In this document: in pieces, positions 1 to 64,000 of the stretch | How positions within the stretch are numbered: position 1 is the stretch's first letter | Layout of the letters: each line of letters begins with the position of its first letter | Source of the DNA: a virus | IMG/VR virus record: IMGVR_UViG_3300045988_123080 | Length of the DNA stretch: 64,000 nt | Reading direction: 5' to 3' (one strand) | Notes under the pieces: model-generated | What the model saw: only the letters and a program-made list of their open reading frames with translations | The model's database searches: none | Told to the model about the DNA's origin: nothing | Made by a program: the position numbers and the translations under genes

Positions 1-23
1 CACGAGATTACGACCATGATTCT

Positions 24-764
24 GTGATGGCGTGCTTTGGAAGGTATAAATATCTCGGTGACAAAATCGAATATGACAGTCCGAAAGATTTCTGGATCAG
101 TAATGCTTATGGTCATTGTAGTGATGAAGAAATCTTTGAAGCACTCAAAGAACGGAAACTTATAAACATTTATGTTGACTATTATCAGGACATGGAAAAA
201 GACGAATACTTTTATGCTCTTTGCGACATGGATAATGGAGATTGTTTTGTTGACGGTCTTGCAGAAGACGAGGTAGTGTCCGAAGCAAAATATTGGTTGG
301 AACCGGAAGATTGTATGATTTTGCTGGATAGCAAAATGGTATGGGTTCCGCTTTATGTTTATGACCATAGCGGTATTTCAATGAGCTGCGACGAAAGAAC
401 ATATCCTTTTAACGATCGTTTTGACTCTAGTATGGTCGGTTGGATTGTGACTACGATGTGCAAGAATCATACTCCTGCTGATGAAATGAAGGCAACACGA
501 GTGATGCAGCAGGAAGTAAAAGAATATAACGATTGGCTTCATGGTGAAGTTTATTGTTATACGCTATACGAACAAAACGGCGACGACGGTGACGAATTTG
601 ATGATTGGATTGAAATTGATTCCTGTGGCGGATTTATCGGTGACAATACCATTGAAAATGGAATGACTTACAATGTCGGAAACGGTATCGAAGAAGCTAT
701 TAAGAATGAAAACTATACGACAGGAACGGCAAAGAAAACTGTGGTCGTAAAATGGGAATTCTAA
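24..764 (+). CDS. hypothetical phage early protein
   Basis: 246-aa ORF in + strand tightly packed array; Cys/Asp-rich; no recognisable motif. Confidence 0.45.
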   Translation: MMACFGRYKYLGDKIEYDSPKDFWISNAYGHCSDEEIFEALKERKLINIYVDYYQDMEKDEYFYALCDMDNGDCFVDGLAEDEVVSEAKYWLEPEDCMILLDSKMVWVPLYVYDHSGISMSCDERTYPFNDRFDSSMVGWIVTTMCKNHTPADEMKATRVMQQEVKEYNDWLHGEVYCYTLYEQNGDDGDEFDDWIEIDSCGGFIGDNTIENGMTYNVGNGIEEAIKNENYTTGTAKKTVVVKWEF

Positions 765-794
765 ATAAAAGTTGAATTTTAGGAGGGAAATATC

Positions 795-1082
795 ATGGAT
801 GACAATATGATGGAACGTCAGATTGCTGACTATATGGTGAAGTATGGCACAGAGAATACGAACTACGGTACATGGGTATTTGAAGTTGACGAGTTAGCAA
901 AGAAATTCAATGTAACAGAAGAGTGGATTAAGAAACACGATGATGGAATCATGTCTGAGTTATATCTTAGAGAAGAGGTTGCGGATGTTGAGCGTGAACT
1001 AAGTGGCGACGACATGACCATCACACTTTTTGATGTTGATTTCTACACTGATTTTTGTCCCAATTACGTTGAGGATGAATAG
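795..1082 (+). CDS. hypothetical protein (ends in TAG, frame stays open downstream)
   Basis: ATG preceded by AGGAGGG SD; 95 aa; terminates at TAG 1080-1082, then 69 more sense codons in same frame. Confidence 0.45.
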   Translation: MDDNMMERQIADYMVKYGTENTNYGTWVFEVDELAKKFNVTEEWIKKHDDGIMSELYLREEVADVERELSGDDMTITLFDVDFYTDFCPNYVEDE

Positions 1083-1289
1083 GAAAAGGATTGCGGCGTA
1101 GATAAATATTGGTTCGCAGAAACTCGCTGGTGTACAGATGATATTATTGGTATTGCAAAAGACAATGGAATTGAAATGACTCAGCAGCAAGCAGAACAGT
1201 GGTGGAAAAAGAATGAGAACTGGTTCAAAAATGTTCTTGTTGAATATGGTAACGAAGTTCTTGCCGATGCGAATTTTAGTGGGGTATAA
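1083..1289 (+). other. in-frame open extension after TAG (possible readthrough/recoded region or non-ATG ORF)
   Basis: 69 stop-free, Trp-rich, protein-like codons in the same frame as 795-1082, no ATG until 1177. Confidence 0.25.
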
Positions 1290-1292
1290 AAT

Positions 1293-1628
1293 ATGAATTA
1301 TGATAAAGGACCTTGCTGGTTGTGCATTGAGAAATCTTGTAAGAATTGTCCATGTGCTGTTGCGGAAGCATATGAAAATACCTATTTAGATGCACAGTGG
1401 ATACAGAAGCTAAGTTGGAATAAAGATGATTGCGATAAATTTGTTGAGCGTCTTTGGAAAGAGAACACAGATATCGCATGGACCGAAAATGAACGTGGAG
1501 AACTAGTTCTTAATCAGAATTGGAGAGGTTTCCCAGTTGGCAACTTCACACAAGATGATTGGTTCCGTTGGGTGGATGAGTTCCATAGTAAAGGCGTTGG
1601 CTGGGTTTACGAGAACGTGAGCGTGTAA
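1293..1628 (+). CDS. hypothetical Cys-rich protein
   Basis: 111-aa ORF; CWLCIEKSCKNCPC cluster suggests Zn binding. Confidence 0.45.
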   Translation: MNYDKGPCWLCIEKSCKNCPCAVAEAYENTYLDAQWIQKLSWNKDDCDKFVERLWKENTDIAWTENERGELVLNQNWRGFPVGNFTQDDWFRWVDEFHSKGVGWVYENVSV

Positions 1629-1643
1629 AAGGAGAGTTTTATT

Positions 1644-1841
1644 ATGAGAATTACTATAAAATATGACATTAAACAAATGACGGAGACGCTTTGCGATGTA
1701 GCAGGTGTTGAGTATAACCTTGATTTAGAAAATTTGTTGCATTCGCTAGATATTATGGCACAAAATCCTTACAATGCTGATTTTCGTCGTAATGGTCTTG
1801 CTATCATTGCTAAAGTGTGCGAGGAGCTGAGAGAAAAATAA
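1644..1841 (+). CDS. hypothetical protein
   Basis: 65-aa ORF with GGAG SD upstream (aaggagag..atg). Confidence 0.4.
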   Translation: MRITIKYDIKQMTETLCDVAGVEYNLDLENLLHSLDIMAQNPYNADFRRNGLAIIAKVCEELREK

Positions 1842-2035
1842 TGTATTACCATCTTGAATACTCTGTCAGACACTTTATGTACGGCGATACATATAGAGGG
1901 CATGAAGTCTATCCTACAAAAGAGCTGCGTGACGCAGAACTTAACTGGATGAAAATGTGTTACAGCAAGCCGACAGAGCTTGTCTATGCAACGTATGAAA
2001 CCGAAACGCTTGGTGAGGATAAGATAATAATATAA
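1841..2035 (+). CDS. hypothetical protein
   Basis: ORF in track 1817-2035; likely start ATG 1841 overlapping previous stop (taATG). Confidence 0.4.
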   Translation: MYYHLEYSVRHFMYGDTYRGHEVYPTKELRDAELNWMKMCYSKPTELVYATYETETLGEDKIII

Positions 2036-2050
2036 TGAGGAATTAAGGGA

Positions 2051-2254
2051 GTGAGAGTTATGATTATCCAAAATTGCGGATGGGATCATTCAGTGGACGA
2101 AGTTAAGGAAGCTCTTGATACACTTTCATATTGGTTAAGAGAAGGTGTGACAGTTGGTATTTTTAATGAAGAAACCAACAAATGTGAGTTACTAAAACCT
2201 TTTGATTCAGAAAAAGCTTTTATTTTGGGGGCATTAACTTATGACGGCACGTGA
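2051..2254 (+). CDS. hypothetical protein
   Basis: 67-aa ORF, GGGAG SD; ATG ~2060. Confidence 0.4.
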   Translation: MRVMIIQNCGWDHSVDEVKEALDTLSYWLREGVTVGIFNEETNKCELLKPFDSEKAFILGALTYDGT

Positions 2255-2558
2255 GATTGCAAGAGATTTTCTTTCTAAAATGAATCCTTCTGGATGGAAT
2301 GGACGTGGATACAAACCGGATACATTTAATGATAAAGATCAGATTAAATATCATGTAGATGGTCACCCTGAAATTGATGTGGATGTTTATTATGAATATG
2401 ATGCTGGCGATAATAGCTGGTGGCATTTTTGTGATGCACGTTACAATGCTTCTGGCGATAAAATTCTTGGTGTGTGTAATCCTAATGTTTGGTCTATTGA
2501 TGCGATTGAAGAATCTGCTAAATATTTATTTAGCAAAATGAATATTGAAATTAAATAA
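2241..2558 (+). CDS. hypothetical protein
   Basis: 105-aa ORF overlapping previous stop. Confidence 0.45.
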   Translation: MTAREIARDFLSKMNPSGWNGRGYKPDTFNDKDQIKYHVDGHPEIDVDVYYEYDAGDNSWWHFCDARYNASGDKILGVCNPNVWSIDAIEESAKYLFSKMNIEIK

Positions 2559-2574
2559 AATCGAGGTTTTAAAA

Positions 2575-2820
2575 ATGTGGACTTTTACTAGGTTTTATCT
2601 TCGGGAAAGTTGTGTTTTGCTTGTTGAGGAGGACGGAGAAAAGAGTGCAATCACAACAAGTGCATATGACTTAATAAGAATGTACAATAACGGCGAGAGT
2701 GAATGCCCTAGCGATAATGCAAAGGTTATTTATTGCTCGATTTTTAATGTAAAAATGAAATGTAAAACGTTCAAAGAACTTATGGATATGCTTGAGAAAA
2801 TTGTAGCTGATTGTTGTTGA
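2575..2820 (+). CDS. hypothetical protein
   Basis: track ORF 2545-2820 begins with TTG; more likely ATG 2575 after GAGG. Confidence 0.4.
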   Translation: MWTFTRFYLRESCVLLVEEDGEKSAITTSAYDLIRMYNNGESECPSDNAKVIYCSIFNVKMKCKTFKELMDMLEKIVADCC

Positions 2821-2830
2821 GGTTTTAGAT

Positions 2831-3064
2831 ATGAAAAATAAAGCAGTGGTTGTTATTTATGACGATACGATGTGTAATGGTCCTTGCCGTGTAGAGCACA
2901 AAACAATGGAAGATGCGGTAGAGTCTGTTAATAATGATTTTGAAAGTCTGATGAAAGAGCTGCGAGATGAAGGCTATGAACCTGAATGGATTTGTGACGG
3001 CCATCATATGCTTGAGGTTTATGTTCCGAATACGTCTATTAACGCATGGTGGGATTTTGAGTAA
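2831..3064 (+). CDS. hypothetical protein
   Basis: 77-aa ORF. Confidence 0.4.
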   Translation: MKNKAVVVIYDDTMCNGPCRVEHKTMEDAVESVNNDFESLMKELRDEGYEPEWICDGHHMLEVYVPNTSINAWWDFE

Positions 3065-3075
3065 GGAGAATTAAA

Positions 3076-3423
3076 ATGAAAATCAAACTTGAAATCGAAA
3101 ATGACTATGGGCTCTTTAAAGCAAACAACTGCAACGAAGAAGAATATTTAAAATTTTACGACAGTGATGGCGAGTTTATTGAAGCTATTGATGTGAGCGA
3201 TGTTATTACAGAAGAAATGGATGATCTTTATTTGGCTGCAACAAATAAGGATTCGCATTATGTGGCTACTCGCTTAGCAAAACTGCTTTACAATCAAGGA
3301 ATTGAAATTGTTGGAGTGTTTCGTGGAGGTGATTTGGGCTGTATGTATGAACTGTACAAGACATACGGCAGAGAGTTTGTAAACCGAATCGGTGAATACG
3401 CATTGGTGATTAAGGAGATTTAA
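3076..3423 (+). CDS. hypothetical protein
   Basis: 115-aa ORF with GGAGAA SD. Confidence 0.45.
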   Translation: MKIKLEIENDYGLFKANNCNEEEYLKFYDSDGEFIEAIDVSDVITEEMDDLYLAATNKDSHYVATRLAKLLYNQGIEIVGVFRGGDLGCMYELYKTYGREFVNRIGEYALVIKEI

Positions 3424-3425
3424 AA

Positions 3426-3632
3426 ATGGATGCTAACGAAATCAAAATGTTTGAGCAGAAGATGATTGACAGCGCATTTATTGATGCTGTTGATTATGAT
3501 CCGAAGGTGGCTGCACGAGCTGTGGGAGCACGTAAGATGAAAATGAAGGGTGTGTGCTCCTTTAATGAGTATATTGGTTATTTGCAGAGCATTACCGGCA
3601 ATGCAAAGTTGTTTTGGAAGTATCAGTTTTGA
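3426..3632 (+). CDS. hypothetical protein
   Basis: 68-aa ORF, AGGAGA SD. Confidence 0.4.
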   Translation: MDANEIKMFEQKMIDSAFIDAVDYDPKVAARAVGARKMKMKGVCSFNEYIGYLQSITGNAKLFWKYQF

Positions 3633-3643
3633 GAGGAGAATGA

Positions 3644-3900
3644 ATGTGTTTGTACTACTGAATGTCTACACTAGAAAAGATGATGAGATTCAAGAATATA
3701 AACTACCCAAAATCTGGGATAAAAATATTTTTGAACATCATAAGGATGCTGTTAAAGCAATGGGAGAACAAGTTGAAAATGCAATGGCGGAATATTATTG
3801 CATAGAAGAACATGGCGTACCAAATATAACAGAAGAAATGAATAACACATGGATTGAAACGAAATATTGTGTTGACTGGTGGACGATTATTGAAGTTTGA
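3644..3900 (+). CDS. hypothetical protein
   Basis: track ORF 3550-3900; ATG 3644 follows GAGAGGAGAA SD. Confidence 0.4.
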
Positions 3901-3929
3901 TAAAACAGTTCTTCTAAGGAGATAGTAAT

Positions 3930-4181
3930 ATGAATGAAAAGAGATTTGAAATTGACACGCCCATCGGAAAACTGGTTGCTGAAGCTGGTGGAGATTATAA
4001 GGATTATCCAGGAATTTATATTTATCTTCAGAGAGAAGATGGCGTTCAAATTGATTTATCTTGTACGGAAATTGATAAAGAAACTGGCGAAGGCAGGGTC
4101 TTTATCTGGGAAAATACGTCTACGGATGAATACACTAGGATGATGCGCTGGACTAAAGAACAACTTATGATTAAAGAGTGA
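3930..4181 (+). CDS. hypothetical protein
   Basis: 83-aa ORF, AGGAGATAG SD. Confidence 0.4.
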   Translation: MNEKRFEIDTPIGKLVAEAGGDYKDYPGIYIYLQREDGVQIDLSCTEIDKETGEGRVFIWENTSTDEYTRMMRWTKEQLMIKE

Positions 4182-4200
4182 GCGGAGGGAGTAAAACAAA

Positions 4201-5502
4201 ATGACTACTAACAATTCTATGACTGTAATAACCTCTAAGCCATTCGGCGCACTGAATGTGGACGTGTACCAGAATGATAAACACCAGTATTATATGACCC
4301 GTGAACAGATTGGGCGAGCACTGGAATGTAAAGAACCTCGGAAGTACATTGCGAAGATTCATGAGCGTAATGCAGACCGTCTTGACCCGTTGAGCTCGGT
4401 CGTCAATTTGACGACTGAGGTCGGAAATTATACGCAAGAACGTCAAACATATATGTACAGTTTGCGTGGTGTTATGGAAATCTGTCGTTTGTCTCGTCAG
4501 CCGAAGGCGGATGCGTTTATGGATTTCTGCTGGGACATTATGGAATCTCTGATGCGTGGCGATTCCGTTCTGGCTACTCCTCAGATGGATGCTGCACTGA
4601 GTAAGGAGTTCATTGATGTAAGACTTCACGCTCTGTTTGATAGCATGAAGAACCTTCAGAGTGAACTTGATTCCACTCGCAAGGAGCTCGGTGACCAGAT
4701 TGAGGAAGCTCGTGCTACTAGCAACGAAGCACTGAATATAATCAGCAGCGTGTCTCAGTGTGTCCATCAGATTAAGGATAAGCAGATGGATAATTCGATT
4801 CGTGCTAAGAGCTATACTCCTCGCAATGTGTTTCAGGATGAAATGAGTGACTGGCGTAAAGATTTGTATAGCAAGATTGGTGTGATTGCAAATACCAAAG
4901 GCTATACGAATAAGGAAACGCTTCACAAGATATATGAATATCTGAATCGTAATTATGGTTTCGTTTTGGAAGACGCTCGTGCGAAGTATGTTAAAAGAAC
5001 GAATCGTAGTGGGAAAATCTCTACGATTGATATTATCGAAGAGGACTCCACTTGGAAATCCGTTATGGGTGCTGTTGTCGCAGATATGTACGCGGCATCT
5101 ATTGAACGTCTGCATCAGAATCAGAATGAACTTCGTCTGACTCCAAAGGCTGTCGAAGCTGTTTCTGAAGTAAACGTGAGCGATGGTCCTATTGTTGACG
5201 CAGTAGTCAAAGAAGTTGTAGAAGATAAGCCTAAGAAACAGAGTGAGACGGCGAAGATTCTTTTTCCAATCATGATGCCTCTGGCGGAAAAACTTGGTGA
5301 CAAGCCACAATATAAGCACACGTATACCCTAATCTATGAGCGTATTGGTTATAAGAAGATGAATAATTTGTTTATTGCTTACGAGAAGGCTCATGGTAAA
5401 GCACCAAGTCCGAAAACGAAGGTGTTTATCGAAAGTGAAAAGAATCTTGCACTGTTTAAAAAGGCTGTAAAGCAGCTGATGAAAGAACAGGAGAACAAGT
5501 AA
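4201..5502 (+). CDS. phage antirepressor, Bro-N domain protein
   Basis: N-terminal Bro-N-like signature (FGALNVDVYQ...YYMTREQIGRAL...YMYSLRGVMEICRLSRQPKADAFMDF); 433 aa. Confidence 0.55.
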   Translation: MTTNNSMTVITSKPFGALNVDVYQNDKHQYYMTREQIGRALECKEPRKYIAKIHERNADRLDPLSSVVNLTTEVGNYTQERQTYMYSLRGVMEICRLSRQPKADAFMDFCWDIMESLMRGDSVLATPQMDAALSKEFIDVRLHALFDSMKNLQSELDSTRKELGDQIEEARATSNEALNIISSVSQCVHQIKDKQMDNSIRAKSYTPRNVFQDEMSDWRKDLYSKIGVIANTKGYTNKETLHKIYEYLNRNYGFVLEDARAKYVKRTNRSGKISTIDIIEEDSTWKSVMGAVVADMYAASIERLHQNQNELRLTPKAVEAVSEVNVSDGPIVDAVVKEVVEDKPKKQSETAKILFPIMMPLAEKLGDKPQYKHTYTLIYERIGYKKMNNLFIAYEKAHGKAPSPKTKVFIESEKNLALFKKAVKQLMKEQENK

Positions 5503-6126
5503 ATGTACGTAATATCGAATGGGCACAACTATATTATGAAACGGAAGGGAGGTCGAATCTGTGCAACTTGTGATATTAACCTAGCGTTACAGTTTGAATC
5601 TAAGGGACTGGCGATTTGTGAAATCAACAAGCTTCCCGCCGGGTATAAGAACGGATACTATGTGCCGAAATCAATGGATGAAATCGAAGCTGCAAATAAG
5701 AGTCCGAATATAACAAATCAGGTTGTAAAGCCGAATACATACGCATTTCATATGAAAGATTCTGAATGGCTGATAGAGTTGAAGAAAAATCTTGAGGTCA
5801 CAGACAAAACCATGGCCAGCCTCGATGATTTATATGCCAAAGTCTACAGTGATTTAACTGCGGCTAGTGATGAGATTGCTGATATTGAACACGCAATTGA
5901 GTTCAAAACAGTGAACGCAGCGCAAGGTTATCAACTTATGGCGGAATTAAAGAAGGCTCGTCGTAAGAGGAGAGAAGCCAAGGATGCAAAGTTTCTAATT
6001 GAGATTGCGATGAGTCGTCGAAACAACAATGATTGGGGTCATAGTCGGCTTGAGACTGCCATTGAGCAACTTGACACTCGTCAGTTTACTCCGAAAGTTC
6101 GCAACGATCTGTTTGAAAAGAATTGA
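5503..6126 (+). CDS. hypothetical protein
   Basis: 207-aa ORF; ATG overlaps previous stop (taaATG). Confidence 0.45.
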   Translation: MYVISNGHNYIMKRKGGRICATCDINLALQFESKGLAICEINKLPAGYKNGYYVPKSMDEIEAANKSPNITNQVVKPNTYAFHMKDSEWLIELKKNLEVTDKTMASLDDLYAKVYSDLTAASDEIADIEHAIEFKTVNAAQGYQLMAELKKARRKRREAKDAKFLIEIAMSRRNNNDWGHSRLETAIEQLDTRQFTPKVRNDLFEKN

Positions 6127-6392
6127 GGTACATAAAAATGACGATTCGTATTTTACATGAATGTATTGATTCTAGCGATTTCTACGCGGAAGGTAATATT
6201 ATTACCATTAACAAAGATAAAGAGAAGTTGTCTGAAAAGATGTTCTCGCTTTATAAGGATTGCCGGGACTCGGAAGGAAATAGTGTGAACCAGGACGAAA
6301 CGTGGTGTGATTCATGTGAGGCGTCCGTTGTTAGTGGGAGCTCTGGAAATTACTATCGACATCATTGGAAAATTGACAAGTTTGAGGTGTGA
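6123..6392 (+). CDS. hypothetical protein
   Basis: 89-aa ORF; probable ATG 6138. Confidence 0.4.
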   Translation: MRYIKMTIRILHECIDSSDFYAEGNIITINKDKEKLSEKMFSLYKDCRDSEGNSVNQDETWCDSCEASVVSGSSGNYYRHHWKIDKFEV

Positions 6393-6395
6393 ATT

Positions 6396-6620
6396 ATGAT
6401 GGTATATGGAAACATAACGTGTAATCGCTGTGGCATTACATGGTATGGCCCTAAATGTGGAAAGCTCTATTGTGATAAATGTCGTAAGATAATAAGAAAT
6501 GAGGCATCCATTCGATGCAAGAATAAAAAGAAACATAAACCAACATTTGTTGAGATTGTAAGAATGGCAGATGCAGAGGGATTATCTTACGGAAAATACT
6601 GTTTGAAGTATGGAATTTGA
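6396..6620 (+). CDS. small Cys4 Zn-ribbon protein
   Basis: CNRCG...CGKLYCDKC motifs, 74 aa. Confidence 0.45.
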   Translation: MMVYGNITCNRCGITWYGPKCGKLYCDKCRKIIRNEASIRCKNKKKHKPTFVEIVRMADAEGLSYGKYCLKYGI

Positions 6621-7479
6621 GGTGAATGTAATGAACGCACTTGAGAATGAAAAGAAAAACGAGAATACGGTTGCTTTTGATTTTTCTGAATATGATTCTT
6701 CTAAAGAAGAAAGGCACCAGAAAGTAATCAAAAGGAATTATAACCTGACTCGGATGGAAGCGAATCATGGAACGGTTCAGCCGATTAAGGACAAAGAAGA
6801 TATTAAACGTATTTCAGAATATTTCTGGATTAAACGTCAGTACCGCAACTGGTGTTTGTTTAATGTAGGATGTTGCACAGGATTCAGAGCAAGTGATTTG
6901 CTTCGTTTGAAGGTTTCTGATGTAGCAGCTACAGATATGAATGGAAAGGTTGTGGTGAATTTCAACGCAAAACTTCGTGTTAAGGAAAAGAAAACAAATA
7001 AGTATCGCATTCTTAAAGTTCCGGTCCCGGCACTAAAGTGTATTCAAACTTATATCAATATTGATGGATTGTCTTATGACGATTGGCTCTTCCCGTCTCG
7101 GCAAGGCAGTTGGAAGAACTCCATGAGAACAAACGGTGGAACAAGCGTAAGTAAATCTGATGTGTTCCGTAAGTATGATGCAAATCCAAAAGAAATGGGC
7201 GATCCGCTTGATGTGGATTCTTTTGGTAGAATCATGCGTCAAGTTGGTAAGGAGCTAAATCTTCCTGTCCAGCTTGGTTCTCATAGCTGCCGCAAAACTT
7301 TCGGATATCAGTTTATTGCATCTCGTCCAAATGACATAAAAGCTCTTGCGTGGTTGCAGCATAGTCTAAATCACAGTAGTCAGGCAATTACGCTTCGCTA
7401 TATTGGTCTGGATGAAGAAGTGGATGATGAATACTACTCTGGGATTGATTATGGCGTGGACTGCCATGAAAACTCTTGA
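6610..7479 (+). CDS. tyrosine site-specific recombinase (XerD/integrase family), internal second copy
   Basis: Box I GFRASDL, HxxR (LGSHSCRKTFGY), catalytic LRY near C-terminus; probable start ATG ~6631 after GAGGTG. Confidence 0.7.
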   Translation: MEFEVNVMNALENEKKNENTVAFDFSEYDSSKEERHQKVIKRNYNLTRMEANHGTVQPIKDKEDIKRISEYFWIKRQYRNWCLFNVGCCTGFRASDLLRLKVSDVAATDMNGKVVVNFNAKLRVKEKKTNKYRILKVPVPALKCIQTYINIDGLSYDDWLFPSRQGSWKNSMRTNGGTSVSKSDVFRKYDANPKEMGDPLDVDSFGRIMRQVGKELNLPVQLGSHSCRKTFGYQFIASRPNDIKALAWLQHSLNHSSQAITLRYIGLDEEVDDEYYSGIDYGVDCHENS

Positions 7480-8168
7480 GGTGTGTTATGGCTGATACTT
7501 ATATTAAAATCTGGGATACTTATGAGAGCTACTTTGAGCCCCTTAGTGCTGCTGAGGTGGGGCGTCTAGTACTGGCGATGATGAAATATAAATCGTCTGG
7601 AATGGAGCCTGAACTCAACGGAAATGAGCGGTATGTGTGGCCTGCTGTAAAGAGAGATTTAATTAAAGATGCCGAATACATCGAAGGTAAGCGCATTTAT
7701 GGAAAAGCTGGCGGTGAAAGCAAGCGTAAGCAAAACGAAGCAAACGCAAGCAAGAGCAAGCTAGAAAAAGAAAAAGAGAAAGAAAAAGATAAGATATCGT
7801 CTTCGTCTAGTGATGAAGCGACAACGACGAAATCTATCGAGGATGTCTTTCGAGAGGACATCGGAAAGCTCGGTGTTGCAGGAAAGAAGGCTTTGGCAGA
7901 ATATGTTGAGCGCATGGGCGATGAACTTGTACTTGCTGTGATTGGAAAGTGTTCTGATCTAGGTGGTAGTACATGGGCTTATGTGCGAAAAGCTCTGGAT
8001 GAAGCGGAATCTCTTGGTTGCAAGACTGCCGATGATTATCGCCGGGTGTGTCCGACTGGTTGTGGTCGCAATACAAGAGTGGATAGACAAGCTCCCAGTG
8101 GAAACGATTGGCTAAAAAACGCAACAAAACGTCGTCCGCTGGTTAAAAGAGAGCTGGAAACAGCATGA
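7476..8168 (+). CDS. putative DnaD-like replisome organiser
   Basis: C-terminal STWAYVRKALDEAESLGCKTADDY resembles DnaD C-terminal domain; central KEKEKEK low-complexity linker; likely start ATG 7488. Confidence 0.35.
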   Translation: MRCVMADTYIKIWDTYESYFEPLSAAEVGRLVLAMMKYKSSGMEPELNGNERYVWPAVKRDLIKDAEYIEGKRIYGKAGGESKRKQNEANASKSKLEKEKEKEKDKISSSSSDEATTTKSIEDVFREDIGKLGVAGKKALAEYVERMGDELVLAVIGKCSDLGGSTWAYVRKALDEAESLGCKTADDYRRVCPTGCGRNTRVDRQAPSGNDWLKNATKRRPLVKRELETA

Positions 8169-8183
8169 ATGGAGGTTTGAATT

Positions 8184-8585
8184 ATGGGGTTGTTACTTGG
8201 TTTGGGTTTGCTTGGAGCAGCGTTTGGTATTGATGCGGTAAAGCAAGCACCGTTCGATAGGGCATATCGCCGTCTCGAAAACGAATGGGGCACTTGTACA
8301 TCGGAAGAGAGTAAGCGGTGTGATGCTTTGAAGTATGCCGTGCAGAACGGTTTATGTTTTGAGAATGAAAAGAAGCCTGTGATTGAGTGGCAGAAGCTGA
8401 GAGATCTTCAGTGGAAGTATCAGCTGGCTGGCATCTCTTGGCCGAGAGAATCTGCGATTCGAGATGTGTGCCGTCTGGCAGCTCGTGATCGTGGATTTGA
8501 GTATAAGGGGTATCTGCGAAACACGTTGACGTTTGGTTATATCACTGATCCGAAAAACATTTGCAAGCTTGGTATTGTAGATTGA
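8184..8585 (+). CDS. hypothetical protein with hydrophobic N-terminus
   Basis: 133 aa, MGLLLGLGLLGAAFG N-terminus. Confidence 0.4.
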   Translation: MGLLLGLGLLGAAFGIDAVKQAPFDRAYRRLENEWGTCTSEESKRCDALKYAVQNGLCFENEKKPVIEWQKLRDLQWKYQLAGISWPRESAIRDVCRLAARDRGFEYKGYLRNTLTFGYITDPKNICKLGIVD

Positions 8586-8599
8586 AAGGGGATTTGAAA

Positions 8600-8905
8600 A
8601 TGAATAATAATCGCAGAAAAGCTATTAAGCAAACCATTGATCGCTTTGATTTCATCCGTAAGAAGCTGGAAGAGCTTGTATCGGAGGTCGAAAGTGTAAA
8701 ATCAGACGTCGAGAACATCCAGTGGGAAGAAGAAGAGTATCGTGACAACATGCCGGAGAATCTGCAGGGGGGTGAGCGGTATGATAAAACAGATGATGCT
8801 TGCACGAATTTGTCTGATGCTGTGGATGCTCTGGAGGATATGATTGGTGCTCTGGATTTTGACTTTGGTGATGTGACCACATCTCTGGAGGAAGCGATGG
8901 AATGA
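8600..8905 (+). CDS. hypothetical acidic protein
   Basis: track ORF 8561-8905; ATG 8600 after GGGGA SD. Confidence 0.4.
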   Translation: MNNNRRKAIKQTIDRFDFIRKKLEELVSEVESVKSDVENIQWEEEEYRDNMPENLQGGERYDKTDDACTNLSDAVDALEDMIGALDFDFGDVTTSLEEAME

Positions 8906-9090
8906 TTAACACAACAAACCCATTGAGGAGAAATGCATGGGCTGTGTTCTTGTATAGAGGTAGGCAAGTTTGTTCGTATCTTTTGCGTAATAGCAATCTT
9001 GGGGACAAGGAACGCATGGTAGAACTGCTGGCACGAAGGTACATGACAGAGCCAGAAAATATTGTTGTCGATATTGAATTTAGAGATTGA
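8902..9090 (+). CDS. hypothetical protein
   Basis: 62-aa ORF overlapping previous stop. Confidence 0.35.
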   Translation: MINTTNPLRRNAWAVFLYRGRQVCSYLLRNSNLGDKERMVELLARRYMTEPENIVVDIEFRD

Positions 9091-9185
9091 GGTGATAAAG
9101 AATGACCGCGTTTATGATATTTGCTTTGAATGTGGTGTTGATAATGGCAGTGAATAGTAATCCGTTTGCGTTTTGATTAAGAGGT

Positions 9186-9380
9186 GTGGATATGAGTATG
9201 TTGCAAGAAGAGTATAATTTGACGGATGAAGCACTTAAACAGTTGCTTTATGATATTCGACATCCGAGTATGGAAGCTGCTATACGTCGTGAAAAGATGT
9301 ACAAAACATATTTATCGAATGTAGATGTTGAATATGATGGTGAATCAGAAGTGGTTGATTTTAAAGATTTAGATATTTGA
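9186..9380 (+). CDS. hypothetical protein
   Basis: 64-aa ORF, GAGGTG SD. Confidence 0.4.
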   Translation: MDMSMLQEEYNLTDEALKQLLYDIRHPSMEAAIRREKMYKTYLSNVDVEYDGESEVVDFKDLDI

Positions 9381-9652
9381 CTGGAGGTGTAAATATGAAT
9401 ATTCTGAGTTTTAATGGAAATGAAAATCCAAAAGGGAGAGATGGTGATGCCGTTATCAAGTTAAGCTACCAGGAGCTGTTTAAGTTAAATAATATTTTGT
9501 ATCACGCTCAAAAAGGCGGTGAGATAAAGGACGTAGTGGACTTTAATATTCGAAGGAATTTTTACATGGCGCTTAATTTGGTTCAATATGGTAGTCTGGA
9601 TTCTGTTTCGCTAGAAATTATGTTAAAACTTTATGAAAACAATAAAACCTAA
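9377..9652 (+). CDS. hypothetical protein
   Basis: probable start ATG 9395 after GGAGGTG. Confidence 0.4.
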   Translation: MTGGVNMNILSFNGNENPKGRDGDAVIKLSYQELFKLNNILYHAQKGGEIKDVVDFNIRRNFYMALNLVQYGSLDSVSLEIMLKLYENNKT

Positions 9653-9669
9653 ATTCTTTGAAAGGATAA

Positions 9670-9921
9670 ATGGGAATGGATAGTAAGAAAACAAAAGAAC
9701 TGCGGGCTGGTGTTATGAAAGTTGTCAGCTGGTTGGATAATAATTGGCGTTGGATTCATACCAATGATTTTGGAAATGAAGAAAAGGCAATGGATTCCGT
9801 TGAGATTTACCATACAGTCTTGAATACTGTTGAGATGCTTGGTGGTGATTGGCAGCGTGACGAGAATGGAAAACATCGGGTGTTTATCGCCGGAGTTGGT
9901 GGAAAGGCAGAGACGGAGTAA
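9670..9921 (+). CDS. hypothetical protein
   Basis: 83-aa ORF. Confidence 0.4.
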   Translation: MGMDSKKTKELRAGVMKVVSWLDNNWRWIHTNDFGNEEKAMDSVEIYHTVLNTVEMLGGDWQRDENGKHRVFIAGVGGKAETE

Positions 9922-10026
9922 AATCCGGGTTCTTATGAGATTGCTGTAAAAAGCTTGACGATAACTGGTTATGCTGTTAAACTTTGCATAATCACAGAAT
10001 GCGCAAGCATGGAATGAGGTGGACTT

Positions 10027-10326
10027 ATGAATTTACAAGGACTTGAAAATAAAAAATGGGACTTTAATAAACAAGAGGAACTAGCTATCTCTTGGCTATT
10101 AAAACATGGCTTTGAGGTGAAATTGAAAAAACAGTATACATCAAAGGATATTTATACGGTAACAAAAGATGGTATTTTAGATGAATTTATCTTTCCGAAT
10201 AACCAGAAGAACATGAACGTTCGGGCTTTTATGGAAAGATATGAGAAAAATTTTGAAACAAAGAAAGAACTCATAAAATTAAGAGCAGAGGCATCGGCTA
10301 ATGGTTTGATTAAAGAACGTAGTTGA
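10027..10326 (+). CDS. hypothetical protein
   Basis: 99-aa ORF, GAGGTG SD. Confidence 0.4.
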   Translation: MNLQGLENKKWDFNKQEELAISWLLKHGFEVKLKKQYTSKDIYTVTKDGILDEFIFPNNQKNMNVRAFMERYEKNFETKKELIKLRAEASANGLIKERS

Positions 10327-10359
10327 TGTGATAAAAGTTAAGATTTAGGAGGATGTGTT

Positions 10360-10533
10360 ATGGAAGATAATACGAAGGAATTTGCAAGAGCTATTGATAC
10401 TGTAAATAAATTTTTGGATTGTGGAGCAATTGTTTTTGTCAAAGTAAAAGGAAATGAAAAATTGGTAAGACTTGAACAGATTGATATGTGTGCGCCATTA
10501 TCATGCCGTTTTAAAAATTCTGATAAGAGCTGA
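10360..10533 (+). CDS. hypothetical small protein (first member of AGATTTAGGAGG cassette array)
   Basis: 57-aa ORF below track cutoff; preceded by TAAGATTTAGGAGG motif shared with next four genes. Confidence 0.4.
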   Translation: MEDNTKEFARAIDTVNKFLDCGAIVFVKVKGNEKLVRLEQIDMCAPLSCRFKNSDKS

Positions 10534-10552
10534 GATTTAAGGAGATTGTAGG

Positions 10553-10828
10553 ATGGTTAAATTGAATAAGTGCCCATTTTGTGGGCATGAAGCGGTTTCC
10601 ATTAGTGTGTACGATGTTGACGAAAAGTGGAAAGGTTCGCTCGGATGTGATTTTGAGAAAGACCCGGATTACGGTATGGCATTGTATGCCTTACATCACG
10701 AAGAATGGATGAGCTGCATTCTTCGCTGTGATGACCAAGAAGAAGCACTTGGCGGGTTGTTTTTCAATTCTGCTAAAGAGGCTGAAAAGTATTGGAATGA
10801 AAAGACTGCAATGCTTGACAAAAGCTGA
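10553..10828 (+). CDS. Lar-family restriction alleviation protein (paralog 1)
   Basis: N-terminal KCPFCGHEAV and C-terminal YWNEK match Lar CPFCG...WN signature; GAGATTTAAGGAG upstream. Confidence 0.65.
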   Translation: MVKLNKCPFCGHEAVSISVYDVDEKWKGSLGCDFEKDPDYGMALYALHHEEWMSCILRCDDQEEALGGLFFNSAKEAEKYWNEKTAMLDKS

Positions 10829-10847
10829 GATTTAGGGAGACATAGTT

Positions 10848-11078
10848 ATGAGTGAATATAAATTAAAGCCGTGTCCTTTTTGTGGTGGAGAAGTTACCGT
10901 TGCAGAGGGCAGTTATCGCCAAACACGATGGATGTATGTTACGAGAGGAAACAAAGAAAATAGGTGCAACTGCCATGTTTTCATGGAAAGCAAAACTTAC
11001 TACTTTGATTCCTCTGAAAAAGACAAGGAAAGAATCAAAGCCGACCTTATCGAAGCGTGGAATAAGCGAGTCGAATAA
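10848..11078 (+). CDS. Lar-family restriction alleviation protein (paralog 2)
   Basis: MSEYKLKPCPFCGGEV...EAWNKRVE; GAGATTTAGGGAG upstream. Confidence 0.7.
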   Translation: MSEYKLKPCPFCGGEVTVAEGSYRQTRWMYVTRGNKENRCNCHVFMESKTYYFDSSEKDKERIKADLIEAWNKRVE

Positions 11079-11105
11079 AAACTAAGATTTAAGGAGAGAT
11101 ACATT

Positions 11106-11303
11106 ATGAAAAAATTCGTTGCTCTTTTTGAAGGTTGGAACGATAAGCATGACCATGAGTGTATGTGCTATGTTGTTGATGTAGATGATGACTTTGAAAG
11201 TATTTTGAGTATTGAAGAACAGGCAGAAAAGATGGCTCGAAGCGAATATCCTAATCTGAAAAATTTTGAGACGCTTTACATCAAAGAACTGCTTAACAGA
11301 TAA
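11106..11303 (+). CDS. hypothetical protein (cassette member)
   Basis: 65 aa; TAAGATTTAAGGAG upstream. Confidence 0.4.
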   Translation: MKKFVALFEGWNDKHDHECMCYVVDVDDDFESILSIEEQAEKMARSEYPNLKNFETLYIKELLNR

Positions 11304-11329
11304 GAATTAAGATTTAGGAGGAAATAGTT

Positions 11330-12106
11330 ATGCCGAGAAGGAAAACAGTAGAAGCACTGCAATTAACGCCGAAAGAAATAGCTCGGAAGTCGCCTACTTT
11401 TATGGAGCTTCCTGAGATGGTAAGCCGTGCTGGTGAGCCTACATACTATTATGATGTGGGAGATGCTGTAGAGATTGGTCATCTTAGCGGATGCAAGATT
11501 GATGAAGTCTGCGACGGTGGTTTATATTACGGTGTTTCTTACGATGATGGATATAGGTACGAAACGTGGTTTAACATTCGTAAAGCAGGTGTTGAGAAGA
11601 AATCTCAACTGACAGAGAATGAAGATATTAAGATTTCTTACTCAAACGTGACTATTGAATCTTTACTTCACAGATACTATTTCTTTGGCATCAATTGTAA
11701 TCCGAGCTATCAACGCGGATCTGTGTGGACGGATGATGACCGTAAACTGCTTCTTGAAACAATTTTTATGGGTGGTGAAATTGGTCGATTCGTTTTAAAA
11801 AATATTGATATGGACGAATGGAATAAAAATCAGAATTACCTTTATGAAATCATTGATGGAAAGCAGAGACTTCTGACACTGACTGCATTCTACGAAGATC
11901 GTTTCCGTTACAAAGGATATCTGTATAGTGAACTCTCTAAAAAGGACAAGAGAACTTTTAATGAGACTAATATTGCTATTGCAGATTTACGGAATCTTTC
12001 TAAGAAAGATACGTTGCGTGTGTTCTTGTTGTTGAATCGTGGCGGCAAGGTTGTTACCAACGACGTACTTAATCACGCAAAAGAGTTGCTGGACGAAATG
12101 GAGTGA
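11330..12106 (+). CDS. DUF262 (ParB/GmrSD-like nuclease domain) protein
   Basis: PSYQRGSVW...IDGKQRLLTL matches DUF262 QR...DGQQR signature; TAAGATTTAGGAGG upstream. Confidence 0.6.
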   Translation: MPRRKTVEALQLTPKEIARKSPTFMELPEMVSRAGEPTYYYDVGDAVEIGHLSGCKIDEVCDGGLYYGVSYDDGYRYETWFNIRKAGVEKKSQLTENEDIKISYSNVTIESLLHRYYFFGINCNPSYQRGSVWTDDDRKLLLETIFMGGEIGRFVLKNIDMDEWNKNQNYLYEIIDGKQRLLTLTAFYEDRFRYKGYLYSELSKKDKRTFNETNIAIADLRNLSKKDTLRVFLLLNRGGKVVTNDVLNHAKELLDEME

Positions 12107-12110
12107 GTGA

Positions 12111-12446
12111 ATGATTTATACGGTTACAATGATTGACTCGTTTAAGAACGATCAGAATGCGAAATTCAGTTCGCCAGTGTCAAACACCAAAGACATCTAT
12201 TGGATGCCGGATGATAGTTGGATTGCTGGATTCTTTACAGATTTAGCAGAGGCTATTCGAGTTGTTAAAGAAAACGTGACTGACATCTTTGAACATTGTT
12301 ATAATTACGCAGTCGTTGAAGGATACGAGGAAGGTCTGTATCCAAGACCGGAATTGACGAGGTGGTTTAAATATGATGCTGAGAGTGACACAGCATTCGA
12401 GATTGAACCGCCGCTGCATAATAAGGTGGCTGGATATGCCTTTTGA
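12111..12446 (+). CDS. hypothetical protein
   Basis: 111-aa ORF. Confidence 0.4.
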   Translation: MIYTVTMIDSFKNDQNAKFSSPVSNTKDIYWMPDDSWIAGFFTDLAEAIRVVKENVTDIFEHCYNYAVVEGYEEGLYPRPELTRWFKYDAESDTAFEIEPPLHNKVAGYAF

Positions 12447-12464
12447 AGAAAGGGGATAGGAGTT

Positions 12465-12656
12465 ATGAATAGCATAAAATATGACGAGAAGGGAAATAGA
12501 CTGAATCGAATGCAAGTTATTCGGAAGATGGATAAGTTTCGAGTTTCAATGCTTCTTGAGCAGATTGTCAAGCATTCTGAGGATTATCCGTTTTCCAGAG
12601 AAGAATGGTTAAAATGGTTAAATGAACCTGCAGGAGATCGTATTGATGAGTTTTGA
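12465..12656 (+). CDS. hypothetical protein
   Basis: 63-aa ORF, GGGGATAGGAG SD. Confidence 0.4.
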   Translation: MNSIKYDEKGNRLNRMQVIRKMDKFRVSMLLEQIVKHSEDYPFSREEWLKWLNEPAGDRIDEF

Positions 12657-12680
12657 TAAAACCAATATTTTTGAAGGGAA

Positions 12681-13307
12681 GTGATTTTTATTAACTCTAA
12701 TTTGTTAATAAATCGTGAGCAAAGTGTTGCCATCGTGTGTATAATGTGCTTGCTGGCAGGGAATCTGGTATCGAAGATCAGCCCGGTAATTCAAAATCAG
12801 AGCAATTCGTACCTTTATAATAGTAGTCCTCCGGCAGTAAGTGTTGTGCAGCAAGAGGAAAAGGAACCAGAAGTCATCGTAAAAACTGTTATCGAGACGC
12901 GTGTGGTAAACTTCAGTCAGGGAAAGCGCGAACTCACTAATGATGAGCGTGCTCTTGCGGAGCAGATCGTTGCTTGTGAAGCAGGTGCTGATAGCCTAGA
13001 AGGTCAGATGGCTGTGGCTCAATGTCTTTATGATTCTGCTGTACTTGATGGTCTAACCATCCAGCAGGTCTTTAAGAAGTATGGTTATAGTTCCTTATAT
13101 AATAGGAAGGTGACGGCAGAGAACGAATTGGCTGTGTCTATGGTGTTTGATTACGGCGCTAAAATTTCAAACAAACCAATTCAATGGTTTGTGACCCCGG
13201 CGGCAGCTTCCGGCAGTTGGCACGAGCACGGAGCAACGTTCGCTGGACAATTTGGCGCACATAGGTTCTATTACAACGCGGAACTGGTTGTGGATGATGC
13301 CGAGTGA
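12681..13307 (+). CDS. putative SleB-like cell wall hydrolase (Hydrolase_2) with N-terminal TM
   Basis: EQIVACEAGADSLEGQMAVAQCLYDS resembles SleB/CwlJ Hydrolase_2 core; hydrophobic N-terminus. Confidence 0.45.
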   Translation: MIFINSNLLINREQSVAIVCIMCLLAGNLVSKISPVIQNQSNSYLYNSSPPAVSVVQQEEKEPEVIVKTVIETRVVNFSQGKRELTNDERALAEQIVACEAGADSLEGQMAVAQCLYDSAVLDGLTIQQVFKKYGYSSLYNRKVTAENELAVSMVFDYGAKISNKPIQWFVTPAAASGSWHEHGATFAGQFGAHRFYYNAELVVDDAE

Positions 13308-13342
13308 ATGGCATCATCTAAAATTTTAAACTTTTACAACAA

Positions 13343-13400
13343 CAAAAAGATGTATAATATATTGACCAAAACAAAAAGATGTGTATAATATATCTTGAAA
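13343..13400 (+). promoter_or_regulatory. tandem imperfect ~27-bp repeats each carrying TGTATAAT -10-like box
   Basis: acaaaaagatgtataatata / acaaaaagatgtgtataatata; TTGACC 15 bp upstream of the second. Confidence 0.4.
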
Positions 13401-13413
13401 GTTGTCTAAATGA

Positions 13414-13758
13414 GTGGAGGGCGGTGTTTTAATGCGTGAGAGAAATGTTCTGAAGGTCATACGAGTTGATGACTTTTTAAAGTACATAAGAAAAAAGAGA
13501 GTGTGGGTTTGTTTTATTTGCAATGGTGTAGATGTTCACATGGTCTGTAACAAAATGAACGATGTTGGAGCAGAGACACATGGGATCGTTAAAGGCATTG
13601 GCTTCTTCGGAAACGAAAGTCATATTGAGCTGCGGCAAGAATGCCACGAAGTAAGGAGGATTGAGCTTAGACCGGGCGATAAAGAGAAAGCGTATGAGAT
13701 GATCTTCGATAACACAAGCGTGTTCGTATCAGAGAACCCCGAGTTGTACGGGCACTAA
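13414..13758 (+). CDS. hypothetical protein (upstream of MazF-like gene)
   Basis: probable ATG 13432 after GGAGGGCGG; 109 aa; no MazE-like motif seen. Confidence 0.4.
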   Translation: MEGGVLMRERNVLKVIRVDDFLKYIRKKRVWVCFICNGVDVHMVCNKMNDVGAETHGIVKGIGFFGNESHIELRQECHEVRRIELRPGDKEKAYEMIFDNTSVFVSENPELYGH

Positions 13759-13776
13759 AAATATTTAAAAAACCTC

Positions 13777-13805
13777 TTGACTTCTGCAAGGGTATCCTGT
13801 ATAAT
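13777..13805 (+). promoter_or_regulatory. consensus sigma70-type promoter TTGACT-17-TATAAT (embeds GTATCCTGTATAATATAG motif)
   Basis: TTGACT 13777-13782, 17-bp spacer, TATAAT 13800-13805; 44 bp upstream of mazF-like start. Confidence 0.65.
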
Positions 13806-13848
13806 ATAGCTATGGAACGGAGCTACACTATTATAGAGGAGAAAGACT

Positions 13849-14268
13849 ATGGATAGTAATATTGACCCAAAGGTCGGAGAGGTTTGGTTGGTTGATCTAT
13901 CCAATGCGACAGGTCACCAGCAGCGCGGTATTCGACCGTTTGTTGTGACGAGCAACAACAAGCGCAACTTCTTCAGTCCCACAATCAAAGGGAATCCGTT
14001 GTCTTCCAGAATATACAAGCGTTCTCCGGTTCATGTCCTGCTCTCAAAGGAAGATTGCGATTTTCTGGATGTTGACAGTATCGTTCTTTGTGAAGAGACC
14101 GATACACTTAACAAAGGACAGTTCATCAAGAAACTTGGTGTCTTATCGGAGCGTCAGATGAATATGATCGCAATGGCAAGATGCAAGGATGAACCGTTCT
14201 TACTCGCAGCATTCCTGAGCGGCGTACAACATACTATGGAATTTCAGAATTTTGCCGCATTTGCTTGA
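13849..14268 (+). CDS. MazF/PemK-family endoribonuclease toxin-like protein
   Basis: GEVWLVDLSNATGHQQRGIRPFVVTSNNKRN...SIVLCEETDTLNK...LGVLSERQMNMIAMA matches PemK/MazF signature. Confidence 0.7.
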   Translation: MDSNIDPKVGEVWLVDLSNATGHQQRGIRPFVVTSNNKRNFFSPTIKGNPLSSRIYKRSPVHVLLSKEDCDFLDVDSIVLCEETDTLNKGQFIKKLGVLSERQMNMIAMARCKDEPFLLAAFLSGVQHTMEFQNFAAFA

Positions 14269-14321
14269 TTTTTTATAAGGGTTAATGGTACACTACATAT
14301 AATAAGAAGGAGTGTGCCACT

Positions 14322-15248
14322 ATGCTTACTGAAGAGAAAATCAACGCTTTTGCCGAAAAGTATTCTGATAGAAGCGGTGAGTTTGTTATATCGACACTTA
14401 ACCATGTTATGGATTACGAGGCCGAGCGTGGGTATGAGTTGTTTGACTTCACAAAAGATGATTTTGTAAAGATGTTTGCCAAATACAATTGGGTGAATTC
14501 AAGTCGGTCGTTCAGAAATGTAAAGTCAATAATTACAGGTTACATCAAAAGTGAGTATCGAGCGAGCATGTATGACTTAGCTGAATTCTCGGAGAGCGAC
14601 GTGAGTTCAGACAATATGTACGAGGACAAGTATTTTGCGTCAGCTGATGAGTTTGTTGATTTCTTGGACAAGTATGAAGAACCATATCAGATTCGTATGA
14701 ACGTGATTGCCGTGCTGTACTGGATTGGTCTTACTTCCGAAGAGGTTTCTAATCTGACAATTAACGATGTTGATTTTGAATCATGTACTGTTCTGAATAA
14801 GACCGGTGTTGACGCGAGATTGATGAATATCATTAAGCAGTGTTATGAAATGAAACAATACGATGCTCCAAATATGGGAGGATACAGAACGTTTTATGTC
14901 ATAAATGGTGATTACATTCTTCGCAAAACAGAGGATAGAACTGGTGCAGACAGTGATTCAAGAATGTCTACAAATACGATTCATAGTTATTTCACGCGCT
15001 TGAATGATATTCTCGAAAGAAGATATCATTCAAAGGCTTTAGACCGAAGACATCTGACCAGAAACGGCGAGTATGTCAAGGTTTATAACTACTGTAAAAC
15101 TCATCCAGAATTTAATCTTGCAGAACTTAGTTTCGGAAATGGTAAAGATCCTCTTGCGGACATTATCGGAAGAAAGTGCAGCAAGGTTGCCTACATTAGT
15201 TTCCGGCAAGGATACAAGGGCTGGATCGAATACTTCCACAAAAATTAA
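14322..15248 (+). CDS. hypothetical protein with degenerate tyrosine-recombinase-like box I region
   Basis: IAVLYWIGLTSEEVSNLTINDVDF resembles recombinase box I but Arg replaced by Thr; no HxxR/Y evident. Confidence 0.3.
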   Translation: MLTEEKINAFAEKYSDRSGEFVISTLNHVMDYEAERGYELFDFTKDDFVKMFAKYNWVNSSRSFRNVKSIITGYIKSEYRASMYDLAEFSESDVSSDNMYEDKYFASADEFVDFLDKYEEPYQIRMNVIAVLYWIGLTSEEVSNLTINDVDFESCTVLNKTGVDARLMNIIKQCYEMKQYDAPNMGGYRTFYVINGDYILRKTEDRTGADSDSRMSTNTIHSYFTRLNDILERRYHSKALDRRHLTRNGEYVKVYNYCKTHPEFNLAELSFGNGKDPLADIIGRKCSKVAYISFRQGYKGWIEYFHKN

Positions 15249-15250
15249 AA

Positions 15251-15280
15251 ACAGGGGGCTTCAGCCCCTTGATTTTAACA
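15251..15280 (+). terminator. rho-independent terminator
   Basis: acaGGGGGCttcaGCCCCttgatttt: GC stem-loop followed by T-rich tract after stop at 15248. Confidence 0.65.
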
Positions 15281-15286
15281 TTGTAA

Positions 15287-15304
15287 CTATATAACACAGG
15301 ATAC
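15287..15304 (+). promoter_or_regulatory. recurrent 18-bp motif CTATATAACACAGGATAC (forward copy 1)
   Basis: one of six near-identical copies; ~25 bp upstream of start of 15328 operon. Confidence 0.45.
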
Positions 15305-15327
15305 AGAAAATAGTATTTGAATGGAGA

Positions 15328-17403
15328 ATGATAACAATGTCTGATTTCAAGAAATTTCGTGCACTGCTGCAGGACCACTTCAATGAGATGGTGAAGGGCG
15401 AAAGCCCTCTGTTTATCACCGATGCAGACGAGGATGAACTGTATAATCTGTATCTCGACAGCTTCCCAGCTGGCACGAATGAGTTGTTCCGTAAGCGGCG
15501 CGAGTATGACTGTTCCTGCTGCCGCCGTTTCGTAAAGAACATCGGTAAGCTGGTTTCCTTTATGGATGGTCAGATGGTTACCGTCTGGGATTTCGATACC
15601 AAGTCCGATGTTTATCAGCCGGTTGTGGATGCGCTGGCTGCCTATGTGAAAACCTGCGCTGTTGTGAACCCGTATTACGTCAGCCGCAATATGATCTCTG
15701 ATAGCAAGTTTGGCACTGAGATGAACTATGAGTATGACGCTGATCATAAGGCGGTTCATACCTGGGATCATTTCGTTGTCGAGATTCCTCAGCGGTTCAT
15801 TGTGCGTCCCGATGACGTACCTACCAAGATGGCTCAGTGGCGTGATTCCGCCAATGTGTTCAAGCGCTCTCTGGAGGAGCTAACCATGGATGCCGTGGAC
15901 ACCGTGCTTGAGCTGATTGCGCAGAACAGCCTGTATCGCGGTAAGGAGTTTGAATCTCTGGTTCGTGGCTTCAAAATCGATAAGCAAGTGTATGATCGTC
16001 TGCCTGATGAAAAGAAGTCCGCTTATGTTTGGATGGCTCCCGGCGGAGCTTCGATGAACCGGCTTCGCATCCGCAATACGGCAATCGGTACTCTGCTGGT
16101 GAACCTGAGCGAGGGCATGGACGTGGATGCTGCTGTGTCTGCGTTTGAGGCCATTGTTGCTCCCGCCAACTATAAGCGTCCTAAGGCGATTTTTACCAAG
16201 AAGATGCTGGAAGACGCACAGAAAACCGTCACTGAGTTGGGCTATATGAACAGTCTGGGTCGCCGGTTTGCTACTCTGGACGACATCACCGTAAATAACG
16301 TTTTATTCTGTAACCGAGACGCAGCCCCTCGTATTACTGGCGCTGTGAATCCGTTTGAAGCAATGGCGAAGACTGTCGCAATCGATCCTAAGAAGTTCGG
16401 CCGCGCAGAGGAAATCGGTATTGATAAGTTTATCAAGGACGTGCTGCCCACCGCGACTGGTCTGGAACTGTTTATGGAGAATCGGTTTGAGAAGAATATG
16501 ACGTCTCTGATTGCTCCGCAGGATAAGAACGCGCCGTCTATGTTCAAGTGGGCGAATGGTTTCAGTTGGGCGTATACGGGTAACGTGGCTGACAGCCAGA
16601 TCCGTGAGAACGTCAAGAATGCAGGCGGTAAGGTTGATGGCGTGTTGCGTTTCTCTATTCAGTGGAACGATAAGCAGTGCGAGTGGGATGGAAATGACCT
16701 TGATGCCCACTGTGTTGAACCGAACGACTTTGAGATCTATTTTGGCAACAAACGAGATTGGAGTACTGGTGGCAATCTGGATGTAGATATTATTCATCCT
16801 GATCGCGATGAGGCCGCTGTTGAGAATATTACATGGCCTGACATCAAAAAGATGAAGGATGGTAAATACGAGTTCTTTGTTCATTGCTTCTCTAACCGTG
16901 GCGGCAAAACCGGCTTCCGCGCAGAGATTGAATTTGATGGTCAAATCTACTCCTTCAATTACAATATTCCGCTGCGTCAGACTCAGAATGTTTCTGTTGC
17001 TACTGTTGTGTTGAATGATGGGCAGTTTACTATTAAGGAACATCTCAATAGTTCTACTTCTTCCCGTGAAATCTGGGGTGTGAATTCCAATCAGTTTGTA
17101 CCGGTGTCCGTAGCAATGTATTCTCCGAACTACTGGGACGAGCAGAGTGGTAACGGTAATCGTCATTACTTCTTCATGCTCAAGGATTGTGTAAACCCTG
17201 AAAAGCCCAATGGATTCTACAATGAATTCCTGAAGGCGGAACTGCTACAGCATAAGCGAGTATTCGAGGCTCTTGGTTCTCAGATGGCAGTTCAGTCGGT
17301 AGATGACCAGCTGTCCGGCGTTGGGTTCTCTGAGACGAAACATGATTCCTTTGTTGTCAAGGTTCAGGGCGCTACTGAGCGGGTTCTGAAAGTTGTTATT
17401 TAA
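15328..17403 (+). CDS. large hypothetical protein (691 aa) co-operonic with Pnkp
   Basis: no motif recognised; first gene after recurrent motif and terminator; followed by coiled-coil protein and Pnkp. Confidence 0.5.
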   Translation: MITMSDFKKFRALLQDHFNEMVKGESPLFITDADEDELYNLYLDSFPAGTNELFRKRREYDCSCCRRFVKNIGKLVSFMDGQMVTVWDFDTKSDVYQPVVDALAAYVKTCAVVNPYYVSRNMISDSKFGTEMNYEYDADHKAVHTWDHFVVEIPQRFIVRPDDVPTKMAQWRDSANVFKRSLEELTMDAVDTVLELIAQNSLYRGKEFESLVRGFKIDKQVYDRLPDEKKSAYVWMAPGGASMNRLRIRNTAIGTLLVNLSEGMDVDAAVSAFEAIVAPANYKRPKAIFTKKMLEDAQKTVTELGYMNSLGRRFATLDDITVNNVLFCNRDAAPRITGAVNPFEAMAKTVAIDPKKFGRAEEIGIDKFIKDVLPTATGLELFMENRFEKNMTSLIAPQDKNAPSMFKWANGFSWAYTGNVADSQIRENVKNAGGKVDGVLRFSIQWNDKQCEWDGNDLDAHCVEPNDFEIYFGNKRDWSTGGNLDVDIIHPDRDEAAVENITWPDIKKMKDGKYEFFVHCFSNRGGKTGFRAEIEFDGQIYSFNYNIPLRQTQNVSVATVVLNDGQFTIKEHLNSSTSSREIWGVNSNQFVPVSVAMYSPNYWDEQSGNGNRHYFFMLKDCVNPEKPNGFYNEFLKAELLQHKRVFEALGSQMAVQSVDDQLSGVGFSETKHDSFVVKVQGATERVLKVVI

Positions 17404-17417
17404 GAGGAGAAATTATT

Positions 17418-17801
17418 ATGGAAAAGAATCTGTTTGAAATTGCAACCCGTAATCGCTATCGCTTCAACTATAAGGGTATTATGACTGTTGAAGATCTGTG
17501 GGATCTGAGTGTCGAGGCACTAGATGCGATTTTTAAGACCCTGAATCGTCAGAAGAAGACCGCAGACGAAGACTCCTTGCTGGCTGTTAAGAGTGCCGAA
17601 AATACCGAACTGGCAAACAAGATTGAGCTGGTCAAGTATATCGTGTCTGTCAAGCTGGCTGAATCTGAGGCTCGTGTGGATGCAGCCGAGAAGAAGGCGC
17701 AGCGCGATAAGATTATGAAGATTGTGGCAAAGAAGAAGGACAAGGAGCTGGAAGATATGGACGTAGACCAGCTGATGAAGAAGCTGGAAGAGTTGAACTA
17801 A
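17418..17801 (+). CDS. hypothetical coiled-coil protein
   Basis: 127 aa, Lys/Glu-rich heptad-like; GAGGAGA SD. Confidence 0.45.
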   Translation: MEKNLFEIATRNRYRFNYKGIMTVEDLWDLSVEALDAIFKTLNRQKKTADEDSLLAVKSAENTELANKIELVKYIVSVKLAESEARVDAAEKKAQRDKIMKIVAKKKDKELEDMDVDQLMKKLEELN

Positions 17802-17870
17802 AATAGACATTTTATAAAGAATTGGAAATAAATAAATAACGATAATACGTTAAGCAGAGGGAGAAAAACG

Positions 17871-20081
17871 ATGAGAACTTTGCTTCTTTTCCGTGGAGCA
17901 CCCGGATGCGGGAAGTCCACCTATATTAAAGAGCATGATCTGGAAAAGTATACGCTTAGTGCCGATACGATTCGCCTTATGTGTCAGGGTGGTCAGGAAA
18001 CCCCGGCTGGCACAATGGAGATCTCTCTCCAGAACGATGGTGTTGTCTGGGATATGCTCTTTAAACTGTTGGAGGTTCGGATGTCTCACGGTGAATTTAC
18101 CGTGATTGATGCAACGAACTCTAAAACTGTCGAAATCAATCGCTATAAGAATCTTGCCAAGCAGTACAGGTACAGAATGTACATCATCGACATGACTGAT
18201 TTGCCGATTAGCGAGTGTAAACGGCGTAATGCGCTTCGCACTCCTCTGAAGAGAGTCCCGGATGCTGCCATTGATAAAATGTATGCACGATTCGCAACGC
18301 AGAAGATTCCGTCTGGTGTGACTGTACTCTCGTCAGATGTAAATGTCCTTGAGAAATTGAACTATGTTCCGCAGGACTTTAACAACTGGAGCAAAATTCA
18401 TATCATCGGTGATGTGCATGGGTGTTACAGTTGCTTGAAAGAGTATCTTGGCGACCTGAAGGATGATGAACTGTATATTTTTGTTGGCGATTATCTGGAT
18501 CGTGGAATTGAAAATGTAGAGATGTTCAAGTTCCTTTGTGATGTTGTAGACAATAATCGGAAGAATGTGATTTTCCTTGAAGGAAATCATGAACATTGGC
18601 TAAACAAGTGGGGGCACGATGAGCCTGTTCAGAGCGAGGAGTTCGCAAACTACACTCGTCCGCAGCTTTTCAAAGCAGGGATTGACCATAATACGGCTCG
18701 TAAGGTTTATTCGAGAGTAGGACAGTGCTCCTATTTTGATTACGACGGGAAAAGATACTTCGTTAGCCATGGTGGTTTGAGTTATTTGCCTGAATTTCTA
18801 CCATTCGTGTCTACTGACCAGATGATTAAAGGTGTAGGTCGCTATCCTGATATGCTAACCGTGGCTGAGTCTTGGGAAAAATCGATGCCGGATAGCTACA
18901 TTCAGATCTTCGGTCATCGAAATGTGCAGGATGTTCCTATTGATATGGGGCATCGGTGCTACAACCTCGAAGGAAAAATCGAGTTTGGTGGATATCTCCG
19001 TTGCGTGGAACTTGAACATGGTCAGTCAATCAAATGTGTAGAAACAAAGAATGATGTGTTCCGAAAAGAGGAGCCAAAGACTGAAACTGCCGTTGAAATG
19101 AAAACTGAGTTCGATAACGCAGAACTTGTCAGTAAGATGCGTCAAAGCAAATATGTGTTTGAGAAGCGATTCGGAGATATTTCTTCTTTCAACTTTTCTC
19201 GTGAAGCATTTTATAAGAAGCATTGGGATGAGGTTTCTACCAAAGCAAGGGGATTGTTCATTAACACAAAGACGAATAAGATTGTAGCTCGAAGCTATGA
19301 TAAGTTCTTTGCGGTCGATGAGCGGAATGAAACGAGAATTGGAAACCTACAGAACACTTTGAAGTTCCCGGTGACTGCATATCTGAAGGAAAACGGATTT
19401 CTTGGCATTGTCTCGTATGATGCAGAAAAGGATGGTATGTTCATTGCAAGTAAATCCACTCCTGAAGGGCCTTTTGCAGATATGTTCCGAAAGATTCTCA
19501 TGGATACGACCTCTGATGAAGACCGTAAGAATCTGAAGGAAGTTGCAAAAGAGAATGGCTCCATCATTTTTGAAGTGATTGATCCTGTGAATGATGCTCA
19601 TATCATCGAATATAAGAAACCGCACATTGTTTTGCTGGATATTGTTGCGAATGATATGAACTTTAGTGTGATGGATTACGATGATCTGAAGCGTGTTGCT
19701 GAAAAGTGTCATTTGCAGATTAAGGAGAAGGTTAAGACTTTTGAGAACTGGAGTGAATTCTATTCTTGGTACGAGGAAGTCATGAACGAGAACTATCTGC
19801 ATCATGGCTTTGAACACGTTGAAGGCTTTGTTTTGCGAGACAGCAACAATTTCATGTTTAAGATGAAGCTTCCTTATTATAAGCACTGGAAGTTCTTGCG
19901 TGGTGTTATGCAGAGCGTTCAGAAGCGTGGCTATTATGAAAATACTGCAAAGTTGTTTACTGCTGAAGATAATTTATTCTATGGTTGGATGCGTGAACAA
20001 CGAGAGAAAGACAAAGAGTCTTTCTGCAAGAAGGGTATTATTCAGTTACGGAACGAATTCTATGAGAATCAGCACGAATAA
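17871..20081 (+). CDS. pnkp: polynucleotide kinase-phosphatase-ligase (Pnkp-like RNA repair enzyme)
   Basis: Walker A GAPGCGKST kinase; calcineurin-type phosphoesterase GDVHGC / GDYLDRG / GNHEHW; C-terminal nucleotidyltransferase-like KENGFLG; same order as Clostridium thermocellum Pnkp. Confidence 0.75.
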   Translation: MRTLLLFRGAPGCGKSTYIKEHDLEKYTLSADTIRLMCQGGQETPAGTMEISLQNDGVVWDMLFKLLEVRMSHGEFTVIDATNSKTVEINRYKNLAKQYRYRMYIIDMTDLPISECKRRNALRTPLKRVPDAAIDKMYARFATQKIPSGVTVLSSDVNVLEKLNYVPQDFNNWSKIHIIGDVHGCYSCLKEYLGDLKDDELYIFVGDYLDRGIENVEMFKFLCDVVDNNRKNVIFLEGNHEHWLNKWGHDEPVQSEEFANYTRPQLFKAGIDHNTARKVYSRVGQCSYFDYDGKRYFVSHGGLSYLPEFLPFVSTDQMIKGVGRYPDMLTVAESWEKSMPDSYIQIFGHRNVQDVPIDMGHRCYNLEGKIEFGGYLRCVELEHGQSIKCVETKNDVFRKEEPKTETAVEMKTEFDNAELVSKMRQSKYVFEKRFGDISSFNFSREAFYKKHWDEVSTKARGLFINTKTNKIVARSYDKFFAVDERNETRIGNLQNTLKFPVTAYLKENGFLGIVSYDAEKDGMFIASKSTPEGPFADMFRKILMDTTSDEDRKNLKEVAKENGSIIFEVIDPVNDAHIIEYKKPHIVLLDIVANDMNFSVMDYDDLKRVAEKCHLQIKEKVKTFENWSEFYSWYEEVMNENYLHHGFEHVEGFVLRDSNNFMFKMKLPYYKHWKFLRGVMQSVQKRGYYENTAKLFTAEDNLFYGWMREQREKDKESFCKKGIIQLRNEFYENQHE

Positions 20082-20150
20082 CTAAGATATTTTCTTCCTC
20101 CGAAAATGCCCTGCGCGGGGCTGACAGCCGGGAAAGACTGGCAATTATAT

Positions 20151-20240
20151 GCCCAAGTGATGGAATGAGGTAGACATGAAGCTCCCAAACAGCTTTGCGT
20201 GAGATATCGCGTGCGGTTTCGAATACCGCCTTGGGCACCA
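20151..20240 (+). tRNA. class II tRNA, probable tRNA-Leu(CAA), unusual C33
   Basis: 7-bp acceptor gcccaag/cttgggc + ACCA; T-arm gcggtTTCGAATaccgc; anticodon arm aagct-cccaaac-agctt; long variable arm. Confidence 0.5.
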
Positions 20241-20280
20241 GAGTCCGAATATTCACCTATTAAATACTGGAGGCAAGTTC

Positions 20281-20478
20281 ATGAAAAGAATTGAAAAATT
20301 TTCAAAAGAAGAGATCGAGCAGATTTTTAAAGAGAGCAACAACTGGGCTACTGTGGCTGAGAAACTTGGTTACAGCAAATTCGGAGGAAGCTCTAGGGAT
20401 GTAATCCAAACATATGCAGACGAAAATAATATTGACACTTCTCATTTTACGGGACAAAGAATAATTCCAAAAGAATGA
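20281..20478 (+). CDS. small hypothetical protein, possible HTH/NUMOD-like DNA-binding
   Basis: 65 aa, WATVAEKLGYS segment; sits between tRNA genes. Confidence 0.35.
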   Translation: MKRIEKFSKEEIEQIFKESNNWATVAEKLGYSKFGGSSRDVIQTYADENNIDTSHFTGQRIIPKE

Positions 20479-20499
20479 AGCTGTATTTTATACAGCTTC
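20477..20499 (+). other. 9-bp stem hairpin (processing/terminator-like) before tRNA-Leu
   Basis: gaagctgta-tttta-tacagcttc; no strong T tract. Confidence 0.3.
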
Positions 20500-20506
20500 T
20501 GTATAT

Positions 20507-20594
20507 GCCGCAGTGATGGAGTGACATACATTTCCCGCTTAAACCGGGACGCCTGAAACACGGATCGTGGGTTTGAATCCCACCTGCGGCACCA
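20507..20594 (+). tRNA. tRNA-Leu(TAA), class II
   Basis: acceptor gccgcag/ctgcggc + ACCA; anticodon arm tcccg-cttaaac-cggga; T-arm gtgggTTTGAATcccac. Confidence 0.7.
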
Positions 20595-20598
20595 TATC

Positions 20599-20671
20599 CA
20601 GAATGTAGTGTAATGGCAGCACGCTGCGTTTGGGACGCAGAAGAGCGATTCGAATTCGACATTTTGGACCA
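20599..20671 (+). tRNA. tRNA-Pro(TGG)-like, imperfect D and T stems
   Basis: acceptor ccagaat/attttgg (one GU) + ACCA; anticodon arm ctgcg-tttggga-cgcag; T-loop TTCGAAT but only 3-bp T-stem. Confidence 0.4.
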
Positions 20672-20767
20672 GTGGAGTATTCCACTTGCTTTTCATGAAT
20701 ACCTTCCTATTATTCTTGGCTCTCCAAAAAAACGGAGCAGTAGGACGCAGCAAGCCAAGTTACATAA

Positions 20768-20857
20768 TGAGGGTTCGCCAAGTGGTAAATGGCATCTGGC
20801 TTTGACCCAGACAGCGTGCTTTATAGCCGATCGTCGGTTCGATCCCGACACCCTCAA
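20768..20857 (+). tRNA. tRNA-Gln(TTG) with ~16-nt insertion in variable region
   Basis: acceptor tgagggt/accctca; Gln-like D-arm gccaagtggtaaatggc; anticodon arm tctgg-ctttgac-ccaga; 21-nt variable region; T-arm gtcggTTCGATCccgac; no encoded CCA. Confidence 0.55.
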
Positions 20858-20862
20858 TTTAT

Positions 20863-20951
20863 GGACACGTGATGGAATCGCAGACATGAAAGATTTAGGC
20901 TCTTTTGCCGTTAACAACGGTGTGCCCGTTCAAATCGGGTCGTGTCCACCA
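20863..20951 (+). tRNA. tRNA-Leu(TAG), class II
   Basis: acceptor ggacacg/cgtgtcc + ACCA; anticodon arm aaaga-tttaggc-tcttt; variable hairpin ccgtt-aaca-aacgg; T-arm gcccgTTCAAATcgggt. Confidence 0.7.
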
Positions 20952-21054
20952 TTATCAACTTATGGTTGCGTACCGTTTGTTGATCTCCTTTGACCACTAT
21001 TATTCCCGGCTCGCCAGTGATGGTGCAGTAGTGCTTTGTAAGTCGGGTTTTCAT

Positions 21055-21129
21055 GCAGCGGTCGTACAACGGCTAGTACATCAGCCTTCCAAGCTGAGGA
21101 CGAGGTTTCGATTACCTTTCGCTGCACCA
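21055..21129 (+). tRNA. tRNA-Gly(TCC) (A73 discriminator)
   Basis: acceptor gcagcgg/tcgctgc + ACCA; D-arm gtac-aacggcta-gtac; anticodon arm tcagc-cttccaa-gctga; T-arm gaggtTTCGATTacctt. Confidence 0.6.
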
Positions 21130-21310
21130 GTCTCGTACGGGTAGGATCTTTAGCGGTTAGATCCGGCCGCGCCTGTGCGAGATACCACCCCGAAAGGGGT
21201 TAACGAAATTATCCATGTACGTTATTCTCGGCTCGCTCGGAAGAGTGCAGCGTGCCTTTGTAAGCCGAGTATCCCAGCCTAGTAATGTCAGTTGCTAGGT
21301 TGGTTCTTAT

Positions 21311-21386
21311 GCGACTGTAGTTCAATTGGCAGAGCGTCAGATTTCCAATCTGAATGTTGCGGGATCATACCCCGTCAGTCGCTCCA
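21311..21386 (+). tRNA. tRNA-Gly(TCC) (U73, C2:G71, G3:C70), atypical T-loop
   Basis: acceptor gcgactg/cagtcgc + TCCA; D-arm gttc-aattggca-gagc; anticodon arm tcaga-tttccaa-tctga; T-loop atcatac non-canonical. Confidence 0.55.
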
Positions 21387-21517
21387 CACGCAGCCCCTTA
21401 CGCTGCACCGGTTACTCAGAGCCGAAAGAAACCTATATGTTACGACATGGTTGCCAAGAGTGATCATATTGGAACGCGACGTAGCTTGGATAGTGAGAAT
21501 TAAATTCTGAGGTATAC

Positions 21518-21585
21518 GGCTGGATAGCTTAATGGTAAAAGCGCTCGGAAACACCGAGAGATAAGGTTCGATTCCTTCACTGGCA
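21518..21585 (+). ncRNA. tRNA-like element / probable pseudo-tRNA
   Basis: canonical D-arm tagcttaatggtaaaagc and T-arm taaggTTCGATTccttc but no complementary acceptor stem and a 5-nt anticodon loop (ctcgg-aaaca-ccgag). Confidence 0.35.
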
Positions 21586-21613
21586 TCGCGCCGATGAAAG
21601 TCGGCGTTTGCAT

Positions 21614-21689
21614 GGAATAGTAGCTCAGTTGGTTAGAGCCGACAACTTATAATTGTCAGACGCGAGTTCAAATCTCGACTATTCCACCA
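21614..21689 (+). tRNA. tRNA-Ile(TAT) (or AUA-reading tRNA)
   Basis: acceptor ggaatag/ctattcc + ACCA; D-arm gctc-agttggtta-gagc; anticodon arm gacaa-cttataa-ttgtc; T-loop TTCAAAT. Confidence 0.65.
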
Positions 21690-21795
21690 GCCCGAAGGGG
21701 CGTACATAAAACCTGCTAGAACTTTTGTTTTATAAGCGTTGAAATAATATGACGTTGATACGTCTATTGTTTTTCGCTTATTCTCTGAGATTTAG

Positions 21796-21813
21796 CTATG
21801 TAACACAGGATAC
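21796..21813 (+). promoter_or_regulatory. recurrent 18-bp motif CTATGTAACACAGGATAC (forward copy 2)
   Basis: 18 bp upstream of GTG start of C5-MTase gene. Confidence 0.45.
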
Positions 21814-21830
21814 GAAAAGGAGGTGGTTTG

Positions 21831-23295
21831 GTGAAACATTATGGAAGTATTTGCGAGATTGATGGTTCTAAGATTGAACCTGTCTCGTGTATCACTGGTG
21901 GTTCACCTTGTTAGCCAAGATCTTTCTATTGCCGGTAAGCGGGCAGGTTTGGCTGGAGAACGGTCTGGTCTATTTATGGAAATGATTCGTGTGATAAAAG
22001 AAATGAGGGATACCACCAATGGAGAATATCCAAAATTTGCAATCTGGGAAAATGTTAGAGGAGCACTCTCCTCAAACAACGGAGAAGACTTCCGATGTGT
22101 CTTGGAAGAATTTGCACACATCGTCGAAGCAGACGCTACAATTCCTAAACCTTCGGAAAAAGGTGGAAAATGGTCTAAATCCGGCGCAATTTCCGGTAAT
22201 GGATGGTCTTTGGCATGGAGACTCTTCGATGCTCAATACTGGGGAGTGCCCCAACGTCGTCAAAGAATCGCGCTTGTCATGGATTTTGGAGGACAACGTG
22301 CCGCAAAGATATTATTTGAGCGCACGGGCGTGCCAGGGAATTCTGACGAGAGCATCCCGACGTGGCAAGGTGCTGCCAGAATTGCTGAAAAATGCATTGT
22401 TGGAAATGATCGAGTGGTGGGAGAAAAAAGCTTTTGTATCGTCGGAAACATGATTGACAGAGAAACCAACATGAATGGGACTGGTGTAAAAGAAGATACT
22501 GCTTTCACTATAAACACTATTGACCGTAATGCTGTTGCCTACACTTTAAAGATTCGTTCAGGATGCGAAGGTGGTGGCAAAGGCGCACTGGTACAAATCG
22601 AGAAGAGCGCAACGCTTTCTACATTGCAAGATCAAACGTTAATTTGCTTGGCAGACAACACCTCTTTACATAATTCAAAACAAAAGATTTCGCCGGTGGT
22701 GTTTGAGAGTCACAGTCAGGATGCTCGATACACTCAACAGGGCGACACAAGTCCGGCTTGTACGGCTCAATGGGGGACTGGTGGCAATAATATGCCGCTT
22801 GTTGCTGAAAAGAAAACCTTTGCAATGCAACGCATTGGTGAATACAAGGAAAGTGAACAAGCTAGTACGATGAAATCTCGTGACTACAAGGATGCTACTG
22901 ACTTGATTGCAGAGAAGGAAACGAAGAATCTGCAATGGATTGTTCGTCGCCTGACTCCTGTCGAGTGTGAACGACTTCAAGGGTTCCCTGATGGATGGAC
23001 TGATATTGGCGAGTGGGTTGATGAGAATGGTAAAAAGCACAAACCAGCTGATTCTCCTCAGTACAAGGCACTCGGTAATTCAATCGCTTTGCCTCAGTGG
23101 TATTGGATTTTCCAGAAAATGAAGCCGTATATCGGTGAAAATCCTACGCTTGGCAGTCTTTTCGATGGGATTGGTGGCTTTCCGCTTGTCTTTGAAAGTA
23201 CGTATGGTGATGGTACTGCTATCTGGGGATCTGAAATCGAACCGTTCTGCGTTGCAGTAACTAAGAAGCATTTTCCAGAAAAGCAAGGAGGATAA
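21831..23295 (+). pseudogene. C5 cytosine DNA methyltransferase, circularly permuted motif order, frame broken at catalytic PCQ motif
   Basis: GTG 21831 after AAGGAGG gives ...ICEIDGSKIEPVSCITGGSPC then TAG; +1 frame continues QDLSIAGKRAGL..ERSGLF (IV-V), ENV (VI), QRR (VIII), RLTPVECERLQGFPDGW and GNS (IX-X), then FDGIGGF...SEIEPF (I-II) at the C-terminus. Confidence 0.7.
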
Positions 23296-23296
23296 T

Positions 23297-23838
23297 TTGC
23301 CAGAAAACAAAGGATATTTAACAGCTGACCGATCTGCGGCAGGCGATGAGCGATACACACCGGTTTACGCGGTTATTCCATTGCTTGAATTTGCCCCCCG
23401 TCGAGTGAAGCAGTGATTTGGTGTCCGTTTGATAAAGAGTGGTCTGCCTTTGTGAAGGTGTTCAGAGATGCTGGATATAAAGTAGAATGTAGCCACATTG
23501 ATAACGGGCAAGATTTCTTTACATATGAACCAGAAAATTGGGATGTTATAATTTCAAATCCTCCTTTTAGCAAGAAGGATGAAGTATTACGTAGAGCCTA
23601 TGAACTCGGAAAGCCGTTTGCTCTACTGCTTCCTGCAAATAGTATTCAGGGTAAGACGCGATTTGATATTTTCAAAAATGACGTACAGATGCTATGTTTT
23701 GATTCTCGAATAGGATTCATGGACCCTAAACACGCAGACAGCCCTGTCGAGGGAGTGTCTTTTGGAAGTGCATACTTCTGTAGAAATTTTCTTCCCAGTA
23801 AGTTAGAGTTACGAAAACTTGATAAGAAAATCTCATAA
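23297..23838 (+). pseudogene. phage Dam-like N6-adenine DNA methyltransferase (NPPF motif), frameshifted in C6 run
   Basis: frame A LPENKGYLTADRSAAGDERYTPVYAVIPLLEFAP ends TGA 23414-23416; frame B from 23413 ...IWCPFDKEW...DVIISNPPFS...LLLPANS; join point at cccccc 23393-23398. Confidence 0.55.
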
Positions 23839-24097
23839 AAGGCTAATTCAAATAAGAGGTGACCTAATGAACAGCAAAACTCCTATCAATATATCTATCG
23901 ACCACGGTTCATTGAGCCTTCCGGCAAGTCCTATCTTTCAGAAGGAGAAGAACACGTATCTCTGTCCGTTTTGCGTGACGAAGCTGGAAAAGTTCGAGTG
24001 TGAATGTTCTGATTGTCATCGCAAGATGGATTGGAGTGTGTGGATGGATAAGAATGCAAAGCATAACTATGCATGTGCTGAAAGTGGTGTGTTATGA
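23819..24097 (+). CDS. small Zn-ribbon protein
   Basis: probable ATG 23868 after AAGAGGTGA; CPFC...CECSDCHRK motifs. Confidence 0.45.
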   Translation: MIRKSHKRLIQIRGDLMNSKTPINISIDHGSLSLPASPIFQKEKNTYLCPFCVTKLEKFECECSDCHRKMDWSVWMDKNAKHNYACAESGVL

Positions 24098-24318
24098 AAG
24101 ATTGGCTCCATGCAAGAAAAAAAGAAATTGAGAACATGACTTTCGACCAGGCAAAGGAAATTGTAGAGAAACAAATCCGACTTGGCAAGGAAGGTGGAAT
24201 GTGGTGTCCTCGTGAGCACACCACCCGCGCATATGAGATGATTCTTAAACGAGCTGTCGATTATGAGATTTTTCTAAGCACTTATAGAGACTGTCTAAAG
24301 AGGTTGGGCTATTTATGA
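24094..24318 (+). CDS. hypothetical protein
   Basis: 74-aa ORF overlapping previous stop. Confidence 0.4.
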   Translation: MKDWLHARKKEIENMTFDQAKEIVEKQIRLGKEGGMWCPREHTTRAYEMILKRAVDYEIFLSTYRDCLKRLGYL

Positions 24319-24593
24319 ATATAGATTTCTTCCAACGGCGTAAGACTCAGCTTGAAGATGCACTTCTTTTGAAGAATCAGGCGGTCGATATGCTTGATTA
24401 TCTAAAGATACACTATATCAGCAGTGACCAGTATTGTGCAATTCGAGATTATATTGAAGAAGCTGCTAAGATTTTGGAGAGTGACCTCGAATACGCAAAC
24501 AACAAGCTGCAGTCCGCATTCAGACCTAAGTATAGTCGGAATAATAGATTGACTCGTGCTCAATCTAAGATGTTCCGTGATAGGGAATATTAA
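24315..24593 (+). CDS. hypothetical protein
   Basis: 92-aa ORF overlapping previous stop. Confidence 0.4.
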   Translation: MNIDFFQRRKTQLEDALLLKNQAVDMLDYLKIHYISSDQYCAIRDYIEEAAKILESDLEYANNKLQSAFRPKYSRNNRLTRAQSKMFRDREY

Positions 24594-24609
24594 AATGGGG
24601 TGATGCCGT

Positions 24610-24822
24610 ATGAACACATGTAAGAAAATATGCAACTGGTGTGGTCGTGAAATCAAGCCGATAGGCAGCGAGCAGGGAATCAGTTTTGAACATCAATACT
24701 CTTACGGTAGCCAACTTGATGGTTCGTTTTTGAGTTTTGATTTGTGTCCTGAGTGTTCAGAACGGCTCCCAGTAGTGCTCGGCGCGATGTTTTTACATAA
24801 TCCCTTAAAGGACGATTTCTAA
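24610..24822 (+). CDS. small Zn-ribbon protein
   Basis: CNWCGR...CPECSE motifs; 70 aa. Confidence 0.45.
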   Translation: MNTCKKICNWCGREIKPIGSEQGISFEHQYSYGSQLDGSFLSFDLCPECSERLPVVLGAMFLHNPLKDDF

Positions 24823-24968
24823 CGGCAAAAGCCGTATGAAAATATAAGCCATCAATAAGCCAGACGGAGGACAATATATAGAATGAATAGTGCATGAATT
24901 GACTCGAGACAATAAAAAGAAACATAAGTGATTACCGATGAAACAAAATTACATAAAGGAGACTTGAT

Positions 24969-26072
24969 ATGGCAGATAGAATTTTTAATCTTCCTCAGAC
25001 CCGTGGTTCTTTTGAGATGGCTGGTAAGGTCACCGGCACCCAGCGTAGTAACTTCTATAACGAGAAGGAGACTAAGAGTGGTGCTATGCGCCGTGTCCTG
25101 AGCTTTGGCGTTCAGACTTCCAATGAAAACACTTTCTATGTTGATCTGGCTGGTATGCCTCGTGATAAGGTTTACTTCTTCCGCCGTGCCGATAAGGACA
25201 AGGGCATCGAGAAGGATAAGAAGGAAGTTGCTTGGAAGGATCGTCTGACTTATGTTGCACCGGAAGGCTATGATATGATTGGCGTCAAGGTCGGTGTTAC
25301 CAAGAAGACGAATGAGTCTGGTAAGGTCGTCAATGATAACAAGACTCTGACCGATTTTGATGCAGCTAAGGAGATTTCCGAGAATCTGCATGACGGTGAC
25401 AACGTGTATGTCCGTGGTAACATCGAGTACAGCACTTACAACGATAAGCACCAGATTCGATTTGTTCCTACTCAGGTTTCTCTGAGTTCTAAGGAAATCG
25501 ACTTCGATGCAGAGGACTTTGAAGAGCTGGCTCTGTTCACTCAGACCATTGTGTACACTAGTTGCCGTAAGAGCGATGAGGACGATGAAGTAGTTGTCGA
25601 TGCAAAGATCGTGAATTACAACACCATCGAGGATGCAGAGTTCTTCATTGACTATAAGGCAAACACTCAGAATAAGGTTCTGGCTGATTCTATTCGCAAG
25701 CGTCTGAAGCCCTACACCAGTTTCGAGTGCTTTGGTCCCATCGTTAATCAGCAGAAAGTTGAGGAAGTTGAGACTGAGAATATCTGGGGTGGTCCTAACA
25801 AGATGAAGCGTCAGGGCACTCCGGCAGTTCGCAAGCTGTATATCGAGGGTGTTAATCCTGATTCCTTTGATCCGAATCCTGGTGATAAGGATGCGGAGCC
25901 CACTTACACTGAGGACAATATCTCTGAGGCACGGGCAAAAATTGCTGCCAACGCTCAGGCAAAGAAGGACTTCGACGGCAAGGCTGCTGAGAACGACACT
26001 TCTTGGTGGGGTGGTTCTAACAAGTCTACTGCAACTCCTGTAAACGAGGAAGAGGATGACTGGGGAGTGTAA
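24969..26072 (+). CDS. putative ssDNA-binding (SSB-like, OB-fold) protein with acidic C-terminal tail
   Basis: OB-fold-like segments, Gly/Asn-rich linker and C-terminal EEEDDWGV tail; immediately upstream of Sak4-like ATPase. Confidence 0.35.
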   Translation: MADRIFNLPQTRGSFEMAGKVTGTQRSNFYNEKETKSGAMRRVLSFGVQTSNENTFYVDLAGMPRDKVYFFRRADKDKGIEKDKKEVAWKDRLTYVAPEGYDMIGVKVGVTKKTNESGKVVNDNKTLTDFDAAKEISENLHDGDNVYVRGNIEYSTYNDKHQIRFVPTQVSLSSKEIDFDAEDFEELALFTQTIVYTSCRKSDEDDEVVVDAKIVNYNTIEDAEFFIDYKANTQNKVLADSIRKRLKPYTSFECFGPIVNQQKVEEVETENIWGGPNKMKRQGTPAVRKLYIEGVNPDSFDPNPGDKDAEPTYTEDNISEARAKIAANAQAKKDFDGKAAENDTSWWGGSNKSTATPVNEEEDDWGV

Positions 26073-26085
26073 TTTTTAGTCTTAG

Positions 26086-26103
26086 CTAAGTAATACAGGA
26101 TAC
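26086..26103 (+). promoter_or_regulatory. recurrent 18-bp motif CTAAGTAATACAGGATAC (forward copy 3)
   Basis: 15 bp upstream of ATG 26119. Confidence 0.45.
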
Positions 26104-26118
26104 ATAAGGAGTTTAGTT

Positions 26119-26412
26119 ATGCAGAATACTCTTGAGTATACCGCTTATAATGGTATGAAATTTTACATTGTCTATATCGAAGCGCTTGAAAAGGAACCTG
26201 AAGAAGACTCTCCGATGATGTCTATTGTGTTTACTACGCATCCTGAGATTATTGCAGAAGCTAAAGCCGACGCGGAATGCAATGGTGGTGCTGTTCCGGT
26301 AGGGTGTAAAGACCTTCTGGTTGATAGTGTGGATAACATCACCCGTCAGTTGGATTATGTTGCTCATGCAGTTGAAACGGGTGATCCGTGGTATGAGTGT
26401 TTGAAAGTTTAA
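26119..26412 (+). CDS. hypothetical protein
   Basis: 97-aa ORF after AAGGAG SD. Confidence 0.45.
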   Translation: MQNTLEYTAYNGMKFYIVYIEALEKEPEEDSPMMSIVFTTHPEIIAEAKADAECNGGAVPVGCKDLLVDSVDNITRQLDYVAHAVETGDPWYECLKV

Positions 26413-26445
26413 TAAAAGAAAAGATTTAGAGAGGAATTTACATAT

Positions 26446-27594
26446 ATGGCTATGATTCGTAAGGCATCTGCTGTTCGTAAGAAGCTTCATATGCTGATTT
26501 ATGGTGAACAGGGAACTGGTAAATCTCGTACTGCTATGCAGCTGTGCTATCTGAAGAATGCAGACGGTAAGCCATTCCGTGTTCTGTATTTGGATACCGA
26601 GAATGGTTCTATTGATAATTACACCGAGGAACTGGAAGCTAATGGTGTGAATCCTGACAATCTGTTGATTGTTTACACCCAGTCTCTGGCAGAAGTTCAG
26701 GATTATATCAAAATGGTTACCAACGATGAGGACATCGAGGATGAGAATGGAGATGTTTATCTGGACGCAAATGGCAAGCCGTTCCGTGCAGACGCTTTGG
26801 TTGTTGACTCTGCATCTATTCTCAAGATGACAGCCACTCAGGGGCTCACCGCCTTCTCGCAGAAGCGTGCCAAGGTTAAGGCCGCATCTCAGGGTCTGAC
26901 TGGTGATGAAAAGGCAGTTAAGATTGAGGGTGCTGGCATGGAGCTCAAGGATTTCAATACCCTGAACTTCAAGGGTCAGTCTCTGATTTTGGATCTGAAT
27001 GCATCTGGTGTGAACTACATCGTTGTTTGCCGAGAGAAGGACGAGAAGCATACTAAGGTTGTGAATGGTTCTATCGTAAGTGAGCCTACTGGTCGTAAGA
27101 TTCCTGATGGGTTTGCTGGTCAGGAGTATAACGTTGATACGGAGTTCCGTCTGTATTTCCAAGATGGTCAGCAGCTCGCTTTCTTTGATAAGGATCGTAC
27201 TGGTATGCACAAGGGCGGTGAGGTTGTCGAGGATCTGACCCTGCTTGAGTATCAGGATATTATTTCTAGCAGTGCAAAGAATCGAGAGAACATTATCAAA
27301 AACGGTCTGAATGATGCTGTTAAAACTGAGGTTAAGTTGAGTATGCGTGACCTTGGCATCGAAAATGATGAGACGGATGATGTTCCAGTGCACAAGAATT
27401 CTGAATCTAAGGAACCTTCCATGGATGACATCAAGAAAAAGCTGAACGACCTGGTTGCCGCAGCTTCTCCTGTAAAGAGCAGTGCCGCACAAAAGGCTGT
27501 GCGGGCAGCAGGTCTGTCTACTGCGTTCCGTTCTATGACTGATATCGAGGAACTGAAGAAGGTTGCCGTAATCATGGAGAAGGAACTGGCTTAA
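26446..27594 (+). CDS. Sak4-like RecA-fold ATPase (AAA_24 family)
   Basis: LHMLIYGEQGTGKSRTAMQL Walker A typical of phage AAA_24/Sak4; 382 aa. Confidence 0.5.
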   Translation: MAMIRKASAVRKKLHMLIYGEQGTGKSRTAMQLCYLKNADGKPFRVLYLDTENGSIDNYTEELEANGVNPDNLLIVYTQSLAEVQDYIKMVTNDEDIEDENGDVYLDANGKPFRADALVVDSASILKMTATQGLTAFSQKRAKVKAASQGLTGDEKAVKIEGAGMELKDFNTLNFKGQSLILDLNASGVNYIVVCREKDEKHTKVVNGSIVSEPTGRKIPDGFAGQEYNVDTEFRLYFQDGQQLAFFDKDRTGMHKGGEVVEDLTLLEYQDIISSSAKNRENIIKNGLNDAVKTEVKLSMRDLGIENDETDDVPVHKNSESKEPSMDDIKKKLNDLVAAASPVKSSAAQKAVRAAGLSTAFRSMTDIEELKKVAVIMEKELA

Positions 27595-28286
27595 TGGAAC
27601 TTACCCGTAAATGTATGATTTGCGGGAAGAATATTTTCATCGAGCGAGACCGTAGCACGTTTTTCTACGACAAGACTGGTTTTTGTCATAAGGATTGTTT
27701 TGTAGAAAAAAAGAAAAATCAAAAACGCCCTTGGACAGATGACCTGCTAAGGGCATTTTTTGACAAAGCAAAACCCGCTACGGATAAAAAGGTCGATGAT
27801 CTTCTTTCCAAAAAGAGAGAACAAGACCACAATCGTGAGCTTGCACATATCAAACAGGAAGAAAAAAAGATTCTTTTCGACCATATTCGAGATACATACG
27901 CCCCGGCGGTTGTTCCTGGTAGCTTCTACTCGAAACTTACGCAGTTGATTTCCGGTAATTATTACAAATATAGAGGTTCTATTCCTCCGCTAGAACTCTA
28001 CGATATGTGGGTTCTAGCGAAACCCCGACTAGATAAGATAATTGCCGAGAAAGAAGCAAAGGGTTGCGATATGAGCCAGCGATGGAATTACGATTTGGCT
28101 ATTTTGCTGGCTCAATATCCTAGTTATCTCGAACGAAAAGAAAAACTAGCTTCGATTCGCAGTGAAAGCGAGGGCAAAACGAAGGAAAATTTGACTGAAA
28201 CGGTACTGAAACGGATGAAAACAGCACCGAAACAGAGTAAAAACGAGAATGAAATCGATATAAGTGCAATTCTCGATGAGATATAA
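27594..28286 (+). CDS. hypothetical Zn-finger protein
   Basis: N-terminal CMICGK...CHKDC; 230 aa, Lys-rich. Confidence 0.45.
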   Translation: MELTRKCMICGKNIFIERDRSTFFYDKTGFCHKDCFVEKKKNQKRPWTDDLLRAFFDKAKPATDKKVDDLLSKKREQDHNRELAHIKQEEKKILFDHIRDTYAPAVVPGSFYSKLTQLISGNYYKYRGSIPPLELYDMWVLAKPRLDKIIAEKEAKGCDMSQRWNYDLAILLAQYPSYLERKEKLASIRSESEGKTKENLTETVLKRMKTAPKQSKNENEIDISAILDEI

Positions 28287-28303
28287 AAGAGGGAGGTGGA
28301 TGA

Positions 28304-29827
28304 GTGGAACTCATTTCAAATATCCCGAACGAAATTCTATTTGTTGGCGCAATTTACAAGCATCCTGACTATTTGGTCGAGTATGGGCATTATGTCAAGA
28401 GCAAGTACGATTTTGCCGATGAAGCAACAAAATTTTTCTACGATGCAGCGCTAATTATTTATGAAACTCGGACTCAAGAATTTAATAAAACATCTGTTTT
28501 AACGTTTATGGCTGAAGACGAGTCCAGATTGTCCCAATACAAGCGGCTGAAGGGCTGGTCAACCATTGAATACTACATAAGCCTTGCGAATGACGATGAC
28601 ATCAAGGGGTACTTCAATATCCTGAAGAAATATTCTCTACTTCGTGAGTACCAGAGAAACGGATTTAACATTGAGGGAATCTTGAAGCATCGACAGTTTG
28701 AAATGTTTGGTGCTCAGGACATTTACAAATTGATTCGTGGCAAGGCAGACAAGATCAATACGGTTATCATCACAAACGATGATGCTGAGATTTTGAATAA
28801 TGGTCTGCTGCCAATGGTTAATGAACGTCTGAGTGTTCCTGATATGGGCTTGCCGTTCCAGTATCCTATCATGAATGATTTGTTCCGAGGATTGAAGCTG
28901 GGCACTGTGATGTTCAATGGTATGCCATCTAACGCTGGCAAGACTAGATACATGATGGCGATTGTTGCCTACGTTACATTGGTTCAAAAGCAGAAAGCTC
29001 TTCTGCTGCTGAACGAAATGGATCTTGAATCAGTCCGGTATTGCTTACTGGTCACCGCCATCAATAATCCTGAGTTTCAAGAGTTGCATGGTCATCGTTT
29101 CCATAAGGATGAGCGAGAGATCACTCTTGGAATGTACCGGGATGCAAACGGAAATTTCATCTTCCGAAAGCAAAACGAAGATGGAGAATACATAGAAAGC
29201 ATTGATGAGTTTACCGCTCGTGTCTACGAAGAAAGCGAAGAGTACCGCAATGTGCTTGATGTTTGCCAGTGGATTGAAAGCGAGTCACAAGGCTTGATTA
29301 TCGCAAAGGATGTTTCTGCTGATTATAGTGATAAGTCCCTGCGATTTGAAATCCAGAAGGCAGTTCTCACTCAGGGAGTTAAGTATGTGTTCTACGATAC
29401 TCTAAAGAACGACATTGCTTCGATTGGTGAGTGGGCAGCATTCAAGGTGACAGCAACCGAGCTTGAAGAGATTGCGAAAAATCTAAAGATCTTTATCTAT
29501 GGTAGTATCCAGTTGGCCGAAAACGCTCATGAGTATCTTCCTGATGAGTTGAATTCAAACAACATTGCTGAGTCAAAAATGATTAAGCATGTTGCTTGGA
29601 CAATGGTTCTGTTCAAGGAGATTCCAAAAGATAAGTTCGTGAAGTATCAATACATCTCTCATGACCCTGAGTGGGGCGGTGACTGTGCCCATCGGCTAAA
29701 TCCAGATAAGCGGTATTACGTTGGAAACATCGATAAGAACCGCTTTGGTGAGAAAAAGAAAATCATGTTTGAAGTGAATTTGAACCGGAATGTCTGGAAA
29801 GAGGTCGGTGTCTGCACCAGAAAGTAA
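28304..29827 (+). CDS. DnaB-like replicative DNA helicase
   Basis: RecA-like Walker A FNGMPSNAGKTRYMM resembling DnaB ARPSMGKT; 507 aa. Confidence 0.5.
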   Translation: MELISNIPNEILFVGAIYKHPDYLVEYGHYVKSKYDFADEATKFFYDAALIIYETRTQEFNKTSVLTFMAEDESRLSQYKRLKGWSTIEYYISLANDDDIKGYFNILKKYSLLREYQRNGFNIEGILKHRQFEMFGAQDIYKLIRGKADKINTVIITNDDAEILNNGLLPMVNERLSVPDMGLPFQYPIMNDLFRGLKLGTVMFNGMPSNAGKTRYMMAIVAYVTLVQKQKALLLLNEMDLESVRYCLLVTAINNPEFQELHGHRFHKDEREITLGMYRDANGNFIFRKQNEDGEYIESIDEFTARVYEESEEYRNVLDVCQWIESESQGLIIAKDVSADYSDKSLRFEIQKAVLTQGVKYVFYDTLKNDIASIGEWAAFKVTATELEEIAKNLKIFIYGSIQLAENAHEYLPDELNSNNIAESKMIKHVAWTMVLFKEIPKDKFVKYQYISHDPEWGGDCAHRLNPDKRYYVGNIDKNRFGEKKKIMFEVNLNRNVWKEVGVCTRK

Positions 29828-29836
29828 GGAACTACA

Positions 29837-30859
29837 ATGGTAAATATCGCAGATCTGAAAAATTACATTCTTGAAGAACAGCAGATTGAACCGATTCTGG
29901 AGGAACTTGGTTGTCATCATATCAGTCACAAGACTGGTTATTACCAGTGTACAAATCCAGATGGTGACAATAGAACGGCACTCTGTATCTACGAGAATGA
30001 AAATCTTACTGCGGTAGATTACACACGAGATATTGCCAATGGAAAGACCAGTTATGATTTGATTTCTGTCGTCCAGTTCTTTCTGGAACTGTCTTTCCCA
30101 AAAGCTATCAAGCAAATCTGCGAATGGGTTGGTCTTGACTACTATCACAACTTCGAGGAAGACCTTCCTAAAAGTATGTTGATTCTAAAAGAGCTCATTG
30201 CCATGCAAAATGAAAGTGAAGAACACGAGGATGATCGTCCGATAGTCCCCATCTCCGAAGCCATCCTCGGTTATTACAAACCTTATGTGAACCAGATTTT
30301 TGCTGACGATGGGATATCTTATGAGACGCAGCAGGAGTTTGAAATTGGTTTTGATGAACTGACAAATAGAATCACGATTCCAATCAGAGATGAAATTGGC
30401 ACTCTGGTTGGTGTAAAGGGAAGATACTTTGGTAAGCCGCCTGAAGGCGAGATGAAGTACAAGTATATTGAGCCGTGTGCCAGAAACCGCATTCTATATG
30501 GTCTGTATAAGACAGAGCCGTATATCAAGAATGAAGGTCTGGTATATGTTGGTGAGGCCGAAAAGTCTGTCATGCAGATGTGGAACATGGATGTCTGCAA
30601 CTGTGTGGCGACTGGCGGTAAGAAGGTTTCACAGAATCAAATTGAAATTTTAACACGTCTTTGCGTTGATATTTGTTTTGTCTTTGATAAAGACGTTCAG
30701 CTTAGTGAGCTTATGGTTCTTGCTAATCGATTTGTCGATGGCGTAAGTGTGTATGCTGTAGTAGATGATAAAGGGATTCTGGATGAAAAGGAAGCCCCGA
30801 CTGACAATCCCGAAAAATTTAAGGCATTGATTGAGAACTGCGTTAGGAGAATTAAATGA
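29837..30859 (+). CDS. DnaG-like DNA primase (Zn-binding + Toprim)
   Basis: CHH...C Zn region; Toprim Glu LVYVGEAEKSV and acidic FVFDKD motif. Confidence 0.5.
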   Translation: MVNIADLKNYILEEQQIEPILEELGCHHISHKTGYYQCTNPDGDNRTALCIYENENLTAVDYTRDIANGKTSYDLISVVQFFLELSFPKAIKQICEWVGLDYYHNFEEDLPKSMLILKELIAMQNESEEHEDDRPIVPISEAILGYYKPYVNQIFADDGISYETQQEFEIGFDELTNRITIPIRDEIGTLVGVKGRYFGKPPEGEMKYKYIEPCARNRILYGLYKTEPYIKNEGLVYVGEAEKSVMQMWNMDVCNCVATGGKKVSQNQIEILTRLCVDICFVFDKDVQLSELMVLANRFVDGVSVYAVVDDKGILDEKEAPTDNPEKFKALIENCVRRIK

Positions 30860-32580
30860 ATGTAAAACTCTGGAAGGGAAGTAGGAACGACCTATCAGAC
30901 CCTATTAGAACGATTATGGAGAATAGAGGGGTCGAGGATTATAAGACCTACATGAACCTAGATGATTCTTGTCTGAATTCTCCGTGGGAACTGGACAACA
31001 TGGAAGATGCTGTCAGGCTGTTGAATAAACATATCTGGAATAAGTCTATTATCTCTATCCTTGTAGACTGTGATGTGGATGGATTCACAAGTGCTTCAAT
31101 GATGTTTCAGTATTTGAAGACGATTGGTTATTTTGGAAAAATCAATGTTCTGCATCATAGTGGTAAGGAACATGGACTCTCTAAAGAAATCGAGGTTCCA
31201 CCTGAAACTACTCTGCTGATTATTCCTGACGCTGGCAGCAACGACGTTGAACAGTGCAAGGAACTCCGTGAAAATGGCATCGATATTCTGATTCTTGACC
31301 ATCACATCTGCGACAGAGAGAATCCATACGCAGTAATTGTCAACAACCAGAATGGTACATATCCTAACAAGGAACTGTCCGGTGCGGGTGTTGTGTATAA
31401 GTTCCTTCAGGCTGTTGATGAGGATAATTGGACTGATGTTGCAGACCGGTATCTTGATCTGGTGGCTGTCGGAAACATTGGTGATGTCATGGATATGCAC
31501 TCGTATGAAACGAAGCGCCTTTGCACGAAAGGTCTGGCACGTATTGTGAATCCGATGATTTGTGCTCTAGTTGAAGCAAATAGCTTCAATATTAAGGGTG
31601 ATCCGACTATCAATGATGTTCAGTTCTATGTTGTTCCGATGATGAACGCACTGATTCGTGTTGGCTCATCTGAACAAAAGAAGCGGATGTTCCGTGCAAT
31701 GGTCGGTGAAGAACAGACTTTCCAGTACACTCCGACTCGTGGTAAGAATGCTGGTGTCACGATTGATGAAACTCTGGCGCAGCATGTGGCTCGTGAGTGT
31801 TCCTCTTGCAAGTATCAGCAGAATAAAATCAAGGACAAGGCTGTTGGAGAGCTCCAGAAGTTGATTGAAAAGCACGGTGCAGACCAGAATAAGATTCTTT
31901 TCTGTAACTCCACAGGTATTCTTGATAACACTCTGACCGGTGTTGTAGCAATCAAGCTGGCTGAAATGTACGCAAAACCGTGTGTGTTGCTTCGTACTTT
32001 TACTGATGAGCCGGACTATTATGGTGGCTCGATGAGAAATCCTGATGGTTCTCCGATTGAAAGCCTAAAGGAATTCTTGATGAGCACCGGAGATTTTGAA
32101 TCGGTTCTTGGTCACGACAATGCTGCTGGTGTAAAAATCAAGAAAGAAAACGTGCCAAAGGCTATTGCAGACTGTGATGAGCTACTTAAAGATGTCACGA
32201 TGAGTAAGGCGATCGTGGTTGACTTTGATTTTGATTATAATAAATTGAACGTTGCATTGCCGAAAACAATGTACGAGATGCACAAAGTCTGGGCGCAGGG
32301 TATTTCTGAGCCGTATTTCTATATTAGAAACATTCCGCTTGTTCATAGTGGGTGTGCTCCGATGGGCAAAAACGGTAATATGTGGAAGTATTCTGATGAA
32401 GAAAAAGGCATTGATTTTGTGTGCTTTGCGGATAATGACCGGATGCTTGGTTGGATCAATAATGATTTCTATGGTGGTCGGGAAGAGAAATACATCAATG
32501 CGGTATGCCGGTTGTCCCTAAATCAGTATGGGAACAAGGTTACACCGCAGGCACAGATTGTTGATTTTGAGGTGATTTGA
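30856..32580 (+). CDS. RecJ-like DHH-family ssDNA exonuclease
   Basis: DHH motifs VDCDVDGFTS, IPDAGSND, ILILDHHI and DHHA1-like GHDNAAG. Confidence 0.6.
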   Translation: MNVKLWKGSRNDLSDPIRTIMENRGVEDYKTYMNLDDSCLNSPWELDNMEDAVRLLNKHIWNKSIISILVDCDVDGFTSASMMFQYLKTIGYFGKINVLHHSGKEHGLSKEIEVPPETTLLIIPDAGSNDVEQCKELRENGIDILILDHHICDRENPYAVIVNNQNGTYPNKELSGAGVVYKFLQAVDEDNWTDVADRYLDLVAVGNIGDVMDMHSYETKRLCTKGLARIVNPMICALVEANSFNIKGDPTINDVQFYVVPMMNALIRVGSSEQKKRMFRAMVGEEQTFQYTPTRGKNAGVTIDETLAQHVARECSSCKYQQNKIKDKAVGELQKLIEKHGADQNKILFCNSTGILDNTLTGVVAIKLAEMYAKPCVLLRTFTDEPDYYGGSMRNPDGSPIESLKEFLMSTGDFESVLGHDNAAGVKIKKENVPKAIADCDELLKDVTMSKAIVVDFDFDYNKLNVALPKTMYEMHKVWAQGISEPYFYIRNIPLVHSGCAPMGKNGNMWKYSDEEKGIDFVCFADNDRMLGWINNDFYGGREEKYINAVCRLSLNQYGNKVTPQAQIVDFEVI

Positions 32581-33398
32581 TGAGAGAAGCGATCTGCGTA
32601 CATTTATACGGAGACGGTTCAAGAAATAATAGACTTAGAGCAGAGTACATCTATTGCGATAGGGCAAATGAATGCTCTGCATATAAGCAGGGAAGATGTC
32701 TTTGTGTTACATATCCATTTTCCAGTCGTTGCCCAGTTGGGAATGTTGAAAGTGTTGATGGTGGAACGAAACGCTCAAAGATGTTTACAAGGGTAAAAGA
32801 CTGTGCAAAGTCAGCCCCTTATTACGGAGCACTTCGGTACTCAAGTAATTTGAAAATTGTTCGCATCGGAGATGATGCGGTTCTATCATTAAGCTATGTG
32901 AGCTTAAAAATCGAAAATGGCGATTTGAAAGTTGATGGCCCTTGGGAAAGTGGCAGCAAAATACTTTTTATCCCGATGGAAATTCTTACGGCTGATAATA
33001 TTTTGAAAGTTTGCGAGTGTAAGCCGATGGCTCTTATGGGTGGAGAAATTGAGTCGTACCAAAAGGACGAAGTTCCAATGTTTTTGAGACAACTTCGGAA
33101 ATTATTCCCAGAAATCTATACAGAGCTTATAGTAAAGTCTCCGGTTCAAGAGAACAAAATGCCACATTTTGTTGGAAAGCGAGCAAAATTGCTTACGCTT
33201 AAACCGAATTGCAAATATAAAACGAGATATGGTAGTTTCTTCTTTGATGGAAAGTACGCATATTTCGATAATTACGATACTGATTTTAAGCCGTTCTTGA
33301 AATGTGGGAATATGAGCGCGAAGGTAGAGATCACAAACGATACAGTGGTTACGGTGTCCGACAATGAACAGGTATTGGAAATGACAGAGTTTGTATGA
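32577..33398 (+). CDS. hypothetical protein
   Basis: 273-aa ORF overlapping previous stop; Cys-rich N-terminus. Confidence 0.45.
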   Translation: MMREAICVHLYGDGSRNNRLRAEYIYCDRANECSAYKQGRCLCVTYPFSSRCPVGNVESVDGGTKRSKMFTRVKDCAKSAPYYGALRYSSNLKIVRIGDDAVLSLSYVSLKIENGDLKVDGPWESGSKILFIPMEILTADNILKVCECKPMALMGGEIESYQKDEVPMFLRQLRKLFPEIYTELIVKSPVQENKMPHFVGKRAKLLTLKPNCKYKTRYGSFFFDGKYAYFDNYDTDFKPFLKCGNMSAKVEITNDTVVTVSDNEQVLEMTEFV

Positions 33399-33409
33399 GG
33401 TGATTTGAT

Positions 33410-33751
33410 ATGGGGAATTGGAAACGTGCTATCGCCATCGATTTTGATGGCACTCTCTGTGAGAATAATTATCCTGATATCGGTGAGCCAAACTGGAATA
33501 TCATTTATCAAGCAATCCAGGAACAGAAGCACGGTGCTGGGTTGATTCTCTGGACTTGCCGGGAAGGAAAGCTTCTGTATGATGCGATGGAAGCTTGTTT
33601 TGATTGGGGAATCCAGTTTGATGCCATCAATGAAAGTCTTCCTGAGTGGAAAGAGCATTTTGGTACTGCACCTAGAAAGGTCGGTGCTGATGAATATTGG
33701 GATGATAAGGCCAGAACTGTAAAGAATGGAGAGTTGGTTGACAATGACTAA
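33410..33751 (+). CDS. small HAD-superfamily phosphatase-like protein
   Basis: IAIDFDGTL (HAD motif I DxDGT) near N-terminus; 113 aa. Confidence 0.45.
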   Translation: MGNWKRAIAIDFDGTLCENNYPDIGEPNWNIIYQAIQEQKHGAGLILWTCREGKLLYDAMEACFDWGIQFDAINESLPEWKEHFGTAPRKVGADEYWDDKARTVKNGELVDND

Positions 33752-34049
33752 TGCGAATAATTACGTTTTATCATTAAATCTATTGGATGGTGTACATCAA
33801 TCACTCTGGAATGCTCTTAAAAGCTTGGAATTGTTTCGACAAGGAACTGCGTTTAATCAGGTTTTGAATGATGATACGCATATTATTGAACCGGATGAAT
33901 TGACTTATGTTCTTGATAAATTTGCAGAACAGCATCCTGATTGGAAAATCTGTATTGAAACTGACCATGGGACGGTTAGTGAAAAACTCAAAATGAATCA
34001 TAATTTCTACGAAGGAATGGGTAATATGATTGTCCTTGATTTTGAATGA
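33726..34049 (+). CDS. hypothetical protein
   Basis: probable start ATG 33744. Confidence 0.4.
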   Translation: MESWLTMTNANNYVLSLNLLDGVHQSLWNALKSLELFRQGTAFNQVLNDDTHIIEPDELTYVLDKFAEQHPDWKICIETDHGTVSEKLKMNHNFYEGMGNMIVLDFE

Positions 34050-34300
34050 AGATGACAAAACGACAATATAGACATAACAGAATTGATTATCGCACATATA
34101 ATTACACACTCAAGAAATATCACAACTTACACAGAGAAATCTACGCTAAAAATGCAAGAGATGCAGTTAAAATGCTAAGAAGTAAAGAATGTAATCGTGA
34201 GTTTGAGATTGTTAAAGTCTGGTTTGTTGATATTTTTGGTGATAGAAACGATAGATTTTATCCACGAACTTATGTGATTGACAAAGAAGATTATGAGTGA
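34046..34300 (+). CDS. hypothetical basic protein
   Basis: 84-aa ORF. Confidence 0.4.
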   Translation: MKMTKRQYRHNRIDYRTYNYTLKKYHNLHREIYAKNARDAVKMLRSKECNREFEIVKVWFVDIFGDRNDRFYPRTYVIDKEDYE

Positions 34301-34312
34301 GGTGAGGACGCA

Positions 34313-35077
34313 ATGGCGGTATACATCACGGGTGATATTCATGGTGATTTTAATCGGTTTTTAGAATTGGAAAAGTTTTGCCATGAACACAATCTTGGAA
34401 AGAATGACTGGATTGTCTGCCTTGGCGATGTCGGTTTGAACTACTACGGTAAGGATGATCCTCGTGAATGGAGTATCAAGACTATCGCCGCAGATATTCC
34501 TGCGAATCTGTTTTGTATTCATGGCAACCACGAACGCCGCCCGTCTCGTAAGGATGGTTATAGAACAAAGGAAATCAGTGGAGATATTTGTAGTAAGGTG
34601 TGGCATGACTCACATTATCCCAATCAGTATTTCGCTATTGATGGTGAGGTTTACCAGATTCTTTCCGGCGTAGAGATGTTGAATTGTCTTGTTTGTGGTG
34701 GAGCTTATTCTGTGGATAAGTATTATCGACTAGAGTGGGGATATAATTGGTGGACGGATGAGCAGCCGAATGAGAAGACTAAGAAAAAGATCTGGAATAT
34801 TACACATGACCATCAAATCGATGATATTGATGTTATGCTCACGCATACCTGTCCATTCCGGTTCATTCCAACTGAATTGTTTATCGGTGGTATTGATCAA
34901 AGCACAGTGGATCAGTCAACTGAAATATTCTTTGATAATATATACGAATGTTATCCTAACGATTGTAAACCGTTCTGGTATTTTGGTCACTTCCATGGAA
35001 ATAAATACACTGATGACTATGTGATGCTTTTTGATGACATTATTAAGTTTGGAGACAAGGTGAAGAGTGATGGTTAA
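34313..35077 (+). CDS. calcineurin-like metallophosphoesterase
   Basis: GDIHGD, LGDVGLNY, IHGNHE motifs. Confidence 0.65.
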   Translation: MAVYITGDIHGDFNRFLELEKFCHEHNLGKNDWIVCLGDVGLNYYGKDDPREWSIKTIAADIPANLFCIHGNHERRPSRKDGYRTKEISGDICSKVWHDSHYPNQYFAIDGEVYQILSGVEMLNCLVCGGAYSVDKYYRLEWGYNWWTDEQPNEKTKKKIWNITHDHQIDDIDVMLTHTCPFRFIPTELFIGGIDQSTVDQSTEIFFDNIYECYPNDCKPFWYFGHFHGNKYTDDYVMLFDDIIKFGDKVKSDG

Positions 35078-35400
35078 AGATAGAAATAAAGGTCTGCGAG
35101 TCCTTGATTATATCGACGAGAATGAAATTTTAGCGCAGTTGTCAGAAGAGGCTTCTGAAGTTGCAAAGGCGGCATTAAAGCTTCGCCGGGCTCGTGATAG
35201 AAAAGAACCCTACACCAGTAAGTATTCGTGAAGCGTGGGCTGATTTGAATGAAGAATATGGCGATGTACTCAATTGCCTATATGCGTTGTTTGATGACGA
35301 CGATGACCGTATTTATGATTTTTTTTGAACACGCAAATATTACTGCCGATGAAAAGCGCAAGCGTTGGATTAAGCGCCTGAAGGAACGTAATCAGTTTTA
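35069..35400 (+). pseudogene. MazG-like NTP pyrophosphohydrolase split into three frames
   Basis: segments ...LAQLSEEASEVAKAALKL..., IREAWADLNEEYGDVLNCLYALFDD..., NITADEKRKRWIKRLKERNQF in three frames; second break at T8 homopolymer ~35318-35325. Confidence 0.4.
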
Positions 35401-35418
35401 ATGGTGGAAGGAGAATAG

Positions 35419-38400
35419 ATGTCAGATAATTTTGTAAATCTTCATGTACATACAGCGCAGGGTTCGTTACTTGACTCTATTCTTACCGTCAAGGAACTTG
35501 TAAACTTTGCCAAAGAAAATGGCCAGAAAGCAATCGCGGTTACAGACCACGGGAAAATGCACTCTTTTGTTGACCAAGTTAAGGCTTGCAAGGAAGCAGG
35601 TATTAAGCCTATCATCGGCTGTGAAGTCTATGAAGTAGATAATCAGGCAGAGAAAGCCGATACAAAAGACTATAAACAACCTCGTTACCATCTTGTTTTA
35701 CTAGCAAAGAACGAGACCGGTTTAAAAAATCTATTTAAGATTGTTTCAAATGCTTGCGTTGATGGTATGTATAAAAAGCCTCGAACTTCTTTGAACATTA
35801 TTGAACAGAACGAGTGGGGTAAAGGTATCATCTGTCTTACAGCCTGTCAAGTTGGTCGAATGAGTAGATTACTTGTTGATGGCAACGAGACTGAAGCATG
35901 GCAGTTATGGAACAAACTGGAATGGATCTTTGATGACGTGTTTATGGAAGTACAGTCACATGATACGCCAGATCAAGCTGAGGCCAATGCAAAAATTGCG
36001 GCGTTTATTAGGAAATACGACTTGCCGTATACCATTACGACCGATGCTCACATGCTTTCTAAAGAAGATATTGATGCACACTCTGTCTTTGTTGAGATTG
36101 GAGAAGGCCGAGAAGTTGGTGAAAGCTACGTTGACTGCTATCTTCAGACTGAAAACGATGTTTTGAGAACGCTATCAAAGCAGTTTGATGAGGACTTTAT
36201 CAAAAAAGGCTGTGAGATGTCTGTGAAAATCGCAGACATGATTGATGATATCGATATCGGTCTTGGACAGCCGAACCAGATGCCAGAAGTGAAAATTGAG
36301 GGAAAATTTGATTCTCATTTTGATTATCTTCGGCACCTTGTATATGCCACTTTTAATAAAAAATTCGGGTGGATGAGTGAAGTGGAACAGCAAACCCGGC
36401 GGAATCGTATTGAGATGGAACTGGATGTTTTGAAGTATGTTGATTATATTGACTATTTCATTATGCTGTATATGCTTTGCAAAAAGGCTGATGAACGCAA
36501 AATTCCTCGTGGGTACTCTCGTGGTTCTGGCGCAAATTGTCTTTGCCTTTTTATGGAGAATGTTACTCAGATTGACTCTGTTCGTTGGGATCTTGACTTC
36601 TCTCGCTTTGCAAACAAAGGTAGAAAGAGCCTGGCCGACTTCGACTTCGATGTCTCTAAACGTCGTCGAAAGGAACTTATTGCTATTGCAGAAGAACTTT
36701 TCGGCAAAGAAAATGTTGCTCCTATCGCTACGTTTAACTCTTTGTCTACAAAAGTTGCCATCAAAGATATTGGCAAAGTTCTGAACGAAGACCCAGAAAG
36801 CCCGTATTATATGCAGATTCCGTATGAATTACGTAATGAGGTCGCCAAGTTAATTCCGACTGTAAAAACGCTGGATGATCTTGGCGAAGAAGTTGAAAAG
36901 GAAGTTCTACTAAAGGATATCCTCGGAAAGAGTGAACAGCTTTCTAATGTATATGACAAGTTTCCTCTATGGTTCAAATACGTTATGCGTCTTGAGGGTC
37001 TGCCTAAGAGTATGGGTCGCCATGCTGCCGGTACATTGATTACGCCCAAGCCTGTCATTGAATATTGTCCTCTTTGTATGGACAGAGAAGGCAATCAGAT
37101 GTGCCAACTTGAGATGCACAATGCCATGGATGATTTGTCGCTGGTCAAGATGGACTTCCTTGGTCTTGAGAATCTGGACATTATTGACGATACGTTAAAG
37201 ATGGCTGGATTAACATGGGAAGATGTCGATATCAACCATCTTGATCTAAGTGATAAGGCTGTCTATGATACCGTCTACAAGTCGGGCAACACAATTGGCA
37301 TTTTCCAGATGGAATCTGCAGAAGCACGAAAGATGTGTGTTGAAGCAAAGTGCGATAATGCTGAGGATATCATTGTTGTGAACGCAGCGAATCGTCCTGG
37401 TACTAAGGACAGCTTCCCGACGTATTGCTCCAATAAACTTCATCCAGAGACTATCAAACTACTCCATCCTGACATCAAACAGCTTTTTGCTAAGACGCAA
37501 TACATTCTTCTTTATCAGGAACAGGCACTAGCGGTATTCCGCTATGCAGGATTCCCTGAAACTGAGGTTGACAATGCTCGTCGTGCCATCGGCAAGAAAA
37601 AGAAAGATGTTATGGCATCCTTGGAAGTTCAGTTCCGAGATGGTCTTCACAAGAAAGGATGGAATGATTACCAGATTTCTGAGATGTGGGCACTAATCTT
37701 GAAGCAGGCTTCTTATTCCTTTAATAGAGGCCACGCAGTTGCGTATGGACTTCTTTCTTACCTGACGGCTTACCTGAAAACTCATTATACTGAGTATTTC
37801 ATGGCTGCGTGTATGATTACCAAGGAAGACGATTCTGGCAAAATGGGTGTGTTTATCAACGAATGCGACCGTCTACATATTCGTGTCCTTCCTCCAAGTG
37901 TCAACAAGTCTGATATGGAATTTAAGGCTGATGCGGAAAAGCACACAATCCTGTTTGGTTTGAAAGCCATTAAGGGAATGGGTGAGAGTGTCGCTTCAGG
38001 AGTGATTGCAGACCGTCCATATTCTGGACTGGCAGACTTTGTTCAGAGAGCAAACGGTGGTAAGATTGGAACCTCAAATGTTGTCAAGTTGATTAAGGCT
38101 GGCGCTATCCCGACAAAGGATAAGAAAAAAATCTTAATCACTTTTGCAAATATGGTTTTTGAGAATGAGTATAAAGAGAAAGGATTCCATGAGATGGCGT
38201 CTCTCCCTAAGATTTCCATTCTTAAAGACGAATACGGCATTGATACGGACTCTATTAAAGACAAACCAACCAGACTTGCCTTATATAATAAGGTAAGAAG
38301 GGAGCGCTGGGAAGCGGGCACATGGAATCGAAAGAAAGAAAAAGACAAAAAGCGGAATGCATTTATGCAGGCGTTTGCTGAAAAGTATATGCAAGACGAG

Positions 38401-38763
38401 CACATGTGGGAATTTGAAACTCTTTCAATGTTTTTGACTAGCAATCCCATTAAGGATGCTTGCACCTATATTGATGCTGGTCTTGATACTGTAGAAGATG
38501 GCGGTAAGGCAACTGCTATTTGTGTCATCGTAGATATCCAAAAAAAGAAGGATAAACGTGGCAACCAGTTTGCGTACTTACATGTTTACACGACAGGTGG
38601 TATTGTCGAAATGATTTGTTGGGCATCTCAGTATGCACGATATTCAAGTCTGATTTCAAAGGGTAACGATCTTGCAATCCTTTGCAAGAGAAAAGAAAAT
38701 TCGTACATTGTTGAGAAGATGAAGCCTTATAAGCAGTGGCTGCATGATAGAGAGATAGCGTAA
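35419..38763 (+). CDS. dnaE: DNA polymerase III alpha subunit (DnaE-type, PHP domain)
   Basis: N-terminal PHP signature NLHVHTAQGSLLDS...AVTDHGKMHS; 1114 aa. Confidence 0.75.
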   Translation: MSDNFVNLHVHTAQGSLLDSILTVKELVNFAKENGQKAIAVTDHGKMHSFVDQVKACKEAGIKPIIGCEVYEVDNQAEKADTKDYKQPRYHLVLLAKNETGLKNLFKIVSNACVDGMYKKPRTSLNIIEQNEWGKGIICLTACQVGRMSRLLVDGNETEAWQLWNKLEWIFDDVFMEVQSHDTPDQAEANAKIAAFIRKYDLPYTITTDAHMLSKEDIDAHSVFVEIGEGREVGESYVDCYLQTENDVLRTLSKQFDEDFIKKGCEMSVKIADMIDDIDIGLGQPNQMPEVKIEGKFDSHFDYLRHLVYATFNKKFGWMSEVEQQTRRNRIEMELDVLKYVDYIDYFIMLYMLCKKADERKIPRGYSRGSGANCLCLFMENVTQIDSVRWDLDFSRFANKGRKSLADFDFDVSKRRRKELIAIAEELFGKENVAPIATFNSLSTKVAIKDIGKVLNEDPESPYYMQIPYELRNEVAKLIPTVKTLDDLGEEVEKEVLLKDILGKSEQLSNVYDKFPLWFKYVMRLEGLPKSMGRHAAGTLITPKPVIEYCPLCMDREGNQMCQLEMHNAMDDLSLVKMDFLGLENLDIIDDTLKMAGLTWEDVDINHLDLSDKAVYDTVYKSGNTIGIFQMESAEARKMCVEAKCDNAEDIIVVNAANRPGTKDSFPTYCSNKLHPETIKLLHPDIKQLFAKTQYILLYQEQALAVFRYAGFPETEVDNARRAIGKKKKDVMASLEVQFRDGLHKKGWNDYQISEMWALILKQASYSFNRGHAVAYGLLSYLTAYLKTHYTEYFMAACMITKEDDSGKMGVFINECDRLHIRVLPPSVNKSDMEFKADAEKHTILFGLKAIKGMGESVASGVIADRPYSGLADFVQRANGGKIGTSNVVKLIKAGAIPTKDKKKILITFANMVFENEYKEKGFHEMASLPKISILKDEYGIDTDSIKDKPTRLALYNKVRRERWEAGTWNRKKEKDKKRNAFMQAFAEKYMQDEHMWEFETLSMFLTSNPIKDACTYIDAGLDTVEDGGKATAICVIVDIQKKKDKRGNQFAYLHVYTTGGIVEMICWASQYARYSSLISKGNDLAILCKRKENSYIVEKMKPYKQWLHDREIA

Positions 38764-38775
38764 GAGGGTTATAAA

Positions 38776-41106
38776 GTGGCAGATAAAAAATTCAATGAAA
38801 ATATGATCCGTTGCTACATCAGGATAAAACGAGTCTTTTATCCGAAAGATGGGAAGGAGGTGGAGCCCGGCGGCTTTGCCACTTTCTCTGCCGAGGTGGT
38901 AAAAGTCAAGCAGGGGAACCCCATTATGAGCCGATACAGTGACCTCCGACTGAAAGGCAACGTCCCTAGCCTTGATATGGATAAGACTTATTCGGTCTGT
39001 GGTGAGTATGTTCACCATGAAAAGTTTGGGGACCAGTATAAAATCGTCTATATGAACGAGTTCCAAGAGATTACTGACCCAGAAGAACAGAAAAGCTTTC
39101 TCCATTTTATCTTGACAGAACATCAGTTTGAGATGCTTTACGAAGCATTTGATAATCCGTATGAAATCATCAAGAACGGTGATATCAAGTCTCTTTGCAC
39201 TGTTAGTGGCATCACAGAAGGTCGAGCACAGAAAATTATCGATGCCTTTGAAAATAACATTGATAACAGCGAAGCATACACGAAGCTGATTGAGTATGGC
39301 TTGACTCCCAGTGCTATCGGAAAACTTGTTCATCAATATCACGGTGCAGACACTCTTGTAAGAAAGATTGAAGAGAACCCTTATGTTTTGATTGACGATG
39401 TATATGGTATTGGTTGGAAGAAAGCTGACGCTCTTGCATTGAATATGGGATTAAAGCCAAACTCTCAATTCCGAATTGAAGCTTACGTTATGCATTTTCT
39501 TGCCGACCGTGCCGAAGAAGGCAATTCTATCATCCCGGCAAACCAGACAATCAATAGTTGCATTAAGGAACTTGGCTTGGATGAGGGTGACCAAGAGATT
39601 ATCAAGAGAGCACTTTTCCATCTGCACGATGTCCGCGAAACGCTTTGGTGGAGTGATGATCGTCAGGAATTTGCTTTAACAAGAGTGTGGAATCTGGAAA
39701 ATGAGATTGCAAAGGAAATCAAGCGTCTGGCGGACGCACCTATCGAGCCGATTGGCCGAAACATGGATACTGCAATCGACGAGGCAGAGCGTGCTCTTGG
39801 TATTGAGTACACCGAGGAGCAGAGAGATGCTATTAAAAAGGTATGTTCAAACAACATTGCTATTGTCACAGGTCTAGGTGGATGCGGTAAAAGTACCGTT
39901 GTCGCTGGTGTCCTAAAGGTTCTTCGTGGTAAGTCGTTTGCCCAGACTGCACTCTCTGGTCGTGCTGCTGCTCGTATGCAGGAGATTACTGGTCAGGACG
40001 GCAAGACAATTCACCGCCTCCTTGGTTACGACATTGAAAATGGTGGCTTCGTTCATGATAAAAACAATCCTTTGGAGGAAGATATTATCATTTTGGATGA
40101 GACATCTATGGTTGGGGCCAAACTGTTCTACGACTTGATTCAAGCGATTGAAACTGGCAAGCGATTTATTATGATTGGTGATGACGGCCAGCTTGAGAGC
40201 ATTGGCATGTGCAATATTTTCAAGGATATGCTTGCCTCCAAGGTTGTTCCGGTTGCTCGCTTGACTAAGATTCACCGTCAGGCTGCTAAGTCAGCGATTA
40301 TCACTGAGAGTATCAAGGTTCGTAATGCCACGCAGTTGGTTCCTTACGGTTGGGCTGGTAATGAGATTCGTGGCGAGCTGCGTGATTTGGAGCTTGATAT
40401 CTATAAGGATGCAGGCGAGTCATTTAGCCACATCATCAATCAGTATCGTACCTTATATAATAAGGTAGGGAACGATAGTGCAAAGATTCAGATTGTACTT
40501 CCACAGAAGCTGCGTGGTAGTATCTGTACTTATGAAGTCAATAATGCTATTCAGGAAATTGTGAATCCGAGTCGTGGTCAAGCAGAAGCAAAGGTCACAA
40601 TCTATGGTGATGGCAAGGATAGGGTGTATACTCTGCGTGAGGGTGATCAGGTCATCATCAACAAGAACAACTATGAGCTTCACACATACAATCTCAAGAC
40701 AAAGAAAAAAGAAGAGAAGTGTCCGGTGTTTAACGGAAACCGTGGCATTATCCGAAAGATTGAGAGTAGCTTTATCCTGGTTGATTTTGACCAGTGGGGA
40801 ACAATCTTCATCCCTCACTACTTTGGTGGCAATAACATCTGGGCAACGCTTGAGCTCGCTTACGCTCTGAGTTGTCATAAGCTGCAGGGCAGTGAAGCTC
40901 CGTATGTGATTGTTGGCATGGACAACTCTGCGTACCTGATGCTGACGAGAGAATGGCTCTATACGGCCATCACTCGTGCCAAGAAGTATTGTGTGATTTG
41001 CGCCGAAACTCATGCTCTTGATCGGGCTGTAAAGACTTCGAGAGTTCCATATAAGCGGACGTTCTTGAAGGAATTTTTACGGAAAGAATTTGCAGAAAAG
41101 CATTGA
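38776..41106 (+). CDS. RecD-like SF1 DNA helicase
   Basis: Walker A GLGGCGKST, Walker B IILDETSM, motif V/VI LSCHKLQGSEAPYVIV; 776 aa. Confidence 0.6.
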   Translation: MADKKFNENMIRCYIRIKRVFYPKDGKEVEPGGFATFSAEVVKVKQGNPIMSRYSDLRLKGNVPSLDMDKTYSVCGEYVHHEKFGDQYKIVYMNEFQEITDPEEQKSFLHFILTEHQFEMLYEAFDNPYEIIKNGDIKSLCTVSGITEGRAQKIIDAFENNIDNSEAYTKLIEYGLTPSAIGKLVHQYHGADTLVRKIEENPYVLIDDVYGIGWKKADALALNMGLKPNSQFRIEAYVMHFLADRAEEGNSIIPANQTINSCIKELGLDEGDQEIIKRALFHLHDVRETLWWSDDRQEFALTRVWNLENEIAKEIKRLADAPIEPIGRNMDTAIDEAERALGIEYTEEQRDAIKKVCSNNIAIVTGLGGCGKSTVVAGVLKVLRGKSFAQTALSGRAAARMQEITGQDGKTIHRLLGYDIENGGFVHDKNNPLEEDIIILDETSMVGAKLFYDLIQAIETGKRFIMIGDDGQLESIGMCNIFKDMLASKVVPVARLTKIHRQAAKSAIITESIKVRNATQLVPYGWAGNEIRGELRDLELDIYKDAGESFSHIINQYRTLYNKVGNDSAKIQIVLPQKLRGSICTYEVNNAIQEIVNPSRGQAEAKVTIYGDGKDRVYTLREGDQVIINKNNYELHTYNLKTKKKEEKCPVFNGNRGIIRKIESSFILVDFDQWGTIFIPHYFGGNNIWATLELAYALSCHKLQGSEAPYVIVGMDNSAYLMLTREWLYTAITRAKKYCVICAETHALDRAVKTSRVPYKRTFLKEFLRKEFAEKH

Positions 41107-41131
41107 CAATTATGTGCGTATCCTGTATAAT
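41103..41131 (+). promoter_or_regulatory. consensus sigma70-type promoter TTGACA-17-TATAAT (embeds reverse copy of 18-bp motif) reading into tnpB
   Basis: TTGACA 41103-41108 overlapping helicase stop, 17-bp spacer, TATAAT 41126-41131. Confidence 0.65.
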
Positions 41132-41178
41132 ATAGTTATAAAAAGTCTCCATCCCGGAGGCTTAAAATTCTCTTTTAA

Positions 41179-41196
41179 CTATATAATACAGGATAC
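41179..41196 (+). promoter_or_regulatory. recurrent 18-bp motif CTATATAATACAGGATAC (forward copy 4) abutting tnpB start
   Basis: inverted with the copy at 41118-41135 around a 43-bp spacer carrying a short hairpin. Confidence 0.45.
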
Positions 41197-42360
41197 GTGG
41201 TGAGGAAATTGTTAAAGAGCTTCAAGACGGAAATCAATCCGACAGTCGAGCAAAAAATTAAGATTAACAAGACTATTGGCACTTGTAGATACATTTACAA
41301 CTTCTATATCGGTCACAACAGAGCTTTATACGATAAAGGCGAAAAGTTTATGACTGGCAGGAGTTTTAGCGTATGGCTCAATAATGAGTACATTCCTAAT
41401 AATCCTGAAAAAATATGGATTAAAGAAGTAAGTTCCAAGTCCGTAAAGAAGTCTATCGAGGATGCAAATACTGCTTTTACAAGATTTTTTAAACATCAGA
41501 GTGGATTTCCTAAATTCAAAAAGAAAGGTAAATCTGATGTAAAAATGTATTTCGTAAGGAACAATCCTAATGATTGTAGGTGTGAGAGACATAGGTTGAA
41601 CATACCAACTTTAGGTTGGGTACGCATTAAAGAAAAAGGCTATATACCAACAACTAAAGACGGATGGAAAATCAAAAGCGGTACAGTATCCATCAAAGCA
41701 GGCAAATATTATGTGTCAGTTCTTGTAGAAATTCCCAATACTAAGATTGCTAATAATAGCAATGACGGTATAGGAATTGACCTGGGTTTGAAAAAACTGG
41801 CGATTGTTTCTAATGGTATAACTTATAAAAATATCAATAAGTCAACAAGGGTTAAAAAATTGGAAAAGAAATTGCGCAGAGAACAAAGATGTCTCTCACG
41901 CAAGTATGAGAATTTAAAGAAAGGAGAGTCCACTCAAAAGAATATACAAAAGCAAAAGCTCAAAGTACAAAGACTTCATCATAAAATAGACAATATCCGT
42001 ACTGACTATATCAATAAATCAATAGCAGAGATAGTGAAAACCAAGCCATTTTATATAACTATTGAAGATTTGAATGTATCAGGAATGATGAAGAACAGGC
42101 ATCTATCAAAATCCATTGCATCACAAAAGTTCTATGAATTTAGAACCAAGATTAAAGCTAAGTGTGATGAAAATGGTATTGAATTAAGAGTAGTAGACAG
42201 ATGGTATCCATCATCCAAAATGTGTCACTGTTGTGGTGCTATCAAGAAAGATTTAAAGCTTTCAGATAGAATATACCGTTGTGATTGTGGCTATGTCGAG
42301 GATAGGGATTTTAATGCTGCTCTTAATCTAAGAGATGCTTTAACTTACGAAGTTGCATGA
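41197..42360 (+). CDS. tnpB: TnpB (OrfB) RNA-guided nuclease-like transposon protein
   Basis: N-terminal LKSFKTEINPTVEQ..NKTIGTCRYIYN; RuvC-I GIDLGLKKLA, RuvC-II ITIEDLNVSGM, Zn finger CHCCG..CDCG, RuvC-III DRDFNAALN. Confidence 0.8.
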   Translation: MVRKLLKSFKTEINPTVEQKIKINKTIGTCRYIYNFYIGHNRALYDKGEKFMTGRSFSVWLNNEYIPNNPEKIWIKEVSSKSVKKSIEDANTAFTRFFKHQSGFPKFKKKGKSDVKMYFVRNNPNDCRCERHRLNIPTLGWVRIKEKGYIPTTKDGWKIKSGTVSIKAGKYYVSVLVEIPNTKIANNSNDGIGIDLGLKKLAIVSNGITYKNINKSTRVKKLEKKLRREQRCLSRKYENLKKGESTQKNIQKQKLKVQRLHHKIDNIRTDYINKSIAEIVKTKPFYITIEDLNVSGMMKNRHLSKSIASQKFYEFRTKIKAKCDENGIELRVVDRWYPSSKMCHCCGAIKKDLKLSDRIYRCDCGYVEDRDFNAALNLRDALTYEVA

Positions 42361-42540
42361 TAAAAGCAAACGTAAGTATGTACTGCGGGCTATCGCAGGA
42401 ATTTACGACTGTGGAGTGTACAAGAACTTGTGAGTAGCGTATTGTTTATAATCGCCAAAGCATGCACATTGAAGCAGTAAGGAGTATCCGCAAGGACTTC
42501 AATTTCTCGATGTGTTTGAGTATATTCAACACATTTTGAG
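42361..42540 (+). ncRNA. candidate omega-RNA (reRNA) scaffold downstream of tnpB
   Basis: multiple stem-loops (ctgcg-ggctat-cgcag; cacattgaag...cttcaatttctcgatgtg; gtgtttgag-tatat-tcaacac) in 180-bp non-coding stretch. Confidence 0.4.
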
Positions 42541-43865
42541 TGGCAGGCTTTATGACAGATAAAGAACTCATAGGTAAGCTTGATGCGATGGTTAAGGCAT
42601 TGCAGAAAGCAAAGAAAAAGACGGACAAGACCCGCATTTTGCTGGATGCACGTAATGATTTTGGAGATGAAGCTGATGAACTGATGGCATTTTTCAGATT
42701 CCTGCTTGACCCTGCGATTGTTACTGGCCTGTCTGACGCAAAGATCAATAAGAAGGTAACTGCAAGGCCGGATATCGATGTTCAGTATCTCAGCTGCGGA
42801 TACCTTTATATTATGGGTGCTAGTCACAATACAGGCTCTGATACATCCATCGCAACAATCCAGAATTATTTACATAAAAATCCTGAATACGAAGAGTTTC
42901 TGAAACGACTGTTCACTAAGAACCTGCCGATCGGAGTCGAGGCAGCTACCATCAATAAGGTGTACGGTGAAGAGATTATTCCTGTATGGGAAGTTCAGCA
43001 GGGATATCCGATTGATAAGGTTAAGCTGAAGCGGAATGAAATGATTTTTGTATCGCGCAAATTAAATGGAGTGCGCGGCACCTTTATCAATGGTCAGCTC
43101 ATTTCCAGACAGGCGCAAAAGTTTACTGGACTTGACCACATTATCAACGATATTAAAAATACTGGCTATTTTGGTTATGTATTTGATGGAGAGTTAATTC
43201 GTAAGAATGTCGATGGTCTGTCAGATAACAAAAATTTCGTTGTTGGGACAGGCATTATTAACAGCGATTCTACAGATAAGAGCTGCATCAAGTTCGTAAT
43301 TTTCGATATGGTTCTACAGAGACAGTTTGAAAATGACGAGTGTGTTGAACGGTATTCAGTTCGTAAACAGCGGCTTCTTGAGCTGAAAGAGAAAATCAAG
43401 CAGCACAATCTTCAAAACATTGAAGTTGTCGAGATGGTCTACGAAGGAACCGACCATTCACAGATTGCTAAATGGCTTGATTATGCTGTTGCAAATGACT
43501 GGGAAGGACTTGTCTGTAACAGAGATGTCCCTTACCGCCGGGCACGACATAATGGATGCCTGAAAATAAAGCGTTTTTATACCGTTGACCTGCGAATCAT
43601 CGCGATTGAGGAAGGTCAGAACCGTCTGGCTGGTACGATGGGTGCTCTGGTCGTTGACTACAATGGTAACGAGCTTCGTGTTGGTTCCGGTTTTGATGAT
43701 ACTACGAGAGCTACCGTTTGGGCGAATCCGGGTGATTATATCGGAAAAATCGTAGAAGTAAAATACAAGGAAAAGTCGTGCGACAAGAAAACTGGTGCTG
43801 AATCCCTGCAGTTCCCGACATTTGTGAGATTCCGAAATGACAAAAATGAGGTGTCTTATGGCTGA
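42540..43865 (+). CDS. ATP-dependent DNA ligase
   Basis: motif I KLNGVRG, III YVFDGELI, IV CIKFVIFDMV, V WEGLVCNR, VI LKIKR; likely start ATG 42552. Confidence 0.7.
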   Translation: MAGFMTDKELIGKLDAMVKALQKAKKKTDKTRILLDARNDFGDEADELMAFFRFLLDPAIVTGLSDAKINKKVTARPDIDVQYLSCGYLYIMGASHNTGSDTSIATIQNYLHKNPEYEEFLKRLFTKNLPIGVEAATINKVYGEEIIPVWEVQQGYPIDKVKLKRNEMIFVSRKLNGVRGTFINGQLISRQAQKFTGLDHIINDIKNTGYFGYVFDGELIRKNVDGLSDNKNFVVGTGIINSDSTDKSCIKFVIFDMVLQRQFENDECVERYSVRKQRLLELKEKIKQHNLQNIEVVEMVYEGTDHSQIAKWLDYAVANDWEGLVCNRDVPYRRARHNGCLKIKRFYTVDLRIIAIEEGQNRLAGTMGALVVDYNGNELRVGSGFDDTTRATVWANPGDYIGKIVEVKYKEKSCDKKTGAESLQFPTFVRFRNDKNEVSYG

Positions 43866-44157
43866 TGTTAGGTTGATTGACGCAAATGCTTTGCTTGACA
43901 AAAATAATTGGACAATCAAGCAATACAGTGAAGAAGAAGCCAATGCTTGGAGAGACGGCATTGCCCTTATGAAGAAGAACATTGAAAACGCTCCAACCAT
44001 CGACCCGAAAACGCTGCGGCCGGTGGCACACTGGGAAGAGAGCGTTTGCTTCGACGATGCCTTTTGGGTGTGCTCGAACTGCAAGTTTCCTAGTGAAGCG
44101 ATAGCTGCACCCCGTCTTTATCACTATTGCCCGGTGTGCGGGTCGAAGATGGAGTGA
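43837..44157 (+). CDS. hypothetical Zn-ribbon protein (paralog of 54895-55263)
   Basis: probable ATG 43858 after GAGGTG; AHWEE..C.DD..WVCSNC...YCPVCGSKME. Confidence 0.45.
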   Translation: MTKMRCLMADVRLIDANALLDKNNWTIKQYSEEEANAWRDGIALMKKNIENAPTIDPKTLRPVAHWEESVCFDDAFWVCSNCKFPSEAIAAPRLYHYCPVCGSKME

Positions 44158-44245
44158 ATCATGGCTAAAAATAAGTTAAAAGATTCCTTTTATTGGATGG
44201 GTGGAAACGATAAGAATGAAGTAAGCTACGGCTAAGGAGAGGATT

Positions 44246-44650
44246 ATGAAAACTTATTACGCAGTAACCGAAGGTAAATATTCAAATTATCGAATTATTA
44301 CTATTACTGAAGATAAAGAAAAAGCGGAAAGAATCGCTGCAGCTTACGACGGTGATGTCGAAGAGTACGAGGATTGTATTATAAATCCGATTGGCGTTTG
44401 GAAGGTTTATCACTACGAAAAAAATAGAGATTGGCTCGTAATCCGTTCCCATAGAGATGTTGAAGATATTAAAGACAAAGAATGGGAACCTAATTATTTT
44501 GATTCGGCTCCTTACGATAAGGAAATGGTATGGACTATTTATGTAACCGCTGAGAATAGAGAGCTTGCCCAAAAGATTGCTTATGATAAGTATGCTCAGT
44601 GGAAAGCTGAACGGGAGGGCTGGCATGAATCTTTCCAAGAAGTCTATTAA
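44246..44650 (+). CDS. hypothetical protein
   Basis: 134-aa ORF after AAGGAGAGG SD. Confidence 0.45.
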   Translation: MKTYYAVTEGKYSNYRIITITEDKEKAERIAAAYDGDVEEYEDCIINPIGVWKVYHYEKNRDWLVIRSHRDVEDIKDKEWEPNYFDSAPYDKEMVWTIYVTAENRELAQKIAYDKYAQWKAEREGWHESFQEVY

Positions 44651-44903
44651 ACATATTCTTCGGATTCTGGATAACAAATGTGTTGAGAATCCATCCAAAA
44701 CCACAACAATTAGCTTTGGCGGTAATCGAATTCCAACTCGTGAATTCACGCCTAAGAATAAAGAAGCGTATGGATGGTGGACTATTGTTTACGTTCCATC
44801 CGAAGGTTACTTTTGGGGAATCAAGAATGAAATGTCTGAGGAGTTTGGGATGGATTTGGATAGTCCAGATATCTGGTCTCCTGCACAGCTTGCCGATTTG
44901 TGA
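44616..44903 (+). CDS. hypothetical protein
   Basis: ATG 44616 after GGGAGGG; track ORF 44565-44903. Confidence 0.4.
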   Translation, partial: RAGMNLSKKSIKHILRILDNKCVENPSKTTTISFGGNRIPTREFTPKNKEAYGWWTIVYVPSEGYFWGIKNEMSEEFGMDLDSPDIWSPAQLADL

Positions 44904-44913
44904 GGTGTTTAAA

Positions 44914-45126
44914 ATGCTACTTTTAACGCAAGACGGGAATATTGTAAACCTAGAACGTATGGTAACCATTGATACCGCAAGCCTTAATGTTTATGTAAGG
45001 CATGGCATGAACGAGCGTGGAATTATTCTTGGTAGCTACAATACTGAGTCGAGATGTTATGATGTTATCGCAAATATTCTTGACTGCTATCGAAAAAATG
45101 AGAAAGTATACATAATGCCAAAATGA
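44914..45126 (+). CDS. hypothetical protein
   Basis: ATG 44914 after TGAGGTG; track ORF 44680-45126. Confidence 0.4.
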   Translation: MLLLTQDGNIVNLERMVTIDTASLNVYVRHGMNERGIILGSYNTESRCYDVIANILDCYRKNEKVYIMPK

Positions 45127-45362
45127 ACGACTTCCGAAAACTAGCCATCCCAAAGAAAGAACGACTTGAAGTTCAACTTACCGATGGCACAGAAGAACAT
45201 AATATATTGTACATAATTACATCTCTAGCCACTATTAAAGGTGCTGAGATTTTTAAAAATTTTCGTTTGTATTCTGTAGGCTCCGCCGGGGAGCTCAACT
45301 TATTAGAGAAGCAAGACGGCGATCCCTACTTTGATAAGCTGAAAGGAACAGAATATGAGTAA
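45123..45362 (+). CDS. hypothetical protein
   Basis: 79-aa ORF overlapping previous stop. Confidence 0.4.
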   Translation: MNDFRKLAIPKKERLEVQLTDGTEEHNILYIITSLATIKGAEIFKNFRLYSVGSAGELNLLEKQDGDPYFDKLKGTEYE

Positions 45363-45702
45363 TTCGATGAATCGAGAAGACCGGCGCAGAGAACAGCGTA
45401 AGGCACGAATCCTTGCCCGGCGAATCAAGAAGGCCGGTGGCCCCGACTTTCTGGCTGGAATGCCAGTTGAAGAGTGGGAGCCAAAGATTGGTGATGAGGT
45501 CACCATTAAGGTAAAGAGGATTCAAGGTAAGAAAGATTTCTTCAAGATGAGTCCGCAGTATCAGGACTTTATCAATAGACTTGAAGACGGAAAGCCTTAC
45601 AAAATCACCAGTACCGGCATGAAGGGTCAGGTTTACGGCATTGACGCACATCCTTATTTCCAGATTTGGAAGGGCGATATGGAACCCTATAAGGAGTCCT
45701 AA
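45355..45702 (+). CDS. hypothetical basic protein
   Basis: 115-aa ORF. Confidence 0.4.
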   Translation: MSNSMNREDRRREQRKARILARRIKKAGGPDFLAGMPVEEWEPKIGDEVTIKVKRIQGKKDFFKMSPQYQDFINRLEDGKPYKITSTGMKGQVYGIDAHPYFQIWKGDMEPYKES

Positions 45703-45950
45703 TGAGGATGTACTTCAGGACGGATTATAAAGAGTGGGGCCCGGCAGAAGCCACTTTGCAGAAAGGACACTGGTATAAGGTTCTTTGTGATGCTGGCGAC
45801 TTCTACATAATTGACAACAGACCAGAAAGTAACAAGTGTGGTCTGCGACTAGGAGAAATATCGTTTGTTAATAAAGAAGACCTTGAAGATGATGTCTATG
45901 TCGTAACCGGCAAGAGTGAAGAATTTGAGGAAGGAGGTGGGGCGATATGA
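45702..45950 (+). CDS. hypothetical protein
   Basis: 82-aa ORF, taATGa overlap. Confidence 0.4.
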   Translation: MRMYFRTDYKEWGPAEATLQKGHWYKVLCDAGDFYIIDNRPESNKCGLRLGEISFVNKEDLEDDVYVVTGKSEEFEEGGGAI

Positions 45951-46144
45951 TTGGTATTGACCATCGTGAACAGGGTCGTAAGGAACGAGCCCTTGCGGAG
46001 TATTACAGAACCTTGGCTCGATATCCTACCGAGTGTGGAGAACCGATTACATATCAGTTGTCCGATGAGCAACTTGAACAGGTTCTCTGTGGAGAGGTTA
46101 CTGTTGATGAATTGATTAAAAGAGGTGAGCTAAGTGGCAGTTGA
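45947..46144 (+). CDS. hypothetical protein
   Basis: 65-aa ORF. Confidence 0.35.
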   Translation: MIGIDHREQGRKERALAEYYRTLARYPTECGEPITYQLSDEQLEQVLCGEVTVDELIKRGELSGS

Positions 46145-46418
46145 CCAATACGGGAATTCATTTGGTGTTGGAGATTATGTGTTGATTACAGAGGTTCCAT
46201 CTGGCCTCCCTTATTTTGCAATGATTTCGGTTGTAAAGGTCGAAAAAATCGAAAAGGATAATCATCAAAAAGATATAGTTTATTTCGAACGATGGTATCC
46301 AATTGAACAACGTGGCGAACTTATTTACCGGGAAGCAGATGATTGTGTTGTGACAACTGAACATAACTATCTTGTTTCACTAAAACGTAGAGATGAATGG
46401 GATAAAGAGGTGATGTAA
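46134..46418 (+). CDS. hypothetical protein
   Basis: 94-aa ORF. Confidence 0.4.
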   Translation: MAVDQYGNSFGVGDYVLITEVPSGLPYFAMISVVKVEKIEKDNHQKDIVYFERWYPIEQRGELIYREADDCVVTTEHNYLVSLKRRDEWDKEVM

Positions 46419-46583
46419 GTGAAAGATACGATTAAGATGTGGATCGCTTTCATTAAGATTTTTAAGGATTATCTTATTGCAGTCGGAATCATGATTGCGT
46501 TGTGGCTGCTGTCTTGCCTTATCAAATATGGGATTTCAGTATCCAACTTTCCAGATTGGTTTAAGTTTGCACTTCTAAAGTGA
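46418..46583 (+). CDS. small single-TM membrane protein
   Basis: GTG start overlapping previous stop; ~55 aa with hydrophobic core IAVGIMIALWLLSCLI; below track cutoff. Confidence 0.3.
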
Positions 46584-46594
46584 AGGAGGATTAA

Positions 46595-47386
46595 ATGGTA
46601 GTTAAACTGATTACACATACTCCTGATCCTGAAAAGGTGGTAGCCGCAGCCGCAAAACTGTGTTACTCCAATTCGAGTATTCAGGATTTGATGGATGGAT
46701 TGACCGATGAGAAGGTTGATGAGTTTCTAAATCGACTTTCTAACCTTGGTCACGCTAGTCCTACGGAGCATGTGACTTTTACTTTTGGAATCGAAGGTGT
46801 GAGCCGGTCTTTACTTGCCCAGATTACCCGGCATCGCATTGCATCATTCAGTGTACAGAGTCAGCGCTATGTGCGAATGAATAATGCGGAAATCATCATT
46901 CCTGATGTTATTGACGATGATAGCGAAGCAAGAGAGGCATTTAAACAGGCAATTCAGACCGCTGAATATTCTTATAAGCACCTGTGTCAGATTCTTGAGG
47001 ACAAAATTACTGAAGAACTGATGGTTGCTGATTCTCGTTTGACTGAGAAAAAGGCACGCGTAAAAGCATCCAAGATTGCAAATGAGAACGCACGTTCTGT
47101 TCTGCCAAATGCTTGTTCCACGAAGATGATTGTTACAATGAACGCTCGTTCGTTGAACAATTTCTTTAATCTGCGTTGCTGTGAACGTGCGCAGCCTGAA
47201 ATAAAGGAGCTTGCAACCGAGATGCTAAAGCTGGTTTATCCGATTGCTCCTCATCTGTTCAAGTTTGCTGGTCCCAACTGCTGTGGCAATGGTTGTACCG
47301 AAGGAATGATGTCTTGTGGTAAGTTCCACGAGATTCGTGATAAATACGACAAACTGAAACAGGAGGCATTAAATGCAAACACTTGA
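46595..47386 (+). CDS. thyX: flavin-dependent thymidylate synthase ThyX
   Basis: ThyX signature RHRIASFSVQSQRYV (RHRxxSxxxxSxR); AGGAGGA SD. Confidence 0.75.
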   Translation: MVVKLITHTPDPEKVVAAAAKLCYSNSSIQDLMDGLTDEKVDEFLNRLSNLGHASPTEHVTFTFGIEGVSRSLLAQITRHRIASFSVQSQRYVRMNNAEIIIPDVIDDDSEAREAFKQAIQTAEYSYKHLCQILEDKITEELMVADSRLTEKKARVKASKIANENARSVLPNACSTKMIVTMNARSLNNFFNLRCCERAQPEIKELATEMLKLVYPIAPHLFKFAGPNCCGNGCTEGMMSCGKFHEIRDKYDKLKQEALNANT

Positions 47387-47813
47387 CGAAATTAAGAAGA
47401 ACGTCGAGCACCCGTCTTATTACGGCGGTGCAGACAATCCCTATGAGGCTATCAAAGTGCTGCGAGAGTGGCAACTGGACAAGGATGCTTATCTTTGGAA
47501 TGTTGGTAAATATTTGAGCCGGGCAGGACACAAAGATGGCAATTCTCAACTTCAAGATTTGACGAAGGCACGTTGGTATTTGGACTATAAAATCCGGCTT
47601 TTAGAGGAACAGCAGAAGATTGTTGAAAGCGTCGTAGATACGCTCAAGAAGGTTCCTAGCGAAGTAACTGACAACCTAACTACAATGCTGGATTACATTC
47701 CTCGTCATGCAAAGCCTGATTATACGGATGACTTGGTTTTCCGTCCAGAGATTCATGCTCCAAACATTGAGACTGCCGTGGTTCCTGATTGTGCCGATGA
47801 AGTCAAATTCTAA
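47373..47813 (+). CDS. DUF3310-like phage protein
   Basis: WNVGKYLSRAGHKDG..QDLTKARWYLDY resembles DUF3310 core (KYxxRxGxK...DLxKAxxY). Confidence 0.35.
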   Translation: MQTLDEIKKNVEHPSYYGGADNPYEAIKVLREWQLDKDAYLWNVGKYLSRAGHKDGNSQLQDLTKARWYLDYKIRLLEEQQKIVESVVDTLKKVPSEVTDNLTTMLDYIPRHAKPDYTDDLVFRPEIHAPNIETAVVPDCADEVKF

Positions 47814-47932
47814 GAGGTTTACATATATGAGATACAATTGGGAAGAACCATTTGCGGTATTCGCCCTGTTTGTTACAGTATTGATTTTTGGCTTTGCCAA
47901 ATTTGTTTTAAGATAATCAAGGAGAAAAATAC

Positions 47933-49456
47933 ATGAATATGATGTTTATTGCAATTCCTGTCGTTGTTGTCCTTCTGGTCGCCTTTGCATTTACTTGCTA
48001 CAAGAAGGCTCCTCCTACTCAGGCAATCGTCGTGACAGGTTTTGGGCTGTCTAAGCCAAAAGTTATCTGTGGTCGTGGCGTGTTCGTCCTTCCGGTTATT
48101 CAGCGAGCTGACCGTCTAAATATGCGACTGCTCAAGATTGATGTTAAGACTCCTGAAACAGGTGTTAAGACTAAAGAGGGTGTTTCTCTGTGGCTGGACT
48201 CTGTTGTTACTGTTCAGGTTTACTCTGAAAACTCTACTGTAACTGATGATGAGATTAAGAGCGCCGGTTGCGAGGATGCAAAGACTTACATTAGTGCTCG
48301 TCAGCAGGCTGCTATTTCCAACTTCCTTGGCATGAGTGAAGATGGAATCAACGAGAAGATCAACGATGTCCTTCAGGGCAATCTGCGAGAGATTGTCTCT
48401 GAGATGACTGTCAACGATATCCTGACTAATCGTAAACAGATGGCAATTTCCGTTGTTGAGAATGCTCGTCCTGATCTGGCAAAGATGGGTCTGGAAGTTG
48501 TTACTTTCAATGTTCAGGATATCAAGGATGCTATTGACGCACAGGGTCATAACCATGGTGTCATTGAAGCAATTGGTGTCCAGCAGGAGGAACTGGTGAA
48601 GAAACAGGCTGAGATTGCTAAGGCAGAAGCCGCTCGTGATATTGCTCGCGCAAAGGCTGACACGGCTCGTGAAGCAAACGAGAAGGAAATTGAGTCCAAG
48701 ACTGCTATTGCCCAGCGCAACAATGAGTATCTGCTGGCTCAGGCCGCTCTAAAGACTAAGGCCGATAGAGCAAATGCTGATGCTGAGGCGGCTGGTCAGA
48801 TTCAGATGAATCTCCGTGATAAGGAAATCAAGGAAGCTGAAGCCGATGCAGCTATTGCACAGCAGAAAAAGATGGTTGAACTGGCCGCTAAAGAAGCAGA
48901 AGTTCGCCAGCAGAAGCTGGATGCGGAAGTTCGTAAGCAGGCAGACGCTGACCTGTATAAGCGTCAGAAGGAAGCTGAAGCAAAGAAGTACGAAGCAGAG
49001 CGTTCTGCAGAATCCGCAAAGTTCGCTAAGGAACAGGAGGCAGAAGGTATCCGTATGGTTGGTATGGCGGAAGCTGAGGCCATCAAGCAGAAGGGTCTTG
49101 CTGAAGCAGAAGCTATGCTGAAGAAGGCTGAAGCTTACAAGCAGTACAATGGTGCGGCTATGGGCGAAATGATCATTAAGATTCTTCCTAGCATTGCATC
49201 TGAGGTTGCAAAGCCGCTGGCGTCCATTGACAAGGTTTCCATCATTGGCAGTAACGCAAATGGTGTTTCTGAGATTTCCGGCAATGTCCCAGCAGTCATG
49301 GCTCAGACTTTTGAGGCCGTTCGTGAAGCAACTGGCATTGATATGAAGGAAATTGTCCGTGCCAACAGTTACGATGCAAAGGTCACTAAGAATGTGAACC
49401 TTGTAAGCGATTCGACGATTGTTTCTGAAAAGAACGATGTGCAGGATGCTGAGTAA
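47933..49456 (+). CDS. flotillin-like SPFH/band-7 protein
   Basis: N-terminal TM, SPFH core (AIVVTGFG...VICGRGVFVLPVIQRADRLNMRLLKIDVKTPE) and long Ala/Glu coiled-coil. Confidence 0.6.
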   Translation: MNMMFIAIPVVVVLLVAFAFTCYKKAPPTQAIVVTGFGLSKPKVICGRGVFVLPVIQRADRLNMRLLKIDVKTPETGVKTKEGVSLWLDSVVTVQVYSENSTVTDDEIKSAGCEDAKTYISARQQAAISNFLGMSEDGINEKINDVLQGNLREIVSEMTVNDILTNRKQMAISVVENARPDLAKMGLEVVTFNVQDIKDAIDAQGHNHGVIEAIGVQQEELVKKQAEIAKAEAARDIARAKADTAREANEKEIESKTAIAQRNNEYLLAQAALKTKADRANADAEAAGQIQMNLRDKEIKEAEADAAIAQQKKMVELAAKEAEVRQQKLDAEVRKQADADLYKRQKEAEAKKYEAERSAESAKFAKEQEAEGIRMVGMAEAEAIKQKGLAEAEAMLKKAEAYKQYNGAAMGEMIIKILPSIASEVAKPLASIDKVSIIGSNANGVSEISGNVPAVMAQTFEAVREATGIDMKEIVRANSYDAKVTKNVNLVSDSTIVSEKNDVQDAE

Positions 49457-49467
49457 GAGGTGATTAC

Positions 49468-51669
49468 ATGGAATATGTGATTAAACGCGATGGAACGAAA
49501 GTTTCTTTTGATAAAAGTAAGATTGTAAATGCGATTGAGAAGGCGATGACCTGTACGCCGGGTGGCATCGACGCTCGTGTGTCGAATGCGATTGCTGACT
49601 ATATCGCAGACATGCCGGACATTCTTTCTGTTGAGCAGATTCAGGATATCGTAGTGGACAGTCTAGCAAATAGCCCGTTCATTGATGTTGCAGATGCATA
49701 TAGTCAGTGGCGACAGTATCGTCAGGAAATTCGAGATAAAGAGAAAACCAACGCAAGTATTCTTGAAATTCTTGATGCCCAGAACGACGCAATTAATCAG
49801 GAAAATAGTAATAAGAACGCAACCATCAATAGCACGCAACGTGATTACATGGCCGGAGAGGTATCTAAGGAACTAACTGACAGACTTCTACTTCCAAAGG
49901 ATATCCGAGATGCACACAAAAATGGTTTAATTCATGTGCATGATAAAGATTATTTTGTGATGCACTGCCATAATTGCGATCTGGTCAATCTGGAAGATAT
50001 GCTCCAGAACGGCACCGTCATCTCCGGCACCTATATCGAGAAGCCCCACAGCTTTTCCACCGCCTGCAACATTGCCACCCAGATCATTGCACAGGTGGCT
50101 TCGATGCAATTTGGAGGTCAGAGTATTACACTTTCACATCTGGCTCCATTCGTAGATGTTTCCCGCAAGAAGATTGCAAGTGAAATACGCCAAGAATTTT
50201 ACGAGATGGTTCAGAATAATGAAATCGATAAGATGCCGGAGTCTGAAACTATCAATCGAATTGTAGAAGAGCGTTTACATAAAGAAATTGCTCGTGGCGT
50301 GCAGACCATCCAGTATCAGGTGGTCACCCTGATGACCACCAACGGTCAGGCCCCTTTTATCACCGTGTTTATGTACCTCGATGAAGTTCCAGAAGGTCAG
50401 ACTCGTGATGATTTGGCTCTAATTGTTGAAGAAGTGTTAAAACAGCGCATCCAGGGTGTAAAGAATGAAGTTGGGGTATGGGTCACTCCGGCCTTCCCAA
50501 AGCTCATTTATGCTCTTGATGAGGATAACATTCATCCCGATTCTAAATATTATTACCTGACTGAGCTGGCGGCTAAGTGTACTGCCAAGCGAATGGTTCC
50601 TGATTATATTTCCGCAAAGGTTATGAAGGAGCTTAAAGGCGGTGTGTGGCCTAGCATGGGCTGTAGATCCTTCCTTACTCCTGACCGCATCACTGAGAAC
50701 GTAGCTAATGCCAAGAATTGGGTTAAGGGGCATAAGTATTATGGCCGCTTTAACCAAGGTGTGGTAACTATCAATCTGGTAGATGTGGCTTGCAGTTCAG
50801 AAAGGGACAAGGATAAATTCTGGAAAATCTTCGATGAACGACTCGAATTGTGTCATCGAGCTCTACAGATTCGTCACAAGCGTCTACTCGGCACTCCTTC
50901 TGATATGGCCCCTATCCTGTGGCAGTACGGTGCATTAGCTCGTCTAAAGAAGGGCGAGAAGATCGACAAGTTGCTCTTCGGCGGCTACTCCACCATCAGC
51001 CTGGGTTATGCCGGTCTGTATGAGTGTGTGAAGTATATGACCGGCAAGAGCCACACCGATCCTGATGCTAAACCTTTCGCTCTCGAAATTATGCAGCACA
51101 TGAATGACAAGTGTAACGAGTGGAAGGCCGCTGAAAACATCGATTACTCCCTGTATGGTACTCCTTTGGAGTCCACTACATATGAATTTGCACGTTGCTT
51201 GCAGAAGCGGTTCGGTATGATTCCAGATGTTACTGACCATGACTACGTAACAAATTCTTATCATGTCGTTGTCCGTGAACATATCGATGCTTTCACTAAG
51301 CTAAAGTTTGAGAGCGAGTTCCAGAAGCTTTCTCCCGGAGGAGCGATTAGCTATATCGAGGTGCCAAATCTGCAGCAGAACATTCCTGCGGTGCTTAGTG
51401 TTATGCAGTTCATTTACGACAACATCATGTATGCGGAGCTGAACACCAAGTCCGACTACTGCCAGTGCTGTGGTTACGACGGCGAAATTAAAATTGTAGA
51501 AGATGAGAAAAACCACAAGCTTGTATGGGAGTGCCCGAATTGTGGTAATCGTGACCAGAACAAAATGAATGTCGTAAGACGTACCTGCGGTTACCTGGGA
51601 ACCAATTTTTGGAATCAAGGACGCACTCAGGAAATTCGAGATCGAGTGGTTCATTTGAGCGACAACTAA
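49468..51669 (+). CDS. nrdD: anaerobic ribonucleoside-triphosphate reductase NrdD
   Basis: N-terminal ATP-cone (VIKRDGTKVSFDKSKI), C-terminal Zn site CCGYDG..CPNCGN and glycyl-radical RRTCGYLG. Confidence 0.8.
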   Translation: MEYVIKRDGTKVSFDKSKIVNAIEKAMTCTPGGIDARVSNAIADYIADMPDILSVEQIQDIVVDSLANSPFIDVADAYSQWRQYRQEIRDKEKTNASILEILDAQNDAINQENSNKNATINSTQRDYMAGEVSKELTDRLLLPKDIRDAHKNGLIHVHDKDYFVMHCHNCDLVNLEDMLQNGTVISGTYIEKPHSFSTACNIATQIIAQVASMQFGGQSITLSHLAPFVDVSRKKIASEIRQEFYEMVQNNEIDKMPESETINRIVEERLHKEIARGVQTIQYQVVTLMTTNGQAPFITVFMYLDEVPEGQTRDDLALIVEEVLKQRIQGVKNEVGVWVTPAFPKLIYALDEDNIHPDSKYYYLTELAAKCTAKRMVPDYISAKVMKELKGGVWPSMGCRSFLTPDRITENVANAKNWVKGHKYYGRFNQGVVTINLVDVACSSERDKDKFWKIFDERLELCHRALQIRHKRLLGTPSDMAPILWQYGALARLKKGEKIDKLLFGGYSTISLGYAGLYECVKYMTGKSHTDPDAKPFALEIMQHMNDKCNEWKAAENIDYSLYGTPLESTTYEFARCLQKRFGMIPDVTDHDYVTNSYHVVVREHIDAFTKLKFESEFQKLSPGGAISYIEVPNLQQNIPAVLSVMQFIYDNIMYAELNTKSDYCQCCGYDGEIKIVEDEKNHKLVWECPNCGNRDQNKMNVVRRTCGYLGTNFWNQGRTQEIRDRVVHLSDN

Positions 51670-51791
51670 ATAATGTATAAGCGGTGGGTTGGTGGGGTTA
51701 TTTATGAAAGAAATCATTGTTTTCTTTGTGATTGTATGGGTTATCGCCTATTACATTTTAAAAGATAACTATAAAGATTAAGGAGATACTT

Positions 51792-52643
51792 ATGAAGAAA
51801 TTTATGGCAATTTTCGTTGCATTCCTCATTGCAGTCGGTGCGGTGCTTTGTACCGAGCGAGTACATACTGGCTATGTTGGTGTTGTTTATTCTGCAAAGG
51901 GTGTTGAGCAGCAGACTATTTCTCAGGGCTGGCATTTCATGAGTCCACTGAAGCATGTGTCTGAGTTCCCGATTACTCAGCAGCGAGTGGTATTTTCTAA
52001 TGCTCCGTCCGACTATGGCGTAAAGGAACACGCAGATTGGCACATTGATGCCCCTGCTAATGGCGGTACGATTGCAATCAACCTGACTGTCAATTATAAC
52101 TTCCTGCCGGAGCATGTTGTTGAACTGTACACCAAGTTTGGTGGTATGGACGGTGAGAGCCTGATGGAGAGCAAGATTCAGAACGATATTATTGCTTACG
52201 TCAAGGAAGTTACTCCTCAGTTCAGTGTCATGCAGATTTATTCCGATGATCGAGCAGGTGTGAATACTGCAATCACCAACTATCTGAATGAGAAGCTGAC
52301 CGCAGAGTATGGAATCAATGTTTCCTCTGCTCTGATTGTGGATGCACAGCCTGATGATACCCTGATGCAGAAGATTCGCGCAAAGGAGCAGGCAAAGCAG
52401 GACGCAGAGATTGCAGAGCTGAATAAGCAGACCGCTCTGGCTCAGGCGGAGACTGATAAGGTTAAGGCACAGACGGAAGCTGACGTTAAGATGATTGAAG
52501 CACAGGCCGAGGCTGATGCAAATAAGGTGCTTTCCGAGTCTATCACTCCTGAGCTGATTCAGATGAAGGAAGCAGAAGCTCGTCTGAAGCATGGTTGGGT
52601 GACTGTACAGGGTGCTGATACCGTTGTAACTAAGGGTGAGTAA
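51792..52643 (+). CDS. SPFH/band-7 (HflC/prohibitin-like) membrane protein
   Basis: N-terminal TM then HTGYVGVVYSAKGV..QGWHFMSPL SPFH core and Ala/Gln/Glu-rich coiled-coil. Confidence 0.55.
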   Translation: MKKFMAIFVAFLIAVGAVLCTERVHTGYVGVVYSAKGVEQQTISQGWHFMSPLKHVSEFPITQQRVVFSNAPSDYGVKEHADWHIDAPANGGTIAINLTVNYNFLPEHVVELYTKFGGMDGESLMESKIQNDIIAYVKEVTPQFSVMQIYSDDRAGVNTAITNYLNEKLTAEYGINVSSALIVDAQPDDTLMQKIRAKEQAKQDAEIAELNKQTALAQAETDKVKAQTEADVKMIEAQAEADANKVLSESITPELIQMKEAEARLKHGWVTVQGADTVVTKGE

Positions 52644-52771
52644 GTAACATCTTATTGATGGAATAAAAGCAGGGTGGGTGTGGTGGCATGAAAACATGGA
52701 TGTGGAACGTATACGTCAGTTGATTCTCGAAATTATTCGAGTCATACAACAAGCGAACAATATTAGTCAAA

Positions 52772-53017
52772 ATGAAATGGAAGATATTATTTCTGATGTT
52801 GAGTTTGATTTTTATAACGGTCGATAAAGAAAGGAGTCTTATGGATTATTGGTCTGTTGAAGTAATGTACTACGATGATGGGAATCAGGCATTCAATACA
52901 TATATGGTAAAGGCGCAGGATCAGAATGATGCTATAAACAAGGCGCATCATCGCTTTGAAAAGGCTCATCCTAACATGAGCTGTATGATTCAGAGCATTG
53001 AAAAGGCAGGTGGCTGA
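52772..53017 (+). CDS. hypothetical protein
   Basis: probable ATG 52841 after AAAGGAG. Confidence 0.4.
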   Translation: MKWKILFLMLSLIFITVDKERSLMDYWSVEVMYYDDGNQAFNTYMVKAQDQNDAINKAHHRFEKAHPNMSCMIQSIEKAGG

Positions 53018-53342
53018 GATGGACTTCAAATGTAAGTGTGGCAGTGAATCCTTCTTTATCCAGAGTAAAGGTAGCCAGATTGGTCTGTATTGCTCTGCTT
53101 GTGGCAAGTGGCAGAAATGGCTCACTAAGAATGAAGTGAGACAGTTTGAGTACGAGACGAATACGTTGGATTTTTATGAAAAATTCGCCTTAACTCCATG
53201 GGACTGCCTACACTGTGCTTTTAGAGATTTTGGACTAGATCTCCCTGAAATACCTGGTAAGATGGCCGATACTCTTATGGAAGATTTCTTCGAGATTATG
53301 AAAAAGCACGGATTATGGAGAAAGAGTAAGAATGATTGCTAA
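52998..53342 (+). CDS. Zn-ribbon protein
   Basis: probable ATG 53019; CKCGS...CSACGK. Confidence 0.4.
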   Translation: MKRQVAEMDFKCKCGSESFFIQSKGSQIGLYCSACGKWQKWLTKNEVRQFEYETNTLDFYEKFALTPWDCLHCAFRDFGLDLPEIPGKMADTLMEDFFEIMKKHGLWRKSKNDC

Positions 53343-53487
53343 ACTCTTGAAACGTCTACTCCGTTGGTTCCTTCCAGAGTGTAGTCGATGTGGTGGCGTG
53401 ATGTTCTATGATGCAAAACACAGTTTGTGTGATAAATGGCACTTTGTCTGTAACACCTGTGGTCGTGAGAAGTGGGGTGCTTTATGA
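53332..53487 (+). CDS. small Zn-ribbon protein
   Basis: 51 aa (below track cutoff); CSRCGG...CNTCGRE. Confidence 0.3.
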   Translation: MIAKLLKRLLRWFLPECSRCGGVMFYDAKHSLCDKWHFVCNTCGREKWGAL

Positions 53488-53735
53488 GTGTTGAGTCAAA
53501 ATGTCACTTCAATATTGAGCCTCTGCTTAACCCATCATATAAGAAAGTGCTCATTATCGAAACCGACAATTGGGCATCTTGTGAGATTGTAAATAAAAAC
53601 ACTTATTATGAAGTGGAAAGCACAATAAGGTACGAATACCGCAATAATGAGCCAAATGAAACAAAATATCTTGAGGCAAAAAAGATAAATGGAATTCCGT
53701 TGAGAAATCTTTGGATAGAAATTCATTCACGATAA
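53472..53735 (+). CDS. hypothetical protein
   Basis: 87-aa ORF. Confidence 0.4.
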   Translation: MGCFMSVESKCHFNIEPLLNPSYKKVLIIETDNWASCEIVNKNTYYEVESTIRYEYRNNEPNETKYLEAKKINGIPLRNLWIEIHSR

Positions 53736-53761
53736 AAGTGCCGTTCTAGCGAGGTAAATGT

Positions 53762-54016
53762 GTGGAAAAGAAATACGTAAAAATCTTTAAATGCCGTGAA
53801 TGTGATCGCTACATCACTTTTTATGATGTTGATTTATCTGCTGTTGAGGAATGGACTCTTTCCGAAATGTTTAAAGATGGTCGTGAACCCGCTGAAGTGT
53901 CTGGCGGTTCTAGGCTTTCTGGACAGAATAAATTCCTGCTTCATCGGTGTGATCAAGAGAAGCTTTGTGTTTGTGATTTCATTGGATGGAAAGAAATCGA
54001 GGCTAAAAATGATTAA
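53762..54016 (+). CDS. hypothetical Cys-containing protein
   Basis: 84-aa ORF, GTG start; CRECDRY..CDQEKLCVCD. Confidence 0.4.
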   Translation: MEKKYVKIFKCRECDRYITFYDVDLSAVEEWTLSEMFKDGREPAEVSGGSRLSGQNKFLLHRCDQEKLCVCDFIGWKEIEAKND

Positions 54017-54341
54017 CAATCCTTTTGCAGAAGATGGTATTGTCGCTTGCCAGAATTGTGGTAGCGGCGAATACCTTTATAACGAAGACGAGAATCGAAA
54101 TAGCTACTGCGGTCAGTGTGGCACTCGAATTGACTGGCCGGAAGATGAAGACGGTTGGAAGAGTACAAATACTGACCTTCCGAAATATGGAGTACTGTGC
54201 AAGATTAAATATAAAGATGGTCGAGAAGATACGGCTGTTTTAAGTTCTTATATCGGATGGCATACTGACGGCATGTTTAATACTCTCAAGGAGCCGGATT
54301 ATTGGCGATACATGACGGAGGAAGAGAAGAATGGGGCTTAA
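54010..54341 (+). CDS. Zn-ribbon protein
   Basis: ATG 54010 within track ORF 53796-54341; CQNCGS...CGQCG. Confidence 0.4.
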
Positions 54342-54396
54342 AAACACAAAACAGGATGCGCTTTCTAAAATTCCGCTTTTAACAGAAAGGAAGGGT

Positions 54397-54705
54397 ATGT
54401 TTAAAATTTTTAAAAATACTGCCGTATGCATACTTCTAGCAACGATTATACTGACTGGATGTAGTACAAGGGTGAAAGACTCAGTAGGAAATGTAACTGT
54501 AGCGAATGGCTGGTTCTATCGTATCGGTGACACTCCTATGGTGTACGACAAGGATACACACATCATGTATTATTTGTTCGGAAAAGGTGCAGGCTACACA
54601 GGCTACGGCTATATGTCTCCTTATTATAATGAGCACGGTCAGATGTGCCACTACGTTGATGGTCAGATTATTCCTATCGAGGAGGTGCTAATCGATGTGG
54701 ATTGA
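54397..54705 (+). CDS. putative lipoprotein
   Basis: signal peptide MFKIFKNTAVCILLATIILTGC with LTGC lipobox; track ORF 54331-54705. Confidence 0.45.
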   Translation: MFKIFKNTAVCILLATIILTGCSTRVKDSVGNVTVANGWFYRIGDTPMVYDKDTHIMYYLFGKGAGYTGYGYMSPYYNEHGQMCHYVDGQIIPIEEVLIDVD

Positions 54706-54883
54706 TTTTACGATTGCTGTCTTAGCAACTCTAATTATGATGGGCTGTTGCATCCGATGTGAGCAGCTTATCGTTGAAGTGTCCAAGGCAAGTTTTGATG
54801 ACGAAAGCACACAGAAGTTCTTTTGTGGAGTTGTGAATGTTGCTATTGTCGTGTTTGCAGCATTACAGACGTTTAAGCATTGA
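54695..54883 (+). CDS. small membrane protein
   Basis: 62 aa, hydrophobic N-terminus. Confidence 0.35.
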   Translation: MWIDFTIAVLATLIMMGCCIRCEQLIVEVSKASFDDESTQKFFCGVVNVAIVVFAALQTFKH

Positions 54884-54894
54884 GGTGGTTTAAG

Positions 54895-55263
54895 ATGGCG
54901 AAATACATTCCTGAAAATGCTCGATGGGCGGATATCACTCCTTTGCTAGATGAGATTGACAGTGGCTTAAAACATATGCGCTTTTATGACGAACAAGATG
55001 ACTATTCTGATTTTCTAGCAGAAGAACGCGAAGATCTACTGAGGCTTCCGAAAGCAGAATCTAATACGGTTCGCGCTATCGCACACTGGGATCACTGGTC
55101 ATGCGATGACGAAGAAGACTTTGTATATCATTGCTCTAACTGTAGTGAACAGTTTTACGAAGATTTCTTTTATCCTCGTGAGAATCCTTGTGTTGGTTCT
55201 GAAAAGTATAAACCTTTTAAGTATTGCCCTTATTGCGGGGCGAAAATGGAGGGCGTTAAATGA
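54895..55263 (+). CDS. hypothetical Zn-ribbon protein (paralog of 43858-44157)
   Basis: AHWDHWSCDDEEDFVYHCSNC...KYCPYCGAKMEG parallels 43858 ORF. Confidence 0.45.
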   Translation: MAKYIPENARWADITPLLDEIDSGLKHMRFYDEQDDYSDFLAEEREDLLRLPKAESNTVRAIAHWDHWSCDDEEDFVYHCSNCSEQFYEDFFYPRENPCVGSEKYKPFKYCPYCGAKMEGVK

Positions 55264-55787
55264 ACTACGCTAAAATTGTTCCATGTGATATTGCGAATGG
55301 GCCAGGCGTAAGAGTCACGTTGTTCTGCGCGGGATGTAACCATCATTGCCCCGGCTGTCAGAATCCTACCACATGGGACCCGAATGGTGGTCAGCCATTC
55401 ACAGATGAAATGCTTGATAAAATTGTAGATTTACTTCGACCTGATTATATTCAAGGGCTTACGCTCACTGGTGGAGATCCACTATATCCTGAGAACAGAG
55501 AAGTTGTTGAGAAAATCGTCCGTCGTGTATGGGCTGAATTTCAGGACAAAAAAGACGTTTGGCTCTGGACTGGATATAAGTGGGAAGAATTGTGGAATCA
55601 GGATGGGCTCGTAGCTGACATTCTTGCTAACATCAACGTCCTCGTAGATGGTCCTTTTATTGAAGCAGAAAAAGATATTTCACTTCCATACATGGGAAGC
55701 AAGAACCAACGAGTAATTGATATTAAATGGAGTCTTGGATATAAAGAGCCAACCCTTTGGTGGGCTCCAGAAGAGAAAGGAAAATAA
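55260..55787 (+). CDS. nrdG: anaerobic RNR activating enzyme NrdG (radical SAM)
   Basis: CAGCNHHCPGC cluster near N-terminus; 175 aa; follows nrdD region. Confidence 0.7.
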   Translation: MNYAKIVPCDIANGPGVRVTLFCAGCNHHCPGCQNPTTWDPNGGQPFTDEMLDKIVDLLRPDYIQGLTLTGGDPLYPENREVVEKIVRRVWAEFQDKKDVWLWTGYKWEELWNQDGLVADILANINVLVDGPFIEAEKDISLPYMGSKNQRVIDIKWSLGYKEPTLWWAPEEKGK

Positions 55788-55788
55788 T

Positions 55789-56322
55789 ATGGATTTAGGA
55801 AACGCAACTACTAATCTTGGCTATGGCATGAGTCGAATGCCGTATCGCCCAAACATTAAAATCAATAAACTACACGATGATGCTCATCTTCCGACTTATG
55901 GTTCTAAAAATGCTGCTTGTGCAGACCTGTATGCCTATATCGGTTTTGATGACGCAACGATGGTAAACAAGAATGGTGACCGTTGCATCATGATTCAGCC
56001 GGGCGAAACCGTTAAGGTATCCACTGGGCTGCGGATGGCTCCGCCGGAAGGCTGGTACGTTGCTATCTATGCTCGCAGCGGTATGGCAACCAAGCAGGGT
56101 TTGGCTCCTGCGAATAAAACAGGAATTTGTGATCAGGATTACCGTGGGGAATACATCGTAGCACTACATAATCATTCTAATATCCCTCAAATGATTACTC
56201 ACGGTGACCGCATTGCTCAGATGGCGGTTGTTCCGTTCTGGCAGGCTGATTTTGAAGAAGTTTCCGAATTGGACGAAACTGAGCGTGGCGGCGGTGGGTT
56301 TGGATCTACTGGGGTGAAGTAA
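55789..56322 (+). CDS. dut: dUTP diphosphatase (dUTPase)
   Basis: motifs AACADL, ARSGMA, GICDQDYRGE, DRIAQ, RGGGGFGSTG. Confidence 0.8.
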   Translation: MDLGNATTNLGYGMSRMPYRPNIKINKLHDDAHLPTYGSKNAACADLYAYIGFDDATMVNKNGDRCIMIQPGETVKVSTGLRMAPPEGWYVAIYARSGMATKQGLAPANKTGICDQDYRGEYIVALHNHSNIPQMITHGDRIAQMAVVPFWQADFEEVSELDETERGGGGFGSTGVK

Positions 56323-56328
56323 TGGAGA

Positions 56329-56646
56329 GTGTATATGAAGTATTACATTATTGAATCTCATTACGAGAAAGAAGCTCCATTTGGAATTGCATGGCAAGTA
56401 AAGCTGTTTGACAAGCACACGCTTCTGGAAGAGTACGACCACATCTTCTATAACGAGATTGCTGGCTACTGCAAGTGTCTTGAGGATATAGGATTCGTGG
56501 ATGAGCGATGGACTTTTAAAAGGCCACAGGACGAAGAAAATCATGACTTTGTTAAAATGTGCATAAAGGAAAAGGAGAATGCACTTCAGACGGAGTGGTA
56601 TGAAATGACCGGTAACTGGCCGAATGGCGCAGTGATTCTCGATTAA
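56329..56646 (+). CDS. hypothetical protein
   Basis: probable ATG 56335. Confidence 0.4.
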   Translation: MYMKYYIIESHYEKEAPFGIAWQVKLFDKHTLLEEYDHIFYNEIAGYCKCLEDIGFVDERWTFKRPQDEENHDFVKMCIKEKENALQTEWYEMTGNWPNGAVILD

Positions 56647-56671
56647 AAGGTAAATTTTACGGAGGTTTTTT

Positions 56672-57145
56672 ATGATTGTTATTGGATATCCATGTGTTGG
56701 TAAAAGTACATACGCAGTTGGTCATCCGTATCGTGCAATCGACCTTGAAAGCAGTAATTTTGTAAAGGATGATAATTGGGTCAAATCGTATTGCAATGTC
56801 GCTATTGATTTATCGAGACAGGGACATGTTGTGTTCGTATCTTCACATGATGCAGTTCGTAAACAGCTTTTGAAGAGTAATTACGAATATGTTTTTGTGA
56901 TTTATCCAGCTCTTGATATTAAAGAAGAGTGGCTTGAACGGCTTCACGAAAGATATTTAGAAACTGAACTCGATAAAGATTATCGTGCATGGCAGTGTGC
57001 TCTAAATTATTACGATGAAGATATTGCAAAACTCAAAGAAGACGCAAAGAACTTTAGTGGGTTTTATGAAATTGGTCATGGCCGATATGACCTTACTGTA
57101 ATTCTGGATGAATTTGACTATGGTTCGACTTGGGACCATTCGTAA
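56672..57145 (+). CDS. P-loop kinase (possible dNMP or polynucleotide kinase)
   Basis: Walker A GYPCVGKST at N-terminus; 157 aa. Confidence 0.45.
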   Translation: MIVIGYPCVGKSTYAVGHPYRAIDLESSNFVKDDNWVKSYCNVAIDLSRQGHVVFVSSHDAVRKQLLKSNYEYVFVIYPALDIKEEWLERLHERYLETELDKDYRAWQCALNYYDEDIAKLKEDAKNFSGFYEIGHGRYDLTVILDEFDYGSTWDHS

Positions 57146-57192
57146 TTGTTAATTGAGCTTAACGGGTGGGTGGGAGGAATAAGAGGATGTGA

Positions 57193-57930
57193 ATGGAACT
57201 TTATAATGATGATTGTCTGAAAATTATGCCACAAATCACAGATAAATCTATCGATATGATTCTTTGTGACTTGCCATATGGTGTCACTCACAATAAATGG
57301 GATTCTGTGATTCCTTTCGACAAGCTGTGGGAACAATACAATCGAATCATCAAAGATAACGGTGCGATTTGTCTGTTTGCTGATGGAATGTTCATGGCAG
57401 ATCTTATGGAAAGTAACCGCAAAATGTGGCGATATAATCTCGTGTGGGATAAAGTTCTTTCATCTGGATTTTTGAATGCAAAACGAATGCCACTCCGCAG
57501 TACAGAAGAAATTGTTGTTTTTTATAAGAAGCTTCCTACATATAATCCACAATTCACAGAAGGTAAACCGCTCCACGGAATGGGCACAAAATATAAAGAA
57601 GGAAACCGTAAAAACAACAACTACGGCAACTTTAATTCTACAAATCGGGCATCTGCGGAAAGAGCGGGTGACACGAAAAAGTATCCGAAATCGCTGGTGA
57701 CATTTCAAAGAGCACATAGTTCCGTTATGCTCCATCCAACCGAGAAACCGGTAGCTTTGATGGAGTGGCTTATCAGTACTTACACAAATAAGGGTGAGAC
57801 CATTCTTGATAATTGTATGGGTGTTGGTGGAAGTGGTATTGCCGCTAAAAATCTTGAACGAAATTATATTGGTATAGAACTTGACCAAAAATATTTTGAG
57901 ATTGCCAAAGAAAGAATCGAGGTATCATGA
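57193..57930 (+). CDS. beta-class amino (N6-adenine/N4-cytosine) DNA methyltransferase
   Basis: motif IV LCDLPYG N-terminal and motif I ILDNCMGVGGSG C-terminal (beta order). Confidence 0.7.
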   Translation: MELYNDDCLKIMPQITDKSIDMILCDLPYGVTHNKWDSVIPFDKLWEQYNRIIKDNGAICLFADGMFMADLMESNRKMWRYNLVWDKVLSSGFLNAKRMPLRSTEEIVVFYKKLPTYNPQFTEGKPLHGMGTKYKEGNRKNNNYGNFNSTNRASAERAGDTKKYPKSLVTFQRAHSSVMLHPTEKPVALMEWLISTYTNKGETILDNCMGVGGSGIAAKNLERNYIGIELDQKYFEIAKERIEVS

Positions 57931-58163
57931 AAGCACATATTCGAGAAGAAAAGAAAACAACTCCATTAAAACTTGGTGAGGGAACATTACTTCAAGAGAA
58001 AGACGGCAAACTGTATAAGATTTGTGATACAGTAGAATATGATGATACGCATACCGACGATGAAGTTATCAAGGTTGCTTTATCCGAAGAGAATATGATT
58101 CAAGAAAGAAATCTCCAAGATATTTTTAATATGTCGTTTGTGTTTGCGGCGAATAATATTTGA
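57927..58163 (+). CDS. hypothetical protein
   Basis: 78-aa ORF. Confidence 0.4.
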   Translation: MKAHIREEKKTTPLKLGEGTLLQEKDGKLYKICDTVEYDDTHTDDEVIKVALSEENMIQERNLQDIFNMSFVFAANNI

Positions 58164-58173
58164 GGAATAAAAT

Positions 58174-58527
58174 ATGGTTTACGACATTAAAACAGTCCCA
58201 GAAGATACCCCTCTATGGTGTACTGGATTTAGATTTGACGATACAAAGGCTGGCATCAAATGTGAGCCTGTCTTTGGTACTTTTGAAGAAAGAAGTTGCT
58301 ATTCTAAGTTCCATACCTTGAGTAACAAAACTAGATCAAAGACTTTTAGCGTTGGGGCAAATCCTGATTGTTATCGTTTCGCAGACACTTATGAAGAAGC
58401 GGCAACTGAATATAATGGTATGATTTTCGCTGCCAAATACGAGCTTATGAAAAAACAAGAATATCTAGAGCAGTGCTTGCTGGCTGATAAGAATGGGTCA
58501 GTATATAATCGTGTGAGTATGCAGTAA
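58174..58527 (+). CDS. hypothetical protein
   Basis: 117-aa ORF. Confidence 0.4.
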   Translation: MVYDIKTVPEDTPLWCTGFRFDDTKAGIKCEPVFGTFEERSCYSKFHTLSNKTRSKTFSVGANPDCYRFADTYEEAATEYNGMIFAAKYELMKKQEYLEQCLLADKNGSVYNRVSMQ

Positions 58528-58537
58528 GGAGTATAGT

Positions 58538-58774
58538 ATGGCATATCAAATTATTAAACATAGAATTGTGAAACCTATAGAGTACGCGGTACATTTCGAG
58601 TGCAGTTGTGGCTGTGAGTTTTGGGCAGACCAAAATTCTGTTACGGAATATCGTATGCGTGGAGGACTGGACGTTTCTAAGTTCCTTCATTATGAAACAA
58701 GATGCCCAGAATGTACTAGCATTGCTTATAGCGTAGAGGTAGCTGTTCCAAGGGACGAGGTTTTTGACGATTGA
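58538..58774 (+). CDS. Zn-ribbon protein
   Basis: CSCGC...CPEC motifs. Confidence 0.4.
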   Translation: MAYQIIKHRIVKPIEYAVHFECSCGCEFWADQNSVTEYRMRGGLDVSKFLHYETRCPECTSIAYSVEVAVPRDEVFDD

Positions 58775-58794
58775 AATGTATGTTTTAGAAAGAG

Positions 58795-59202
58795 GTGAGA
58801 ACAATAGAAATTTGGGAGTTGAATCTTCTACATGATGGTGATATAGAACGAATATGTGTGTGCTCTGACGAGCAACCACTATTCGAAATGGCGGTCGATA
58901 GGGCAGTTAGTTTACTTGAAAAAATAAATGAATGGCCGCTTGAACAAGAACATTGCTATACTTCTGTAAATGTAAACGCACATCTTCGTTCTATTTTTGT
59001 GAAAATCAGTACACAAGATAATAGTACAGTTGAACTCTGGGAGTATAAATGGGAATGTATTTATAAAGAACCTCATGAAGACAAAGCTAGTAACACCTTA
59101 CTTCAGGAAGTTGTTTCTTGTGTACGAGACATTCCAAAACTATTTTATGATTGGGCAGAGAATTTCTGTTGGAAAGCGAGAAAAAATGGCTATTTGCAGT
59201 AA
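58795..59202 (+). CDS. hypothetical protein
   Basis: 135-aa ORF, GTG start after AGAGGTG. Confidence 0.4.
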   Translation: MRTIEIWELNLLHDGDIERICVCSDEQPLFEMAVDRAVSLLEKINEWPLEQEHCYTSVNVNAHLRSIFVKISTQDNSTVELWEYKWECIYKEPHEDKASNTLLQEVVSCVRDIPKLFYDWAENFCWKARKNGYLQ

Positions 59203-59247
59203 ATGTTTACATAAAGAAGTATGCGCTTATAGAAAGCATTCAGGAGA

Positions 59248-59550
59248 TTGATTATGAAAGTTGTAGAGCTCATCAACAAACTAAACGAAATCGGATACGA
59301 CGAGAATACTGAACTGACATTTGGATTCGCAGACGGTAATACTGGAGAATGGTACAATGCTCCATTTGATGAGATCACCTATGGTATTGATTTGACCGGA
59401 GAACCATACCATAATGATGTAATCAATATTGATGTTGATGTTGATTCTGTAAAAGAATATCAAAAAGATAAAGCAGAGTGCGCTGTTATTGATATTGTAG
59501 AAGAAATGCAGGATGTTTTGAATAGACACATTCGGAGGGTTAATTTTTAA
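59248..59550 (+). CDS. hypothetical acidic protein
   Basis: 100-aa ORF. Confidence 0.4.
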   Translation: MIMKVVELINKLNEIGYDENTELTFGFADGNTGEWYNAPFDEITYGIDLTGEPYHNDVINIDVDVDSVKEYQKDKAECAVIDIVEEMQDVLNRHIRRVNF

Positions 59551-59873
59551 TGGTCGAAATTAACGGAAAGAAATACGAAATCGTAGGAATCTCTTTTGAC
59601 ACATCAAACAATCCAAACAAGAAGTTCTTCAAACCGGTTTACATAATGCCGGATGGAGATGTCGTAGCTTGCGATGGGACTCACGATTTCAATTATGATC
59701 CTAACAAAGAAATTCAAATTGTTCCAAAGGAATCTATCCCATTTTATGGCAAGCCAACAGAGCCTGCTGTTTATTGTGATGATGATGGCAACTGTGTGGA
59801 TGTTGACGGTAATCCTCTCGGTATGAAATGGGACGACTTTATGGAGAAACAGTTCCGAACAGTAAATAAATAA
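59550..59873 (+). CDS. hypothetical protein
   Basis: 107-aa ORF overlapping stop (taATGg). Confidence 0.4.
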   Translation: MVEINGKKYEIVGISFDTSNNPNKKFFKPVYIMPDGDVVACDGTHDFNYDPNKEIQIVPKESIPFYGKPTEPAVYCDDDGNCVDVDGNPLGMKWDDFMEKQFRTVNK

Positions 59874-59937
59874 CGTATCATCGCTATAAAAATTAGAAAA
59901 TAATACGGTAAAACTAGACTTTTATGAGGTAGATTGA

Positions 59938-60399
59938 ATGGACAATAGATTTTCAATCGAAAAGAATCACTGGGAAATACAAAATCCAGAATGGGAAAGC
60001 TATTCTCATTTCATCTGCACTAAAGACCATTATTGGACTGGTGTACACGGTATCAGCAACTATTTTCTTCAATATAAGAATTTTGGCAGAAGTAAACCAG
60101 TCGAACGATTTTCTGTAGAATGGCCGAACTTCGTAGAGCACATGTGGTTTATCCATTGGCGTGGCCCATGGGATTATATTTTTGCTTCATATAAATTATC
60201 CGAAATCAAACGATTTTTAGAACTTGATATTGATGCTATTAAAAAGAACCATTGGCCGGATGGCCGCTGCACTTGCTACAGTATTTATGACTACGTGACG
60301 AAAAAATGGTACTATTTTAAAATCGAAAATTTGGGAACATTTTATGGATGCACGTGGCCGTTGGGTGATGATACGGGGGAGGTGATTAGTTGTGACTAA
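59938..60399 (+). CDS. hypothetical Trp-rich protein
   Basis: 153-aa ORF. Confidence 0.4.
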   Translation: MDNRFSIEKNHWEIQNPEWESYSHFICTKDHYWTGVHGISNYFLQYKNFGRSKPVERFSVEWPNFVEHMWFIHWRGPWDYIFASYKLSEIKRFLELDIDAIKKNHWPDGRCTCYSIYDYVTKKWYYFKIENLGTFYGCTWPLGDDTGEVISCD

Positions 60400-60883
60400 A
60401 CAAATAGGCTATTATAGATCCGACTGGTACATTATGGGCATCGACGGAAAATATAACAACGCCTGTATCTCACATACAGAATCGCAGCTTCGATATACAG
60501 TTCCAAGGTCGCCAGAATGGACTATCAATGGATTGAGTTTTACTTACCTTAGAGAACATGGATTTGAAGATTATCCTGAACTCTATGGTATTGTATTCTA
60601 TGATATGGAATGGTGGCGAAGAAAACGCTATCCGGGTGACTTTTATGTAGAGATACCAATTTGTGATTTGTGTGCAGATGCATTTCATTTAAAATGGTGT
60701 TGCAAGGAATTTCGTGTACATCAATGGTCTAACTTGCGTAAAGAAACAAAATGGGTGAAAGGCAGAAGCAGTTACACTATTTGTGAACTTGCACATAAGT
60801 TGCCACACGAAGAATTTATAGAATATCTTAAAGACAACGGCATCTATATTGTAAACGAAGGTGGTGTTGAACTTGGATGGTAA
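60392..60883 (+). CDS. hypothetical protein
   Basis: 163-aa ORF. Confidence 0.4.
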   Translation: MTKQIGYYRSDWYIMGIDGKYNNACISHTESQLRYTVPRSPEWTINGLSFTYLREHGFEDYPELYGIVFYDMEWWRRKRYPGDFYVEIPICDLCADAFHLKWCCKEFRVHQWSNLRKETKWVKGRSSYTICELAHKLPHEEFIEYLKDNGIYIVNEGGVELGW

Positions 60884-61076
60884 AGAATTAGGGTTTTATA
60901 AAGACCAAACAGAATATTATAAAAGATCAATCGAAGATCTACTGCACCATTATACTGATAGCTGTGGCATGTGTACGGTTAATTTAGATTGCAGTGAATG
61001 CGTTGTTGATGGTTTTATCAATCAGCTACGAAATATTCTGTATAGTAGTAGTGAGTATAAAGGAGAAAACATATGA
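60861..61076 (+). CDS. hypothetical protein
   Basis: 71-aa ORF. Confidence 0.35.
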   Translation: MVLNLDGKELGFYKDQTEYYKRSIEDLLHHYTDSCGMCTVNLDCSECVVDGFINQLRNILYSSSEYKGENI

Positions 61077-61483
61077 AGCTGCTTTTACAGTCTAATGGAG
61101 GATTTTCTGGATTCTATAGTAGATTTATTTTGATTGATACAGACCTACACAAAATGGTAAAAACGGATGGCCTCATGAAAGATGATCTAACTGGAATAAA
61201 ATATATTTGGGGCTATATCGATAATGAGAAGATTCCAGATATTGATGATTTTGGTAAATCTCTTTGTCAGGATTTCAATTATGATATTTCATTACTTGAA
61301 TGTTTTTTACCGACCGCCAAAGTTGTCACTAATGAGTCCATCATAATGAACGACATCAATTATGATGTTTATCTATCATCTGAAAACGTTCCGTACAGAA
61401 AGTTCAGATTGAATTCTTCATCATATCTTGAAAATGACGCTCTCAGCGCAAAGCTTAGGAAACTATTTCAGACATTCTTATAA
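61073..61483 (+). CDS. hypothetical protein
   Basis: 136-aa ORF. Confidence 0.4.
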   Translation: MKLLLQSNGGFSGFYSRFILIDTDLHKMVKTDGLMKDDLTGIKYIWGYIDNEKIPDIDDFGKSLCQDFNYDISLLECFLPTAKVVTNESIIMNDINYDVYLSSENVPYRKFRLNSSSYLENDALSAKLRKLFQTFL

Positions 61484-61495
61484 AGGAGACTCACA

Positions 61496-62314
61496 ATGAT
61501 TATTGACTGCAAATCTATCGCACAGGATATCAAAAATAAAATCAAGAATGTCATCGCAGAAGATGACTATGCTCCTATTTTACATATTTATCAAGTAGGG
61601 GACAACCCTGCATCCAATGCTTATATTCGCGGCAAGCTGCGTGACTGTGAAGAGGTTGGAATCGGAGTGGAGCTTGTCAAACTGCCAGAAAATATTACCG
61701 AAGATGAATTGAACAACAAGATCTTAGAAGATTATAATTGGGAATATGTGGACGGTATCATTGTTCAGCTTCCGTTGCCAAAACATATCGACCCTAAAAA
61801 TATTTGTATTCCAGATGAACTTGACGTTGATGGCTTTAATTCTACATCTAAATTTCAGCCCTGCACTCCGCTGGGCGTTATGAAGATTTTTGACTCCATC
61901 GGTTACGATCTGGATGGCAAGAATGTACTCGTATGCGGTCAATCTGATATTGTTGGTCGTCCGCTGGTTGATATGCTGATTAAACGGCACTGTAATGTGA
62001 TCTCTGTGAATAGCACGGGTTCCCGCATGAAGGCCACTACTCTTGGATTTGAAATGGTCGATGTGGTCATCTCTGCTGTGGGCAAGCGCAACTTTATCAC
62101 ACCGTTTGGTCTTGATCGGGTTGAAGTCTGCATCGATGTTGGCATCAACTATGACGAGAACGGAAAGCAACACGGCGACTGTGCCGATGATATTTATGAG
62201 ATGGAAGATATCAAAGTAACCCCTCGTATCGGCGGAGTTGGCCTTATGACACGTGCTATGCTACTTTACAATGTATGTGTGGCAAGGTATGGAGAAGAGA
62301 AGATGGAGAGGTGA
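61496..62314 (+). CDS. folD: bifunctional methylene-THF dehydrogenase/methenyl-THF cyclohydrolase FolD
   Basis: HIYQVGDNPASNAYIRGK, GIIVQLPLP, DVDGF, PCTPLG, SDIVGRP motifs. Confidence 0.75.
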   Translation: MIIDCKSIAQDIKNKIKNVIAEDDYAPILHIYQVGDNPASNAYIRGKLRDCEEVGIGVELVKLPENITEDELNNKILEDYNWEYVDGIIVQLPLPKHIDPKNICIPDELDVDGFNSTSKFQPCTPLGVMKIFDSIGYDLDGKNVLVCGQSDIVGRPLVDMLIKRHCNVISVNSTGSRMKATTLGFEMVDVVISAVGKRNFITPFGLDRVEVCIDVGINYDENGKQHGDCADDIYEMEDIKVTPRIGGVGLMTRAMLLYNVCVARYGEEKMER

Positions 62315-62318
62315 TTGA

Positions 62319-62513
62319 ATGAAGGAAGTCCCAATTTGGGAAAAGACGACCCTGACGTTAGATGAAGCGGCTGCTTACACGGGGATTGGGGTCTGCCGAC
62401 TAAGAGCGATTACTGATGATGAAAACTGTCCATTGGTACTTTGGGTGGGGAATAAACGTCTTATCAAACGTAAAGCTCTCGAAAAATATATAGATCAAAC
62501 GTATTCTGTTTGA
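62319..62513 (+). CDS. xis: excisionase / AlpA-type HTH DNA-binding protein
   Basis: TLTLDEAAAYTGIGVCRLRAI HTH; 64 aa; directly upstream of integrase. Confidence 0.55.
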   Translation: MKEVPIWEKTTLTLDEAAAYTGIGVCRLRAITDDENCPLVLWVGNKRLIKRKALEKYIDQTYSV

Positions 62514-62586
62514 AATATAGGCTCTGATGTGGTATACTCATGGTGTCACACCAGAGCTTCTTATATAACGTAAGGAGTTCTGCATC

Positions 62587-63753
62587 ATGATAAGACGTAA
62601 AGATAATAATGGCAAAGTTTTAAAAGACGGCGAGAGCCAGAGAAAGGATGGGAGATACCAATATAGATGGACAAACAAACTTGGAAAACGCTCAATAATA
62701 TACGCCACTTCACTTAAAGAATTGAGAGAAAAAGAAGCTGAAATCCAAGAAAAACTTAATTTGGGTATAACGTCTACTTCAAAAATCACAGTGTACCAAT
62801 TAGCAAAAAGACATCTCGAAGAAACAAAACTTACTATTAGGCCAAGCAGCTATAAAACAAAATCGCAGAATTTGAAAATCTTTCAGAATCACCTAATTGG
62901 GGAAATGAATGCAACTGATATTTTAGTGCGCGATGTAAAACAATTTGCACGAGAATTGGATAACGAAGGATATTGTTATACAACAATCAGAGATGTCATG
63001 TCTTTAGCTAGACCGGCATTTCAAGAAATGTTTGATGAGAATATAATTCCTAGAAATCCATTCGTTTTTAAATTAAATACAGTTGTCAAATGTGACTCAA
63101 AAGAAAAAGAAATATTAACAGAAGAGCAGTATCAAAATCTGATCAAGTTCATGAAATCTAGTCGAGTATATAAAAGGCATGTTGGCATGGTGATGCTTTT
63201 GCACGAGACCGGACTTCGAGCAGGAGAATTATGCGGGCTAACAAAAAAGTCATTTGATTTTGATAACAACACTGTTACTATATCTCATCAGATGGTGTAC
63301 GATGGAAAGAGCGGCGGGCTGTATTTAGCACCTACAAAAACAGAAAGTGGGATAAGGACTATCCCATTATCTAAAGACGCCATCATTGCTTTTGAAGAAG
63401 CGATAAAACAACGTCCGATTGTAAAAGCAGAGAGAATAATAGATGGGCAAGCCGACTTCTTGTTCATAGCAAAAACTGGAAGGCCCTATACGAATAAAAA
63501 CCTTGTTAGAATTTTTGAAGGACTAATCAAAGCCTATAATAGTTGCCATGATGAACCATTGCCTGAAGTCACTGCCCATAGTATGCGCCACGAATATTGT
63601 ACACGGCTTGTCAAAGCCAAGATGGATGTTAAATCGGTTCAATACCTCATGGGACATTCGTCGCCCGATATAACCTTGAAAGTGTATACTCATATCTTAA
63701 AAGAAGAGACCGAAGCAGAGGCAATCAAACAGTTTAATAGGATTGTTTCCTAA
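62587..63753 (+). CDS. int: phage tyrosine integrase
   Basis: C-terminal HSMRHEYCTRL (HxxR) and HSSPDITLKVYTHI (catalytic Tyr); preceded by imperfect inverted repeat around TGGTATACT. Confidence 0.85.
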   Translation: MIRRKDNNGKVLKDGESQRKDGRYQYRWTNKLGKRSIIYATSLKELREKEAEIQEKLNLGITSTSKITVYQLAKRHLEETKLTIRPSSYKTKSQNLKIFQNHLIGEMNATDILVRDVKQFARELDNEGYCYTTIRDVMSLARPAFQEMFDENIIPRNPFVFKLNTVVKCDSKEKEILTEEQYQNLIKFMKSSRVYKRHVGMVMLLHETGLRAGELCGLTKKSFDFDNNTVTISHQMVYDGKSGGLYLAPTKTESGIRTIPLSKDAIIAFEEAIKQRPIVKAERIIDGQADFLFIAKTGRPYTNKNLVRIFEGLIKAYNSCHDEPLPEVTAHSMRHEYCTRLVKAKMDVKSVQYLMGHSSPDITLKVYTHILKEETEAEAIKQFNRIVS

Positions 63754-63756
63754 TTA

Positions 63757-63900
63757 TTTGACACCAATTTTGACACCAAATCTTCAAAAGATATATAGAC
63801 TTACGGAGATTTGCATAGAGTCCATTTTGGAATGGCAAAAACGACTTCGAAATAATGTCGCAATATCGATAAATATAGACTTATAGAGATTTGCATAGAC
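63757..63900. repeat. attP-like repeat region: tandem TTGACACCAA x2 and two 28-bp imperfect direct repeats
   Basis: ttgacaccaa at 63758 and 63770; atatagacttacggagatttgcatagag (63793-63820) vs atatagacttatagagatttgcatagac (63873-63900). Confidence 0.5.
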
Positions 63901-63977
63901 CATCTTGAAAAAAAGTAGGAAGTAAGGTATAATATACCTAATTTTGAAACTCACACAGATAAGCAGGAGGTCTTACC

Positions 63978-64000
63978 ATGGCTTCAAAGAGTACCAAAGG
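63978..64000 (+). CDS. 5' end of next gene (truncated by window)
   Basis: GCAGGAGG SD then ATGGCTTCAAAG; TATAAT-like box ~50 bp upstream. Confidence 0.35.

What the first reader, a model, noticed from the sequence alone, without database searches (positions are those of the whole stretch)
10330..12110. Cassette array of five genes sharing an AGATTTAGGAGG upstream motif: two Lar anti-restriction paralogs and a DUF262 protein
Five consecutive genes (10360, 10553, 10848, 11106, 11330) are each preceded by the same ~14-nt sequence, (T/G)AAGATTTARGGAG, extending beyond a plain SD. This suggests cassette-like acquisition or a shared post-transcriptional control element. Two members are divergent paralogs of the Lar restriction-alleviation protein (CPFCG...WN(K/E)). 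The last is a DUF262 (ParB/GmrSD-type) protein, a domain typical of modification-dependent restriction enzymes and some anti-phage systems but here phage-encoded. The two small unknown members (10360, 11106) are candidate novel anti-defence proteins.
Basis: partly seen in the sequence, partly recalled or inferred. Interest (0 to 1): 0.65.

Follow-up and report, generated by a model that had tools for sequence, protein, structure and literature searches.

The report
Stop-plus-ribosome-site linker between swappable phage genes
Five neighbouring small genes of a human-gut phage are separated by the same 24-base linker, which carries stop codons in all three reading frames plus a ribosome-binding site; in more than 100 related viral genomes this linker marks the points where about 50 unrelated small genes have been swapped in and out.

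Summary
Five copies of a ~24-nt sequence, (T)GATAARAGYTRAGATTTA(R)GGAG(G), lie at 10329-11321. There are none elsewhere in the 64 kb (5 found, 0.01 expected).

It is not a generic Shine-Dalgarno context. Each copy carries TAA, TRA and TAR stops, one per frame, then GGAG(G) 7-9 nt before the next ATG. I found no promoter, terminator, hairpin, dyad or Rfam family in it.

In IMG/VR and human-gut metagenome relatives I found 255 distinct linker contexts preceding 49 gene families. In the IMG/VR subset (210 contexts) there are 121 different neighbour pairs. Where cassettes differ, similarity falls to random exactly at the linker edges. Many cassettes are at least 98% identical in different contexts.

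Three linker subtypes keep a fixed order. The linker and ten cassette families are shared by two unrelated backbones: ~130-kb phages and ~58-kb Rep3/ParA elements.

Best reading: translational punctuation that also serves as the short homology for cassette shuffling, analogous to T4 PeSLs but without their promoter or terminator.

On the proteins, one Lar-family call holds (10848) and the other is marginal (10553). The DUF262 domain holds, but the GmrSD nuclease half is absent. The anti-defence role is untested.

The parts
10329..10352 (+). Linker copy 1, subtype a (TGATAAAAGTTAAGATTTAGGAGG). Lies 7 nt before the ATG at 10360.
   Evidence: The upstream ORF stops at TGA 10324-10326, then continues in frame as TGT GAT AAA AGT TAA into the linker.
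10521..10544 (+). Linker copy 2, subtype b (TGATAAGAGCTGAGATTTAAGGAG). Contains the TGA stop of gene 10360-10533.
10816..10839 (+). Linker copy 3, subtype b (TGACAAAAGCTGAGATTTAGGGAG). Contains the TGA stop of gene 10553-10828.
11073..11096 (+). Linker copy 4, subtype c (GAATAAAAACTAAGATTTAAGGAG). Contains the TAA stop of gene 10848-11078.
11298..11321 (+). Linker copy 5, subtype c-like (AGATAAGAATTAAGATTTAGGAGG). Contains the TAA stop of gene 11106-11303.
10027..10326 (+). 99-aa ORFan immediately upstream of the first linker (left flank of the array).
10360..10533 (+). Cassette: 57-aa ORFan ending in the linker-encoded DKS*.
   Evidence: Present in L002, L021, L022 and L026 with other right-hand neighbours.
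10553..10828 (+). Cassette: 91-aa Cys-rich protein with a CPFCG knuckle. Only a marginal Lar-family hit.
10848..11078 (+). Cassette: 76-aa Lar-family zinc-ribbon protein.
11106..11303 (+). Cassette: 65-aa ORFan. It is the most promiscuous cassette, with 10 different upstream and 7 different downstream neighbour families. Confident beta-beta-alpha-alpha-beta model with no structural match.
11330..12106 (+). 258-aa protein: an unassigned N-terminal ~95 residues followed by a DUF262/GmrSD_N (ParB-like, DGKQR) domain. Right-hand anchor of the array.
9955..9983 (+). Candidate sigma-70-type promoter (TTGACG, 17 nt, TAAACT, with TG) that could drive the array.
   Evidence: The sequence recurs 330-390 nt upstream of the first linker in 9 contexts. 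This is a consensus match only.
9642..9660 (+). A different conserved linker (J2) bounding an upstream slot of the same variable region.
9150..9176 (+). A different conserved linker (J1) at the left edge of the variable region, after the conserved gene 8902-9090.

Best explanation
The motif is a clade-specific ~24-nt intercistronic linker, (T)GA-TAA-AA-GY-TRA-GATT-TAR-GGAG(G). It terminates translation in whichever frame the upstream gene ends: TAA at -9, TRA at -2 and TAR at +5 relative to the A of AGATTTA. It then supplies a strong, unstructured Shine-Dalgarno site 7-9 nt before the next ATG.

It separates small, co-oriented and probably co-transcribed accessory genes in a hypervariable region. 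That region lies between conserved genes (window 8184-9090) and the DUF262 gene.

Because the same linker flanks every cassette, it also provides the short homology at which cassettes are exchanged, duplicated or lost. The proposed mechanism is homologous recombination between co-infecting relatives, using the phage's own recombination genes (Sak4/RadB-like, RecJ-like, RecD-like) or the host's. Any gene dropped between two linkers is automatically terminated and translated.

Shown here: the repeat, its restriction to one locus, its three-frame stops, the absence of promoter, terminator or hairpin, the sharp homology edges, the combinatorial neighbours, the recency of exchange, and the sharing by two backbones.

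Inferred: the recombination mechanism, the translational effect, and any anti-defence role of the cassettes.
For: Specificity:
- 5 copies against 0.01 expected, and none elsewhere in 64 kb.
- Each related contig has one array locus.
- A scan of 596 Gb of bacterial genomes gave 20 isolated single hits. My estimate of the chance expectation is ~17 (own arithmetic).
- All 41 exact hits in metagenomes come from gut assemblies; those that carry a label are labelled human gut.

Cassette behaviour:
- 210 unique contexts, 63 flanking families and 121 distinct neighbour pairs.
- The extended set has 255 contexts and 49 downstream families with a median length of 73 aa. All linkers of a locus lie on one strand.
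- When flanking genes differ, identity is ~0.26 outside the linker and 0.8-0.99 from -11 to +12.
- Of 719 pairs with the same downstream but a different upstream cassette, 208 are at least 95% identical and 117 at least 98% identical.
- Subtypes GTTA, GCTG and ACTA keep their order, with 16, 21 and 11 alternative downstream families respectively. Repeated subtype units, including the window's two b copies, show changes in unit number.

Stop codons:
- Ascertaining on the right half only, TAA at -9 is 94-99% conserved. T-R-A at -2 holds in 138 of 139 contexts, with R split 50:50. 131 of 139 linkers have stops in all three frames.
- 159 of 210 upstream ORFs end on a stop inside the linker.
- By comparison, three-frame stops occur at 3 of 64 equivalent positions before other genes.

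Other points:
- No promoter or terminator lies inside the array. There is no fold or dyad and no Rfam family.
- 60 loci have the large-phage backbone and 25 the Rep3/ParA/NikA-like backbone, with 10 shared cassette families.
- Window 11101-12119 is 94.5% identical to L005, which is otherwise unrelated.
- Recombination genes are present in the window.
Against: - No recombination event was observed directly.
- About 24 nt is near the lower limit for homologous recombination (my own knowledge, not tested here).
- The fixed subtype order and the association of subtype with both neighbours (0.80 and 0.84 against a 0.49 baseline) mean that part of the diversity could arise from collinear allelic replacement rather than free cassette movement.
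- The invariant AGATTTA core is explained by neither stops nor SD, so an additional RNA-level function is likely.
- Most loci were retrieved with the motif itself. Motif-poor relatives are therefore under-sampled, and positions inside the search pattern are conserved partly by construction.
- Some arrays have degenerate linkers (L004-L009 and L138).
Confidence: 0.65

Rival explanations
1. The conserved core is primarily a post-transcriptional operator. AGAUUUA(R)GGAG on the mRNA would be bound or cut by a phage or host factor, such as a RegA-like translational repressor, a RegB-like endoribonuclease that cuts in GGAG, or the window's own MazF-like toxin. This would co-regulate all cassettes. 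Shuffling would then be only a by-product of the repeated sequence.
For: - AGATTTA is 96-99% conserved although it is neither a stop codon nor the SD.
- It always lies on the sense strand at a fixed distance from the start codon.
- The region is unstructured and therefore accessible.
- A PemK/MazF-family endoribonuclease gene lies 2.5 kb downstream.
- RegA and RegB as precedents come from my own knowledge.
Against: - No candidate binding factor was identified.
- No complementary sequence, which could give an antisense RNA, occurs anywhere in the window.
- The left half of the linker is conserved as stop codons, with R-only variation that preserves TGA/TAA. An operator would not require that.
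- The same cassettes (11106 family and DUF262) occur in Rep3/ParA elements behind a different or degenerate leader.
- This rival is not mutually exclusive with the main explanation.
Confidence: 0.2
2. The linker is the target of a site-specific recombinase, in an integron-like capture system run by the tyrosine recombinase encoded at 6610-7479.
For: - A Phage_integrase-family gene is conserved about 3 kb upstream of the array in the large phages.
- The cassettes are small, promoterless and co-oriented, as in integrons.
Against: - The recombinase does not match the integron-integrase models. It has no TIGR02249 hit, and its best NCBIfam score is 33 bits against a cut-off of 220.
- The linker has no inverted repeat or hairpin of the attC kind. 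Self-complementarity is 12-14 of 27 positions, and fold z-scores range from -0.85 to +1.47.
- The ~58-kb Rep3/ParA elements carry the same linkers, yet no match to this recombinase was found in their fetched loci.
- The ordered subtypes fit homology-guided rather than site-specific exchange.
Confidence: 0.05
3. The repeats are passive relics. Either a gene plus its leader was tandemly duplicated several times and the coding parts diverged or were replaced, or the motif is just this phage's preferred ribosome-binding context.
For: - The window has two adjacent Cys-knuckle (CPFCG) genes behind two subtype-b linkers.
- L105 shows a duplicated a-b-c series.
Against: - The motif is absent from all other genes in the 64 kb.
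- The five window cassettes are unrelated apart from a 13-residue knuckle.
- The linker is more conserved (0.88-0.97) than the adjacent homologous coding sequence (0.72-0.79).
- About 50 unrelated families sit behind it, with recent exchange at 98% identity or more.
Confidence: 0.07

Closest known systems
PeSL (promoter-early stem-loop) regulatory cassettes of T4-type phages (Arbiol et al. 2010, PMC2839356; Comeau et al. 2014, PMC4122927)
   Same: - A repeated, conserved intergenic motif concentrated in a hyperplastic region.
- It is mostly placed just upstream of small ORFans.
- It includes the upstream stop codon and the downstream SD.
- It is proposed to be both an expression signal and the homology for modular shuffling.
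   Different: - PeSLs span ~100 bp and are transcriptional units, with a sigma-70 promoter plus a stem-loop terminator.
- The linker here is ~24 nt with no promoter, terminator or stem-loop. It is purely translational punctuation inside an operon.
- It has a three-frame stop design and three ordered subtypes.
- It is shared by two unrelated replicon types.
- Mini-circles were shown for PeSLs and were not tested here.
Short conserved 'boundary/linker' sequences at module junctions of lambdoid and other mosaic phages (as summarised in PMC3029335)
   Same: - Short homology at gene boundaries where non-homologous modules meet.
- It is proposed to guide homologous recombination.
   Different: [quoted passage not shown]
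- Here one defined sequence recurs up to 10 times per array and in 255 contexts, with a recognisable functional design.
Integron cassette arrays
   Same: - Arrays of small, promoterless, co-oriented and highly variable cassettes.
- They are separated by a recurring boundary element and read from an upstream promoter.
   Different: - There is no integron integrase and no attC-type imperfect palindrome.
- The boundary is 24 nt and carries translation signals.
- Exchange appears to be homology-guided.
Conserved regulatory leaders used to find anti-defence genes in archaeal viruses (PMC11065993)
   Same: A shared upstream sequence marks a set of otherwise unrelated small viral accessory genes (abstract only).
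   Different: That signal is a transcriptional regulatory sequence. Here the shared element is a stop-plus-SD linker, and an anti-defence function is not demonstrated.

Membership tests
PeSL-type shuffling cassettes | Repeated conserved intergenic motif flanking variable ORFans in a hyperplastic region | tested here: met
PeSL-type shuffling cassettes | Sigma-70 early promoter inside the motif | tested here: not met
   No promoter-like site lies at any of the five linkers. Conservation spans only -11 to +12.
PeSL-type shuffling cassettes | Stable stem-loop acting as terminator or attenuator | tested here: not met
   MFE z-scores range from -0.85 to +1.47 and no conserved helix is found. No terminator-like site lies at the linkers.
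PeSL-type shuffling cassettes | Recombination between motifs (excised mini-circles, chimeric motifs) | not testable with these tools
   Only indirect evidence is available. The 11106-family gene sits behind subtype-b or subtype-c left halves with the same right half.
Integron | IntI-type integron integrase adjacent to the array | tested here: not met
   The 6610-7479 protein has no TIGR02249 hit, and all its scores are far below the cut-offs.
Integron | attC sites: imperfect inverted repeats that fold as hairpins | tested here: not met
Integron | Promoterless cassettes expressed from one upstream promoter | tested here: inconclusive
   No internal promoters are found. A candidate promoter lies at 9955-9983, by consensus match only.
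Phage 'boundary sequence' mosaic junctions | Homology between genomes with different modules confined to a short sequence at the gene boundary | tested here: met
Lar restriction-alleviation family (PF14354 / TIGR03655) | Profile match above the curated cut-off, gene 10848-11078 | tested here: inconclusive
   Pfam gives 39.0 against 28.6 (pass). NCBIfam gives 33.9 against 39.6 (fail). PHROG 599 gives E 5.7e-9.
Lar restriction-alleviation family (PF14354 / TIGR03655) | Profile match above the curated cut-off, gene 10553-10828 | tested here: not met
   Pfam gives 16.5 against 28.6. There is no NCBIfam or PHROG hit. hhalign aligns only 15 columns.
Lar restriction-alleviation family (PF14354 / TIGR03655) | Alleviation of type I restriction in vivo | not testable with these tools
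   Needs an experiment.
GmrSD-type (DUF262 + DUF1524) type IV restriction enzymes | N-terminal DUF262 / ParB-like domain with a DGQQR-type motif | tested here: met
   PF03235 scores 58.2 bits. The sequence IIDGKQRL is visible directly.
GmrSD-type (DUF262 + DUF1524) type IV restriction enzymes | C-terminal DUF1524 His-Me nuclease domain | tested here: not met
   The protein is 258 aa and the DUF262-type match runs to its C-terminal end, so there is no room for a second domain. Pfam lists only GmrSD_N (PHROG match to residue 256).

The most novel reading that the evidence does not exclude
The linker is a selected, integrase-free 'universal adaptor' consisting of a three-frame stop, an SD and a recombination handle. 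It would make small counter-defence or host-takeover genes plug-and-play. It would also act as a common currency through which unrelated mobile elements of one gut host (~130-kb phages and ~58-kb phage-plasmids) draw on a shared pool of about 50 cassettes. In function this would be a phage analogue of the integron that runs on homologous recombination.
Probability: 0.3. Interest if true: 0.8.

Novelty: new variant of a known kind. Interest (0 to 1): 0.62.

Why it matters
Accessory-gene regions are where anti-defence and host-takeover genes accumulate in phages. How they turn over so fast without producing dead recombinants is only partly understood.

This locus offers an unusually clean, sequence-defined case with four useful properties.
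- A 24-nt element's design (stops in all frames plus an SD) explains why any insert is expressed correctly.
- Its repetition explains where exchanges happen.
- The element can be searched for directly. It therefore acts as a handle to harvest about 50 families of small, mostly unknown gut-phage proteins for anti-defence screening. These include Lar-like proteins and a NAMPT.
- Its presence in two unrelated replicon backbones makes inter-element gene flow in the gut measurable.

The design is also a natural counterpart of synthetic insulated translation junctions.

Tried and rejected
- **Generic SD:** rejected. The motif is absent from every other gene start in the 64 kb.
- **Promoter or terminator in the linker:** none found.
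- **RNA structure or dyad symmetry:** none found. Rfam has no family in 8800-13400.
- **Antisense partner:** there is no reverse-complement copy in the window.
- **GenBank phages:** no DNA similarity for 9300-12700. A flotillin-like protein gave only 28-49% identity, to gut, Enterococcus and Listeria phage records, so taxonomy and host remain unknown.
- **Bacterial genomes:** only chance-level single hits, so there is no host clue.
- **Integron model:** rejected on both integrase and attC criteria.
- **Gene 10553 as a Lar paralog:** only the CPFCG knuckle aligns.
- **Function of gene 11106:** homologues exist only inside this clade (at least 75% identity) and are all unnamed. The AF2 model is confident (pLDDT 93) but has no PDB match below E = 0.1.
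- **PADLOC:** only the DUF262 protein gave significant hits (best NsnA, E 2.7e-18). Two other proteins had chance-level hits (E about 0.004-0.007).
- **PDB sequence search with the DUF262 protein:** nothing.
- **Literature:** searches for the motif string or for similar translational linkers found nothing relevant.
- **Not attempted:** structure prediction of the 10360 product, and a host assignment.
Full report
**1. Observation**

Reading 9800-12800 and listing ORFs shows six consecutive + strand genes: 10027-10326, 10360-10533, 10553-10828, 10848-11078, 11106-11303 and 11330-12106. The last five are each preceded by AGATTTA, an optional purine, then GGAG(G), ending 7-9 nt before the ATG.

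A regex scan of both strands finds this pattern, and looser forms down to ATTTA[N]GGAG, only at these five places in 64 kb. The similarity extends leftwards. The 23-mer GATAARAGYTRAGATTTARGGAG matches five times with at most 3 mismatches, against 0.01 expected from dinucleotide shuffles.

The repeat is therefore real, is about 24 nt rather than about 14, and is not the window's generic ribosome-binding context. Other genes have plain GGAG-type sites.

**2. Anatomy**

I number from the A of AGATTTA as position 0. The linker reads T(-12) G A T A A A A G Y T R A(0) G A T T T A (R) G G A G.

It holds a TAA at -9, usually preceded by an in-frame TGA at -12. It holds a T-R-A at -2 and a TAA/TAG at +5. 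That is one stop codon in each frame, followed by the SD.

In the window, genes 10360 and 10553 both end ...DKS* on the -2 stop. Genes 10848 and 11106 end on the -9 TAA. Gene 10027 stops five codons earlier but continues in frame as C-D-K-S-stop into the linker.

All five copies have three-frame stops. This compares with 5-17% of composition-matched shuffles, 0.7% of all 22-mers, and 3 of 64 equivalent positions before other genes.

Nothing else was found in the linker:
- No promoter-like or terminator-like site lies at the linkers. A candidate promoter (TTGACG, 17 nt, TAAACT) lies at 9955-9983.
- The linker regions do not fold (z from -0.85 to +1.47) and have no dyad symmetry.
- Rfam finds nothing in 8800-13400.

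**3. Relatives**

GenBank phages have no DNA match. The DUF262 protein retrieves 26 IMG/VR loci at 88-97% identity, and the motif itself retrieves 92 stretches.

In the 12.8-kb loci, the genes corresponding to window 8184-9090 and the DUF262 gene are conserved. The 2-3 kb between them holds a different set of small genes in almost every genome. Those genes are separated by the same linker.

Counts across the IMG/VR loci plus the window:
- There are 210 non-redundant linker contexts, 63 flanking protein families and 121 different upstream-to-downstream family pairs.
- The family of window gene 11106 has 10 different left neighbours and 7 different right neighbours.
- Adding 41 human-gut metagenome hits gives 255 contexts but only 49 downstream families, so the pool looks close to sampled.
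- The median cassette is 73 aa, and within every locus all linkers lie on one strand.

**4. Boundaries and recency**

Where two contexts share neither neighbour, per-position identity is 0.23-0.33 outside the linker and 0.8-0.99 between -11 and +12. If only one neighbour is shared, homology continues on that side only (example alignment).

Positions -11 to -9 were outside the search pattern, so their conservation is not by construction. When I ascertain on the right half alone (139 contexts), the results are as follows:
- TAA at -9 is 94-99% conserved.
- T-R-A at -2 holds in 138 of 139, with R split evenly between G and A and never a pyrimidine.
- 131 of 139 linkers keep stops in all three frames.

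Of 210 upstream ORFs, 159 terminate on one of the linker's stops: 81 at -2, 41 at -12 and 37 at -9.

Among 719 pairs with the same downstream but a different upstream cassette, 208 are at least 95% and 117 at least 98% identical over the first 150 nt. Exchanges are therefore recent relative to the divergence of these genomes.

Between contexts with both neighbours shared, the linker (0.88-0.97) is more conserved than the adjoining coding sequence (0.72-0.79).

**5. Ordered subtypes**

The tetranucleotide at -4 to -1 defines three subtypes: GTTA (a), GCTG (b) and ACTA (c). They almost always occur in the order a, b, c along an array, with occasional repeated units.

They have 16, 21 and 11 alternative downstream families respectively. 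Subtype is predicted by both neighbours, at 0.80 and 0.84 against a 0.49 baseline.

So the array behaves largely as a series of slots with alternative occupants, plus unequal exchanges. The window itself is a b b c c, and L105 is a b b c a b b b c c.

Two further, different linkers bound upstream slots and precede 6-7 alternative families each. These are J1 at window 9150-9176 and J2 at 9642-9660.

**6. Two backbones**

Sixty motif-bearing loci carry the large-phage markers (window 6610-7479, 8184-8585 and 8902-9090 homologues; contigs of 100-148 kb). Twenty-five carry a Rep3 initiator, ParA and a NikA-like gene immediately upstream of the array (contigs of ~55-63 kb). None carries both.

The two classes share 10 cassette families. 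Locus L005 matches the window only over 11101-12119 (gene 11106 plus DUF262) at 94.5% identity. Its left edge lies 5 nt past the 3' end of linker copy 4, just before the ATG at 11106. In these elements some leaders are degenerate versions of the linker.

In 596 Gb of bacterial genomes the motif gives only 20 isolated hits in unrelated taxa. I estimate about 17 expected by chance (own arithmetic), and these hits lack the GAT extension. The element is thus specific to this gut mobile-element community.

**7. Mechanism**

The best-supported reading is that the linker is translational punctuation that doubles as the homology for cassette shuffling.

It ends any upstream ORF regardless of frame and restarts translation from a strong, open SD. 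Any gene placed between two linkers is therefore correctly expressed from the operon's promoter. Being repeated and conserved, it is also where related genomes can cross over.

The window encodes plausible recombination functions: a Sak4/RadB-like protein at 26446-27594, a RecJ-like exonuclease, a RecD/Dda-like helicase and a ligase. Phage annealases are reported to recombine short, diverged sequences (PMC8093625 and PMC5928155, abstracts).

The recombination step and the translational effect are inferences. The length of ~24 nt is near the lower limit for homologous exchange (my own knowledge). The invariant AGATTTA is explained by neither stops nor SD, so an added RNA-level role remains a live, non-exclusive rival. 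Such a role could be a binding or cleavage site, and a MazF-like toxin gene sits at 13849-14268.

A site-specific, integron-like mechanism is disfavoured on three grounds:
- The nearby tyrosine recombinase is not an integron integrase.
- There is no attC-like palindrome.
- No match to that recombinase was found in the fetched loci of the Rep3/ParA elements that share the linker.

**8. The proteins**

- **Gene 10848** is a Lar-family zinc ribbon by Pfam and PHROGs, but falls under NCBIfam's cut-off.
- **Gene 10553** shares only the KLxxCPFCG knuckle with it and fails all thresholds.
- **Gene 11330** has a DUF262/GmrSD_N domain with DGKQR and best matches NsnA in PADLOC. It lacks the DUF1524 nuclease half.
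- **Gene 11106** is confined to this clade. It folds confidently as beta-beta-alpha-alpha-beta and has no structural match.
- **Gene 10360** has no hit at all.

Among cassettes in relatives, the only recognisable ones are further Lar-like proteins, a NAMPT, an AAA ATPase and a DUF1653 protein. An anti-defence theme is plausible but rests on few annotations.

**9. Comparison and novelty**

The closest known system is the PeSL of T4-type phages. This is a repeated intergenic motif in hyperplastic regions that supplies expression signals and mediates modular shuffling (PMC2839356; PMC4122927).

The present element differs in kind of signal (translational rather than promoter plus terminator), in size (~24 nt against ~100 bp) and in its three-frame stop design. 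It also differs in its ordered subtypes and in being shared by two unrelated replicons.

It also fits the older idea of short boundary sequences. [quoted passage not shown]

I found no description of this motif or of a comparable stop-plus-SD shuffling linker in the searchable literature. That library is incomplete. I rate it a new variant of a known kind, with interest 0.62.

Noticed in passing
window 9150-9176 and 9642-9660: Two other conserved linkers, GTGAATAGTAATCCGTTTGCGTTTTGA and ATAAAACCTAAATTCTTTG, bound further slots of the same variable region. In relatives each precedes 6-7 alternative gene families.
   Followed up: partly
window 11101-12119; L005 5773-6790: The two-gene block (65-aa ORFan plus DUF262) is 94.5% identical to a ~58-kb Rep3/ParA/NikA-like element that is otherwise unrelated. 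This indicates recent transfer between replicon types. 25 such plasmid-like loci carry the linker array directly after the NikA-like gene.
   Followed up: yes
window 10324-10341: Gene 10027-10326 ends on a TGA that is followed in frame by TGT GAT AAA AGT TAA. It looks as if an older linker-encoded ...DKS* end was cut short by a new stop.
   Followed up: no
window 13849-14268: A PemK/MazF-family endoribonuclease toxin gene (69.8 bits) lies in the phage. The upstream 114-aa ORF (13414-13758) has no family hit and could be its antitoxin.
   Followed up: no
window 17871-21689: A 736-aa kinase-phosphatase-RNA ligase fusion (Pnkp-like RNA repair enzyme) is followed directly by eight tRNA genes: Leu x3, Pro, Gln, Gly x2 and Ile. 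The layout suggests a counter to tRNA-cleaving defences.
   Followed up: no
L052 (linker at ~2995, - strand), also L045 and L028: A 492-aa nicotinamide phosphoribosyltransferase (NAPRTase plus NAMPT_N domains) is one of the cassettes sitting directly behind a subtype-b linker in relatives.
   Followed up: partly
L105 704-3370: This is the largest array seen, with ten linkers in the series a b b c a b b b c c. It looks like a duplication of the whole a-b-c unit.
   Followed up: partly
window 11085-11108: Linker plus spacer (AGATTTAAGGAGAGATACATTATG) resembles the phage T7 gene 10 leader used in expression vectors (TTTAAGAAGGAGATATACATATG, quoted from memory). This may be convergence on a strong initiation region.
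   Followed up: no
window 6610-7479, 14322-15248, 41197-42360, 62587-63753: The window holds several recombinase or transposase genes: a short tyrosine recombinase, a weak MrpR/XerA-like ORF, an IS200/IS605-type transposase homologue and a full-length integrase.
   Followed up: partly
window 9955-9983: A promoter-like sequence (TTGACG, 17 nt, TAAACT, with TG) recurs in 9 distinct contexts, always 330-390 nt upstream of the first linker. In some relatives the second hexamer reads TATGCT.
   Followed up: partly

Follow-up and report, generated by a model that had tools for sequence, protein, structure and literature searches.

[quoted passage not shown] This activity promotes phi3T lysogeny, AimX and YosL inhibit it, and the inactive catalytic mutant T48A of B. 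subtilis MazF fails to complement (PMC10769878). The host nuclease is freed in Bacillus phages when SroA binds MazE. The sro operon of SPbeta and phi3T (yopM-yopR; SroA-SroF) closes with an integrase-fold repressor that lacks the catalytic Arg I and is the last gene before the terminator. SroF acts as a monomer, binding a long asymmetric box at many places in the genome (bioRxiv 10.1101/2025.11.27.690993). In SPbeta, the element SPBRE covers the spacer and the -10 box of TAGACA-17-TATAAT promoters, that of the repressor operon included, or abuts the ribosome binding site (PMC10516654). U^ACAUA is the conserved cleavage site of Bacillota MazF. Here, we describe a locus in 64,000 nucleotides of viral DNA (IMG/VR record IMGVR_UViG_3300045988_123080; the window) in which a mazF gene precedes a gene for a predicted repressor of this family. 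The original prediction of a MazF-like open reading frame (ORF) with its own promoter, a phage motif in that promoter and an upstream ORF unlike MazE held up overall.

The mazF gene (positions 13849 to 14268, plus strand; 139 amino acids [aa]) encodes a MazF/PemK-family endoribonuclease according to Pfam, PHROGs and PDB matches. The PemK_toxin profile (PF02452) matched the product with an E value of 2.8e-19 and 69.8 bits (cut-off, 23.1), and phrog_1936 ("MazF-like growth inhibitor") matched at 3e-21. The closest solved structures were S. aureus and B. subtilis MazF (1.5e-14 to 1e-10), to which the protein is 35 to 38% identical. Residues 8 to 109 align with profile positions 1 to 103 of 109. 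The predicted fold signature is thus present, but its extent "along the whole length" was slightly overstated, because the final ~30 residues form a conserved, clade-specific extension beyond the PemK domain, a tail that chromosomal MazF lacks. We compared the catalytic residues with MazF alignments, a check that had been proposed: R29, the equivalent of the catalytic arginine R25 of B. subtilis, is invariant in the clade, and S52 aligns with the catalytic threonine T48, a position held by Ser or Thr across relatives. A dN/dS of 0.033 over 61 alleles showed very strong purifying selection. Judged by its domain and active-site residues, the phage protein is intact and predicted to be a catalytically competent endoribonuclease. 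None of the GTDB species genomes searched contained this MazF clade.

The next gene (14322 to 15248, plus strand) encodes a protein of 308 aa. Its description as recombinase-like and catalytically degenerate was correct but missed that it belongs with the MrpR/YopR/SroF repressors. Its profile matched PDB entries 8BJ6, 8A0A and 8BJV at 4e-5 to 7e-5 over nearly the full length (residues 12 to 283), and an hhalign comparison with SPbeta YopR gave 85% with an E value of 6e-6 over 251 columns; identity to YopR is only about 18%. Foldseek returned 9rd5, 9rgl and 8a0a as best matches and placed SroF, MrpR and YopR ahead of XerA and Cre, with low TM-scores and from a poor structure model (pLDDT of 60, below 50 in the C-terminal half and confident for residues 1 to 176 only). 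Homologs bear precomputed PF22823/PF22822 matches; the match of the protein itself in a single-sequence Pfam search was below threshold. The catalytic Arg I has been lost: GLR is replaced by GLT, and four lineages have T, T, S or G at this position. The dN/dS of the gene is 0.086. The protein is, by these profile comparisons, a distant homolog of the master repressor of SPbeta-like phages, an assignment by which mazF would be part of the operon that controls lysogeny in a temperate, SPbeta-like phage. The SPbeta arrangement is repeated in that the repressor gene directly precedes a terminator. This intrinsic terminator (15253 to 15269, plus strand; dG of -17.2 kcal/mol, T-rich tail) is as strong as had been claimed. 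No other terminator was found, either in the interval from orfU, the gene upstream of mazF, to mazF or in the one that follows mazF; mazF and the repressor gene appear to be cotranscribed up to the terminator.

The surrounding backbone has the same affinity. The YorF, AAA_24, primase, RecJ, PolIII-alpha and RecD2 genes follow the SPbeta order (collinear with yorF-yorL), and the genome measures ~135 kb. We take it for a temperate, SPbeta-like phage whose hosts are gut Clostridia, probably Lachnospiraceae, whereas SPbeta and phi3T infect Bacillus; the hints to its host come from the phage polymerase only. The main difference from the sro operon is that MazF is host encoded there and phage encoded here, where it replaces the upstream sro genes. 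Homologs of SroA to SroE, YosL and Sar were not detected. An arbitrium (AimR-AimP-AimX) system was likewise not found, since the ORFs scanned upstream of the repressor operon, which included part of the small ORFs, held no AimR/AimP-type gene. The cassette of orfU, promoter, mazF, repressor gene and terminator is conserved across diverged lineages, in which identity to the window proteins is 61 to 94% for MazF, 25 to 47% for the repressor and 23 to 58% for the orfU product.

The predicted promoter of mazF, TTGACT-17-TATAAT (13777 to 13805, plus strand), matches the consensus at 11 of 12 positions. A second promoter, TTGACC-16-TATAAT (13362 to 13389, plus strand), precedes orfU and also matches at 11 of 12. 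Its -10 box lies inside the second of two direct repeats, ACAAAAAGATGT(GT)ATAATATAT (13342 to 13393, plus strand), which occur only locally in two copies and contain the previously noticed TGTATAAT at 13351 and 13382. These were the only 11/12 matches between positions 9000 and 19000, a region in which promoter-like matches overall were not above chance (25 found, 23.6 expected). TTGAC(A/T)-17-TAnnnT recurs before mazF in five diverged lineages (L161, L164, L165, L175 and L176). Conservation within the mazF promoter is at least 95% in the -35 box, the -10 box and the half of the spacer that carries the motif, but the first nine spacer bases vary. The 5′ region of orfU with its repeats is near-identical in L175 though the orfU protein is just 36% identical there.

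The spacer carries, as had been noted, a copy of the 18-nt phage motif CTATATAATACAGGATAC, of which the window holds six copies against 0.02 expected. This copy lies on the minus strand (13792 to 13809; GTATCCTGTATAATATAG on the plus strand) and covers the 3′ part of the spacer and the -10 box. Plus-strand copies head the next transcription unit after the operon (15287 to 15304), lie 5′ of a cytosine methylase gene (21796 to 21813; gene at 21841 to 23295) and separate the YorF-like from the YorG-like (AAA_24) gene (26086 to 26103). A second motif-bearing promoter, TTGACA-17-TATAAT (within 41103 to 41196, plus strand), contains a reverse copy (41118 to 41135), and 43 nt after it a direct copy (41179 to 41196, plus strand) abuts a TnpB gene. 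The copy at 15287 to 15304 has the same place in relatives without the insertion at 15328 to 17801. In L165 and L161, other repeated motifs occupy the equivalent slots, that is, in the mazF promoter and just past the repressor terminator; of these two lineages, only L165 has its motif before yorF as well. In copy number, positions and lineage-specific variation, the motif resembles a repressor operator, and the multicopy asymmetric arrangement over the spacer and -10 box, own operon promoter included, parallels SPbeta and phi3T. The motif is most likely the operator of the MrpR-like repressor, an analog of SPBRE. The direct-orientation copies lack good -35 boxes, so the motif could instead serve a phage-specific factor as its promoter. 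We rejected the idea that it marks an IS605/TnpB end, since it heads conserved operons in relatives with and without neighboring insertions. Known RNA families were absent from positions 12500 to 16000.

Upstream of mazF lies orfU (13432 to 13758, plus strand; 108 aa), an ORFan that partners the MazF clade. Its 48 intact alleles and dN/dS of 0.14 mark it as a real gene. Its product had no match in Pfam, PHROGs, NCBIfam or PADLOC and no significant sequence match in the PDB. The predicted fold is beta-rich and YojF/PH-like. We found no MazE, AbrB, RHH or HTH fold, no acidic tail and no known inhibitor fold, and the charge is neutral (pI 7.0); the earlier statement that this ORF is not MazE/PemI/AbrB-like was thus correct. 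The locus differs in this from chromosomal MazEF of Bacillota (EndoA/EndoAI), with which it shares the PemK/MazF domain and the Arg25/Thr48 equivalents: instead of MazE (RHH/AbrB), it has an unrelated partner with a separate promoter, and its toxin gene is predicted to be cotranscribed with a phage repressor. No MazE/PemI/AbrB-type antitoxin was encoded by the neighboring ORFs within about 5 kb of mazF, and a cognate MazE/PemI gene upstream in one autoregulated operon, the mark of a type II MazEF system, is missing. The toxin had accordingly been called an orphan. Genomic context, however, shows strict co-occurrence: all homologs of the orfU family that we found lie directly 5′ of this MazF clade and nowhere else, so the label overstates the toxin's isolation. 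orfU diverges far faster than mazF, with MazF proteins that are 94% identical paired with orfU products that are 36% identical. These findings suggest a new protein family with a genetic link to MazF but no likeness to MazE, and we consider orfU a candidate MazF modulator or noncanonical antitoxin.

The spacer between mazF and the repressor gene contains UACAUA (14294 to 14299, plus strand), 22 nt 5′ of the repressor start, as a candidate MazF processing site. TACATA was the sole hexamer common to this spacer in four diverged lineages; it is present in all six lineages, and all 10 spacer alleles have it unchanged. The hexamer is missing from the mazF (61 alleles) and repressor (69 alleles) coding sequences of every lineage and occurs in the orfU coding sequence of five of the six. 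Its absence is weak evidence, as 4 of 60 hexamers of the same composition are likewise missing from both coding regions. The UACAU pentamer is not depleted (four sites in the window operon), and an unbiased scan of four operons for 4- to 6-mer avoidance yielded nothing that survived multiple testing. Because identity to MazFs of known specificity is only 35 to 38%, cleavage at UACAUA is an assumption, and the conserved TACATA could instead belong to a weak internal -10 box.

We favor, tentatively and at somewhat short of an even chance, a model in which a phage-encoded MazF is built into the lysis-lysogeny switch, within the repressor (immunity) operon. The sigma-A-type promoter at 13777 to 13805 would give a bicistronic mRNA, mazF and then the repressor cistron, ending at the strong terminator. 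With the motif as likely repressor operator over its own promoter, we propose that the operon is negatively autoregulated; further motif copies head early transcription units. By analogy to phi3T and SPbeta, MazF would be made with the repressor early after infection and would cut phage and host mRNAs, which would tip the decision toward lysogeny. A MazF cut at the single conserved UACAUA in the spacer would separate the toxin cistron from that of the repressor, limiting the toxin and sparing the repressor, and orfU, from its own promoter, may provide a protein unlike MazE that modulates or inhibits the nuclease. The arrangement suggests that the phage has acquired for itself the kind of host nuclease that related Bacillus phages use in opting for dormancy instead of killing. 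A more specific version appears unlikely to us: SPbeta-like gut phages would have internalized the MazF arm of an arbitrium-type circuit, with a UACAUA-specific MazF, coexpressed with the repressor, that degrades lytic and orfU transcripts, spares its own coding regions and limits itself by one spacer cut while the repressor goes on being made. orfU would set the switch as a MazF inhibitor of a new fold. The locus represents a widespread human-gut prophage family with a nuclease in its repressor operon and one conserved canonical site between the cistrons. It would take the integrase-fold MrpR/SroF family, along with its operator logic, beyond Bacillus into gut Clostridia and offers a compact, self-contained system for testing how MazF promotes lysogeny.

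Prophage toxin-antitoxin modules with a defense role are well known, and a rather less likely reading is that the locus is a toxin-antitoxin, addiction or abortive-infection module in which orfU represents a new antitoxin family that keeps MazF neutralized in lysogens. MazF would be freed if the prophage were lost or another phage attacked, which would stabilize the 135-kb prophage or exclude competitors, and the place beside the repressor gene would merely ensure expression in lysogens. A MazF that is cotranscribed with the repressor would be made in lysogens and would have to be held in check. orfU has the upstream position, smaller size, faster evolution and strict co-occurrence of an antitoxin gene, and both genes have strong sigma-A-type promoters. 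However, its product has none of the antitoxin folds, the acidic tail or the charge sought above, and highly similar toxins are paired with very different orfU products. In every lineage, the toxin gene has its own consensus promoter 90 nt 3′ of orfU, unlike in autoregulated type II operons, and that promoter bears a phage-wide motif rather than a module-specific palindrome. No PADLOC model matched the locus.

We give little credence to a third reading, in which orfU acts in the repressor circuit, for instance as an antirepressor or a Cro-like protein, and MazF is a conserved passenger between two immunity genes. SPbeta-like phages do encode small co-evolving antirepressors (Sar/YopT) near sroF, and the identities of orfU and repressor fall together across lineages (36/41, 58/47, 23/28, 28/31 and 26/25%) while MazF stays at 61 to 94%; despite this trend, co-evolution of the two within the clade was not supported (r of 0.15). 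Just as improbable is a lytic-phase RNase that degrades host mRNA or titrates a host MazE-like antitoxin. Solitary MazF-like genes do occur in replication or structural modules of many phages, and a PNK/phosphatase/RNA-ligase repair enzyme gene follows the operon in most relatives. The PHROG 1936 genes of other phages, such as Enterocloster phage PMBT24, Psychrobacillus phage Perkons and NatCom Lachnospiraceae phages, resemble the window gene in lacking a recognizable MazE (28.9 to 39.6% identity among the matches listed). They differ in lying in structural, early or replication modules, next to neighbors that are neither orfU-like nor MrpR-like, and none has an assigned role. Here, in contrast, mazF stays joined to the lysogeny repressor gene in all lineages, with promoter and terminator in common, and MazF activity counteracts lytic growth in the only system that has been studied. 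Among the functions originally offered, the three-gene module thus came closest, whereas host shut-off and anti-defense gained no specific support.

Genome-wide, the coding strand contains 37 UACAUA sites against 13.8 expected (Markov-2), but this places TACATA no higher than fourth among 60 hexamers of the same composition. Translation-initiation regions of the phage contain five sites against 1.6 expected, and the SPbeta sro operon contains three against 4.8, an uninformative count.

The region comprises three genes in the same orientation, each with a good ribosome-binding site: orfU (13432-13758; 108 aa), the MazF-like gene mazF (13849-14268; 139 aa), and a 308-aa gene (14322-15248), past which lies an intrinsic terminator that is strong (15253-15269; dG, -17.2 kcal/mol). 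No terminator was found between orfU and mazF or between mazF and the 308-aa gene. Promoters with 11/12 matches precede orfU (TTGACC-16-TATAAT; 13362-13389) and mazF (TTGACT-17-TATAAT; 13777-13805) and constitute the top two matches within 9000-19000. Promoter-like matches as a class were not enriched in this interval (25 versus 23.6 expected). Therefore, the case for the mazF promoter rests on its conservation: a TTGAC(A/T)-17-TAnnnT promoter was present in the equivalent 90- to 107-nt spacer upstream of mazF in five diverged lineages. In the diverged relative L164, an 18-bp inverted repeat (4474-4531; 94% complementary, 22 nt apart) brackets the orfU promoter TTGACT-17-TATAAT, which suggests a putative separate dimeric regulator of orfU in this lineage.

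The original prediction of a MazF/PemK-type toxin was borne out, with the catalytic residues retained. The 139-aa protein matched Pfam PemK_toxin at 69.8 bits (threshold, 23.1; E value, 2.8e-19) and also phrog_1936, and its nearest solved structures were S. aureus and B. subtilis MazF. In gap-free alignments to these proteins, R29 falls on catalytic Arg25 and S52 on Thr48, and T48A abolishes the function of B. subtilis MazF (PMC10769878). Among nine clade members (59 to 73% identity), R29 was invariant and position 52 was Ser or Thr. The dN/dS ratio of mazF (0.033 for 61 distinct intact alleles) was below that of both neighbors (orfU, 0.136; 308-aa gene, 0.086); thus, judging by its sequence, the product is no fold in decay or inactivated. 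The clade as a whole retains a C-terminal extension of ~30 residues, in which DEPFL is invariant. MazF-like genes of other phages have neighbors unrelated to those observed here.

Single-sequence searches with the 308-aa protein returned only subthreshold matches (MrpR_N_CB, 4e-4; phrog_5830, "integrase"). With a profile that included diverged relatives, the YopR/MrpR structures 8BJ6, 8A0A, and 8BJV were the top matches (4e-5 to 7e-5 across residues 12 to 283), and hhalign against SPbeta YopR gave 85% probability (E value, 6e-6; 251 columns). Homologues of the protein bear precomputed PF22823 (MrpR_C_cat) and PF22822 matches. When the AlphaFold model, confident at residues 1 to 176 only, was used for Foldseek, Phi3T SroF (9rd5, 9rgl), MrpR (8a0a), and YopR outranked true recombinases. 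The box-I arginine is substituted (GLT in the window; T, T, S, and G in four lineages), a loss shared with MrpR, which is devoid of recombinase activity and works as a repressor (PMC10516654). By these comparisons, the gene is predicted to encode the master repressor of the phage, of the MrpR/YopR/SroF type.

The phage-specific motif CTATATAATACAGGATAC occurs six times in the 64 kb (0.02 expected). Two reverse-orientation copies lie within perfect sigma-A promoters, namely that of mazF and TTGACA-17-TATAAT at 41103, and four direct copies are located at transcription-unit heads just upstream of ribosome-binding sites, one of them immediately past the terminator of the operon. In the mazF promoter spacer of relatives, the motif half is fixed and the remaining nine bases vary freely. 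For comparison, the repressor operator SPBRE was taken from the SPbeta sequence; it covers the spacer and -10 box of TAGACA-17-TATAAT promoters or adjoins a ribosome-binding site, the latter at yopM, with which the repressor operon begins. MrpR binds SPBRE at ten promoters (PMC10516654), and SroF, as a monomer, reads a 26-bp asymmetric box (bioRxiv 10.1101/2025.11.27.690993). Since the window motif follows the SPBRE pattern (spacer and -10 box, or near a ribosome-binding site), it is best read as a putative operator. Alternatively, it could be a promoter for a phage-specific factor, a reading favored by the direct copies, which lack good -35 boxes. The window motif is absent from diverged lineages with repressors 25 to 31% identical, and these have motifs of their own: a 25-nt repeat in L165 (at the mazF promoter, just past the repressor terminator, and before yorF) and ATATAAACAAATG-type copies in L161 (at the orfU and mazF promoters and after the repressor gene). 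Within 41103-42360, a TnpB gene (OrfB_IS605/Cas12f-like TNB) begins right where a direct motif copy ends and is preceded by a consensus promoter with an inverted motif; together, these copies constitute an inverted repeat of 18 bp with 43 nt between its arms.

U^ACAUA is cut by the Bacillota MazF enzymes of B. subtilis, Listeria, and S. aureus (bioRxiv 10.64898/2026.08.06.743204). A single TACATA was found in the mazF-repressor spacer of all six lineages, 20 to 34 nt ahead of the repressor start codon, where ~0.03 to 0.05 per spacer would be expected at its genome-wide frequency. Across the four spacers that are mutually diverged, an unbiased search returned it as the sole common hexamer and its two sub-words as the only common pentamers; it was also invariant in 10/10 spacer alleles. 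Neither the mazF nor the repressor coding sequence contains the hexamer in any lineage or allele, which is weak evidence taken alone (4/60 same-composition hexamers are absent too), whereas orfU contains it in five of the six lineages. No other segment of the locus is as well conserved as the spacer (mean column identity, 97%). In window-type lineages the spacer can fold (14283-14316; GGTACAC paired with GTGTGCC), placing UACAUA and most of the repressor Shine-Dalgarno sequence in the loop and its final bases in the stem; this fold is not conserved in L161, L164, and L165. UACAUA hexamers at 6129, 24950, 26101, 26439, and 14294 precede start codons by no more than 30 nt, lying between Shine-Dalgarno sequence and AUG at 6129 and 26439 and just ahead of the former at 24950 (YorF-like) and 26101. 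The 37 coding-strand sites (versus 13 on the other strand) are of marginal significance against same-composition controls.

In phi3T, efficient lysogeny needs the RNase activity of host MazF, which is switched on and off by phage factors (PMC10769878), and mRNA of the sro (repressor) operon is reportedly spared by MazF. Whereas the phi3T nuclease is a host protein, here the nuclease gene lies inside the operon equivalent to sro; we found no description of a phage-encoded MazF coupled to MrpR/SroF in the literature. By analogy, the most economical reading is that the phage MazF would serve the same lysogeny decision: an autoregulated promoter would yield both MazF and the repressor, and the spacer UACAUA would be where MazF processes its own message. 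The leading alternative is a prophage module (toxin-antitoxin, addiction, or defense) in which orfU would be a new antitoxin. As a gene, orfU is genuine (48 intact alleles, purifying selection), and it is an ORFan, for which a profile search over 1.84 billion representatives yielded seven proteins; it showed no similarity to known MazF-, MazE-, or SroF-binding proteins of SPbeta phages. Every homologue found has a MazF of this clade 90 to 107 nt downstream, including two recovered by the orfU profile alone. Evolution is far more rapid in orfU than in MazF (for L175, 36% versus 94% identity). The divergence of orfU tracks that of the repressor between lineages; within the clade, the two are almost uncorrelated (r, 0.15), and orfU was therefore treated as a candidate MazF-linked modulator.

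The phage has ~135 close relatives in IMG/VR (contigs of roughly 125 to 141 kb). Homologues also occur on contigs of up to 784 kb, an indication of integrated prophages. Homologues of the phage polymerase were found in Roseburia, Acetatifactor, and uncultured Lachnospiraceae genomes, and the downstream gene order is that of SPbeta (YorF, AAA_24/YorG, helicase-sized ORF, primase, RecJ, PolIII-alpha). Upstream of the repressor operon, at a distance of ~6 kb, are genes for a true tyrosine integrase (PF00589, 2e-15) and, after it, a DUF6291 protein (6610-8168), a pair kept in the relatives L165 and L166-L169. Directly after the motif copy at 15287-15304, a cassette (15328-17801) encoding a 691-aa protein (phrog_1735, function not assigned; no Pfam match) and a 127-aa ORF is inserted; it is present in 22 of 80 close relatives, and in the rest an RNA-repair gene directly follows the repressor terminator. 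This gene (17871-20081), the next transcription unit past the operon in most relatives and in L161, encodes a 736-aa protein that joins a polynucleotide kinase (AAA_33), a metallophosphatase, and a T4 Rnl1-type RNA ligase in one chain, making it an RNA end-healing and sealing enzyme. Such enzymes repair the kind of ends left by MazF-type cuts. A 258-aa protein (11330-12106) carries a GmrSD_N/ParB-like domain (top PADLOC match, NsnA; 2.7e-18). In L165, 6570-6660, after the repressor terminator, resembles a tRNA gene. A ~25-nt junction, TGATAAAAGYTRAGATTTAGGAGGA (stop codon plus ribosome-binding site), is repeated between a run of small genes (764-787, 10329-10353, 10521-10545, 10816-10840, 11073-11097, and 11299-11322).

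Follow-up and report, generated by a model that had tools for sequence, protein, structure and literature searches.

A 21-bp box repeated at operon starts is probably the operator of an integrase-fold master repressor in a distant SPbeta-like gut phage

The window analysed here, a 64-kb stretch of a phage genome of about 135 kb, contains six copies of an asymmetric 21-bp box. We regard this box as the operator of a master repressor, namely the 308-aa MrpR/YopR/SroF-like protein encoded at 14322–15248, with a probability of roughly 0.7. The link between this protein and the box was inferred from homology, adjacency and analogy, and repression is likewise presumed to act through binding of the box. 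Most likely, we are dealing with a control system known from SPbeta, here in a distantly related gut phage of about 135 kb with a different box sequence. An earlier note on this DNA had proposed a phage regulator site that co-ordinates early operons. Comparative evidence, the MrpR/SroF-family candidate and the precedent of the SPBRE boxes of SPbeta argue for this proposal, but not for its two corollaries, native membership of tnpB and an HTH protein as the regulator; the candidate has an integrase fold.

Distribution, conservation and placement of the box

Exact matches to the 18-bp motif CTAWRTAAYACAGGATAC were found in forward orientation at 15287, 21796, 26086 and 41179. The reverse copies at 13792 and 41118 have one mismatch each, T for A at position 7, and the consensus is therefore CTAWRTWAYACAGGATAC. 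All six copies reported previously were thus recovered, in both orientations. By chance, 0.00 exact copies and 0.23 copies with up to three mismatches would be expected, versus the six present. The 9-nt core ACAGGATAC occurs in the 64 kb only within these copies, and all six are intergenic; just 5.5% of the window is free of plus-strand ORFs of at least 50 aa. The random scatter, including positions inside ORFs, that had been named as a possible refutation was thus not observed.

Three further nucleotides (TAG or TAA) are conserved on the 5' side, which makes the unit 21 nt long rather than 18. This unit, TAR-CTAYRTWAY-ACAGGATAC, contains no dyad, nor does it have the inverted arms around a crossover spacer that are seen in tyrosine-recombinase core sites of the dif, lox or attC type. 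It had been suggested that two ATAC half-sites form a direct repeat, but the first ATAC reads ACAC in half of the copies, and the repressor family considered below binds an asymmetric box as a monomer.

Megablast of 20 kb against annotated phages returned no close relative. Among gut phage contigs of about 80–140 kb in IMG/VR, on the other hand, the box is unchanged at orthologous sites in dozens of contigs whose flanks diverge, which answers the call for conservation in related phages. About 12 orthologous site classes with an invariant box could be defined, in which the adjoining spacer and the downstream sequence vary. The motif is real and under selection, and it belongs to the type of asymmetric 15–26-bp box that is repeated in intergenic and promoter regions. 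Several pattern matches in unrelated marine-type contigs (CTAAATAAKACAGGATAC-TCTTCACACGAGG) are orthologues of one unrelated upstream region and were set aside as chance.

Two of the six copies are reversed and overlap strong host-type promoters, both of which fire rightward. Box 1 (13792–13812, minus strand; TAG-CTATATTAT-ACAGGATAC) lies in a sigma-A-type promoter (TTGACT-17-TATAAT, 13777–13805, plus strand, 11 of 12 matches) that drives 13849–15248, the operon of a mazF-like gene and the repressor gene. The -10 is supplied by the AT-rich half of the box, and the core takes up the 3' half of the spacer; in 16 relatives the orthologous box is invariant and the 5' half of the spacer is variable. 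Box 5 (41118–41138, minus strand) occupies the spacer and -10 of a second promoter, TTGACA-17-TATAAT (41103–41131, plus strand, 12 of 12 matches). The sigma70-type promoters previously assigned to the reverse copies were thus confirmed.

The remaining boxes are on the plus strand, and their 3' ends lie 2–18 nt upstream of a Shine–Dalgarno (SD) sequence, in agreement with the earlier placement just 5' of block-leading genes. Box 2 (15284–15304) directly follows the terminator hairpin at the end of the repressor operon (15253–15269, plus strand) and is 18 nt from the SD of the 691-aa (DUF8224), 127-aa and Pnkp genes; its position after the repressor gene is the same in 20 relatives. Box 3 (21793–21813), with a terminator 5' of it (21751–21764), is located 3 nt before the SD of a C5 cytosine methyltransferase gene. 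Box 4 (26083–26103) lies between a yorF-like gene and a set of replication genes (97-aa, Sak4-like, helicase, primase, RecJ and PolIII-alpha). Box 6 (41176–41196) is separated from box 5 by a hairpin conserved in relatives (41146–41162, plus strand) and abuts tnpB here; its counterpart in relatives stands at the head of the DNA ligase leader. No recognisable -35 was found upstream of the forward boxes.

The candidate repressor and its likeness to known systems

The gene for the 308-aa protein (plus strand) is located between boxes 1 and 2. In the window and in 20 relatives it is bracketed by a reversed box in its promoter and a forward box past its terminator. The first gene of its operon (13849–14268, plus strand) encodes a MazF/PemK-like toxin (Pfam PemK_toxin, 2.8e-19), and this gene pair is kept in three distant lineages (L122, L124 and L134). 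Comparison of the 308-aa protein with YopR of SPbeta by hhalign gave a probability of 97.7% (E = 2e-12, 254 columns). Pfam MrpR_N_CB matched 32 of 40 family members, and a precomputed MrpR_C_cat match is present in most close homologues. Structure prediction from the single sequence was unusable (pLDDT 39); an AF2 model reached pLDDT 90. With this model, the seven best PDB matches in Foldseek were the phi3T SroF–DNA complex, SroF–Sar, YopR and MrpR (E = 1e-8 to 7e-7; 9rd5, 9rgl, 8bpz and 8a0a among them), while lambda Int and Cre reached only 1e-3 in the same search. The protein thus has the CB and CAT domains of the tyrosine-recombinase fold and is a distant homologue of MrpR (YopR, SroF), the master repressor of SPbeta and phi3T. 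This homology is visible to profile and fold methods only: BLASTP against YopR was not significant (E = 0.67), tblastn against phages gave no match, and phmmer against PDB sequences found nothing significant. A search of viral contigs with P0080 also found nothing.

The first catalytic arginine is replaced by T, S, D or N in 39 of the 40 family members and present in one; the GL-R-xxE motif reads GLTSEE in the 308-aa protein. The positions of the histidine and the second arginine are not conserved either, and the C-terminal tyrosine (Y298) is kept in 38 of 40. Judged by these residues, the protein is not a working recombinase.

Repressors of this family bind as monomers to asymmetric boxes of 15–26 bp, about ten of which are repeated at early promoters (PMC10516654; bioRxiv 10.1101/2025.11.27.690993). 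ChAP-seq of MrpR revealed 10 peaks on the 15-bp SPBRE (PMC10516654), and SroF binds a 26-bp box, 24 bases of which are read (bioRxiv 10.1101/2025.11.27.690993). Structurally, the predicted 308-aa protein is matched best by SroF of phi3T (PDB 9rd5), and monomer binding of the SroF type to a non-palindromic box would explain why an asymmetric 21-bp motif can be used in both orientations.

The organization of the system also resembles that of SPbeta, a temperate phage of about 134 kb with an asymmetric box in about ten intergenic regions. In our scan of SPbeta, SPBRE copies either immediately precede an SD or overlap TAGACA-17-TATAAT promoters at the spacer and -10, which is the geometry of the window boxes. 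In SPbeta, boxes are located at yopM (repressor operon), yorE (replication) and yonP–yonO (our scan; PMC10516654). Matching places in the window phage are occupied by boxes 1 and 2 (repressor operon) and box 4 (replication), and in relatives a forward box (class L) is located directly before the gene of a YonO homologue. The window replication genes are homologous and syntenic with yorI, yorJ, yorK and yorL, and yorF, yorH and Sak4 family genes are present in relatives. Gene content and order thus indicate that the window phage is a distant SPbeta-like phage, and both repressors are integrase-fold proteins without the catalytic arginine.

Several features differ. The repressors share only about 15–19% identity, and the boxes are unrelated in sequence (CAAATACAAAWAATATGTATATA in SPbeta, TAGCTATATAAYACAGGATAC in the window phage). 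Nor is any sequence shared with the phi3T box, which consists of A-tracts, whereas the specific half of the window box contains G+C (ACAGGATAC). All SPbeta boxes are in gene orientation, whereas two of six are reversed here, those overlapping promoters being inverted relative to the genes. Unlike in SPbeta, the repressor gene is cotranscribed with a MazF-like toxin gene. The host of SPbeta is Bacillus, whereas that of the window phage is put as an uncultured gut Firmicute, though a search of GTDB genomes with the 308-aa protein matched nothing. In the window (64 of about 135 kb), neither a LexA-type site nor a Sar-type antirepressor was identified, GAAC-N4-GTTC occurring inside thyX only, and no aimR-like gene of an arbitrium module was noted.

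In more distant lineages whose repressors are 30–32% identical (L124, L122 and L134), the geometry is retained with different sequences, each lineage having recurrent short motifs of its own at the three corresponding positions; these are 2–3 short sites per lineage and statistically weak (11 matches versus 4.6 expected in L124).

On the operator reading, one monomer would clamp one box, leaving box orientation free. At the reversed boxes, the protein would block initiation by covering the -10 and spacer of strong host-type promoters; since the repressor operon itself is transcribed from one of them, autoregulation would follow. At the forward boxes, it would be placed downstream of a terminator or gene end and ahead of the next operon's ribosome-binding site, and might occlude a weak promoter that lacks a -35 and has its -10 inside the box, or block read-through. 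In a lysogen, the boxes would jointly silence the RNA repair, methylase, replication and ligase gene sets, and in relatives the gene of the YonO-type RNA polymerase as well. Such an arrangement would resemble that of lambda CI/Cro, in which several operators lie over early promoters and the repressor gene is autoregulated. However, lambda operators are palindromic, bound by HTH dimers and clustered at two sites, whereas the window boxes are asymmetric, spread over at least 27 kb and, by analogy with SroF, probably matched to an integrase-fold monomer.

Alternative readings of the box

The forward boxes, with no recognisable -35 upstream, could equally be promoters. The whole box might then be a phage-specific promoter, served by a YonO-type RNA polymerase, a phage sigma factor or an activator, with middle transcripts starting a few bases before the ribosome-binding site. 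About 20 conserved bp directly 5' of genes and in gene orientation at four of the six copies, the location of forward copies after terminators, their -10-like TATAAT or TATAAC, and the YonO homologue encoded by relatives would all fit. But a promoter for a phage RNA polymerase should have uniform orientation and no overlap with host promoters, and two of the six window copies lie antiparallel within sigma-A promoters. Classes A, E, I and J of the relatives are likewise embedded in sigma-A promoters, and all these copies run opposite to every gene and are followed by no ORF. In class H, a strong extended -10 sigma-A promoter places some forward copies at about +6 to +26, so that a further promoter there would be superfluous, and in many copies the -10-like hexamer ends in C or begins with A. 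In addition, the only promoter used by YonO of SPbeta is a late one upstream of yonK (PMC5467207), whereas the boxes here head early-type operons including that of the yonO gene itself. We consider this reading of the box as a whole unlikely.

A role of the boxes in recombination, as sites or as favoured crossover points through which cassettes would be exchanged or captured, possibly by the integrase-fold protein or by another phage tyrosine recombinase (6610–7479), is still less probable. Among relatives, similarity does end within 1–2 nt of the 3' end of the box in classes B, C, D and K. Both the tnpB element and the 691-aa/127-aa cassette start right after a box, and a phage with only 30% identity in the repressor shows 78% identity in the DUF8224 gene. 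Ordinary homologous recombination, however, also predicts mosaic junctions at the sole conserved sequence. The absence of a dyad and of recombinase core-site architecture, and the catalytic residues missing from the adjacent family, argue against site-specific exchange, and MrpR is without recombination activity (PMC10516654). The recombination reading is compatible with an operator function.

A third possibility, an RNA element in the 5' UTR acting in translation control, processing or protection from cleavage by the MazF-like toxin, seems very improbable. In its favour, the 5' UTR would contain the forward copies immediately ahead of the SD, and the gene of the MazF-like endoribonuclease adjoins the repressor gene. 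But the forward boxes share no secondary structure (z-scores -2.3 to +1.8), no Rfam family covers the motif, and the reversed copies, upstream of the transcription start or antisense, are equally conserved.

That the motif is an end or target (TAM) of the IS200/IS605-type tnpB element, which one copy abuts, or a generic AT-rich -10 consensus, which its TATA-like 5' half resembles and which had been named as a refuting outcome, is refuted: the invariant ACAGGATAC is part of no -10 consensus and is confined to the six copies, five of which are without an insertion element in the vicinity; the box persists at the ligase site in relatives that lack the element; and in homologous elements at other locations the left end, at least 70 nt long, is different and contains no box.

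The ligase box and the borders of gene cassettes

The tnpB element (41197–42546, plus strand), an IS605-type element whose left end is missing, lies between box 6 and the ligase start and includes an omega-RNA region with RAGATH-18 (42408–42480). Contrary to the earlier suggestion that the regulon might include tnpB, the comparison with relatives indicates that tnpB lies outside the box system as such: box 6 is part of the ligase operon, having originally served the ligase gene, and has become fused to a truncated element. We also considered the box as a target of the tnpB guide RNA, as in TldR-like repressors, and rejected this idea because the sequence past the right end of the element is the ligase gene start and not the box. 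As a separate observation, the guide RNA of this box-fused tnpB gene matches the uninterrupted ligase site of competitor genomes.

T4-type phages contain promoter-early stem-loop (PeSL) cassettes, short conserved promoter-plus-hairpin units that border variable gene cassettes. The window boxes are similar in being short conserved units at such borders, but PeSLs are defined as promoters rather than repressor boxes. A speculative and rather improbable extension of the operator reading is that the boxes also serve as docking points, where foreign cassettes captured immediately 3' of a box would fall under repressor control straight away. Such a logic would resemble that of integrons but work without a catalytic integrase, and DNA synapsis via the integrase-fold repressor may aid it. 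Possible examples of capture are the DUF8224 cassette, the left-end-less tnpB together with its guide RNA, and alternative genes for methylases or replication-associated functions.

If the operator reading is correct, an integrase-fold master-repressor system that was characterized only in 2023–2025, in Bacillus, would extend to a widespread family of human gut phages of about 135 kb. The unrelated box sequence would represent a second natural specificity for monomeric reading of at least 20 bp by a recombinase fold. For these uncultured phages, the predicted regulon would comprise the repressor–toxin operon, RNA repair, methylase, replication, ligase and YonO polymerase genes. The boxes also mark borders of gene exchange among these phages.

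Distribution and conservation of the box

The repeated 18-bp motif, called the box here, was analyzed by a pattern scan of the 64-kb window. CTAWRTAAYACAGGATAC was found as exact matches on the + strand at 15287, 21796, 26086 and 41179 (forward boxes 2, 3, 4 and 6) and with one mismatch on the - strand at 13792 and 41118 (reversed boxes 1 and 5), just where the earlier note had placed six copies. Shuffled sequence is expected to give 0.00 exact matches and 0.23 matches with at most three mismatches. Although + strand ORFs of at least 50 aa leave only 5.5 % of the window free, all six copies are intergenic. Alignment of the copies added three conserved bases on the 5' side of the 18-mer, and the full box is an asymmetric 21-mer, TAR-CTAYRTWAY-ACAGGATAC. 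The repeat of ATAC half-sites described in the earlier note is not conserved, since half of the copies have ACAC in place of the first ATAC. The 9-nt core ACAGGATAC occurs six times in 64 kb, always within a box; its confinement to these copies refutes the idea of a generic -10 element.

Both reversed boxes lie, as previously noted, at an operator position, within the spacer and -10 of rightward promoters (box 1, TTGACT-17-TATAAT, 13777-13805; box 5, TTGACA-17-TATAAT, 41103-41131). The forward boxes were likewise confirmed to stand just before genes, their 3' ends being 2–18 nt from the Shine-Dalgarno (SD) sequence in four of four cases, and terminator hairpins (15253-15269 and 21751-21764) precede two of them. 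None of the four forward boxes in the window has a usable -35, and the -10-like hexamer within forward boxes is imperfect in many copies. At 13333-13391, two tandem sigma-A-type promoters (TTTACA-16-TATAAT-like and TTGACC-16-TATAAT) sit inside a direct repeat of ~28 nt, ACAAAAAGATGT(G)TATAATATAT, upstream of a 114-aa gene of no assigned function (13414-13758); no box is present at these promoters.

Conservation in related phages, a check suggested by the earlier note along with the scan for position relative to genes, was then evident from an exact IMG/VR scan with CTANNTNANACAGGATAC, which matched at least 117 stretches. Among the matches listed, a single gut metagenome set supplied most, on ~80-140-kb contigs, a retrieved stretch having at most three matches, and sorting of core occurrences by flank gave about 12 orthologous site classes, six of which correspond to the window boxes. 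Within each class among these matches the 18-mer is essentially invariant and adjoining bases vary: in the box 1 class the 5' half of the promoter spacer is free to vary, and in the forward classes the sequences often diverge within 1-2 nt of the box's 3' end, as the genes that come next differ. This pattern of an invariant 18-mer among varying neighbours indicates that the box itself, and more than just a -10 element, is under selection.

A recurring order was observed: a sigma-A promoter whose spacer contains a reversed box, a hairpin, a forward box 61-64 nt downstream, an SD and a gene. In one class, a strong TGG-TATAAT promoter has a forward box a few bases past its start point and a reversed box just upstream of its -35. 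Downstream of reversed boxes, no ORF lies in the orientation of the box. Pattern matches on unrelated contigs that read CTAAATAAKACAGGATAC-TCTTCACACGGAGG-N-ATG (IMG/VR loci L002, L007, L037, L071, L082, L088, L089 and L097) all fall in the conserved region upstream of one gene family, which apparently has nothing to do with the box system.

Gene content and relatives of the phage

Functions in the window were assigned by Pfam and PHROG scans, and include a MazF-like toxin (13849), a Pnkp-type RNA repair enzyme (17871), a C5 cytosine methylase (21841), a Sak4-like ATPase (26446), primase (29837), RecJ (30856), PolIII alpha (35419), RecD2 (38776), ligase (42540), ThyX, NrdD and two integrases. 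Using tblastn against SPbeta, genes at 28304, 29837, 30856 and 35419 were found to be homologous to yorI, yorJ, yorK and yorL, in the same order, with 35 % identity over the full length for yorK. YorF, Phage_SPbeta_YorH and AAA_24 genes were scored in relatives, contig sizes agree with the 134 kb of SPbeta, and DNA-level matches are limited to weak ones against Ruminococcus phages. Two tyrosine recombinase genes, one conserved in relatives (289-aa Phage_integrase, 6610-7479) and one encoding a 388-aa Tn916-type integrase with an N-terminal DNA-binding domain (62587-63753), are consistent with a temperate or integrative lifestyle. The phage is a distant SPbeta-like temperate phage of a gut Firmicute.

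The relatives also encode a 930-aa homologue of the single-chain SPbeta RNA polymerase YonO (BLASTP 2e-25; Pfam RdRP 9e-15; DFDGD motif), e.g., at L030:1340-4132 on the - strand, where a forward box precedes its start by about 30 nt; the gene is absent from the window. A promoter for a phage polymerase would be a reading of the box that agrees with the forward copies but not with the reversed ones, which point against all genes. Moreover, some forward copies lie just downstream of strong host-type promoters, and YonO of SPbeta has a single known promoter (PMC5467207).

Two forward boxes adjoin inserted sequence. Inserted exactly behind box 2 is a two-gene cassette (15305-17801) for a 691-aa DUF8224 protein (phrog_1735) and a 127-aa protein (phrog_2018); relatives without it have the Pnkp leader (window 17802-17870) next to the box. 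The 691-aa gene, which probably starts at the ATG at 15337, has 78 % identity with the copy in locus L133, whereas the L133 repressor is just 30 % identical. Directly downstream of the Pnkp-type gene is a cluster of eight to nine tRNA genes (20151-21689; Leu x3, Pro, Gln, Gly x2, Ile-tat), with a weak Rfam match at 21519-21585 as a possible extra member.

At box 6, the tnpB element (41197-42546) starts directly after the box, which is immediately followed by the tnpB SD and start. In tnpB-less relatives the order is a promoter with a reversed box, a hairpin, a forward box, a terminator hairpin, a second forward box, GCAAGGAGG and the ligase start CTTTATG; in the window, it is the first of these two forward boxes that meets tnpB. 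Homologous elements in gut phage contigs MT835706 and MT835555 have at least 70 nt of common left end that is missing from the window element; on the right, all three elements agree up to about 42546, a RAGATH-18 RNA (42408-42480) included. Considering the missing left end and the box kept in tnpB-less relatives, the window element is an IS605-type element truncated at its left end and fused to a ligase-operon box. tnpB, which the earlier note had tentatively included in the regulon, is thus no native member and owes its box to the ligase operon. The box as part of an insertion element is refuted, since relatives without tnpB keep the boxes and homologous elements have another left end. The sequence past the right end, at the position of the presumed omega RNA guide, is the ligase gene start (CTTTATGACAGATAAAG), and such a guide would therefore match relatives without the element.

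The candidate repressor and its proposed pairing with the box

Between boxes 1 and 2 lies a 308-aa ORF (14322-15248). The single sequence gave a sub-threshold Pfam match to MrpR_N_CB (4e-4) and a PHROG 'integrase' match, and pairwise searches against phages, PDB sequences and YopR gave no significant match. A scan of 1.8 billion representative proteins yielded 50 relatives. Comparison of a 40-sequence family alignment with YopR (MrpR) of SPbeta gave an hhalign probability of 97.7 % (E 2e-12, 254 columns); 32 of the 40 members match MrpR_N_CB, and most close homologues carry a precomputed MrpR_C_cat match. The structure predicted from this alignment (pLDDT 90) has as its seven best PDB matches phi3T SroF bound to DNA, SroF-Sar, YopR and MrpR (E 1.5e-8 to 7e-7), with Lambda Int and Cre behind at 1e-3.

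The recombinase box-I motif GLRxxE reads GLTSEE in the 308-aa protein, 1 member out of 40 retains the first catalytic arginine, residues vary at the His and second Arg positions, and the C-terminal Tyr is the sole catalytic residue kept across the family. The same pattern was reported for MrpR, which is without recombinase activity (PMC10516654). Junctions between mosaic segments at the box's 3' edge might suggest a recombination site, but a core-site dyad is missing from the box, and catalytic residues from the 308-aa family. An RNA element is unlikely, as the copies have no common fold or Rfam match and the reversed copies are conserved to the same degree.

In the window and 20 related loci, boxes flank the operon of the mazF-like gene and the candidate repressor: a reversed one lies within the operon's promoter, and a forward one follows the repressor stop codon by about 40-50 nt. 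All ten ChAP-seq peaks of MrpR fall on the 15-bp SPBRE, its box in SPbeta (PMC10516654), and the SroF monomer binds an asymmetric 26-bp box, reading 24 of 26 bp (10.1101/2025.11.27.690993). An asymmetric box of ~21 bp in either orientation is what an MrpR/SroF-like monomeric binder would require. By our own location of SPBRE copies, these stand directly before the SD of yopM, yopV and the second yonX copy, over the spacer and -10 of TAGACA-17-TATAAT at yonP and yorE, and upstream of a -35 at aimR, the same three kinds of position as in the window phage family. The genes also correspond: SPbeta boxes serve the repressor operon yopM-yopR, the replication operon yorE-yorL and yonP-yonO, and those of the window family the repressor operon, the replication genes (box 4) and the yonO homologue.

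Three further lineages (IMG/VR loci L124, L122 and L134), whose repressors are 30-32 % identical, keep the gene order PemK, MrpR-like, (Pnkp), YorF, Sak4. Each has its own short sequence recurring at the same three places: reversed within the spacer/-10 of the promoter that drives the PemK operon, and forward both past the repressor terminator and ahead of yorF. These sequences are suggestive only of box-protein pairing, because two or three short sites each are statistically weak.

By analogy with SPbeta and phi3T, we infer that the box is the operator of a candidate repressor of the MrpR/SroF family. The earlier reading of a phage regulator-binding site in the operator position is retained, with a protein family now named, and its half-site model is abandoned. 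A MazF/PemK-like gene is always immediately upstream of the MrpR-like repressor gene (window 13849-15248; L122, L124 and L134), even where the repressors share 30 % identity. The lysis-lysogeny circuit of phi3T and SPbeta is described as acting on the host MazEF system (PMC10769878).

Proposed mode of action

Beyond the sites, conservation, fold and homology observed here, we propose that one repressor monomer would clamp each box. At reversed boxes, it would cover -20 to -1 of strong sigma-A promoters and prevent initiation; at the 13777 promoter, the repressor would thereby block its own operon, i.e., autoregulation. At forward boxes, the monomer would lie ahead of the SD and behind a terminator or gene end, where it may either occlude a -35-less promoter with the CTATATAAT part of the box as its -10, or halt read-through. 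Within a known type of repressor system, this phage would bring a box specificity, a host range and an inverted-box geometry that are all new.
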